From Heptranchias perlo (taxonomy: Eukaryota), in assembly GCF_035084215.1 (NCBI RefSeq), contig NC_090363.1, positions 2,604,001-2,652,996 on the forward strand: DNA of 48,996 nt, read 5' to 3'. Shown piece by piece: positions 1 through 48,996 of this stretch. Each line of letters opens with the position of its first letter. Positions within the stretch are counted from its first letter, which is position 1. Below the pieces are notes generated by a model, which saw only the letters and a program-made list of their open reading frames with translations, was not told the DNA's origin and did not search any database. The position numbers and the translations under genes were made by a program.

Positions 1-83
1 GGATAATCCTCATCTTCAGTACAAATTTATTTTTAAAAATTGCAAAATTAGAGAACAAAATTTCCAAACTAAGGAAAACAAAA

Positions 84-437
84 GAAAGAACTTGCATTTA
101 TATAGTGCCTTTCACAACCTCTGGATGTCCCAAAGCGCTTTACAGCCAATGAAGTACTTTTGAAGTGTAGTCACTGTTGTAATTTAGGAAACGCAGCAGC
201 CAATTTGCCCTCAGCAAGGTCCCACAAACAGCAATGTCATAACGACCAGATAATTTTTTTTTAACTGATGTTGGTTGAGGGATAAATATTGGGCCCAGGA
301 CACCGGGGAGAACTCCCCCCTGCTCCTTTTCGAAATAGCGCCAAGGGATCTTTTACGTCCACCTGAGGGGGCAGACGGGGCCTCTGTTTAACGTCTCGTC
401 TGAAAGACGGCCCCTCCGACAGTGCAGCACTCCCTCT
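84..437 (-). mobile_element. tRNA-derived SINE (Deu-domain/SacSINE1-like), 5'-truncated
   Basis: Same body and tail (..GCTATATAAATGCAAG..) as the other copies in the window. Confidence 0.75.
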
Positions 438-751
438 GACTCGGGTGAGAGCGCTACCACTGAGAGACAGCAGTGATATGAGGTTATGATACTGGACTAG
501 CAACAGAGAGTGTTCAAACCTCACCATGACAAGCTGTGAAATGTAATTAATGAATCTGGTCGTTTGTGGACTGTCACCAGAAAAAAATAAATGACCATGC
601 CGGATTATTGTAAAAACCCAGAATCAGCCAGTCCTGATCATCCTTCAGTGGGAAGGGGGTCAGACGGTGATGCCTTCCACATTCGAATAGCCCGATCACA
701 ATCTATTTCTCGGTTCGCTCATGAATGCCCAACCGAGTGAGGGTACTGGGT

Positions 752-2872
752 AGAATCACAGAAGGAGGCCATTTGGCCCGTTGAGTTGTGCTGGCTCTCT
801 GAAAGAGCTGTCCAACTAGTCCCATGCCCTGCAAATTTTTCCTCTTCAAGTATTTATCCAATTCCCTTTTGAAAGTTATTATTGAATCTGCTTCCACCGC
901 CCTTTCAGGCAGCGCATTCCAGATCGTAACTCGCTGTGTTTAAAAAAAATTAATCTCCCCTCTGGTTCTTTTACCAATTACCTTAAATCTGTGTCTTCTG
1001 GTTACCGACCCTTCTGCCACTGGAAACAGTTTCTCCTTATTTACTCTATCAAAACCCTTCATGATTTTGAACCCCTCGATCACATCTCCCCCTTAACCTT
1101 TGCTACTTTAAGGAGAACAATCCCAGCTTCTCCAGTCTCTCCGCATAACTGAAGTCCCTGGTCCCTGGTCCCATTCTAGTAAATCTCCTCTGTACCCTCT
1201 TTGAGGCTTTGTCACCCTTCCTAAAGTAGAGGGCAGTCAGTGCGTGTAGAACCCAACCCCAATGGCACTGCCCTCGGGAGAGGAGAGAAATTAGTCTTTA
1301 TATAGTTTAGAAAAGGTGCAGTTTATGGTATGACCGAAGAGTAAAAATAATTTGCAATTACAAGAACAAAATTCTTACATATTTGAACACAATATTGAAG
1401 TCCTCAGCAGATGCGGGATTTTGGGGGGTTTAAGAGGTTACAGGACTGGTGGGCTCCACGTTCCCTCTGGGTTCCGATCAGCTGCAAACTCTCCTGTAGC
1501 CGTAGCAGCCTTCCTGTCAGGAGGCGTACAAGCCCCACCTCCTTACAGGAAGGTTGCTATGGCTACAAATCTTTCCGAGTGAATTCATCGTGGGCCGTGG
1601 GAGTGTGGACTAGTCTACTCAGGCTTCCAAAAGAAATAAGAAAAACAATAGACTGTGATCCATAACCGAGGCTAATTCACCCAGTGTGTCCTGAGTCAGC
1701 TCGTCTTGGCAAAGGGGCAGTGGTTAAGGGGCCCCGACGTTTGGTGTCTACCTGCAAGCTTCACAAGGGGATAAAGTTATCAGGGTTCTGGAGTATTACA
1801 TTCAGTTGTGGGCGCCGCGCCTCAGGAAGGATATATTGGCCTTGGAGGGGGTGCAGCGCAGAGTCACCAGAATGATACCGGGGCTAAAAGGGTTAAATTA
1901 CGAGGACAGGTTGCGCAGACTGGGCTTGTATTCCCTCGAGTGTAGAAGATTAAGGGATGATCTAATTGAGGTGTTTAAGATGATTAAAGGATTTGATAGG
2001 GTGGATAGAGAGAAACTATTTCCTCTGGTGGGGGGAGTCCAGAACAAGGGGGCAGAACCTTAAAATTAGAGCCAGGCCGTTCAGGGGTGATGTCAGGAAG
2101 CACTTCTTCACACAAAGGGGAGTGGAAATCTGGAACTTTCTCCCCCAAAAAGCTGTTGAGGCTGGGGGTCAATTGGAAATTTTAACACTGAGATTGATGG
2201 ATTTTTGTTGGGTAAGGGTATTAAGTGTTACAGAACCAAGGTGGGTAGATGGAGTTAAGATACAGATCAACCATGATCTAATTGAATGGCGGAACAGGCT
2301 CGAGGGGCTGAATGGCCTCCTCCTGTTCCTATGTTCCCACTCCTGGTCACGCGCCAATGCCATCGACTGGAAACGCGTCACATGTTGGTGTCGGGTGAAA
2401 AACAAACTCCACGGAGATGGTGCCCGAGATCTCGTTGGTTTCACTCACGCAGAATGAACACTGGTTTGGGAGGGATACTGAGCAGGCTGGGGGTCTTTTC
2501 TCCAGAAAAGAGAAGGCTGAGGGGTGACTTGATAGAGGTCTTTGACATAATGAAGGGGTTCGATAAGGTAGACAAATGTAGGGGGCCATAAATATAAGAT
2601 AGTCACTAACAAATCCAGTAGGGAGTTCAGGAGAAACTTCTTCACCCAGAGAGTGGTGAGAATGTGGAACTCACTCCCACAAGGAGTAGTTTGGGGCGAA
2701 TAACAGAGATACATTTAAGGGGAAGCTCGATAAACACATGAGGGAGAAAGGAATAGAAGGATATGGTGATAGGGTGAGATGAAGTAGGGAGGGAGGATGC
2801 TCGTGTGGAGCATAAACGCCGGCATAGACCAGTTGGGCCGAATGGCCTGTTTCTGTGCTGTAAAATTCTATT
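752..2872. mobile_element. Cluster of CR1 LINE 3' fragments (752-1228 -, ~1790-2335 +, ~2478-2872 +) around a unique segment
   Basis: ORF2 C-terminal motifs RRLRGDLIEVFK, FFTQRVV..WN.LP and 3' UTR GGCCGAATGGCCT. Confidence 0.8.
1495..1567 (+). other. 73-nt hairpin (30-bp stem, 13-nt loop), pre-miRNA-like
   Basis: TGTAGCCGTAGCAGCCTTCCTGTCAGGAGG pairs with CCTCCTTACAGGAAGGTTGCTATGGCTACA with two G-U wobbles and one C-U mismatch. The inverted repeat is certain; its function is not. Confidence 0.5.
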
Positions 2873-2876
2873 TATT
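2871..2876 (-). terminator. Candidate polyadenylation signal (AATAAA) of the OLFML2-like gene
   Basis: TTTATT on + strand, 75 nt downstream of the stop codon, at the edge of an oppositely oriented CR1 3' tail. Confidence 0.45.
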
Positions 2877-2951
2877 ACAAAGGCCAACTGATGCATTTGG
2901 GACTCCTGGTCCCAGGCTTGAGTCAGAGGCGAGGGCAGCAAGTTACACAAG

Positions 2952-3553
2952 TCAGTAAGCAAATATAACATTGTAGGTCACTTGGAATCCATTATCCCAA
3001 GCATAGAGCAGTTTGTCTATTGGGTTGTAGTCTATCTGGGTGAGGTAAGAGTAATTGCTTTGAATGGTCAGCCCCGGGTTAGACTCGAAGCCTGTGTGGG
3101 TGTCGAAGGCATAGGTGACGATGCCCTCCTTCTCCTTCTGCAGGTTCATGGCGTAAAAGACTCCGCAGATCAGGAAATAGTTGCCGTAGGAAGACCGTCT
3201 GAGTTGGGTTTTCCAAGTGGTCTCCTTCCTGGCGCTTAGGTCAATGGGATCCAACCGGCTGAGCACCAAGACCTCCTCGGGCAGGTAGCCAAAGTCGTTG
3301 GAGAAGTAGGCCACCCACAGGCCGCTCTCGTCCACCGTGAAGTCCACCTCCGAGTAGCCCTTCCACGCAGACAGGGTGGCGGACTGCGTCACCAGGTCGT
3401 CCAGTGAACTCCAGCTGGTGGCCGTCCTCTGCCGCAGGTCGTAGCGGATGATGTTCCGCGTGTAGGCCTTGTTGTAGTAGAAGGAACCATTGTACACGGC
3501 ATGGCCGGTCCCAATCCAACTGTAAGGCAGCTTGTACGTGTTACTCCAGCGAC
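2952..3553 (-). CDS. Olfactomedin-like 2 family gene, last exon (OLF beta-propeller, ends [10 protein letters not shown])
   Basis: Acceptor tttccAG|GT, stop at 2952. Motifs [42 protein letters not shown]. Joined CDS is 1584 nt (527 aa) with no internal stop. Confidence 0.95.
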
Positions 3554-3736
3554 CTGGAAACATGCAACCGGACCGTAAGCTGCCTTGGCGACCAAGAGTC
3601 GTCTTAACGTTGGGGAAATCATTCTCTGACCAATTCAATATCGCAACTGCCTGCCTTTAACATAGGAAAATGTCCCAAAGAGTTTTATAGTTTCACAGTG
3701 TCAGCCTCAGTGGATAGCACTCTCGCCTCTGAGTCA

Positions 3737-4620
3737 GAAGGAGCACTGCACTGTCGGAGGGTCAGTACTGAGGGAGCGCCGCGCTGTCGGAGGGTCAGTA
3801 CTGAGGGAGCGCCGCGCTGTCGGAGGGTCAGCACTGAGGGAGTGCCGCACTGTCGGAGGGTCAGCACTGAGGGAGCGCCGCACTGTCGGAGGGTCAGTAC
3901 TGAGGGAGCGCCGCACTGTCGGAGGGTCAGTACTGAGGGAGCGCCGCACTGTCGGAGGGTCAGCACTGAGGGAGCGCCGCGCTGTCGGAGGGTCAGCACT
4001 GAGGGTGCGCCGCGCTGTCGGAGGGTCAGCACTGAGGGAGCGCCGCGCTGTCGGAGGGTCAGTACTGAGGGAGCGCCGCACTGTCGGAGGGTCAGCACTG
4101 AGGGAGCGCCGCGCTGTCGGAGGGTCAGTACTGAGGGAGCGCCGCGCTGTCGGAGGGTCAGCACTGAGGGAGCGCCGCACTGTCGGAGGGTCAGTACTGA
4201 GGGAGCGCCGCACTGTCGGAGGGTCAGTACTGAGGGAGCGCCGCACTGTCGGAGGGTCAGTACTGAGGGAGCGCCGCACTGTCGGAGGGTCAGTACTGAA
4301 GGAGCGCCGCACTGTCGGAGGGTCAGTACTGAGGGAGCGCCGCACTGTCGGAGGGTCAGTACTGAGGGAGCGCCGCACTGTCGGAGGGTCAGTACTGAGG
4401 GAGTGCCGCGCTGTCGGAGGGTCAGTACTGAGGGAGCGCCGCACTGTCGGAGGGTCAGTACTGAGGGAGTGCTGCACTGTCGGAGGGTCAGTACTGAGGG
4501 AGCGCCGCGCTGTCGGAGGGTCAGTACTGAGGGAGCGCCGCACTGTCGGAGGGTCAGTACTGAGGGAGCGCCGCACTGTCGGAGGGTCAGTACTGAGGGA
4601 GCACTGCACTGTCGGAGGGG
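3737..4620 (+). repeat. 33-bp minisatellite (~27 copies) expanded from a SINE internal segment
   Basis: Unit GAGGGAGCGCCGCACTGTCGGAGGGTCAGTACT. Preceded by a SINE head (tcagtggatagcactctcgcctctgagtcagaag, ~3700-3740). Confidence 0.92.
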
Positions 4621-5469
4621 CTGTTTTTCTCCCCTTCGCCCTGTATCAATCAAAAACTAACCTCAGAGCCCCGCTCTGTGTCTTCACCTGTTTCAAATAT
4701 TTATCCAATTTTCCCTTGAAAGGGGTAAAAGTCTCCGCCTGAACCACTCTCGGTGGTTAAACCATTCCGTGCTCCCAACAACCCCCTGAGGAAAGCAAAT
4801 TCCTCCTGATCCCCTCTCCTCACACTTTGTGATAATTTTAAATCAATGACCTCTATTACCCCCTTTCCCTTCTCTGTTCCAATCATTTCCCACTCTTGTT
4901 CCTCCATCTTCCTGTATGTAAAAGCCCTCCCCCCCGCCCCCCTTTATCCTGCTGATTCATTGCTTCATCCACCCACATTCTGTAAAAACAAAACAAAGAT
5001 CAGAAAGTTCAGATTTCCGAGAATCCCAAGTTTCTGACTGTAGATGTGTTGAAATGGGGGGGTGGGTGGGGTCCCAGTGTCCCGAGGGAACCTCTCCCCA
5101 CCCCCACCCCCACCCCCACCCCCGCTTACAGCCGGACAGCTCCCGGACCGGCTAACTCACCCCAGCGCTCTCAGGGTTAAAGTGCACTGCCCGCAGGGAC
5201 ACAATGTTTACTGCGAGGGAGCGAACTGCTGGGTCCGTGAGATAACAGGACTTATTCTGACTCCATATATGGGAGCGAGCCTGCTCAGTGCTTAATCTCA
5301 AAGAGCTGTGCTGCTTTCAGCCGCTGCACAGGCCGAACACAAAGGGTTGCAGAGGTAACCACAGAGATACCGCTGCAACTAACCGGTCCCAGGAGCGACC
5401 GCCACCGCACGACCAATGCGCCTGCGTTGTTTGTCGCCGCTGTGTGATGCTTCAGCCGTACGGAGCCTT

Positions 5470-7088
5470 GATCAGACCCCCACCTGGAGAGACTGCCTTC
5501 AGTTCTGGGCACCGCACCTCAGGAAGGATATATTGGCCTTGGAGGGGGTGCAGGGCAGATTCACCAGAATGATACCGGGGCGAAAAGGGGTTAAATTACG
5601 AGGAGAGGCTGCACAGACTGGGCTTGTATTCCCTCGAGTTTAGCACTTTAGGGGGTGATCTAAATCGAGGTGTTTAAACGCTTAAAAGGATTCGATAGGG
5701 TGGATAGAGAGAAACTATTTCCTCTGGTGGGGGGAGTCCAGAACAAGGGGGCAGAACCTTAAAATTAGAGCCAGAAGTGAAATCAGGAAGCACTTCTTCA
5801 CACAAAGGGACTGTGCAAAAGGCTCTTGAGGCTGGGGATCAATTGAAATTTTCATGACTGAGATCGACAGATTTTTGTTGGGTGATGGCCTTAAGGGGAT
5901 ATTGGAAGCCTGAGTAGACTAGTCCACACTCCCACGGCCCACGATGAGTTAAGATACAGATCATAACGAGGGGGCATAGATTTAAGGTGAGAGGGGAGAG
6001 ATACAAAAGGGTCCAGAGGGGCAATTTTTTCACTCAAAGGGTGGTGAGTGTCTGGAACGAGCTGCCAGAGGCAGTAGTAGAGGCGGGTGCAATTTTATCT
6101 TTTAAAAAGCATTTGGACAGTTACATGGGTAAGATGGGTATAGAGGGATATGGGCCAAGTGCAGGCAATTGGGACTAGCTTAGTGGTATAAACTGGGCGA
6201 CATGGACATGTTGGGCCGAAGGGCCTGTTTCCATGTTGTAACTTCTATGATTCTATGATTCTATCAGCCATGATCTAATTGGGGAACAGGCTCGAGGGGC
6301 TGAATGGCCTCTTTCTGTTCCTACATTCCTACGTCCAATAGTTGTGAGAATGTCCAAACTCATTTCGTTTAACGCTCCTATGTAGATAAGCCCCCCGCCG
6401 TCATTTGGGTCTGAAGTAGATTCTAAACCTAGGCCCCTGATCTGTGTGCACTTGTCTCCATTCAGATAGTGCTCCGTGCGAGTCTGTCGCACAGCTGTCT
6501 GTGAAGCGTACAGCACGGCGGGGGGGTGGGGGGAAGAGAGGGGCGTTCATCGTCGGGTGCTGTGATACACTCGCCCGTCAAAGCTGTCCAGTGCCGGCAG
6601 ACGAGAGGAGCCAGAGCACGAAACGAGGGGTAGGAAGGAACGTTCGGAGGGGATGCCCTCGCCTCTGAGTCAGAAGTTGGTGCGTTCAAGTCCCCACTCC
6701 TGAGGACTCGAGACCAGGCAGACATTCCCCAGTGTACGTACCGAGAGAGCGCTGCACTGGCAGAGGATAGAGTAGACGGGGAGAAACTGGTTCCAGTGGC
6801 AGGAGGGTCGGTAACCAGAGGACACAGACTTAAGATAATTGGCAAAAGAACCAGAGGGGAGATGAGGAGAATATTTTCTTACGCAGCGAGTTATGATGAT
6901 CTGGAATGCGCTGCCTGAGAGGGCGGTGGAAGCAGATTCAATAATAACTTTCAAAGGGGAATTGGATAAACACTGGAAAAGGAAAAAGATTTACAGAGTG
7001 GGGGGGAGCGGGACTAATTGGATCGCTCTTTTAAAGAGCCGGCACAGGCACGATGGGCCGAATGGCCTCGTCCTGTGCTGTACCATTC
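5470..7088 (+). mobile_element. CR1 LINE 3' fragments (one nested in another at ~5963-6263), a SINE head (~6660-6765) and a further CR1 fragment
   Basis: CR1 ORF2 C-terminal peptides in ORFs 5416, 5987 and 6893. (ATTCTATG)n tail at ~6243-6263. Confidence 0.75.
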
Positions 7089-7132
7089 CAGGTCGGGAAG
7101 TCAGCCTGCAGTGTGTTCACGAGAAACCTTAC

Positions 7133-7318
7133 CCAGTTTGAAATGTTCCAGGTTGCGGAACTCGATCAGGGTGGTCCCAAAGAAGTAGTTGGCCACGTAG
7201 ACCCTCTCCTGATTGACCACCGAGTCCTTCATCCAAGCCCCTTCCGCACGCCCATAGCTGCTGTGAGTCTCCGGGTCCCTGATCATCACTAGTGTTCCGT
7301 CACAACCGTCTTCCCGAA
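7133..7318 (-). CDS. Olfactomedin-like 2 family gene, exon 6 (start of OLF domain: GCDGTL...YGRAEGAWMKD...YVANYFFGTTLIEFRNLEHFKL)
   Basis: Acceptor ttccAG|TT, donor G|GTAAGG, 186 nt, phase 1-1. Contains the olfactomedin signature GAWMKD. Confidence 0.93.
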
Positions 7319-7380
7319 CTGGAACCAGAGAGAGAGGGGGAGAGTTCTTAGTTGCTCTAATCCTTTATCGTATATTCGTA

Positions 7381-8845
7381 GTATCATAGTAGGTACAGCA
7401 CAGGAGGAGGCCATTCAGCCCATCATGCCTGTGCCGGCTCATTGAAAGAGCTATCCAATTAGTCCCACTCCCCCTGCTCATAAGAACATAAGAAATAGGA
7501 GCAGGAGTAGGCCAATCGGCCCCTCGAGCCTGCTCCGCCATTCAATAAGATCATGGCTGATCTGATCCTAACCTCAAATCTAAATTCATGTCCAATTTCC
7601 TGCCCGCTCCCCGTAACCCCTAATTCCCTTTACTTCTAGGAAACTGTCTATTTCTGTTTTAAATTTATTTAATGATGTAGCTTCCACAGCTTCCTGGGGC
7701 AGCAAATTCCACAGACCTACTACCCTCTGAGTGAAGAAGTTTCTCCTCATCTCAGTTTTGAAAGAGCAGCCCCTTATTCTAAGATTATGCCCCCTAGTTC
7801 TAGTTTCACCCATCCTTGGGAACATCCTCACCGCATCCACCCGATCAAGCCCCTTCACAATCTTATATGTTTCAATAAGATCGCCTCTCATTCTTCCGAA
7901 CTCCGCCATTCAATCTGATCATGGCTGATCTTCTACCTCAACGCCATTTTCCTGCACTATCCCCTCATCCCTTGATGCCTTTAATATCTAGAAATCTATC
8001 GCTCTCTGTTTTGAATGTACTCAATGACTGAGCCTCCACAGCCCTCTGGGGTAGAGAATTCCAAAGATTCACCACCCTCTGAGTGAAGAAATTTCTCCTC
8101 ATCTCAGTCCTAAATGGCCGACCCCTTATCCTGAGACAGTGACCCCTGGTTATGGACCCCCCAGCCAGGGGAAACATCCTCCCTGCTCTTTCCCCATAGT
8201 CCTGTACATTTTTTCCCTTCAAGTATTTATCCAATTCCCTTTTGAAAGTTATTATTGAATCTGCTTCCACCGCCCTTTCAGGCAGTGAATTCCAGATCAG
8301 AACAACTCACTGCATAAACAAATGTCATCTCTGGTTCTTTTGCCAATCACCTTAAATCTGTGTCCTCTGGTTCCCGACCCTCCTGCCACTGGAAACAGTT
8401 TCTCCTTATTTACTGTCAAAACCGTTCATGATTTTGAACCCCTCGATCAAATCTCCCCTTAACCTTCTCTGTTCTAAGGAGAACAACCCCAGCTTCTCCA
8501 GTCTCTCCACATAACTGAACTCCCTCATCCCTGATACCATGCTAGTAAATCTCCTCTGCCCTCTCTCTAAGGCCTTGACATCCTTCCTAAAGTGCGGTGC
8601 CCAGAATTGAACACATTACTCCAGCTGAGGCCTGACCAGTGATTTATAAAGGTTTTGCATAATTCCCTTGCTTTTGTACTCTGTGCCTCTATTAATAAAG
8701 CCCAGGATCCCATATGCTTTTTTAACAGCCTTCTCAACTTGTCCTGCCATCTTCAAAGATTTGTGTACCTACACCCCCAGGTCTCTCTGTTCCTGCACCC
8801 CCTTTAAAATCGTACCATTTAGTTTATATTGCCTCTCCTCATTCT
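7381..8845 (-). mobile_element. Nested CR1 LINE fragments (host copy interrupted at ~7478-8180 by two other CR1 3' ends)
   Basis: Host tail breaks after CCCTGCTC (~7478) and resumes with CCCTGCTCTTTCCCCATAG (~8181). Inserted pieces encode RGDLIETYK and FFTQRVV. Confidence 0.75.
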
Positions 8846-8949
8846 CCCAACAAATGCATCACTGGAAGGACACTTTAGGGTTCTAAACCAAACTACACTG
8901 AACCAAACCAGACCAGGTTTGGTCTTCCCTGAAGAACAGGAGTCCAAGG

Positions 8950-9380
8950 GTTAAACTATGAAGAGCGATTACATAAACGAGGCCTGGAATATAGAGGGTT
9001 AAGGGGTGATTTGATTGAGGTTTTTAGGATTTTTGATAGGGTGGATGGAGAGAAACTATTTCCTCTGTCTAGGACAAGAGGGCATAACCTTAAAATCAGA
9101 GCCAGGACATTCAGGAAAGAAGTTAGGGAATTCACGCAAACTCTCTCCCACAAAATGGGCCAAATGGCCTCCTTCTGTGCCGTAAATTTCTATGATTCTA
9201 TGATAAAAAGCAGTAGATGCGAGCTCAATTAATAATTTTAAATCTGAGATCGCTAGATTTTTGCTAGCCCAGGGGTATGGAGCCGAGGCGGGTGGATGGA
9301 GCTAGGACACAGATCAGCCATGATCTGATTGAATGGCGGCATAGGCTCGAGGGGCTGAATGGCCTCCTCCTGTCCCTATG
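8950..9380 (+). mobile_element. CR1 LINE 3' fragments
   Basis: DLIEVF..DRVD.EKLFPL peptide and CR1 3' UTR. Confidence 0.7.
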
Positions 9381-9634
9381 AGTCAACCAGTTGGGGTTTT
9401 GGTGCCAATCCGCGTTCAAACTCACAACCTTGATATGAAAGGCCTTGCTCTGCTGAGTGTCGGGGCAGAGAGGGAGGGGAATGGGGAGTGAGGAGTCAGT
9501 GCCTGCACAAAACCCAAGCCTCATCGACATCTTCTGAAGGACCAAAGAGAGGACAGGAAAGGCAATGCTCCAATGTCTGGTGGAACTTCGAAAAGCGTCC
9601 CGGGCGTTCTGAAAAGGTTTGATGGTGGACTCAC

Positions 9635-9836
9635 TCATGTTTCCGTTGTCGTCCGAAGGTTTCCCGGTCACGGCCTCCGAGGAGAAGACTCCAGGACGAG
9701 CAGTGGGTGGGTGAGGCCTCGTGGTGGGCTTCTGGGCGATGGTGGGCTGAGGGTCTGGCCATTCTTTGGGGGCGCCATCCTTCGAGATGTTAGCTTTCAG
9801 GGACGGTGCCTCGCCTATGTTTAGCTTCACAGTGAC
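9635..9836 (-). CDS. Olfactomedin-like 2 family gene, exon 5 (Pro/Thr/Ser-rich linker)
   Basis: Acceptor gtcttgcAG|GTC, donor ATG A|GTGAGT, 202 nt, phase 0-1, matching the phase-1 start of the next exon. Unique sequence among CR1 fragments. Confidence 0.75.
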
Positions 9837-9854
9837 CTGCAAGACAGCGATAGT

Positions 9855-10210
9855 TTCTCCTTAAAGCAGAGAAGGTTAAGGGGGAGATTTGATCGAGGTG
9901 TTCAAAATCATGAAGGGGTTTTGATGGAGGAAATAAGGAGAAACTGTTTCCAGTGGCAGGAGGGTCGGTAACCAGAGGACACAGATTTAAGGTAATTGGA
10001 TGAAAGAACCAGAGGAGAGATGAGGAGAATTATTTTACGCAGCGAGTTGTTCTGATCTGGAATTCACTGCCTGAAAGGGCGGTGGAAGCAGATTCAATAA
10101 TAACTTTCAAAAGGGAATTGGATAAATATTTGAAGGGGAAAAGTTTGCAGGGCTCTGGGGAAAGAGCAGGGTGGTGGGGCAGGCAGTGGGACGAATTGGA
10201 TTGTTCTTTG
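9855..10210 (+). mobile_element. CR1 LINE 3' fragment
   Basis: Same family as 752-1228 (VEADSIITFKRELDKYL). Confidence 0.75.
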
Positions 10211-10987
10211 GTGCTGCATTGCCTGAGGTACCGTCATTCGGATAAGACTTTAAACCAAGTCACTATTTCGAAGACGAGCAGGGGAGTTCTCCCCGGTCTC
10301 CTGGGACAACATTCGACCCTCAAGCAACACCACCAAAAACAGATTAACTGGTCATTTATCCGGTTCCGACCCGTGGGATTTTGCTGTGTGCAAATTTGCC
10401 TACGTTAAAAAAAAAACACATAACTTCTCCAGGGCTTCTGCCAATTGCTGACCGGAGAAATCCCACGGAAATTCCAGGCAATTGTTAACCTTTACTTGTT
10501 AATAAAAAAAAGTTTCACCCAATAGGAGGGCAGATATTGACTGACTAAATTGTACACCCATTAATAAAGAACGGGATTTAAAGTTTTGTTTCACAGAACA
10601 CAAAGTTATCACAACCTCTCCCCCCCCGGGCAAAATGTATCAGAGCAGCAGCACAGAGTTAGTTATTGGTTTAGTGAGTCTTACGGCAGTTCAATAGGGA
10701 ATTCAGGAGAAACTTATTTACCCAGAGAGTGGAACTCGCTCCCATGAGGAGTGGTTGAGGCGAACAGCAGAGATATATTTAAGGGGAAGCTGCATAAACA
10801 CGTGAGGGAGAAGGGAATAGAAGGATATGGTGATAGGGAGAGACGAAAGAGGGGAGGGAGGAGGCTCGTGTGGAGCATAAACACCAGCATTGACCAGTTG
10901 GGCCGAATGGCCTGTTTCTGTAATTCAGATCATGGGGGCCCCAGGCCTGCTCTGGTACTTGAAGGGAGATAGGCCTTGGGCAGGTAC

Positions 10988-11170
10988 CTTCACTTTTCTC
11001 TCCTGCGGTAAGGGCTGTTGCTTCCTCAGTTGGGAGTTAAATTTGCTCAGCTCCTTCTTGACGGCCCTCATGGTGCTGGAGAGGTTCTGGTAGATGTGGC
11101 GGTGCTGAACGAGTTTTTCGAAGGCCTCCTTCAGAAGGACACTGACACTGGACACATTGCGTTCCACCCT
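10988..11170 (-). CDS. Olfactomedin-like 2 family gene, exon 4 (coiled coil RVERNVSS...MRAVKKELSKFNSQLRKQ...KVK)
   Basis: T-rich tract then aAG|AGG acceptor, donor AAG|GTACCT, 183 nt, phase 0-0. The KKELS motif is shared with OLFML2A (recalled). Confidence 0.75.
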
Positions 11171-11287
11171 CTTGTTAAAAACAAAAAACACACGCACCCA
11201 AAATTCAGTTTTCATTTTAAAATATAAGAACATTACACCCACACAAGCCTGCCTGGCTTTTTTTTTCATAGATTATCCCCATCTGAC

Positions 11288-11690
11288 AACAGCAACTTGC
11301 ATTTATACAGCGCCTTTCATGTTGTAAAACGCCCCCAAGGTGCTTCACAGGAGCGTCATGCCACAAAAAGGAGATATCAGCGCAGGTGACCAAGAGCTTG
11401 GTCAAAGAGGTGGGTTTTAAGGAGCGTCTTAAAGGAGGGGAGAGAGGCGGAGAGGTTTAGGGAGGGAATTCCAGAGCTTAGGGCCCAGGCAGCTGAAGGC
11501 ACGGCCGCCAATGATGGAGCGATTAAAATCGGGGATGTGCAAGAGGCCAGAATTGGAGGAGCGCAGAGATTTCGGAGGGTGGTAGGGCTGGAGGAGGTTA
11601 CAGAGATAGGGAGGGGGCGAGGGATTTGAAAACAAGGATGAGAATTTTAAAATCGAGGCGTTCCCGGACCGGGAGCCAATGGGAGGTGAC
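11288..11690 (-). mobile_element. L2-clade LINE 3' fragment
   Basis: GGRAFS..GPKLWNSLP peptide. Tail shared with the SINE (ATAAATGCAAGTTG). Confidence 0.75.
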
Positions 11691-11964
11691 CAACCTTCTC
11701 CACATGTCTCTCAACCCCACCTCTCTCCAGAAACGCATTCAATTGTCTCTTGAGCCCACTGATACCATCAGATTCAATATCCTTCCCTGTTAATATAATT
11801 TGATGTTACGGCATTGGTTACGTTCTCCTGCGCGCTGATGTCACAGCCAGGAAGTCACTCGCCTTTCATTGACGGTTAATTCACTGGGGCCACTCAGGCT
11901 GGTGTCAGTGGTGGGAGCCCAATAAAAGGCTTCTCAAGGTCACCGCCCTAACAAATCCACACAG

Positions 11965-12190
11965 AGAAACCCCATCTGGTTCACTCCTGTCCTTTAGGGA
12001 AGGAAACCTGCCGTCCTTACCCGGTCTGGGCCTAAATGTGACTCCAGTCCCACACCAATGTGGTTGACTCTTAACTGCCCTCTGAAGTGCCCAAGCGAGT
12101 CTCTCCATTCTATTACCACCTTCTCAGGGCAACTAGGGATGGGCAATAAATGCCAGCCTTGCCAGTGATGCCCACATCCCGAGAATGAGT
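11965..12190 (+). mobile_element. Second SINE family fragment whose 3' tail matches the LINE at 21000-21890
   Basis: Ends in GGGCAA(C/T)TAGGGATGGGCAATAAATGCC...GCCCACATCCC, as that LINE does. Confidence 0.6.
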
Positions 12191-12218
12191 AAAATATAAA
12201 CAGGAACGGCCCCCTTAC

Positions 12219-12326
12219 CTTCTCCAGCTTCTTCAGTTGACTGTTGAGTTTGGCCGAGTAAGAGTTCAGTCTCTTGGTCTCTGCTTTGTCAAAGATCTCC
12301 TGAAGGTCGGCAGCCAGTGCCTGGAG
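12219..12326 (-). CDS. Olfactomedin-like 2 family gene, exon 3 (coiled coil LQALAADLQEIFDKAETKRLNSYSAKLNSQLKKLEK)
   Basis: Acceptor ttcccgtAG|CTC, donor AAG|GTAAGG, 108 nt, phase 0-0. Heptad pattern, aligns to the LQSMVDLLEG...NTLEE segment of OLFML2A (recalled). Not in the ORF track. Confidence 0.85.
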
Positions 12327-12439
12327 CTACGGGAACCAAGACACTTGGATCAGATACGGAGGGTCTCCGGCATGCTCTGCCCGCTCGAACCGCGAGGGGT
12401 CAAGGGTTCACGCCGCCAAGTAAGGGCCGTCTCACCGTG

Positions 12440-12915
12440 GGATGGGAGGGAGGGAGGGAGGGAAAGGAGGGAACGAGGGAGGGAAGGGAGGGAGTGAGGG
12501 AGGAAAGGCGGGCAAGTGGGAAGGAAGGGAGGAAGGGCGGGGAGAGAGGGAAAGAGGAGGGAGGGAGGAATGGCGGGGGGAGAGAGGGAAAGAAGGAGGG
12601 AGGGAGGAAGGGCGGGCAGGAGGGAGGGAAGGAGGAGGGAGGGAGGAAGGGCGGGGGGAGGGAGGGAAAGAAAGAGGGAGGGAGGAAGGAGGGAGGGCGA
12701 ATCCGGAGGGAAGGGTGGGGGGGAGGAAGGGTGTGGAGAGAGGGACGGAAGGAGGGAGGAAGGGTGGGCAGGAGGGAGGGAAAGAAGGAGGGAGGGAGGA
12801 AGGGCGGGCAGGAGGGAGGGAAGGAAGGAGGGAGGGCGGATAGGGAGGGAAGGGCGGGCGGAGAGAGAGAAAGAAGGAGGGAGGGAGGAAGGGCGGGCAG
12901 GAGGGAGGGAAGGAA
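12440..12915 (+). repeat. Purine-rich (GGA/GGGA) low-complexity tract
   Basis: Almost pure G/A on the + strand. Confidence 0.9.
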
Positions 12916-13308
12916 CGCCAGCTCCCCATTGACTCCAGGCCCCCGGCTCGAGTGCGGCCCTTGGCTGTGCTGCGATCGCGGGTATCTCTGGTCACAGTTC
13001 CCACCCCCTTTTCCCTATTTTTTCCCCCTCTGTCTCGTTCACCCGATCTCACTTGTCTTCCAGTTCTGATGAAGGAGTCACACCTGAGACAGTAACCGAG
13101 TTTTTCCTCTTTACAAACACTGACTGACCTGCCGCGTATCTCTGACGTTTTATTTTTATCTGTCCTGTTTATAATTGGATCTTATTGAACTTCAGACAGT
13201 GAGCCGCAGGCCCCACCGGCTATTCCTGGCCCTCTCGTGGTTTTGCCGCGTAAGCAAGCGCCAGAAGGCAGTGCCGGAGACTGCGCTGGGCGTGGGTGTG
13301 AAACTTAC

Positions 13309-13548
13309 TGTCGTCAAGTCCGAGACGAGCATCTTTGTCCTTCCCGCTGTCTGCTTGCTCTTGGCCTCACACTGGTCGACCTCGCAGTAACACTTGCACT
13401 TTGACCCGGGACCCGACCTCTCCAGTGGGTACAAGTCCTCGGGCCAAAGCTTGCCGGCCCTCGGCCTTGTGTCCTCGGGGCCGGGCTGTTTGACGATGCA
13501 CTTGCAGTGGCAGTCAGCCTCCTCCACCCTCCTCGATAAGGCCGGGTC
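13309..13548 (-). CDS. Olfactomedin-like 2 family gene, exon 2 (Cys-rich: DCHCKC...KCKCYCEVDQC)
   Basis: Acceptor ttcccctcttAG|GAC, donor ACA|GTAAGT, 240 nt, phase 0-0. Double CxCxC motif typical of OLFML2A/2B N-termini. Confidence 0.85.
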
Positions 13549-13564
13549 CTAAGAGGGGAAATAA

Positions 13565-14535
13565 TTACATAGAATTACATAGAATTTTACAGCACAGAAA
13601 CAGGCCATTCGGCCCAACAGGTCCATGCCGGTGTTTATGCTCCACACGAGCCTCCTCCCTCCCTACTTCATCTCACCCTATCAGCATATCCTTCTATTCC
13701 TTTCTCCCTCGTGTTTATTGAGCTTCCCCTTAAATGTATCTCCACTATTCACCTCAACCATTCCTTGTGGGAGCGAGTTCCACATTCTCACCACTCTCTG
13801 GGTGAAGAAGTTTCTCCTGAATTCCCGATTGGATTTATTAGTGACTATCTTATATTTATGGCCCCCTAGTCCTGGTCTCCCCCACAAGTGGACACATCTT
13901 CTCACTGTAGAGTTGGGAAAACCAGTGTATGGGAACGTTCACAGTAACGGTTTTATTAAAGAATCCATTTGATGTTCAGGACTCCGTCTTGAGACGGAAT
14001 CAGTTGAAACGAGGCCATTTCTGTGGAATGTCACAAGGCAGCTCAAATCACCGAGACCCCTTTGCAAACCTTTTACCGACTCGCGTCCTGTAAGAAATCC
14101 TAGGGTAGCTCTAACCTTCTAAAGAAAGACAGACTTGCATTTATATAGCGCCTTTCATGACCTCAGGATGTCCCAAAGCGCTTTACAGCCAATTAAGTAC
14201 TTTTGAAGTGTGGTCACTGTTGTAATGTAGGAAACACGGCAGCCAATTTGCGCACAGCAAGATCCCACAAACAGCAATGACCAGATAATCTGTTTTTTAG
14301 TGATGTTGGTTGAGGGATAAATATTGGCTCCAGGACACTGGGGAGAACTCCCCTGCTTTTCTTCGAAATAGTGGCCGTGGGATCTTTTACGTCCACCCGA
14401 GAGGGCAGACGAGGCCTCGGTTTATCGTCTTATCTGAAAGACGGCACGTCTGACAGTGCAGCACCTCCCTCAGTACTGCACCGAAGTGTCAGCTTCGATC
14501 TTGTGCTCAAGTCTCTGGAGTGGGGACTTGAACCC
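13565..14535 (-). mobile_element. CR1 3' fragment (13565-13905) and near-complete SINE (14125-14535, running into an N gap)
   Basis: GHKYKIVTNKSNREFRRNFFTQRVV peptide. SINE B-box GGTTCAAGTCCC at the gap edge. Confidence 0.75.
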
Positions 14536-14809
14536 NNNNNNNNNNNNNNNNNNNNNNNNNNNNNNNNNNNNNNNNNNNNNNNNNNNNNNNNNNNNNNNNN
14601 NNNNNNNNNNNNNNNNNNNNNNNNNNNNNNNNNNNNNNNNNNNNNNNNNNNNNNNNNNNNNNNNNNNNNNNNNNNNNNNNNNNNNNNNNNNNNNNNNNNN
14701 GAATCGGGTCTTATTTCCCGGTCGTAATTGATCCCGTTGCAGGCGAACAGCCTTGTGTATCAGACAGTAGAGCGACGCACACCTCTCCCGTCACTGACGC
14801 TGACCCCAC

Positions 14810-15183
14810 CAGCGAATAAAGGTTATCTGTTTTTAATACAACGGGTCATTCTCTGTCTTTCTCTTCCTTTCGGATGTTTCTCCCTCTCTCTCTCTGTCTT
14901 GTGTTCTGGCCGTTTGTGTATTCGGTGGTCCTGTAGGTAACATCACTCTGTCTGAACACTTTGATTGCCTTGACAACGGGCAGTTGGAAAGATTATCTGT
15001 AATCACCAGGTATTGTTCTCTGACTATAAATGCGGTAACATTCAAGGAGTCCCACACTTCACCTGACGAAGGAGATAATCTCCGAAAGCTTGTGATTTTC
15101 AAATAAAATCTTACAACACCTGGTGTTGTAAGATTCTTTACATTTGTCCACCCCAGTCCATCACCGGCATCTCCACATCATGA
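14810..15183 (+). mobile_element. Penelope-like element 3'/pLTR fragment in intron 1 of the OLFML2-like gene (5' boundary approximate)
   Basis: Shares the hammerhead motif and terminal tail with the 42901-43135 copy. Internal perfect 14-bp inverted repeat at 15107-15135. Confidence 0.65.
15058..15095 (+). ncRNA. Minimal hammerhead ribozyme motif (Penelope type)
   Basis: TTCAC-CTGACGA-a-GGAGA taa TCTCC-GAAA-GCTT-GTGA: intact cores, 5-bp stem II, TCAC/GTGA stem I. Confidence 0.65.
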
Positions 15184-15287
15184 TTTTTTAAGAATCACTC
15201 GACGCTGCCAGTATCGGTGCGTACTCTCAGCCCGCAGGCTGCCCTCCCCTCCTCTTCACCCCGTGTATGAAATAAACTCACCCTTAC

Positions 15288-15350
15288 CTGAGCCAAGGTG
15301 ATCAGCGCAGAGTTCAGGAGCAACGCAGCGACCGCCAGTCCAGCCCTCAT
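15288..15350 (-). CDS. Olfactomedin-like 2 family gene, coding exon 1 (signal peptide MRAGLAVAALLLNSALITLAQ)
   Basis: ATG at 15350, hydrophobic signal-peptide-like sequence, phase-0 donor CAG|GTAAGG. A second in-frame donor AGG|GTGAGT lies 6 nt further (exon end 15282). Confidence 0.75.
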
Positions 15351-15815
15351 CGCGTCACCGCGGTGAACGTCTCCCGCCCTGCGGCCCTTGCAACTACCGC
15401 AGCAGCAGAAACCCACTGACTCCAGGAGTGGGCATTGCACCGGTGATTAGGCTGCGGGGCTAGGGCTGGCTCTCTGTGCCTCCATCGTACGCCAGGGCTG
15501 AGTGGGGGGGGGGGTTAAAGGTGGGGGGGGGTGGGATGGAGTTGGGGGGGGGGGGAAGGGTTGTGAGCCTGAGGTAGAGGTGGCTCGTTGTACTAGAGTC
15601 CCATCCCGATGCTGCTTTGGGACAGGATGACGCCGCTCCCCACTGCCTAATGCCAAGTGTCCAGGGAAATCCCGAGGACTCGGGGCTCTCAGTCCAGACT
15701 ATCCCCGTACTGGCAGTGAAATCAGCATTTAAAGTGTATTCAGTGTCAAGCCTGGACAGCTCCCTGCACTACAGCGTCGTCCCCTTTCATCACTGCCATC
15801 CTGCCCCTGCCTCTC

Positions 15816-15849
<34 letters not shown>

Positions 15850-16349
15850 GTTATGAACGCACTTCGCCTGCCTTTGTTGTGCTGTCTTGTAGAAGTTGCT
15901 ACCTCCTGTTTAACCCGTTCCACACCTCCCAGCAACAACCCCCCCAACACAACACTCCACACATCAACTCCTCCCCAAACCTGGCCAACAGCACCATCTA
16001 CAGCCACAGCTTGATGCCAGCGGGCAGGAGGCCTGTTCCCCCGCGGGGTCCGCTGCTTCCCTCAGCTCCTCCGCTCTCCGGAAGTCGCTGACGCTGCCCC
16101 CCCCCCAGACTGGGCCTGGATCCAAACAGGCACCGACCCCTCACCCGAGTGGCCACCGCGTGAGCAGAGGCCGGATATTCGGCCACGCGGAGCGTCGCAG
16201 CTCCCAAAAAGCAGGAGGCTCTGGGTCGGTGATCAGGGGCAGCAACAGTCTGTGAATTTTTTTTTTTACACGCACACGGGCCAGGGGCACTGAGGCCAAC
16301 TGGTGTCATATCTCCACCCCGGAGGAGGAGGAGGAGGAGGAGGAGGAAC

Positions 16350-17050
16350 AACAACAACAACAACAACCTGCATTTATATAGCGCCTTTAACACAGTAAAA
16401 CTTCCCAAGGCTCTTCACAGGAGCGATTATCAAACAAAATTTGACCCCGAGCCACTTAAGGGGATTTTAGGACAGGTGACCAAAAGCTCGGTCAAAGAGG
16501 TAGGTTTTAAGGAGCGTCTTAAAGGAGGAGAGAGAGGCGGAGAGGTTTAGGGAGGGAATTCCAGAGCTTAGGGCCCCGGCAGCTGAAGGCACGGCCGCCA
16601 ATGGTGGGGCGATGAAAATCGGGGGATGCGTAAGAGGCCAGAATTGGAGGAGCGCAGAGATCTCGGAGGGTTGTAGGGCTGGAGGAGGTTACAGAGATAG
16701 GGAGGGGGGCGAGGGTCATGGAGGGATTTGAAAACAAGGATGAGAATTTTAAAATCGGGGCGTTCCCGGACCGGGAGCCAATGTGGGTCAGCGAGCACAG
16801 GGGGTGATGGGTGAACGGGACTTGGTGCGAGTTCGGATACAGGCAGCAGAGTTTTGGATGAGCTCAAGTTTACGGAGGGTGGAAGATGGGAGGCCGGTCA
16901 GGAGAGCATTGGAATAGTCGAGTCTGGAGGTAACAAAGGCACGGATGAGGGTTTCAGCAGCAGATGAGCTGAGGCAGGGGGTGGAGACGGGCGATGTTAC
17001 AGAGGTGGAAGTAGGCGGCCTTGGTGATGGAGCGGATATGGGGTCAGATG
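16350..17050 (-). mobile_element. L2-clade LINE 3' fragment with (TTG)n tail
   Basis: PVLAD.HWLPVRER.DFKILILVFKSLH and GGRAFS..GPKLWNSLP peptides, frameshifted. Confidence 0.8.
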
Positions 17051-17679
17051 CTGAGCTGAGGGCAGGGGTGGGACCTGGTCAGTGTACCTCACCGGGAGGT
17101 GTACTTGCTCACTGAGGAGAATCCCATAGGCTTATTCAAAGAGCGTTGACCAATGGGATGTGCAGTCCTGATCACGGACCATTATGAGATAAGTTGAAAT
17201 GTTAACAAATCGTTCATCTTTTCAGATAGTATTACAAAGAATTCCATGGAATTTTACAGCACAGAAACAGGCCATTCGGCCCAACTGGCCCATGCTGGTG
17301 TTTATGCTCCACACGAGCCCCCTCCCTCCCTACTTCATCTCACCCTATCAGCATATCCTTCTATTCCTTTCTCCTTCGTGTACTTATCTTGGCATCTTAT
17401 TTCCAGCACCTTCCGTGTTAATTACAACCTTGGAATTTTGGTGTGATTTCCCCCCTCTCCCCAATCAAAATAAAACTGTTTTAAAACTTATTACTCACAG
17501 ATAATTCAAACAGAAAAGTTCCCATCCTCCTGGACCATCATTGCAAGATCACAGCTTCCTTACAGATAAGGAAGGCCCATTCGGCCCATCTTAATTCATT
17601 CATCTATGAGACCCTACTGTTCCCCCTTTTGTATCATCCAATTGTCTCTGAAATGATTCAGTTTCAGTTGTAGACAGCC

Positions 17680-18605
17680 TGGGTTAGACCCCCACCTGGA
17701 GAGACTGCGTTCAGTCCTGGGCACCGCACCTCAGGAAGGATATATTGGCCTTGGAGGGGGCGCAGCGCAGATTCACCAGAATGATACCGGGGCTAAAAGG
17801 GTTAAATTATGAGGGCAGGTTACACAGACTGGGCTTGTATTCCCTCGAGGATTGAAGATTAAGGGGTGATCTGATTGAGGTGTTTAAGATGATTAAAGGA
17901 TTTGATAGGGTGGATAGAGAGAAACTATTTCCTCTGGTGGGGGGAGAGTCCAGAACAAGGGGGCATAACCTTAAAATTAGAGCCGGGCCGTTCAGGGGTG
18001 ATGTCAGGAAGCACTTCTTCACACAAAGGGGAGTGGGAATCTGGAACTCTCTCCCCAAAAAAGAGCTGTGGGTGAATTGGAGCTTTCAAGACTGAGATTG
18101 ATGGATAATTTGTTGGGTGAGGGCATCGAGGAGCAAGGGTAGGTAAATGGAGTTGAGGTGCAGATCAGCCATGATCTGATTTCATGGCGGAACAGGCTCG
18201 AGGGGCTGAATGGCCTCCTCCTGTTCCTATGATTCCAGGGTTTTGCCTTCACTGCTCTATCTGGGAGTTTATCCGAAATGTCAATCACTCTTTGTGTGAA
18301 GAATTTCCTGATGTCCGTCCTGAATTTACCTTTTACTAGTTTCAACCCGTGTCCACGTCTCGTATCCCGCAGTTCAGCCAGAAATGCCGTTCTCAATTTA
18401 TCATTTTCATTCCCTTGTAGAACGCGCTGCCTGAAAGGGCGGTGGAGGCAGATTCAATCGTGGCTTTCAAAAAGAAATTGGATAAATATTTGAAGGGAAA
18501 AAATTTGCAGGGCTACGGGGAAAGAGAGCGGGGGGAGTGGGACTAACTGGATTGCTCTTACATGGAGCCGGCACGGGCTCGATGGGCCGAATAGCCTCCT
18601 CCCGT
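17680..18605 (+). mobile_element. CR1 LINE 3' fragments
   Basis: FKMIKGFDRVDREKLFPL...FFTQRGV peptide and CR1 3' UTR. Confidence 0.75.
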
Positions 18606-19070
18606 GCCGAGGGAGTGCCGCACTGTTGGAGGTGCTGCCTTTGAGAGGAGATGTTGAACTGAGGCCCACGTCTGCCCTCTCAGGTGGACGTAAAAGATCC
18701 CATAGTACAGGTTTGAAGGAGAGTAGGGGCGGTGTCCTGGGCCGATATCGTTCGACCAACATCACTTTTTTTGTGGGATCTTGCTGTGCGCGAATTGGCT
18801 GCTGCATTAGGACAGTGACGACACTGGAAAGGTCCTTCATTGGCTGGAAATTACTTCGGGACATCCTGAGGTGATGAAAATCACTGAATAAAACACAAAT
18901 CCTTTCCTTTCACTCACCCCCCGCCCTGACACTGGCGGATCAGCCGGGGGGCGGTGCTGTGGCCGAATAGTCACTGGATGCACAATCCCTTTAAAGCAGC
19001 GCCATCTGCTGGGAGGGGGAGGAACAATCGTTTGGCCGACACTAAAGAAGGTTGCGCCTTTAAGAGGATG

Positions 19071-19082
19071 GAAAGCGAAAGT
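19071..19082 (+). promoter_or_regulatory. IRF-binding element / ISRE-like motif GAAAGCGAAAGT in the putative butyrophilin promoter
   Basis: Exact GAAANNGAAA(G/C)(T/C) consensus in CpG-rich unique DNA. An ETS-like ACCGGAAAT follows at ~19125-19133 and a splice donor at 19178. Confidence 0.55.
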
Positions 19083-19099
19083 CGGGCCGGGGACAGGGT

Positions 19100-19177
19100 T
19101 CGAAGCTGCTCCTTCGGCGGAGAGACCGGAAATTGGGGTTAAAATAAAGCGTTTCGGTCACGCACAGTAATCAACCG
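19100..19177 (+). other. Putative non-coding first exon of the butyrophilin gene (5' end approximate)
   Basis: Strong donor CCG|GTGAGT at 19177/19178. The ATG-containing exon has its own upstream acceptor (tcttgtctttcAG ending 23388), which implies an upstream UTR exon. Confidence 0.45.
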
Positions 19178-19395
19178 GTGAGTTTTGAGACCCGTTTAAT
19201 GGAATTAAAATCCCCCCGGACCCGCGGGCAATCGGTCCGGGTCCGGGTCCGGGTCAGTTTCCGGGTGTGTTTCACCCGGTTGGTTGTATCTTTAATCCGG
19301 TTTTATTCACACGATATTCCTGCCTCCAGGGTCACTCCCGGCGGAGCCCAGGCCGGATGGACGAAATTGCGCTGCCCGAAACCTGGCGTCAATTT

Positions 19396-20671
19396 CCCGG
19401 GCCGATACAGTGTGACCCCGGGCCGATACAGTGTGACCCCGGGCCGATACAGTGTGACCCCGGGCCGATACAGTGTGACCCCGGGCCGATACAGTGTGAC
19501 CCCGGGCCGATACGGTGTGACCCCGGGCCGATACAGTGTGACCCCGGGCCGATACATTGTGACCCCGGGCGGATACAGTGTGACCCCGGGCCGATACATT
19601 GTGACCCCGGGCCGATACATTGTGACCCCGGGCCGATACATTGTGACCCCGGGCCGATACATTGTGACCCCGGGCCGATACATTGTGACCCCGGGCCGAT
19701 ACATTGTGACCCCGGGCCGATACATTGTGACCCCGGGCCGATACGGTGTGACCCCGGGCCGATACATTGTGACCCCGGGCCGATACAGTGTGACCCCGGG
19801 CCGATACATTGTGACCCCGGGCCGATACATTGTGACCCCGGGCCGATACGGTGTGACCCCGGGCCGATACATTGTGACCCCGGGCCGATACATTGTGACC
19901 CCGGGCGGATACGGCGTGACCCCCCGGGCGGATACGGCGTGACCCCCCGGGCGGATACGGCGTGACCCCCCGGGCGGATACGGCGTGACCCCCCGGGCGG
20001 ATACGGCGTGACCCCCCGGGCGGATACGGCGTGACCCCCCGGGCGGATACGGCGTGACCCCCCGGGCGGATACGGCGTGACCCCCCGGGCGGATACGGCG
20101 TGACCCCCCGGGCGGATACGGCGTGACCCCCCGGGCGGATACGGCGTGACCCCCCGGGCGGATACGGCGTGACCCCCCGGGCGGATACGGCGTGACCCCC
20201 CGGGCGGATACGGCGTGACCCCCCGGGCGGATACGGCGTGACCCCCCGGGCGGATACGGCGTGACCCCCCGGGCGGATACGGCGTGACCCCCCGGGCGGA
20301 TACGGCGTGACCCCCCGGGCGGATACGGCGTGACCCCCCGGGCGGATACGGCGTGACCCCCCGGGCGGATACGGCGTGACCCCCCGGGCGGATACGGCGT
20401 GACCCCCCGGGCGGATACGGCGTGACCCCCCGGGCGGATACGGCGTGACCCCCCGGGCGGATACGGCGTGACCCCCCGGGCGGATACGGCGTGACCCCCC
20501 GGGCGGATACGGCGTGACCCCCCGGGCGGATACGGCGTGACCCCCCGGGCGGATACGGCGTGACCCCCCGGGCGGATACGGCGTGACCCCCCGGGCGGAT
20601 ACGGCGTGACCCCCCGGGCGGATACGGCGTGACCCCCCGGGCGGATACGGCGTGACCCCCCGGGCGGATAC
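19396..20671. repeat. Bipartite CpG-rich minisatellite: ~24 x 21-bp units then ~33 x 23-bp units
   Basis: CCCCGGGCCGATACA(G/T)TGTGA to ~19900, then apparently invariant CCCCCCGGGCGGATACGGCGTGA. Confidence 0.95.
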
Positions 20672-20999
20672 TTTCAGTCCGGAATTGCGACTTTGTATCT
20701 GCTGCTCACTGCCTCCCTCCTGCCAGAGTGGGCCGGGGGAGTGTGGAAGGTTTGACCGGGGATTTAACACCAGCAAAGGGCCCGGGGTCGATCCCCGGTC
20801 TGCAGTGAACTGGCCGTTCCCAGTTGGTCAGGAGGCCCCGCGGTTCCGGCTTCACATCGAGTCGGGTGGTGGGAATTTGGTCGCCCTGAGTCTGAAGGTG
20901 GGGGGTGAGACTCCCTCAGCGTGGATTCAGGCCGCATTCACCCTACATTTATATAGCACCTTTCACCACCCCAGGACGTCCCAAAGCACTTTTTAAAAA

Positions 21000-21890
21000 T
21001 TCGTTCATGGGATGTGGGCGTCGCTGGCGAGGCCGGCATTTATTGCCCATCCCTAATTGCCCTTGAGAAGGTGGTGGTGAGCCGCCTTCTTGAATCGCTG
21101 CAGTCCGTGTGGTGAAGGTTCTCCCACAGTGCTGTTAGGGAGGGAGTTCCAGGATTTTGACCCAGCGACGATGAAGGAACGGCGATATATTTCCAAGTCG
21201 GGATGGTGTGTGACTTGGAGGGGAACGTGCAGTTGGTGTTGTTCCCATGTGCCTGCTGCCCTTGTCCTTCTAGGTGGTAGAGGTTGTGGGTTTGGGAGGT
21301 GCTGTCGAAGAAGCCTTGGCGAGTTGCTGCAGTGCATCCTGTGGATGGTACACACTGCAGCCACTGTGCGCCGGTGGTGAAGGGAGTGAATGTTTAGGGT
21401 GGTGGATGGGGTGCCAATCAAGTGGGCTGCTTTGTCCTGGATGGTGTCGAGCTTCTTGAGTGTTGTTGGAGCTGCACTCATCCAGGCAAGTGGAGAGTAT
21501 TCCATCACACTCCTGACTTGTGCCTTGTAGATGGTGGAAAGGCTTTGGGGAATCAGGAGGTGAATCATTCGCTGCAGAATACCCAGCCTCTGACCTGCTC
21601 TTGTGGCCACAGTATTTATATGGCTGGTCCAGTTAAGCTTCTGGTCAATGGTGACCCCCAGGATGTTGATGGTGGGGGATTCGGTGATGGTAATGCCGTT
21701 GAATGTCAAGGGGAGGTGGTTAGACTCTCTCTTGTTGGAGATGGTCATTGCCTGGCACTTGTCTGGTGCGAATGTTACTTGCCATTTATGAGCCCAAGCC
21801 TGGATATTGTCCACGTCTTGCTGCATGCGGGCTCGGACTGTTTCATTATCTGAGGGGTTGTGAATGGAACTGAATACTATGTAATCATCA
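21000..21890 (-). mobile_element. 5'-truncated LINE (CR1/L2 group) with open RT C-terminal frame; shorter copies at ~29675-29970 (+), ~37748-38060 (-), ~42835-42900 (-)
   Basis: ORF 21053-22039: (T)DD.., W..KWQVTFAPDKCQ, LGVTIDQKLNW..HI, YKAQVRSVMEY. The 5' end of the ORF runs into an unrelated SINE. Confidence 0.85.
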
Positions 21891-21894
21891 GTGA

Positions 21895-22700
21895 GCATCC
21901 CCATTTGCAGCCAATTATGTACTTTTTGGACTGTAGGAAACGCGGCAGCCAATTTGCACACAGCAAGATCCCACACACAGCAATGTGGTAACGAACAGAT
22001 AATCCACAGGTTGAGGGATAAATATTGGCTCCAGGACACCAGGGAGAACTTCCCTGCTGTTCTTCCAAATAGTGGCTGTGGGATCTTTTACATCCACCTG
22101 AGAGTGCAGATGGGACCTCAGTTTAATGTCTCATCCGAAAGACGGCACCTCTGACAGTGCGGCGCTCCCTCAGTATTGGCCCTCCGACAGTGCGGCGCTC
22201 CCTCGGTACTGGCCCTCCGACAGTGCGGCGCTCCCTCGGTACTGACCCTCCGACGGTGCGGCGCTCCCTCGGTACTGGCCCTCCGACGGTGCGGCGCTCC
22301 CTCGGTACTGGCCCTCCGACGGTGCGGCGCTCCCTCAGTACTGACCCTCCGACAGTGCGGCGCTCCCTCAGTACTGACCCTCCGACAGTGCGGCGCTCCC
22401 TCAGTACTGGCCCTCCGACGGTGCGGCGCTCCCTCGGTACTGGCCCTCCGAAAGTGCGGCACTCCCTCAGTACTGGCCCTCCGACAGTGCGGCGCTCCCT
22501 CAGTACTGACCCCCCTCAGTACTGACCCTCCGACGGTGCGGCGCTCCCTCAGTACTGACCCCCCTCAGTACTGACCCTCCGACGGTGCGGCGCTCCCTCA
22601 GTACTGGCCCTCCGACACTGCGGCGCTCCCTCAGTACTGACCCTCCTCAGTACTGGCCCTCCGACGGTGCGGCGCTCCCTCGGTACTGCGCTGGGAGTGT
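21895..22700 (-). mobile_element. SINE containing an internal 33-bp tandem array (~22150-22690)
   Basis: SINE body on both sides of ~16 copies of the same unit as 3737-4620. Confidence 0.85.
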
Positions 22701-22929
22701 CAGCCTAGATTTTCGGTTCAAGCCTCTGGAGTGGGACTCGATGGGATCTGTTAAATCCAGCTGACACTATGTTGACAGTGTGAATGCACAGCTACTGGGA
22801 AGTGTGAGTGTGAATATCAGGTGAGGCTAGCATCGGATTCATTTGGGATGACTCACATCCCACCTCTCCAAACTCAACTGGCCGGCCAGCTCTCCGGGCC
22901 TCAGACAAGAAGATTGACCAAGGTCCTTG

Positions 22930-23240
22930 GAGGATGAGACATTAAACCAAGGCCCGATCTGCCCTCTCAGGTGGATGTAAAAGATCTCACGGCCATTATT
23001 TTGAAGAAGAGCAGGGGGAGTTCACCCCGGTGTCCTGGGGCCAATATAACATAACTAAAAAAACAGATTATCTGGTCATTATCTCATTGCTGTTTGTGGG
23101 ATCTTGCTGTGCGCACATTGGCTGCCGCGTTTCCTGTATTACAACAGTGACTACACTTCAAAAGTACTTCATTGGCTGTAAGGCGCTTTGGGATGTCCTG
23201 AGGTCGTGAAAGGCGCTATATAAATGCAAGTCTTTCTTTC
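22930..23240 (+). mobile_element. SINE (Deu-domain-like), 5'-truncated
   Basis: Body and tail GGCGCTATATAAATGCAAGTCTTTCTTT. Confidence 0.8.
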
Positions 23241-23425
23241 TTGGGAGCTTCCTGTGCACTATCCCAGCAATTACTGGGGAGGGAGGGGGCGGGGCGGGGC
23301 GGGAGGAGATGAACTGAAAAGAAAAAAGAATGAATTTGAGAGTGAAGGAGGCGACTCTCGATCCCTAACGAAACCTCTTGTCTTTCAGGGCCTACGCGGA
23401 CAGGCTTCGGTTGTTCAGTGAGAGG

Positions 23426-23486
23426 ATGTTGCCCTCGGCCCTGCTTCTGATTCTCACCCTCAGGATCCATTCTACGCTGGCGGCTG
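23426..23486 (+). CDS. Butyrophilin-like gene, signal-peptide exon (MLPSALLLILTLRIHSTLAA-G)
   Basis: ATG in aggATGt context, hydrophobic leader, phase-1 donor G|GTGAGA typical of IgSF leader exons. Confidence 0.8.
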
Positions 23487-23884
23487 GTGAGAGACGGCAA
23501 TACTCCCCTCAAACACCCCAAACCCCACCTCGCGTACTATTGATTGTGTGCAAGAGGAATGTGTTTGGGGGGAGAAAAATGAAAATTAAATGCTGTCCGT
23601 TAATTAACTAACCACTGTCGCGGGGCTTGGCAGCAATTGTCTTGACCGATGACCACACCCTCGTCCTCTCGGGCTGCCTGTCCAGTATCGAGTCATTGGT
23701 GGGGGGGGGTCTCGCGGCTTCCATCAATGATCATTGGAGAAGACTAAAGCCATTGTCTTCAGCCCCCACCTCTTCCCTTGCTACTGACTTCCCCCTCCTC
23801 TCCGCTCCCTGGCCCAGACCGTGTGAAACATTGATGCCCTGCTCCACCGAGCTTCAAACCCCACCTCCTCTCCACTGCCAATCG

Positions 23885-24348
23885 TAGAATCATACAGCAC
23901 AGAAGGAGGCCATTCGGCCCATATTGCCTGTGTCGGTTCTTTGAAAGAATTATCCAGTTAGCCCCGCCCACCGAAGATTTTTCCTTTTCAAGTATTTATC
24001 CAATTCCCTTTTGAAAGTTATTATTGAATCTGCTTCCACCGCCCTGTCAGGCAGCGCATTCCAGATCATCACAACTCGCTGCGTAAAAAAATGTTTCCTC
24101 ATCTCCCCTCTGGCTCTTTTGCCGATCGCCTTAAATCTGTGTCCTCTGGTTCCCGACCCTCCTGCCGCTGGAAACAGTTTCTCCTTATTTACTCTATCAA
24201 AACCGTTCATGATTTTGAACACCTCTATTAAATCTCCCCTTAACCTTCTCTGCTCTAAGGAGAACAATCCCAGCTTCTCCAGTCTCTCCACATAACTGAA
24301 GTCCCTCATCCCTGGTACCATTCCAGTAAATCTCCTCTGCACCCTCCA
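23885..24348 (-). mobile_element. CR1 LINE 3' fragment
   Basis: ORF 23950-24396: [42 protein letters not shown]. Confidence 0.85.
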
Positions 24349-24508
24349 CATCAACGTAGAGTTGGTGAACACAGGAGTAAAAGTTTGCCTTGACACTTAA
24401 TTTCTTGAAGACAAAGCCCCTTTAACACACCTCAGCAAGACCGTGCGAGACGGCCCCCCCCACCTCCACCCTCCGACCTTCGCTGAGGGCTGTTCCTTGC
24501 TTTTCCAG

Positions 24509-24853
24509 GGCAGTTCCAGGTGATTTGCTCGCAGCACCCGATTGTGATCGCTGTGGGGGAGACGGCGGTGCTGGAGTGCCAGCTGATCCCCACCACCCCC
24601 CTGGAGGCCATGGAGATCCGGTGGACCAGGGGTGGCGCACTGGTGCACCTGTACAGGTTCGGGCAGGACGAGAACGATGGCCAGCAGGCCATGTACCGGG
24701 ACAGGACCCAACTCTTTGTGCAGGAATTCAAGAAAGGGAACGTCTCCCTGATGCTGAAGAATGTTGAGCTGCTTGACCAGGGGGGCTACAAGTGTTTCGT
24801 CGAGTCGCCGGTCACAGGGTTTGAAGACGGCATGGTCAGCCTGAACGTGGCAA
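24509..24853 (+). CDS. Butyrophilin-like gene, IgV exon
   Basis: ttttccAG|GG ... A|GTGAGT, 345 nt, phase 1-1. BTN/MOG-type IgV motifs: GETAVLECQL, MEIRW, VHLY..GQD, QQAMYRDRTQL, GNVSL, DQGGYKC. Confidence 0.95.
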
Positions 24854-24929
24854 GTGAGTGGCCCTTTGGGATCCGTTCTTGTGTTCTTGATCGCGAGATT
24901 GAACTCTGTTTTCCTGTAGTGTTTTATTA

Positions 24930-25562
24930 CATAGAATTAACAGCACAGAAACAGGCCATTCGGCCCAACTAGTCTATCCCGGTGTTTATGCTCCACACGA
25001 GCCTCCTCCCTCCCTACTTCATCTCACCCCATCAGCATATCCTTCTATTCCTTTCTCCCTCATGTGTTTATCCAGCTTCCCCTTAAATGTATCTACACTA
25101 TTCACCTCAACTACTCCTTGTGGGAGTGAGTTCCACATTCTCACCACTCTCCGGGTGAAGAAGTTTCTCCTGAATTCCCTATTGGATTTATTAGTCACTA
25201 TTGTATATTTATGGCCCCCAGTTCTGGTCACTCCCACAAGTGGAAAGATCTTCTCTACATCCACCCTATCAAACCCCTTCATAATTTTAAAGATCTCTAT
25301 CAGGTCACCCCTCAGCCTTCTCTTTCCTAGAGAAAAGAGCCCCAGCCTGTTCAATCTTTCCTGATAGGTATAACCTCTCAGTTCTGGTATCATCCTAGTA
25401 AATCTTTTTTGCACATTCTCCAGTGCCTCTCTATCCTTTTTATAATATGGAGACCAGAACTGTTCACAGTACTCCAAGTGTGGTCTAACCAAGGTTCGAT
25501 ACAAGTTTAACATAACTTCCCTGCTTTTCAATTCTATCCCTCTAGAAATGAGCCCCAGTGCT
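24930..25562 (-). mobile_element. CR1 LINE 3' fragment
   Basis: ORF 25019-25531: LYRTLVRPHLEYC.QFWSP...RRLRGDLIE. Confidence 0.88.
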
Positions 25563-26477
25563 TGGTTTTAATTTTTTTTATGCAGTGTTTAAAATCAGTC
25601 TAGATGATTAAGAGTGGGATTAATTTTAAAAATAATTTTCCCCCCTCCCAAGTGTTAGCTTGGCTCATTTGGTCACACTTTCGCCCTCCCAAGTCAGAAG
25701 GCTGAGGGTTTTAACTCTCTCTCCGTGGTGTTTGAAGACATGATTTAAGCTGTCAGTAATGAGGAGGTGCTCCTTTGCTGCCCTTGTTCGGTTTCTGGGT
25801 CCCTTTTACCCATTTTACTGCAGGTACGTTTGGGTGTTGTGTTTCAGACCTCCCGTGGGTGAATCTTAGCTCTTCATGTCCTTGAGAGTGGGGTTTTCCA
25901 CGTTACAACACTGACTACACTTCAAAAATACTTCATTAGTTGTAAAACACTTTGGGATGTTCCGAGTTGGTGAAAATCACTGTATAAAAGTACAAGTTTT
26001 TTCTTTCTTTCCTTTCACCTGCGTTTATATCTCGCATTTCATTCCTCCGACTCTCCCCTTTTGTAAATCCCTCTTCTCCCTCCTTCTCTTCTCCCCCTCC
26101 CTCCTTCCGCCATTGATGACAGAACCTTCAGCAGCACAGACCCTACTCTCTGGAATTCCCTCCTAAACATCTCTGCTTCTCCACCTCCCTCTCCTCCCTC
26201 GCGAACCTGCTCAAAACCCATCTCTTTACCCAAGTTTTTGCCCCACCTCTCCCTTCCGACCTCAGCATCCACCTCGCTCCCAGCTCTGGGCCGGCCCCTC
26301 GAGATATCTCCCGATGTTTGAGGTCCTACGTAAATGCAAGTGGTTGTTGCAACACTGGGCGGTGCATCTATCAACTGAGCCAACGGGCCCATAAGCAAAG
26401 CCCTAGCTTTTATGTCTCTTTTATACTCGATGACCTGGTGATTTTATGTGCCTCTGGTTTACTTTACTCTCTCACGG

Positions 26478-26940
26478 GAAGAATTGCATTTATATAGCAC
26501 CTTTCATGACCTCAGGACGTCCCAAAGTGGTTTACAGCCAATGAAGTACTTTTTGAAGTGTAGTCACTGTTGTAATGTAGGAAATGCAGCAGCCAATTTG
26601 CGCACAGCAAGGTCCCACAAACAGCAATAATGACCAGATAATCTGTTTTTTAGTGATTTTGGTTGAGGGATAAATATTGGCCCAGGACACCGGGGAGAAC
26701 TCCCCCCTGCTCTTTTGCCAATAGTGGCCATGGGATCTTTTACGTCCACCTGAGAGGGCAGACGTCTAACGTCTCATCCGAAAGACGGCCCCTCCGACAG
26801 TGCAGCGCTCCCTCAGTACTGCGCTGGGAACGACGGCTTAGATTTAGTGCTCACGTCTCTGGAGTGGGACTGCGCCCACGACCCTCTGAACCGGGGACGA
26901 GAGAGTGTGCGCGCGGCCCGGTGAGCCTGGGCTGACACGG
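26478..26940 (-). mobile_element. Near full-length SINE
   Basis: Head to tail similarity with the other copies. Confidence 0.75.
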
Positions 26941-27007
26941 TGCGATCTTCTCTCCTGTAACTCCATTCGTTGCTGGCGTTAAGAACTCGGCTGGATTCCA
27001 TCGGCAG

Positions 27008-27292
27008 GTTTAGGGCACGTTCCCTCCATCAACTTGTTCAAGTACACGGGAAGTGGAATCAAGCTGCTCTGCGATTCCCACCAGTGGTTCCCTGCTCCGG
27101 TGTTGGAATGGCGTGACCAGAACGGGAAAGTCCTGACCGAGCAGGTCCAGACAGCAACGGAGCAAAATCCCAAACGATTCTTCAAAGTGGAGAGCTTCAT
27201 CGAAGTGACGGGCGAATCCGGGAACAGCTTCAGATGTCTGCTGCGGAATGAGAGGTTGAACAAAACGCTCGGTGCTCAGTTCCACGTCCCAG
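27008..27292 (+). CDS. Butyrophilin-like gene, IgC exon
   Basis: cAG|GT ... G|GTCAGT, 285 nt, phase 1-1. B7/BTN IgC motifs: [32 protein letters not shown]. Confidence 0.92.
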
Positions 27293-27312
27293 GTCAGTGA
27301 CAAACATGTTTG

Positions 27313-27314
<2 letters not shown>

Positions 27315-27358
<44 letters not shown>

Positions 27359-27450
27359 TATGCGCGAGTGCCTGCTTGTGTATGCGTGTACTTGCATGCG
27401 TGTGTGTATGTTTGTATGCGTGTGTGTGTGTGTGCGCGCGCATACGTGTG
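27315..27450. repeat. (TG)n microsatellite
   Basis: Pure, then degenerate, TG run just after the IgC exon donor. Confidence 0.95.
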
Positions 27451-28799
27451 AGACGATCTGCAGAAAGATGTGCGGGGTGGGGCGAGGGATATTTACACAC
27501 TGTCGACAATTTCTGCAGCTTTATCGATCAACTCAAAACGATCTACTGATTGGGTTTAATGGGCTGGGGGGTGGGGAAGGTAGAATCGGGAGGAGTTGTG
27601 GTGTTTGACAGTGTCTAATGCAAGGATTGCCTGAGCTCTGCCAGGAAACCCACCTTCTGGCTTAGAGTCGGGACTAGGGCCCGCCCCTAGTTTCAGAAAA
27701 TCTCTGCGCTCCTCCAATTCTGGCCTTTTGTCCATCCTCTTCCCCCATTTCCTTCGCCCCACCATTGGCGGCCGTGCCTTCGGCCACCTAGGCCCGAAGC
27801 TCTGGAATTCCCTCCCTAAACCTCTCCTCTCTCTTCTCAAAATCTACCTCTTTGACCAAGCTTTTGGTCGCCTGTCCTAATATCTCCTTATGTGGCTCGG
27901 TGACAAATTCTGTTTGATAATCGCTCCTGTGAAGCGCCTTGGGACGTTTCACTCCATTAAAGGTGCTGTATAAATACACGGTGTAGTAGTTGAATGAGTT
28001 ATGAGGAAAGGTTAGAAAATCTTCGGCCTCTTTCGCCTTAAAATGAGGCAAATGGAAGGGGGCGTCATGTATCGAGGTGCGTGAGATACAGATCATCCAC
28101 GATCTCATTGAATGGCGGAACAGGCTCGAGGGGCTGAATGGCCTCCTCCTGTTCCAATGAATAGAACGTTTATCGACTATGGGCACGTGGGGCTCGTTGT
28201 GAGGGTGTGAAAGGCCCTGGACCAACACAAGGTGATTCATTCTCTGTAGAAGAGGCTAGTAACGACCAGACCGAGGGGACAAATGGGCAGAAGGCAAGTT
28301 CCAGCGATGATGGTCAGAGATGCTTCTTCATACAACCCACTGATCGATCCCAGGAGCTCGCTGGATAGGGGAGGGGGAGGGGAATGGGGAACAGGAAAAC
28401 CTCTGGAGTCAACTAGAGGGACAGTTGGATTCCGTTGTGGGAAGTTGTAGGTTTCAAGGAGAGGATGAATCCGTTGGGCCGAACGGCCTGCCTCGTGCCT
28501 CTGTGGTTGGTTGGGCCTCACCTCCGGCCCAACGCCCTGGGATCTCGCATTCAGACTTGACGATCCGTGATACGCAGCCCGCCCTTCAATGGAATGAACC
28601 CGACCGCACTGGGCAGCGGGACTTGGGTTCAGCTCCACCTCCACCCCCACCCAAACTCCCGACCAAAACTTCCCCGTGATGAGGTCCTTCTGGTCAGATG
28701 GCCTGTTTGGTGGGGTGGGAAGGGAAGAGAGAGATTTTTTTTTTGGGCAAACAAAATCTGCCAAAAGCAGCTGCTAACTTACATCATCGAGTTACACCG

Positions 28800-29343
28800 A
28801 AACGACAGCACAGAAACAGGCCATTCGGCCCAACAGGTCCATGCCGTGTTTATGCTCCACACGAGCCCCCTCCCTCCCTACTTCATCTCACCCTATCAGC
28901 ATATCCTTCTATTCCTTTCTCCCTCATGTGTTTATCCAGCTTCCCCTTAAATGTATCTACACTATTCACCTCAACGACTCCTTGTGGGAGCGAGTTCCAC
29001 ATTCTCACCACTCTCTGGGTAAAGAAGTTTCTCCTGAATTCCCTATTGGATTTATTAGTGACTATCTTATATTTATGACCCCCTAGTTCTGGTCTCCCCC
29101 ACAAGTGGAAACATCTTCTCTACGTCTACCCTATCGAAACCCTTCCATAATCTTAAAGATCTCTACCAGGTCACCCCTCAGCCTCCTCTTTTCTAGAGAA
29201 AAGAGCCCCAGCCTGTTCAGCCTTTCCTGATAAGGATATCCTCTCAGTTCTGGTATCATCCTTGTGAATCTTTTTTTGCACCTTCCCCAGTGCCTCTACA
29301 TCCTTTCTGTAATATGGAGACCAGAACTGTGCACAGTACTCCA
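28800..29343 (-). mobile_element. CR1 LINE 3' fragment
   Basis: Same family as 24930-25562. Confidence 0.85.
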
Positions 29344-29469
29344 GGTGGTACTGAGGAACGCTCATTAATTCCGGATCACAGGGACAACAATGGAGGTGAA
29401 GAGGGCCAGCTGAGTTATTGCATCTTCTTGTTGGTTTTTGAAGTAATTTCTTCTGTTTTACTTCCCCAG

Positions 29470-29589
29470 TTGAATTCTTTCCCAAGATGTCAGGCTGGCT
29501 GTATGCCTTCCTGCTGATATTGTTCACGGTCATTGCCCTCGTCGCAGGCCTGTTCGTGTACTTCAGGAATCAACAGAAGGATATCAAAG
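29470..29589 (+). CDS. Butyrophilin-like gene, transmembrane exon (EFFPKMSGWLYAFLLILFTVIALVAGLFVYFRNQQKDIK)
   Basis: ttccccAG|TT ... G|GTACGG, 120 nt, phase 1-1. FFP..S.W juxtamembrane motif of butyrophilins, then a ~23-residue hydrophobic span and basic stop-transfer residues. Confidence 0.9.
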
Positions 29590-30673
29590 GTACGGGATAT
29601 CTGCCATCTGACAGGACGAGAATTCGTGATTTCCCCCAGTTGAAGTCGGTCAACTTTCGTGTATAGAAAGGGCCAAACCCGCGACCTCTACCACCTAGAA
29701 GGACACGGGCAGCAGGCACATGGGGCCAACACCACCTGCACGTTCCCCTCCAAGTCACACACCATCCCGACTTGGAAATATATCGCCGTTCCTTCATCGT
29801 CGCTGGGTCAAAATCCTGGAACTCCCTTCCTAACAGCACTGTGGGAGAACCGTCACCACACGGACTGCAGCGGTTCAAGAAGGCGGCTCACCACCACCTT
29901 CTCAAGGGCAATTAGGGATGGGCAATAAATGCCGGCCTCGCCAGCGACGCACACATCCCATGAATGAATATATTAAAAAAATTTTAGCAACTGACCCAAC
30001 AACATCTTAGAGTCTCGTGCAGATAAACGTCTCATGAGAATTCAGTGGAGGAGAGATGGATGGAACCTCATTATCTGTGAGGTTAAAGGGAGTGAGGACT
30101 GACGAGAGAGAGGCTTTTGAAGACAGGTGGTGAAGTGGCAGAGAATTAATTTGGGGAGGGGGGGGAATATGAGTGAGAAATCAGCGGCAGAACAGGGGGA
30201 GGTGGGGGTGCCAGCATTGGGCACGTCTGAGGGGTGGGTATATCAGGAGCCTCCTCCACCTCCATCTCCACCCAATAACCTCTTCCACCTCCAGCTCCGC
30301 CCAATAACCTCCTCCACCTCCATCTCCGCCCAATAATCGCCTCTGACTCTCCCTCCTCCCCCTCCCCCCTCTATCTCCCCTCCACCAAGCCCGTCCATCT
30401 CTCGGAATATACCGGAATGTATACGTATTGACGTATCGAGGAGATGCAGTGAGATCACGAGTAGTTTCTCAGTCCCGAGATTCTGTTGGACCGTTGAGAA
30501 TGTTCCACGTCTGTTATTGTCCAATCCCGGACAGTGTAGGGCAGCGTTCATTTCCAATCAGTTCTTGCGCGGGGCGTGGTGGTGGACGGGATTGGTCGGT
30601 CCACGAACTCCGTCCAGTTCCCAAGAGGCTCTGCGATGTTAATGATTCATTCTCTCCCCTTCTTGTTTTTCAG

Positions 30674-30700
30674 AATTACAGAAGCGGCCTACAATAGAAG
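30674..30700 (+). CDS. Butyrophilin stalk micro-exon 1 (27 nt, ELQKRPTIE)
   Basis: Long polypyrimidine tract + cAG, donor G|GTGAGG, phase 1-1. Confidence 0.8.
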
Positions 30701-30711
30701 GTGAGGATCAA

Positions 30712-31112
30712 AGAACAAACTTGCATTTCTACAGCACCTTTCACCACCTCAGGACGTCCCAAAGCTCTTTACAACCAATGAAGTCCTTTTTGAAGTGTAG
30801 TCACTGTTGTAATGTGGGAAATTCGGCAGCCGATTTGTGCACAGCAAGATGCCACAAACAGCAATAATGACCAGATAATTTTGTTTTTAATGATGTTGAT
30901 TGAGGGATAAATATTGGCCAGGACACCGGGGAGAACTCCCCCCTGCTGTTTGAAATAGTGGGCGTGGGATCTTTTACCCCCACCCGAGAGGGGCAGACGG
31001 GGCCTCGGTTTAACGAATCATCTGAAAGACGGCACCTCTGACAGTGCAGCACTCCCTCAGTACTGCACCAGGAGTGTCAGCCTAGATTTTGTGCTCAAGT
31101 CCCTGGAGTGGG
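30712..31112 (-). mobile_element. SINE inserted about 11 nt downstream of micro-exon 1
   Basis: SINE tail and body similarity. Confidence 0.78.
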
Positions 31113-31219
31113 AGGAGAGGGGCTCCCAACACCACTGAGTATTCTTCAAAATTGGGTTTTGCTTTAAACAGTGAGTGTTCGAGACTGTCTGCTGTTTACT
31201 CACTGTCAGACCTGCTGGA

Positions 31220-32160
31220 TCCCCCTCTGGGACTGGGCGGTACAGTGGGTCAGACACTGTCCTTTCCCCCTCTGGGACTGGGTGGTGCAGTGGGTCAGAC
31301 ACTGTCCTTTCCCCCTCTGGGACTGGGTGGTACAGTGGGTCAGACACTGTCCTTTCCCCCTCTGGGGCTGGGTGGGACAGTGGGTCAGACACTGTCCTTT
31401 CCCCCTCTGGGACTGGGTGGTACAGTGGGTCAGACACTGTCCTTTCCCCCCTCTGGGACTGGGTGGTACAGTGGGTCAGACACTGTCCTTTCCCCCCTCT
31501 GGGACTGGGTGGTACAGTGGGTCAGACACTGTCCTTTCCCCCTCTGGGACTGGGTGGGACAGTGGGTCAGACACTGTCCTTTCCCCCTCTGGGACTGGGT
31601 GGTACAGTGGGTCAGACACTGTCCTTTCCCCCTCTGGGACTGGGTGGTACAGTGGGTCAGACACTGTCCTTTCCCCCCTGTGGGACTGGGCGGGACAGTG
31701 GGTCAGACACTGTCCTTTCCCCCTCTGGGACTGGGTGGTGCAGTGGGTCAGACACTGTCCTTTCCCCCTCTGGGACTGGGCGGGACAGTGGGTCAGACAC
31801 TGTCCTTTCCCCCTCTGGGACTGGGTGGTGCAGTGGGTCAGACACTGACCTTTCCCCCCTCTGGGACTGGGTGGTACAGTGGGTCAGACACTGTCCTTTC
31901 CCCCTCTGGGACTGGGTGGTACAGTGGGTCAGACACTGTCCTTTCCCCCTCTGGGACTGGGTGGTATAGTGGGCCAGACACTGTCCTTTCCCCCTCTGGG
32001 ACTGGGCGGGACAGTGGGCCAGACACTGTCCTTTCCCCCTCTGGGACTGGGCGGGACAGTGGGTCAGACACTGTCCTTTCCCCCTCTGGGACTGGGCGGG
32101 ACAGTGGGTCAGACACTGTCCTTTCCCCCTCTGGGACTGGGCGGGACAGTGGGTCAGACT
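31220..32160. repeat. 45-bp minisatellite (~21 copies)
   Basis: Unit TCCCCCTCTGGGACTGGGTGGTACAGTGGGTCAGACACTGTCCTT, occasionally with one extra C. Confidence 0.95.
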
Positions 32161-32384
32161 CTGTGTTCTGAGCCTGGGGTTTTGGCCGATTATTGGGAGT
32201 TTTATGGTGGAATTAACCCACATTAGACCCGGGAGAATGTTCAACACTGAGACAAGGTGCAGAAAATGGAAAGTGTCCCATTCCCCAGAACCGATATCGC
32301 CCGAGTGATTAAATGATCAAAATCCTTCTCCCTGGTGTTTCCAGTATGTTTCGTGATTTGTGTCTCTCTCTCTTTGTATTTTAG

Positions 32385-32411
32385 GATATGAACTGATGAA
32401 GAGAAATCAAG
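32385..32411 (+). CDS. Butyrophilin stalk micro-exon 2 (27 nt, GYELMKRNQ)
   Basis: tctctctctttgtattttAG, donor G|GTGAGT, phase 1-1. Confidence 0.8.
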
Positions 32412-32889
32412 GTGAGTCACAGTTCCAGAACGTTCCAAACACAGGGCTGGGAGTATCAAGGAGAGAATTGTTGGCATCTAATGCCATCGGAGGGGGGGGG
32501 CGCGTAGAGGGGGTAACTTTGACCTAACTCACCCAGTGGGAATGTGACTGGATTTGATTGACCGCCTGCTGGAAAATCAGTGTGTGGGTGTCAGGTCGTC
32601 ACCCCATGGTTGAATAACTTTCTGCCCCTCCCTGCCTGGGCCCACAACATGGGTGGGTGGTCCCCATGGAACCTCTCCATTATAACTGAGCACCTAAAGG
32701 AGAGGTGGGGAGGACATTTTGGAGAGGGGGGGGCGGTATTCTTTATAGGTGCTGGATTCCCGCTGGCTGTCGTCTTGTTGGGACATGGAATGCCTGAGCA
32801 GACACAGCGGGAGAAGCAGAATCCAGAATAACTTCTAACGGGGAAGTGGATGAATATTTGAAAAAGAAAAATATTAAAGGGTAAGGGGA

Positions 32890-33425
32890 AATGGGGGAGA
32901 GGGAACAGAGGGTGATGGGCCGAATGGGGGCAGGGCAGGGGAATGGGAATGAGGGGAGAGATCTGTCAGAGAGAGGGCACAGAGAGTGATGGGCCGAATG
33001 GGGGCAGGGCAGGGGAATGGGAATGAGGGGAGAGATCTGTCAGAGAGAGGGAACAGAGGGTGATGGGGTGAATGGGGAAAGGGCAGGGGAATGGGAATGA
33101 GGGGAGAGATCTGTCAGAGAGAGGGAACAGAGGGTGATGGGCCGAATGGGGAAAGGGGCAGGGGAATGGGAATGAGGGGAGAGATCTGTCAGAGAGAGGG
33201 CACAGAGAGTGATGGGCCGAATGGGGAAAGGGGCAGGGGAATGGGAATGAGGGGAGAGCTCTGTCAGAGAGAGGGAACAGAGGGTGATGGGGTGAATGGG
33301 GAAAGGGCCGGGGTATGGGAATGAGGGGAGAGGTCTTTCCGAGAGAGGGAACAGAGGGTGATGGGGTGAATGGGGAAAGGGCCGGGGAATGGGAATGAGG
33401 GGAGAGGTCTTTCCGAGAGAGGGAA
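32890..33425. repeat. ~74-bp G-rich minisatellite (~7 copies) inside a CR1 3' end
   Basis: Unit GAGAGGGAACAGAGGGTGATGGGCCGAATGGGGAAAGGGCAGGGGAATGGGAATGAGGGGAGAGATCTGTCAGA. Confidence 0.85.
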
Positions 33426-33603
33426 CAGGCACCGTGGTATTAACGGCCTCCTCCTGTGCTGTGGAATTCTACTCTGGGGATCTCGGGGAAACTCGGGACC
33501 CCGAGTTTAAGATTTCGAGGGGAACCCCACAGGGTGTGAGTGAAATTGTAGGAATAATTTGTGTTGGTCTTATTTTAATTTTATTCATTTGCTTTCCTTT
33601 CAG

Positions 33604-33624
33604 ATAATCTCACAGATGAACTGA
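33604..33624 (+). CDS. Butyrophilin heptad micro-exon 3 (21 nt, DNLTDEL)
   Basis: gctttcctttcAG, donor A|GTAAGA, phase 1-1. Classic 21-nt BTN/TRIM heptad exon (xxLxxEL). Confidence 0.82.
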   Translation: MISQMN

Positions 33625-33903
33625 GTAAGATTTCGGACTTAAAGGATTATAATAAATACAGGAGGGATTTACTAAATATTTCCGTCACACTATTGAGAAT
33701 TCCCCAGTTGATATAAAAATAGGGAATGGAGTGGGGGAATATCCCCATGTATCGAAGTTTGTATTGGCAGGGAACACAAGCCGGTCCCTACGAACCCCTC
33801 TCCCTTCAAGATCCTCTTCTCCACCGGAAGTGTGGTTACCGCTTGGGGTCGATACTCCTGTTCCTCACACCACCTGGGCGCAGGGTGTGTCAGCCCCGGG
33901 TCG

Positions 33904-33939
<36 letters not shown>

Positions 33940-33942
<3 letters not shown>

Positions 33943-34455
33943 CTCTGAGTCAGAAGGTCGTGGGTTCAAGTCCCACTCCAGAGACCTGAGCACAAAATCT
34001 CCCCGGCGCAGTACCGAGGGAGTGCTGCACTGCCGGGGGTGCCGTCTCTCGGATGAGACGTTAAACCGAGGCCCCGTCTGCCCTCTCGGGAGGACGTAAA
34101 AGATCCCACGGCCACTATTTGGAAGAAGAGCAGGGGAGTTCTCCCCGGTGTCCTGGGCCCAATATTTATCCCTCAACCAACATCACTAAAACAGATTATC
34201 TGAGTCATTTATTACATTGGTGTTTGTGGGATCTTGCTGTGCGCAAATTGCTGTGTTTCCTGCATTACAACAGTGACTACACTTTAAAAGCATTTCATTG
34301 GCTGTTTACATGTTTGCCTTCTCGTCTGATTTTCCTGGAAGGAAAGAAAGATCTTGCATTTATATAGCGCCTTTCACAACCTCAGGATGTCCCAAAGTGA
34401 TTACAGCCAATGAAGTACTTTTTTGAAGTGTAGTCACTGTTGTAATGTAGGAAAT
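33940..34455. mobile_element. SINE (+, 33940-34300) and SINE tail (-, 34340-34455), preceded by (CT)n
   Basis: B-box GGGTTCAAGTCCC at ~33962 and SINE body. Confidence 0.8.
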
Positions 34456-35166
34456 AAAATAATTTGTGCCCCCCTTCCACTGTATTAAGCTATTTTCCCT
34501 ATTCCAATACACGCTATCCTACAAGGCAAAGCTGCCCCCTCCCCCTGCCCCCCTCTTTCCCACCGCCCCCCCCACTGTCCGTTTCCATCCCTGGTGGTAA
34601 GATTTCTGGAGATTAACTTTGAACTTTATGTCGAGGGTCCTCGGTCACTTCCAATGGCAGACAGAGCAGGACGTTGAGACCACCTGACCCGTACCTACCC
34701 GGGGTGTGTGTCTTGCCTCGCCAGTCACTGTGGCTGATACACGGTCTCGTTGCCGCCCGGGCTCGACGGGCCCAAGTGTACAGCCCGTCCCTGCCATATT
34801 ACCAGAGGTACAATGAAGCTGGGACTCGTACAGAGCTTCGGCGGGTAAACGGGGTTAAGATACAGATCAGCCACGATCTTATTGAAGGGCGGGTCAGGCT
34901 CGAGGGGCTGAATGGCCTCCTCCTGTTCCTGGTTCATCGCGCAGTAAAGAAAGAAAGACGTGCATTCCTGCAGTGCCTTTCACCACCTCAGGACGTCCCA
35001 ATGAAACGCAGTCACTGTTGAAAAGTAGGAAACGCTCGGCTTCTCCTGGGCTGTAAGGTTGTAACTGAATTTGAGTCCGGTGCGTTGGGTAAGGGGGATG
35101 TAGAAAGGGTGTTTGTGGCCCCGACACTGAGTAATTTTGTCGTCTTTCCTTCTTGCTTCCTTCTAG

Positions 35167-35187
35167 ATAAGCTCCATGGCGACCTGG
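35167..35187 (+). CDS. Butyrophilin heptad micro-exon 4 (21 nt, NKLHGDL)
   Basis: tcttgcttccttctAG, donor G|GTAAGT, phase 1-1, heptad xKLxxDL. Confidence 0.82.
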
Positions 35188-36879
35188 GTAAGTGGCTAAC
35201 TGAGGGTTTAATTTCCCTCTGTTCAGTTAGAGTTACAGACAGGACTGTACACAATACACGTCGGGTTTGGGAGTTGCTGCACAGTGTGGGTTGTTGGGTT
35301 CCGGGTATCTTTATGGGCCGTGTAGGTGCACAACATGGAGCTTAAATCTTGTAACGTGCCATAATGGAGACGGGATATCTCTGGGGCAGGATTAAAATTA
35401 AATACATATGTCTAATTCACAAATCAAAAACCTTGCACATCCTGTGGCCCTTTTTCTGTGCTAACTTCCCGTGTCCATATTTATAAACGGGGCCTTGCCT
35501 TTCCAAAACTTTTGTCGGGCTGTAATTACGGCCTTCTGCCAGCGGAGGTGCTGCAGTGACGTGACTGACAGGAGGGTGCGGTTACAGTGTGACAGGTTTA
35601 CATAGGGAGCTCCCATTGTAGGTGTGAATGAAAGAATTTGTAACGAGGATATAAAAATAAGGACAGAGTGTATGACTTCAAAGAGGGGATTGAATTATGT
35701 CTGTGCACCGTGATCCTGTTGGGTTTATATAGGATATTGTCATATATCCCTATTGCCCTGATGTGGAGTATTATTGGATATTGTACATCCTTCATTTCTA
35801 AAACAAATCTGGGGACGAGGAAACACTGAAACATCTGTTTAATACTCTTTATTAAATCAAGTCAATGAAATAATAAAACACAACCCCTTACGTGCAGTGC
35901 ATATGATTATAAGTACCAATTATAACTCACACGCCAAGGACTCCTCAGAAGGTCGCAAGTGTCTTGTCTCGACTGCTTACACTCGTCTTAGAAAGACTAA
36001 ATCAAACATACCCCAAGGAGCTCCAGTGTCTCTGTCTTTAAATGTTTAGTTACGTCCTCCTAACCTAACGCCATTATGTCAACACATTCTAACCCGGTCT
36101 GGTTAACCTCCCTTCAATGTGTCTGTGCAGTCAAATCTGTTTACTCACTAATGAGAAACAGTGGGCATCCGTTACGGCCTCTCTCTTGTCTCTTCCCAGT
36201 CCATTCCCTACCAGATTACCTCCCTACAATCTCCTCGACCGATTTACTGTATTTCTTCATCTCTTCTCATGGACAGGCAGTGAGGTATTGTCTCCACAGC
36301 TCCAGGCCTGTGTGGCCATTGCAGAATGATATTAGTATGTGGACATATATTTTAAAAGCTTACCATGGCTGTTCTACCTGGTATACCTATACTTACACCG
36401 TGAGGGGAGAGGCCAGGGTCTGTACTCCGCAGGGGAGGGTGAGAGTGGGATTCTACATCAGGGAGGAGGTGTTTCAGAATGCCACATTGTAACATGCAAA
36501 CGGTGAAACGTCAATCATTGTCTCAGGAAAACCTCTCTTGTTTTTGCACTTTTAAAGCAAATAATCTGATTTCTGTTGGTACTTATTGCCACATAAAAGG
36601 CCGGCAGAACTAAATATCCCGCTTGGAATGATCCCTAACTGCTCGAAAAATCTCCTCCGTTAACACCAAATTCAGCAAAGCAAAGCCAAACCTGCCCTTT
36701 TGTGGAAATGCAGCAGGGGTTTGGGGCAGTTCAGGAGTTGGGGTGTGAGAACAGACCAGGAGTGAATTCAGACTGCTCAGGAAAACCGGCAAACTCGGGC
36801 TTGGCAGGTCCTCCCTGTTCTGACTCTAATTGTGGACAGGCCAGACTCCTCTTTTTAAAAAAAAATGGCAGATTGGTGC

Positions 36880-37440
36880 ACAGGCCATTCGGCCCAACTG
36901 GTCTAGGCCGGTGTTTATATTCCATACGAGCTTCCTCCCACTCTAATTCCCTCTTCCCACCCTGCCCCCCCCCCTCCCATATCCCTCTATTCCCTTCTCC
37001 CTCATGTCTGCATCAAGCCTCCCCTTAAATACATCTCTGCTTCACCCACTCCATGTGGCAGTGAGTTCCACATTCTCACCGCTCTCTGTGTAAAGAAATT
37101 CCTCCTAAATTCTTTATTTGATCCATTAGTGGCTATCTTATATTTATATCCCCTTGTCCTGGACTCTCATAGGAACAGGAGGAGGCCATTCAGCCCTTCG
37201 ATCCTGTACCGCCATTCAGTTCGATGTGCACCTCAACTCCATTTACCCTCCTTTGCTCCATATCCCTCGATACCCTCACCCAGAAAAAAATCCCTCCACC
37301 TCCGTCTCCCCCACAAGTGGAAACTGTTTCTCCACATCCACCCTGTCGAAACCCTTCATAATTTTAAAGGCCTCTATCAGGTCACTCCCTCAGTCTTCTC
37401 TTTCCCAGAGAATAAAGCCCCAGCCTGTTCAGTCTTTCCT
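36880..37440 (-). mobile_element. Degenerate CR1 3' fragments
   Basis: CAGGCCATTCGGCCC tail and GAGTTCCACATTCTCACC segment. Confidence 0.65.
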
Positions 37441-37698
37441 GGTCGGAGCTACAAGATCGAGGGGGAGAAGGGGGAGCAACTGGGAGAGTGGCGATTTCCC
37501 AAAATGTTTCTGTAAAGGTTTAAAGTGCGTCATTGCTATTGTATAGTTAAACTTGTCTGCAGGTCCTCAGCCCTGAGGTGGTCTAATCGATATCTCATCA
37601 CGTTTACACTCAAAGGTTAAAAATGCATTCAGTAAAAGCCCCCATCGTCGCCAGGTGCGTAAAACTGATCACTAATGGTTGTCTCTTTTTCCTTTCAG

Positions 37699-37725
37699 AC
37701 CAGATTCGCTGTTTATCAAAAACAG
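37699..37725 (+). CDS. Butyrophilin stalk micro-exon 5 (27 nt, DQIRCLSKT)
   Basis: tctctttttcctttcAG, donor G|GTAGGG, phase 1-1. Confidence 0.72.
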
Positions 37726-38334
37726 GTAGGGCCCGGGATATCATTTATTCATTCTCGGGATGTGGGCGTCGCTGGCGAGGCCGGCATTTCTTGCCCGTTC
37801 CTTAGTTGCCCCTTGAGAAGGTGGTGGTGAGCCGCCTTCTTGAGCCGCTGCAGTCCGTGTGGGGAAGGTTCTCCCGCAGTGCTGTTAGGAAGGGAGTTCC
37901 AGGATTTTGACCCAGCGACGATGAAGGAACGGCGATATATTTCCAAGTCGGGATGGTGTGTGACTTGGAGGGGAACATGCAGGTGGTGTTGTTCTCATGT
38001 GCCTGCTGCTCTTGTCCTTCTAGGTGGTAGAGGTTGCGGGTTTGGGAGGTGCTGTCGAAGATAATGATCGGGGGGAATCTACCCGCTGTGCTCACAGTGT
38101 GACTAATACACAAGGCCAGAATCTTCTGCTGCCATTATGAGCGAGCAAATTCGCGATGTGTTTCTGTGCCTGTTCTTTAACTCTTTTAATACCTCGGCTA
38201 AAACAGAGGACAGATCGATGTTATGGTGTCGTTTAGTCTCTATCTTAGACGTTCTCTTTTAGACACTTCCTAATAACTGAATAAACGTATCATGAACCAG
38301 ACGTGTTAATCTGTCATTCTTATTATTCTTTCAG

Positions 38335-38361
38335 CAATTCGGAGAATTACCAGTGTTGCAG
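38335..38361 (+). CDS. Butyrophilin stalk micro-exon 6 (27 nt, AIRRITSVA; pre-B30.2 exon)
   Basis: ttattattctttcAG, donor G|GTAGGA, phase 1-1. Size and position match the 27-nt exon that precedes B30.2 in BTN genes. Confidence 0.78.
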
Positions 38362-38439
38362 GTAGGACTTGCTGCTCACCAGAGATTCCATATTGAATTG
38401 TGTGTGGGAGGGGCAATTGGCGTCATTCTGTTCGGATCT

Positions 38440-40617
38440 TACAGCACAGAAGGAGGCCATTCAGCCCATCGTGCCTGTGCCGGCTCTTTGAAAGAGCTAT
38501 CCAATTAGTCCCACTCCCCCTGCTCTTTCCCCCATAGTCCTGCAATTTTTTCCCTTCAAGTATTTATCCAATTCCCTTTTGAAAGTTATTATTGAATCTG
38601 CTTCCACCGCCCTTTCAGGCAGCGCATTCCAGATCAGAACAACTCGCTGCGTAAAATAAAAATTCTCATCTGCCCTCTGGTTCTTTTGCCAATCACCTTA
38701 AATCTGTGTCCTCTGGTTACCGACCCTCCTGCCACTGGAAACAGTTTCTCCTTATTTACTCTATCAAAACCCTTCATGATTTTGAACACCTCTATTAAAT
38801 CTCCTCTTAACCTTCTCTGCTCTAAGGAGAACAATCCCAGCTTCTCCAGTCTCTCCACATCACTGAAGTCCCTGGTTTACACTTTTCACCTGCCCGATTT
38901 AAGGTCCCTCCTCTCCCCAACACCAGGTGGTGATCCCTGGCCGGTTCCACCTCATGGTTTCCCCGATGGGGCCTCCCTTCCTCGGTTTATTTCCCTCCTC
39001 CGCTCCAGCGTGCCCTGGTGGCAGCTCGGCCAGGATGGGGAACTTGCCGCCTGGGAGAGCGGGAGACGCAAACGCCCCCACCCACCCCTCCGCCCCCGAT
39101 GCTGTGGCTACTCGGCTCTTCCAATGGAGTTGAATCGACCGTGGGAACTTGCTCTAATCCGGTATTGTGAACAGTTCTGGCCTCCATATTACAGAAAGGA
39201 TGTAGAGGCACTGGAGAAGATGCAAAAAAGATTTACAAGGATGATACCAGAACTAGGATATCCTTATCAGGAAAGGCTGAACAGGCTGGGGCTTTTTTCT
39301 CTAGAAAAGAGAAGGCTGAGGGGTGACCTGATAGAGGTCTTTAAAATTATGAAAGGGTTCGATAGGGTTGATGTAGAGAAGATGTTTCCATTTGTGGGCC
39401 ATAAATATAAGATAGTCACTAATAAATCCAATAGGGAATTCAGGAGAAACTTCTTTACCCAGAGAGTGGTGAGAATGTGGAACTCGCTCCCACAAGGAGT
39501 AGTTGAGGTGAATAGTGGAGATACATTTAAGGGGAAGCTGGATAAACACATGAGGGAGAAAGGAATAGAAGGATATGGTGATAGGGTGAGATGAGGTAGG
39601 GAGGGAGGAGGCTCATGTGGAGCATAAACACCAGCATAGACCAGTTGGGCCGAATGGCCTGTTCCTTCCTGTGCTGTAGTTTTGATGTAACTCGATGCCA
39701 CCCCAACACATTCACTTGGTACCCACTCCGCAATGGTGGTGCAGAGTTTCAGGCAGAGCCTTTAAAGTGAGGGAATGGAACTGGCCAGTGGCAGGGATGC
39801 TCCCTACCTGTAGAGTTACCCTCCCCTTTAAAGTACTTGCTCACACAATTACCCTCCCCTTTAATTGCTTATTATTTAGCCATAGTTACCCTCCCCTTTA
39901 AGTACCTGTGTTGGTAACTATCCACAGTGTCACCTTTGCTGGTGTCCATATTTTTCATAGAATTACATAGAGCGTACAGCACAGGCCATTCAGCCCAGAG
40001 GGTCCATGCTAGCCTTTTAGGCTCCACACCAGCCTCCTCCCAAATTAGCAGCTGCTAACTTACATCATCGAGTTACCACGAAAATACAGCACAGAAACAG
40101 GCCATTCGGCCCAACTGGTCCATGCTGGCGTTTATGCTCCACCCGAGCCCCCTCCCTTCATACGTCATCTCACCCTATCAGCATATCCTTCTATTCCTTT
40201 CTCCCTCATGTGTTTATCGAGCTTCCCCTTAAATGTATCTCTGCTATTCGCCTCAACTACTCCTTGTGGGAGTGAGTTCCACATTCTCACCACTCTCTGG
40301 GTGAAGAAGTTTCTCCTGAATTCCCGATTGGATTTATTAGTGACTATCTTATATCCGTGACCCCTAGCTCTGGTCTCCCCTTCAAATGGAAACATCTTCT
40401 CTACATCTACCCTACGAGCCCTTTTCATAATCTTAAAGACCTCGATCAGGTCATCCCTCAGTCTTCCCTTTTCTAGAGAAAAGAGCCCCAGCCTGTTCAG
40501 TCTTTCCTGATAGTACGAATCTCTCAGTTCTGGTATCATCCTAGTAAATCTTTTTTGCACCTTCTCCAGTGCCTCTATATCCTTTTTGTAATATGGAGAA
40601 CTGTTCACAGTGCTCCC
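38440..40617. mobile_element. CR1 3' fragments in the last BTN intron: 38440-38872 (-), 39160-39690 (+), 40085-40617 (-)
   Basis: CR1 ORF2 C-terminal peptides in ORFs 38634, 38686 and 40165. Confidence 0.85.
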
Positions 40618-40726
40618 TAGTGTTTTATGTTTGCCCACAGTTAGCTCACCTTTAATATCCTGTCTTGGCGAAACCCTTCCCAGTTCCGAGTTTAAAACCT
40701 GCCCCCTTTCTTTCTCACCCCTCCAG

Positions 40727-41253
40727 TTTCCGTGACCCTGGACCGTGACTCCGCACACTGTAACCTCAGGGTATCTCCTGATCTGACCAGCGTGAGCTAC
40801 AGTGCAGGAGCCAAGGTTCCCATCGACATCTCCAGGAGGTTCCAGTCCAGATTATCCGTCCTGGGGAGGGAAGGGCTCGTCACCGGGAGACACTACTGGG
40901 AGGTGAAAGTGGGAAGCAAGTCCGACTGGGACCTGGGAGTAGCCGAGGATTCGGTGGCAAGGGCGGGAACGCTGTCCCTCAATCCTCAGGACGGATACTG
41001 GACCATTGGGTGTCAGGAGGGCTTCTACTGGGCCAATGGCATCACCGGATTGCGAATCTCTACCAAGGCGAAGCTCCGGCGGATCGGAATATACGTCAAC
41101 TACGAGGCGGGAAGGGTTCTGTTCTGCGATGCCACCTCGTACTCCCACCTCCACAGCTTCACCGGCAAATTCAAGGGAACGATCTACCCCTTCTTCAATC
41201 TCATGCCAACCGATGAAGAATTGAGGATTTGTACGGTCGCGCCCCAAGCCTAG
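40727..41253 (+). CDS. Butyrophilin-like gene, B30.2 (PRY-SPRY) terminal exon
   Basis: ctttctcacccctccAG|TT, stop TAG at 41251-41253. Motifs VTLD, RF...SVLG, GRHYWEV, WDLGVA, GYWTI, IGIYVNYEAG, YPFF. Joined CDS is 1488 nt (495 aa) with no internal stop. Confidence 0.95.
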
Positions 41254-41404
41254 AAAATGGGTCGTCCAGGACACTGATTTATTTTCCCCACAACCCCGAA
41301 CAGCACGGTGACCAAATGGCGCCTTAAGTGTTGTCGTTTTGTTAAGTGTTTTTTTCCCAAAGAATTGGGAGCAAATTTCCCTCTTTTTTGCTTGACAGAT
41401 AATC

Positions 41405-41750
41405 GCCGGGGGGAGAGGGGGGATGGGAGAGAGGGAGAGGGAGGGGGGATGGGGGGGAGGGGGGATGAGAGAGGGATGGGGGGATGGGGGGGAGGGGGGA
41501 TGAGAGAGGCAGGGGGGAGGGGGATGAGAGAGGCAGGGGGTATGGGGGGGGGGAGAGGGAGGGGGTATGGGAGGGGGGAGAGGCAGTGGGGGAGAAGGGG
41601 TGGGATGGGGGGAGAGGCAAGGGGGGAGAAGGGGTGGGATGGGGGGAGAAGGGGTGGGATGGGAGGGGCGGGAGGGGAGATGGGATGGGATGGGAGGGGG
41701 GATTGGCAGGAGGGGGATGGGAGAGGGGGGAGGGAGAGGGGGAGGGGCGG
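41405..41750 (+). repeat. G-rich purine tract (G-quadruplex-forming potential) in the BTN 3' region
   Basis: Many GGG+ runs separated by short A/T spacers. Confidence 0.85.
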
Positions 41751-41754
41751 GATG

Positions 41755-42302
41755 TGTGGAAGTGCATGAAGGGATACTTGACCATATTAACTGACCAGCG
41801 AATTCACTTAAACTCACATAATAAAGTTTCTCACGAAAACACATAGAAGCACAATTGTGTAATTACTTTGAGTTTCTCATGCTGATAACTGTCCTCCCTT
41901 AGACAGAGAGGTAGCTGACTAACAGGAATAAATGACCATATAGCCTTGAGACTGGGTACAGACTTACTGATAATAAAGACAATTTCTTAGGGAAAAGCAC
42001 TTTCCCAGGCCTGCGTCCAAGATATCAAGATGGCTGTGGGAAGCCGAGGGTGGGTTCCCTATTTTGATTGACCAACTACCTGAACCAATAAAGAATGTAC
42101 GTGTACGCCCATATTCTATGACAGGTGGGCGTTGTTACTGAACTGTATAAACGTGAGCTGTTTCTTGAACTCGGTGAAGATGTATCCTCAACCATTGTCT
42201 TGAGCTGCTCTTCCACTTGTATACAAGTAAAAAATAAACTCTTGTATTACTTTGTTTGGGTGTTAATGCAGTGTATAGAATAAGTAATATTAAATTTCCA
42301 CA
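41755..42302 (+). mobile_element. Solo LTR (548 bp) with 4-bp target-site duplication
   Basis: Termini TGTGGAA...TTCCACA (inverted), flanked by GATG at 41751-41754 and 42303-42306. CCAAT 42085, TATAAA 42146 and AATAAA 42233 occur in LTR order. AT-rich block interrupting a G/A-rich tract. Confidence 0.8.
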
Positions 42303-42900
42303 GATGAGAGGGGAGTGGGAGGGAGGGACGGAGGGGCATCAGGGAAAATTCGAGGCACAGAGGATTGGTCGCTCTGTTAAGGGGCTGACAACCTCCCTCC
42401 CTGCTCTTGGTCCGACCGAGGATTTGGAGAAATTACACTTTCCCGGAGACGTCCATTTATTAAAAAAGTTTTTTGTGTCACGGGACAGATTTCTTCCTGT
42501 CCTGTTCACTGATACATTTCCATTCCTCTCAACAACCCCGGGTGTCTCACGGCCCCCGGGTGTCTCACTGATTCTGGGCAGTAGATCTACCACTACGGCC
42601 TGTTCCTGGAGACCACTTCAGATTTTGTAAAGAAACCAATTTTAATTCCTATTTTTGGAGCTCAGTTTTTAATTCAATATCATTCCATATTTTATAACTT
42701 TTGAATCAAACAATGTTAATGATATTTGTCTGGATTGGGAGCGACCAGTTGCATTTTGAATTATGTGGCATTTCAAATACTTGTACAAATTATTAAAGAT
42801 ATTAATTAGCAAACATAAACTCTCTTTTAAACTCATTCTCGGGGTGTGGGCATCACTGGCAAGGCCGGCATTTATTGCCCATCCCCTAATTGCCCTTGAG

Positions 42901-43135
42901 AATTGTAAACAATTTCACAACACCAAGTTATAGTCCAACAAATTTATTTTAAATTCCACAAGCTTTCGGAGGCTTCCTCCTTCCTCAGGTGAATTTTCCA
43001 CATTCACCTGAGGAAGGGGGAAGCCTCCGAAAGCTTGTGGAATTTAAAATAAATTTGTTGGACTATAACTTGGTGTTGTGAAATTGTTTACAATTGTCAA
43101 CCCCAGTCCATCACCGGCATCTCCACATCATGACT
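42901..43135. mobile_element. Penelope-like element terminal fragment forming a 94-bp-arm palindrome
   Basis: Arms 42901-42994 and 43002-43095, 7-nt loop, one mismatch. Followed by the tail CCCCAGTCCATCACCGGCATCTCCACATCATGA, also present at ~15150-15183. Confidence 0.75.
43002..43043 (+). ncRNA. Minimal hammerhead ribozyme motif (Penelope type); mirror copy on - strand at ~42953-42994
   Basis: ATTCAC-CTGAGGA-a-GGGGG aag CCTCC-GAAA-GCTT-GTG: CUGANGA and GAAA cores, stem II hairpin, palindromic AAGCTT stem III, CAC/GTG stem I. Confidence 0.65.
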
Positions 43136-43983
43136 ATTATTAGAGGGCGAGGGTGGGATAGCACGTCTAAAGAGCCAGCACCAGCACGAGGGGCCGAATG
43201 GCCTCCTTCTGCACTGTAGCTTCAAACCAGTAACGAATTTTTGCACTTTTACAGCCGGGGATTGAATGCAATAAACACACAAAGGTGTTAAATGCATCAA
43301 TTTCACACATGGGGAGGGATTGAAACCATTCCCCGGGGCTCCGGGTCAATCTCCGCACCTTCCGACGGATGTAGTTACTTAAAAAGTGAAACTAAAAAGA
43401 TGCGGTGAGTTTCGCTCCATGTTTCTCGGGTCCGGTTCTCCATTGAAGAGGGAATAAAGGGATTTGAAAAGGCCGAGAGGGAGGAGGAGGAGNNNNNNNN
43501 NNNNNNNNNNNNNNNNNNNNNNNNNNNNNNNNNNNNNNNNNNNNNNNNNNNNNNNNNNNNNNNNNNNNNNNNNNNNNNNNNNNNNNNNNNNNNNNNNNNN
43601 NNNNNNNNNNNNNNNNNNNNNNNNNNNNNNNNNNNNNNNNNNNNNNNNNNNNNNNNGGAGGGGGGAGAGGGAGGAGNNNNNNNNNNNNNNNNNNNNNNNN
43701 NNNNNNNNNNNNNNNNNNNNNNNNNNNNNNNNNNNNNNNNNNNNNNNNNNNNNNNNNNNNNNNNNNNNNNNNNNNNNNNNNNNNNNNNNNNNNNNNNNNN
43801 NNNNNNNNNNNNNNNNNNNNNNNNNNNNNNNNNNNNNNNNNNNATGTCCCGCCGGGTGAGTGTTGACCGAATGTAACAAAAAGAGTCGCTTCATCGGGGA
43901 ATCTCCGCACTTCCGGGTTCAGGTCTGATTCGGGTCCGGAGTCTGTCTGTTTCACCGGGGCGGCGGGCACTGTCCACCCGGAC

Positions 43984-44220
43984 ATGGGAATGGGAGAGGA
44001 GCAGGTCCGGACCTCCCCCCCCTCACCCCTGGGAATGGGAGAGGAGCAGGTCCGGACCCCCCCCCCCTCCCCTCCCTGGGAATGGGAGAGGAGCAGGTCC
44101 GGACCCCCCCACCCCCCCTCCCTGGGAATGGGAGAGGAGCAGGTCCGGACTCCCCTCCTCTCCCACCACCTCCCTGGGAATGGGAGAGGAGCAGGTCAGA
44201 GCCCCCCCGGAATGGAACAG
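43984..44220. repeat. Short tandem repeat (~5 copies, core TGGGAATGGGAGAGGAGCAGGTCCGGAC + C-run)
   Basis: Direct inspection. Confidence 0.85.
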
Positions 44221-44279
44221 GTGCAGATCAGAGCCCCTGGGGCTCAGGACCTCCCCTCCCCTCCCCTCCCGCCCCCCAC

Positions 44280-44900
44280 TCTTTTTCAAAGTAGTGCAGT
44301 GGGATCTTTTACATCCACCTGTGAGGGCAGACATGGTTTAAAATTGGTTTAACGTCTCATCCAAAAGCCGGCACCTCCGACAGTGCGGCGCTCCCTCAGT
44401 ACTGACCCTCCGACAGTGCGGCGCTCCCTCAGTACTGACCCTCCGACAGTGCGGCGCTCCCTCAGTACTGACCCTCCGACAGTGCGGCGCTCCCTCAGTA
44501 CCGACCCTCCGACAGTGCGGCGCTCCCTCAGTACTGACCCTCCGACAGTGCGGCGCTCCCTCAGTACTGACCCTCCGACAGTGCGGCGCTCCCTCAGTAC
44601 CGACCCTCCGACAGTGCGGCGCTCCCTCAGTACCGACCCTCCGACAGTGCAGCGCTCCCTCAGTACCGACCCTCCGACAGTGCGGCGCTCCCTCAGTACC
44701 GACCCTCCGACAGTGCAGCGCTCCCTCAGTACTGACCCTCCGACAGTGCGGCGCTCCCCCAGTGCAGCACCCGGAGTCTCAGCCTGGATTATGTGCTCAA
44801 GTCTCTGGAGTGGGACTCGAGCCCACGACCTCCTGACTCCGAGGCGAGCAGGCGAGAGAGAGAGAGAGAGAGCGTGCGAGCCACTGAGCCACAGCTGACA
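44280..44900 (-). mobile_element. SINE with internal 33-bp tandem array (~44376-44765)
   Basis: ~12 copies of the same unit as 3737-4620, inside a SINE body. Confidence 0.85.
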
Positions 44901-45359
44901 CTGTGGGCATGATTCCCCACTGGGAGCGGAGAGTGGGGTGAACTTAATCCCAGTTCCCAGCCGGAGAGCCCTGCCTGTTTTAACGCGGTGGGGAGTAACT
45001 CCCGGATGGCTGTTTAAATTTCACGATCCTGCACTGTGGTTTCTCAGACTGGCTTCCCACGGACCCCTAGATTTCTCTATCGTTTGTTTGACCGAGAATT
45101 TCAGCCTCATTTGCACTTCCAACTCTTTAGCAGATCAGGGGCAGGACTTATTTGGGGGACACCCCTCTCCCCAATTCCTAGCGGGGGGTCCCAGGGGCCT
45201 AGAGAGATACAGGCTCTGCCACCTCCCTGTACCCCACCCCATATTAGCTCCCAGCGCCCAGTGTTATAGGATTGTGGGGGGGAGGGGAGTGAATAACCAA
45301 CGGGGAGGGTACAGTGCAGTTGCCCCCAATTTGGTGGGACTCCAGCACCCTTGTCCCGG

Positions 45360-45775
45360 ATCTCCTGGCCGGCCTCCCATCTTCCACCCTCCATAAACTT
45401 GAGCTCATCCAAAACTCTGCTGCCCGTATCCTAACTCGCACCAAGTCCCGTTCTCCCATCACCCCCTGTGCTCGCTGACCTACATTGGCTCCCGGTCCGG
45501 GAACGCCTCGATTTTAAAATTCTCATCCTCATTTTCAAATCCTTCCATGGCCCTCGCCCACTCCCTATCTCTGTAACCTCCTCCAGCCCTACAACCCTCC
45601 GAGATCTCTGCGCTCCTCCAATTCTGGCCTCTTGCCCATCCCCGATTTTAATCGCTCCACCATTGGCGGCCGTGCCTTCAGCTGCCTGGGCCCTAAGCTC
45701 TGGAATTCCCTCCCTAAACCTCTCCGCCTCTCTCTCCTCCTTTTAAGATGCTCCTTAAAACCTCCCTCTTCGACC
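45360..45775 (+). mobile_element. L2-clade LINE fragment, interrupted by a CR1
   Basis: LADLHWLPVRERLDFKILILIFKSFHG peptide. The L2 tail resumes at ~46865-46990. Confidence 0.8.
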
Positions 45776-45779
45776 ATGA

Positions 45780-46865
45780 ATACGAAATTGGCTAAGTAAC
45801 AGGAAACAGAGAGTAGTGGTGAAACGGTTGTTTTTCGGACTGGAGGGAGGTGTACAGTGGTGTTCCCCGGGTGTCAGTGCTGGGACCACTGCTTTTCTTG
45901 ATATATATTAATGACTTGGACTTGGGTGTACAGGGCACAATTTCCAAATTTACAGATGACACAAAACTTGGGAGTGTAGTGAACAGTGAGGAGGATAGTG
46001 ATAGACTTCAAGAGGATATAGACAGGCTGGTGGAATGGGCGGACACGTGGCAGATGAAATTTAACGCAGAAAAGTGCAAAGTGATACATTTTAGTAGGAA
46101 GAACGAGGAGAAGCAATATAAACTAAATGGTACAATTCTAAAGGGGGTACAGGAACAGAGAGACCTGGGGGTATATGTGCACAAATCATTGACAGTGGCA
46201 GGACAGGTTGAGAAAGCGGTTAAAAAAGCATACGGGATCCTGGACTTTATAAATAAAGTCCTAGAGTACAAAAGCAAGGAAGTTATGATGAACCTTTATA
46301 AAACACTGGTTTGGGCCACAGTTGGAGTATTGTGTCCAATTCTGGGCTCCGCACTTTAGGAAAGATGTGAAGGCCTTGGAGAGGGTGCAGAAAAGATTTA
46401 CTAGAATAGTTCCAGGGATGAGGGACTTCAGTTATGGAGAAGCTGGGGTTGTTCTCCTTAGAGCAGAGAAGGTTAAGAGGAGATATTTTAGAGGTATTCA
46501 AAATCATGAAGGGTTTAGATAAAGTAAATAAAGAGAAACCATTCCATTGGTGGAAGGGTCGAGAACCAGAGGACACAGATTTAAGGTGATTGCAAAAGAA
46601 CCAAAGGCGATGTGAGGAAAAACTTTTTTACACAGTGAGTAGTTATGATCTGGAATGCGCTGCCTGAAAGGGTGGTTGAAGCAGATTCAGTCATGGCTTT
46701 CAAAAAGGGATTGGATAAATACTTGAAGGGAAAAAATTTGCAGGGCTACGGGGAAAGGGCAGGGGAATGGGACTAACTGGATTGCTCTCACAAAGAGCCA
46801 GCACGGGCTCGATGGGCCGAATGGCCACCTTCTGTGCTGTAACCATTCCATAATTCTATGATTCC
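45780..46865 (+). mobile_element. 5'-truncated CR1 LINE with RT core, frameshifted (non-functional)
   Basis: SGVP..SVLGPLLFLIYINDL...SKFTDDTKL (FADD-equivalent), WQMKFNAEKC, frameshift near 46320, (ATTCTATG) tail. Confidence 0.9.
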
Positions 46866-47239
46866 AAGCTTCAGTCACCTGTCCTAATGTCTCTTTATGT
46901 GGCTCAGTGTCAAATTTAGTTTGATAATCGCTCCTGTGAAGAGTCCTGGGACGTTTTACTACGTTGAAAGTGCTGTATAATTGGAGATTGTTGTTAGGGG
47001 TCACATAGGCCTCACACATGGAAATGTGCGCAGAGTGGGAGACAGGGCTGGAGGCGAGAGGAATATCTTGCCCGGTGGATACACATCCCATTGGAAAATC
47101 CAGGCCATTCTTTCCAATCAAATGGTCTTTGAGATGGTGAGCGACGTCCTCCTGGATAGATGAGAGTCTTCAGAAGTTCGGGAGGGAGAAGAATAGGCAT
47201 TCCCCAGGAGCGTGTTAGTGGTACCGTCCTGGGAAGTCT

Positions 47240-47790
47240 CTATTTACAGGGGGTCCCCGGAGTGTGTCGCTATTTACAGGGGGTCCCCGGGAGTGTGTCA
47301 GTATTTACAGGGGGTCCCGGGAGTGTGTCGGTATTTACAGGGGGTCCCCGGGACTGTGTCGGTATTTAGAGGGGTCCCCGGGAGTGTGTCGGTATTTAGA
47401 GGGGGTCCCGGGAGTGTGTCGCTATTTACAGGGGGTCCCCGGGAGTGTGTCAGTATTTACAGGGGGTCCCCGGGAGTGTGTCAGTATTTACAGGGGGCCC
47501 CCGGGAGTGTGTCAGTATTACAGGGGGCCCCCGGGAGTGTGTCGGTATTTACAGGGGGTCCCGGGAGTGTGTCAGTATTTACAGGGGGTCCCCGGGAGTG
47601 TGTCGGTATTTACAGGGGGTCCCCGGGAGTGTGTCGGTATTTACAGGGGGTCCCCGGGAGTGTGTCGGTATTTACAGGGGTCCCCGGAGTGTGTCGGTAT
47701 TTACAGGGGGTCCCCGGGAGTGTGTCGGTATTTACAGGGGGTCCCGGGAGTGTGTCGGTAATTACAGGGGGTCCCGGGAGTGTGTCGGTC
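47240..47790. repeat. ~31-bp minisatellite (~18 copies)
   Basis: Unit TATTTACAGGGGGTCCCCGGGAGTGTGTCGG. Confidence 0.93.
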
Positions 47791-47903
47791 TACCCACCCT
47801 CTTTTTATCCCCCCCCCCATTTCCCATTCCCCCCCCCCCCCCCCCGGTACGGTCAGTAGTGCAGAAAAGACCTCCCCAACACACTCTCGGACTGTTCTTG
47901 CTG

Positions 47904-47970
47904 CCTGACCCTGACCCTGACCCTGACCCTGACCCTGACCCTGACCCAGACCCAGACCCTGACCCTGACC
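47904..47970. repeat. (CCCTGA)n hexamer microsatellite = (TCAGGG)n on - strand
   Basis: ~11 copies, two with the CCCAGA variant. Confidence 0.9.
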
Positions 47971-48196
47971 CAGGCCACACCCTGCAGGCTCGGGTACATC
48001 GCCCTTTGTCACTTGCAGTAACAGGGCCCGGGAGGGAGAGTCCAAAGTGGCCTCCGATAACTCCCACGCCACAGGCCTGTGCTGCACATCATTTCCGGCT
48101 GAAAAATTGCAGAACCTCACACGGAGCTCAGCTGCAGACTGACTGATAACCCCACCCAAGATCTGTTAGTGTTACAGAGAGAGAGAGGGGCAGAGA

Positions 48197-48969
48197 NNNN
48201 NNNNNNNNNNNNNNNNNNNNNNNNNNNNNNNNNNNNNNNNNNNNNNNNNNNNNNNNNNNNNNNNNNNNNNNNNNNNNNNNNNNNNNNNNNNNNNNNNNNN
48301 NNNNNNNNNNNNNNNNNNNNNNNNNNNNNNNNNNNNNNNNNNNNNNNNNNNNNNNNNNNNNNNNNNNNNNNNNNNNNNNNNNNNNNNNNNNNNNNNNNNN
48401 NNNNNNNNNNNNNNNNNNNNNNNNNNNNNNNNNNNNNNNNNNNNNNNNNNNNNNNNNNNNNNNNNNNNNNNNNNNNNNNNNNNNNNNNNNNNNNNNNNNN
48501 NNNNNNNNNNNNNNNNNNNNNNNNNNNNNNNNNNNNNNNNNNNNNNNNNNNNNNNNNNNNNNNNNNNNNNNNNNNNNNNNNNNNNNNNNNNNNNNNNNNN
48601 NNNNNNNNNNNNNNNNNNNNNNNNNNNNNNNNNNNNNNNNNNNNNNNNNNNNNNNNNNNNNNNNNNNNNNNNNNNNNNNNNNNNNNNNNNNNNNNNNNNN
48701 NNNNNNNNNNNNNNNNNNNNNNNNNNNNNNNNNNNNNNNNNNNNNNNNNNNNNNNNNNNNNNNNNNNNNNNNNNNNNNNNNNNNNNNNNNNNNNNNNNNN
48801 NNNNNNNNNNNNNNNNNNNNNNNNNNNNNNNNNNNNNNNNNNNNNNNNNNNNNNNNNNNNNNNNNNNNNNNNNNNNNNNNNNNNNNNNNNNNNNNNNNNN
48901 NNNNNNNNNNNNNNNNNNNNNNNNNNNNNNNNNNNNNNNNNNNNNNNNNNNNNNNNNNNNNNNNNNNNN
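48197..48969. other. Assembly gap (other gaps at 14536-14700, 43493-43656, 43677-43843)
   Basis: Runs of N. Confidence 1.
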
Positions 48970-48996
48970 AGAGGTAGAGGCAGAGAGAGAGAGAGA

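Follow-up and report, generated by a model that had tools for sequence, protein, structure and literature searches.

A third OLFML2 gene in Heptranchias perlo, likely a member of the MHC class III region

The window analysed here, a stretch of 48,996 nucleotides from Heptranchias perlo, contains an intact and spliced third OLFML2 gene ("OLFML2C"). The gene likely stems from the vertebrate genome duplications and likely lies in MHC class III beside ATF6B; its product is likely a secreted matrix protein that binds calcium and whose ligand face has been altered. For this reading as a whole, we estimate a probability of about 0.87. OLFML2C is a third member of the OLFML2 subfamily, separate from OLFML2A and OLFML2B.

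OLFML2C is an intact, spliced gene, located on the minus strand, with seven coding exons, GT-AG introns and an open frame of 527 aa that is a 100% match to P0001, a Heptranchias perlo record labelled "OLFML2A". The coding part of exon 1 (15288..15350) includes the start codon and a signal-peptide-like sequence, while its 5' UTR extends to at least 15531. Exon 2 (13309..13548) encodes two CxCxC cysteine motifs, exons 3 (12219..12326) and 4 (10988..11170) each encode a predicted helix, and exon 5 (9635..9836) a short low-confidence linker. The olfactomedin (OLF) domain begins in exon 6 (7133..7318) and is completed, along with the stop codon, in exon 7 (2952..3553), with a Pfam OLF score of 199 bits over these two exons; a poly(A) signal follows 75 nt beyond the stop. 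Exons 1 and 2 are joined without mismatch in contigs reaching 15531, assembled from probable RNA runs of one sample (no run is on record as RNA, and their nature was judged from the spliced contigs).

Separate 2A and 2B loci, for which an earlier note on this DNA had proposed to look, are found on other contigs of the species: 2A (P0461, 641 aa) on a 37.6-Mb contig and 2B (P0339, 978 aa) on an 89.4-Mb contig, apart from the 21.1-Mb (21,079,719-bp) contig of the window protein (XP_067829962.1). Within the species, OLF identity is 60% between the window protein and 2A, 54% between the window protein and 2B, and 74% between 2A and 2B. Phylogenetic trees were computed from 56 of 73 domains, after fragments and excess outgroups had been taken out, and from chosen subsets of 36, 27 and 26 rows, while 20 representatives scoring marginally best on the C profile, with low scores, were classed as distant olfactomedins or fragments. 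In the 56-row tree, the OLFML2 ingroup (51 rows) is split from five outgroup olfactomedin rows at 100/99. The window protein falls outside the 2A and 2B clades, in agreement with the third paralogue that the earlier note had proposed, and belongs to a third clade of sharks, rays, lungfish, axolotl, paddlefish and gar (100/100 in the 56-, 36- and 26-row trees). Because this clade contains both cartilaginous and bony vertebrates, the duplication predates their split; retention is not confined to cartilaginous fish, C having been kept also in lungfish, axolotl, paddlefish, gar and probably reedfish.

At first sight, the database names ("OLFML2A", with a few isoforms "OLFML2B") and the 2A-like state of 6 of the 10 columns separating A from B would fit an OLFML2A or OLFML2B that evolves fast, a duplicate confined to sharks, or a recombinant of 2A and 2B. 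Such an identity is extremely improbable, however, given that canonical 2A and 2B are present in the same species, that bony-vertebrate C members have private residues in common with the window protein, and that AU tests reject the grouping of shark C with cartilaginous 2A (p 2.7e-5) as well as with shark 2B (p 2e-37), the latter rejections ruling out a shark-only duplicate of either gene. The OLF domain had also been described as a mosaic of 2A-like and 2B-like residues. The quoted motifs are all present, but the mosaic itself fails: of the remaining diagnostic columns, one is 2B-like and three are neither, and, among the motifs taken as 2B-like, YSW alone sets C and B apart from A, hagfish and tunicate, whereas YNG and ICGV also occur in shark 2A and are therefore ancestral. 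Diagnostic columns and motif distribution together rule out a mosaic or recombinant; OLFML2C is fast-evolving rather than mosaic.

The relationships between the three clades are less well supported. A+C is favoured at 96/84 (56-row tree) and 85/84 (36-row tree), but neither C+B (p 0.16) nor A+B (p 0.10) is rejected, and the backbone collapses with a hagfish-only root (26-row tree; C+B at 47/29). This bears on an unlikely alternative in which C predates the doubling in jawed vertebrates: it would have diverged from 2A/2B no later than the first doubling, and lamprey would retain a true orthologue; C would still be an MHC-chromosome paralogue and the date alone would differ. The lamprey fragment P0150 joins C at 96/93 (56- and 27-row trees) and has C as its best-scoring profile (200 bits vs 166/172), excluding it from A+C is borderline (p 0.05), and the tolerated A+B topology leaves C outside; yet a branch of 1.8–2.8 with biased composition is the usual setting for false joins, the best trees prefer A+C, and the MHC and para-9 chromosomes have been paired as sisters (PMC10751288). 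A lamprey sequence grouping with C is not predicted by an origin in jawed vertebrates only.

Regarding the genomic setting, the tail-to-tail pair formed by ATF6B and an "OLFML2A-like" gene in MHC class III of sawfish and reedfish mirrors human ATF6–OLFML2B at 1q23, where the gene order is ATF6, OLFML2B, NOS1AP and the strand orientation of the first two is presumably the corresponding one. In the published gene table of the sawfish, MHC chromosome 34 carries atf6b (+), "OLFML2A-like" (-; LOC127585923), three butyrophilins (+), then CYP21A2 and TNXB, the second gene being tail-to-tail with ATF6B and, as in the window, head-to-head with a butyrophilin. In that of the reedfish, the MHC reads fkbpl, atf6b (+), "OLFML2A-like" (-; LOC114642770), a gene assigned to C by its position alone, while olfml2a lies away from it, on para-9 chromosome 9. 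In white shark, catshark and lungfish, ATF6B likewise has an unnamed tail-to-tail neighbour. Moreover, the contig of the C protein agrees with the MHC chromosome in all four testable species, by a match of sizes rather than accessions: catshark (163,470,629 vs 163,380,576 for the last gene), lungfish (1,974,114,035 vs 1,973,431,111), white shark (115,848,844 vs 115,613,256) and axolotl (848,590,089 vs 848.6 Mb). As a control, the chimaera 2A contig (24,702,275) agrees with the end of the para-9 scaffold carrying wdr38 (24,701,768); reedfish, lungfish and chimaera all have OLFML2A on their para-9 chromosome. The lungfish has both its MHC and its chr19-like paralogon on chromosome 9 and therefore cannot by itself separate the two. 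Olfactomedin, OLFML and ATF6 are all without match in the axolotl MHC paper and one supplement. Altogether, the counterpart of OLFML2C is inside the MHC in sawfish, and likely also in other sharks, lungfish and axolotl. ATF6B is absent from the window, and the Heptranchias OLFML2C is placed via orthologues of other species, likely in MHC class III beside ATF6B. Of the two settings put forward earlier, an MHC or a chr19-like paralogon, the orthologues thus point to the first, and to the MHC chromosome itself.

The same neighbourhood speaks against the idea that 2A or 2B was copied or transposed on a small scale in the stem of jawed vertebrates. From trees alone, such an event is indistinguishable from a genome doubling, and the monophyly of 2A without C reaches only 86/79 to 97/79 (56- and 36-row trees). 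It would, however, imply landing in the MHC by chance, which is improbable because the landing site adjoins, tail-to-tail, ATF6B, the paralogue of ATF6, the human neighbour of OLFML2B; we therefore hold this origin to be very unlikely.

On the other side of OLFML2C, the plus strand carries a butyrophilin-type gene with ten coding exons (23426-41253) and an open frame of 494 aa, so that the two diverging, intact genes of the earlier note are borne out by open spliced frames. A likely non-coding first exon (19091..19177) is covered by a probable-RNA contig over 19091-19178 (one sample), which stops at a GT donor and whose remaining length fits an exon at 23389-23486. Next come the coding part of the signal-peptide exon (23426..23486, signal-like N-terminus), the IgV exon (24509..24853), the IgC exon (26984..27292; Pfam C2-set_3, butyrophilin-like), the transmembrane exon (29470..29589), five short exons of 21/27 nt predicted from splice signals (30674-30700, 32385-32411, 33604-33624, 35167-35187, 37699-37725) and the B30.2 (PRY-SPRY) exon with the stop (40727..41253). 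This full layout of signal, IgV, IgC, TM, short linker exons and B30.2 is shared with BTN1/2/3 and BTNL, but the gene points to no single subfamily: in similarity lists, the top matches are B7-H3 and MOG for IgV, and pyrin, then BTN3A3/2A1, for B30.2. A literature search on butyrophilins in sharks returned mammalian work.

With contigs of probable RNA reaching 15531 on one side and beginning at 19091 on the other, the transcribed ends of the two genes are about 3.6 kb apart, while 8.1 kb separate the two ATGs and 3.7 kb the OLFML2C ATG from the first butyrophilin exon, the latter distance matching the interval first reported. Could the pair be a co-regulated unit with one bidirectional promoter, OLFML2C having been co-opted into immune tissue? 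The head-to-head arrangement recurs in sawfish (2.3-kb gap) and, as judged from strands, also in white shark (7.5 kb), and an MHC location combined with fast evolution would fit immune co-option. Nevertheless, we find this unlikely and reject a shared bidirectional promoter: the intervening 15532..19090 is dominated by high-copy repeats (about 16390-18970), with a separate CpG-rich patch at each gene; in catshark, the gene that comes next has the same orientation, and in reedfish that gene is vps52. The butyrophilin is rather a neighbour with its own promoter than a demonstrated functional partner. Nor is it the relic neighbour once proposed, its position being unconserved in reedfish and (by strand) catshark, whereas that of ATF6B is conserved; the ancient neighbour of OLFML2C is ATF6B and not the butyrophilin.

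Judging from its sequence features, OLFML2C likely acts in the matrix as a secreted protein that binds calcium and has a remodelled ligand face. Its first 21 residues are hydrophobic and on their own exon, with a helix predicted at 3-19; the CxCxC motifs (C34/36/38 and C72/74/76) align with those of 2A and 2B and precede long helices predicted at residues 87-187. The OLF domain has a predicted propeller fold, supported by a model and a fold match (TM about 0.86 over the target) to the solved OLF structures of noelin/OLFM1 and myocilin. Alignment to noelin places the calcium ligands (D398, N452, D502) and the disulfide cysteines, the ring-closing disulfide aligning as well, while identity with noelin and myocilin is about 35%, their N-terminal halves are different, and OLFML2C has Ser for the top-face cation-pi aromatic. 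Trp at position 389 is found in 22 of 22 A/B rows but in none of the 18 C rows, and Cys453 is missing in most C rows. OLFML2A (photomedin-1) is the closest sequence match and, in two of the three trees that were rooted, the favoured sister. Like OLFML2C, it combines a putative signal peptide with two CxCxC motifs, a helical region and a C-terminal OLF with calcium ligands, but its linker is longer (178 vs 64 aa) and N-terminal identity is just 30%. OLFML2B (photomedin-2) shares the architecture, an ATF6-family neighbour and Ser339, but differs by an N-terminal extension and a Ser/Thr-rich linker of 515 aa. Photomedins form disulfide-linked oligomers. In the same manner, OLFML2C may be secreted via its signal peptide, oligomerise through its N-terminal cysteines and helices, and offer its propellers to matrix or cell-surface partners. 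Photomedins bind chondroitin sulfate E, according to an excerpt of a review; the partner of OLFML2C would be a different one, because the top-face loop is rebuilt.

OLFML2C likely survives from the genome doublings early in vertebrate history. An ATF6–OLFML2 pair would have stood on the proto-MHC chromosome before the doublings, after which the 1q copy would have retained both genes (ATF6, OLFML2B), the 9q copy OLFML2A, and the MHC copy ATF6B and OLFML2C. From then on, OLFML2C would have evolved at about nine times the rate of 2A. Its calcium ligands would have disappeared in several bony vertebrates, axolotl 2C being predicted not to bind calcium, and amniotes would have lost the gene altogether, with ATF6B left on its own. 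OLFML2C was probably lost in mammals: no C-type match occurs among the listed or named matches of amniotes, teleosts and frogs, where divergent copies could be missed. Indeed, the N-terminal 240 residues of the lungfish protein, used as a query, found only itself among 811 candidates, and word-based searches are therefore blind to divergent C members. In the ESM Atlas, clusters are 2A, 2B and myocilin-like only. Like BRD, NOTCH, PBX, RXR, PSMB and C3/4/5, whose copies are tabulated in PMC10751288, OLFML2 has copies on the MHC and paralogous chromosomes, but differs in that its MHC copy is without known human counterpart; the main text of that study is without mention of OLFML2, and its tables leave it unflagged. 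Literature searches returned no description of a third OLFML2 or of an OLFML2–MHC link.

A bolder and rather unlikely reading is that OLFML2C has belonged to MHC class III from the start without being recognised, and took on a new, possibly immune, role through its rebuilt ligand face, its calcium site having been shed separately in ray-finned fish and amphibians before the amniote loss. It would be one of a set of unnoticed 9q-type ohnologues in shark and bichir MHC, and a true lamprey orthologue would date the MHC block before the jawed/jawless split.

That sharks retain ohnologues is already familiar. Here, the MHC paralogon gains a gene family and a pair marker (ATF6–OLFML2B vs ATF6B–OLFML2C), and an annotation error, OLFML2C being called OLFML2A, is corrected across shark, ray, lungfish, axolotl, paddlefish and gar records. 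With OLFML2C, part of the ancestral class III region comes into view that seems to be missing from the human MHC, and its graded loss of calcium ligands offers a testable case of ohnologue decay or functional change across vertebrates.

The window holds a real and intact third paralogue of the OLFML2 family, for which we coin the name OLFML2C, and this gene is very likely an ohnologue carried by the MHC chromosome (probability of slightly less than nine in ten). Its seven coding exons lie on the minus strand (15350–15288, 13548–13309, 12326–12219, 11170–10988, 9836–9635, 7318–7133 and 3553–2952), with GT-AG boundaries for every intron and an open frame of 527 aa, the product being identical to XP_067829962.1 of Heptranchias perlo (P0001), recorded as “olfactomedin-like protein 2A”. 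On the plus strand, a butyrophilin-type gene (BTN; 23426–41253, 10 coding exons, 494 aa) encodes an IgV domain and a butyrophilin-type IgC domain, followed by a transmembrane exon, five short exons and PRY-SPRY. A single sample supplied four runs, probably RNA, which were compared with 12950–19380. In two of them, a single contig spans the junction between OLFML2C exons 2 and 1 without mismatch, and the 1,391 letters preceding exon 2 in this contig correspond, as an arithmetic fit of size only, to exons 3–7 plus 110 nt of 3' UTR; on the BTN side, a contig from one of the four runs covers 19091–19178 and ends at a GT donor. About 3.6 kb separates the transcribed ends of the two genes; high-copy repeats make up most of this interval, and each of its ends has a CpG-rich patch.

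Elsewhere in the window, 33-bp tandem arrays occur in introns and beyond (3740–4619, 22148–22646 and, by eye, ~44370–44760), a GC-rich 23-bp array immediately follows the first BTN exon (19396–20671), and an A/T-richer stretch (~41860–42300, by eye) with CCAAT, TATA and poly(A)-like words resembles a solitary long terminal repeat. A CpG-rich patch (43300–43480, by eye) with a GT donor-like site near 43405, 2 kb beyond the BTN stop, is a possible first exon of a further gene; in sawfish, a second butyrophilin follows at a distance of 2 kb. Four N runs (14536–14700, 43493–43656, 43677–43843 and 48197–48969) leave the coding exons untouched.

Among the best 120 of 1,198 matches to exon 7, the top 13 rows are sharks and rays only (73–100% identity), followed by lungfish (62%), then by canonical OLFML2A (~60%), including that of Heptranchias. 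In agreement with the third member proposed by the earlier note, Heptranchias has separate OLFML2A (641 aa, 37.6-Mb contig) and OLFML2B (978 aa, 89.4-Mb contig) loci, while OLFML2C lies on a 21.1-Mb contig; three proteins on three contigs of differing size are also found in Carcharodon, Heterodontus, Hemiscyllium, Stegostoma, Hypanus, Amblyraja and axolotl. Over the olfactomedin (OLF) domain, the window protein is 60% identical to OLFML2A and 54% to OLFML2B, vs. 74% between the latter two. An 883-aa RING-type prediction of Scyliorhinus torazame (P0317) contains OLFML2C sequence and has likely been merged with a neighbouring gene on the same strand, in line with the situation in S. canicula, whose next gene is 71 bp away.

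Two main trees were computed, from the OLF domain only (56 rows) and from the N-terminal and OLF regions (36 rows). In both, the window protein falls outside the OLFML2A and OLFML2B clades, in a third clade (100/100) with other elasmobranchs, lungfish, axolotl and paddlefish, which gar joins in the OLF-only tree; its retention is not confined to cartilaginous fish, for which the earlier note proposed it. Forcing shark OLFML2C with cartilaginous OLFML2A (p = 2.7e-5) or with shark OLFML2B (p = 2e-37) is rejected. OLFML2A and OLFML2C are grouped as sisters at 96/84 (OLF only) and 85/84 (N-terminal and OLF); the alternatives OLFML2C + OLFML2B (p = 0.16) and OLFML2A + OLFML2B (p = 0.10) are not rejected, and the backbone collapses when the tunicate and long OLFML2C rows are removed (OLFML2C + OLFML2B at 47/29). 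Ser339, common to OLFML2C and OLFML2B and outside the diagnostic-column filter, is the best single character for the latter grouping. A partial, very divergent olfactomedin of Lampetra fluviatilis (P0150, CAM9108293.1) joins OLFML2C (support 96/93, branch length 2.8), with p = 0.05 for keeping it out of OLFML2A + OLFML2C, which may reflect either long-branch attraction or an older origin (true orthology). From the OLFML2A/OLFML2C node, the window protein has accumulated 1.11 changes per site, vs. 0.13 for Heptranchias OLFML2A. The OLFML2A/OLFML2B “mosaic” once described for its OLF domain dissolves on counting (of 10 diagnostic columns, six are A-like, one B-like and three neither) and comes down to ancestral residues kept alongside rapid change.

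The location of OLFML2C was judged through orthologues. According to the supplement of PMC10751288, sawfish MHC chromosome 34 carries EHMT2, SLC44A4, ..., atf6b (+), “olfactomedin-like protein 2A” (−), three butyrophilins (+), ..., CYP21A2 and TNXB, with a head-to-head gap of 2.3 kb, i.e., the same pair as in the window, where both frames are open and the arrangement reported in the earlier note stands. In the same supplement, the gene order in the reedfish MHC is fkbpl, atf6b (+), “olfactomedin-like protein 2A” (−), vps52, the true olfml2a being on a chromosome paralogous to the MHC chromosome (para-9). In white shark, catshark and lungfish, an unnamed gene is tail-to-tail with ATF6B. Contigs bearing OLFML2C match MHC chromosomes in length (by size, not by accession) in all four species with a readable chromosome end (catshark, lungfish, white shark and axolotl); the 19.9-Mb sawfish contig is compatible with MHC-chromosome genes listed up to 17.3 Mb, and, as a control, the chimaera OLFML2A contig agrees in size with the para-9 scaffold. 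The human 1q23 order is ATF6, OLFML2B, NOS1AP (table row in PMC4074351), so that an ATF6–OLFML2 pair recurs on two paralogous chromosomes, as block duplication predicts. Probable orthologues beside atf6b in two MHC regions, together with the third clade, support the MHC paralogon suggested initially. The butyrophilin is the younger neighbour, since catshark has a same-strand gene at that place and reedfish has vps52. The supplement is inconsistent for catshark (sheet titled chr37, legend and table chromosome 13) and for the second lungfish sheet (titled chr12, legend 16). It also lists further unflagged class III genes on sawfish chr34 and reedfish chr1: Lhx2/9-like, carnitine acetyltransferase-like, TMEM268, RGS3-like, prostaglandin E synthase-like, NPDC1-like, QRFP and RNF183 (PMC10751288). 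These 9q-type genes are candidates for more ohnologues kept in fish MHC. Their human namesakes are presumably on 9q.

No mammalian C-type match occurs among the matches listed and named and human gene content is not known to include such a gene, from which we infer that OLFML2C was lost in mammals. The biased gene loss from the MHC-holding subgenome described in PMC8302630 fits a late loss. No description of a third OLFML2 was found in the literature searched; a listing may already exist in papers behind a subscription, in ohnologue databases, in Supplementary Table 9 of PMC8423624 (bowfin MHC) or in the axolotl chromosome 13 annotation. Olfactomedin and OLFML are absent from the main text of PMC10751288, PMC12619710, PMC8423624 and PMC8302630, and OLFML2C stands unflagged and wrongly named in published tables, such as the supplement sheets.

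A structure model of the window protein (42-row alignment, mean pLDDT 65; OLF mostly 80–96, N-terminus below 50) features helices at 87–187 and a propeller matching those of noelin and myocilin. By alignment transfer, the calcium ligands that PMC4488277 gives for noelin fall on D398, N452 and D502, and C271 and C457 occupy the positions of the disulfide that closes the ring. All three putative ligands are present in 11 of 14 elasmobranch OLFML2C rows and in 22/22 OLFML2A/OLFML2B rows; the middle one is gone in two skates and sawshark. In bony vertebrates, lungfish OLFML2C keeps two and all three are replaced in axolotl, paddlefish and gar (P0132, P0136 and P0141, respectively). Position 389, whose noelin counterpart contributes the aromatic residue to a cation-pi pair on the top face, is Trp in every OLFML2A/OLFML2B row and in none of 18 OLFML2C rows; it lies in a low-confidence loop of the model, and this region is the stretch of private changes pointed out in the earlier note. 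Photomedins (OLFML2A and OLFML2B) are reviewed as matrix glycoproteins binding chondroitin sulfate E (PMC5487772). OLFML2C would be secreted as an oligomer linked through cysteines, with calcium stabilising its propeller; its partner may have changed in sharks, and its function may have decayed or been altered in bony vertebrates.
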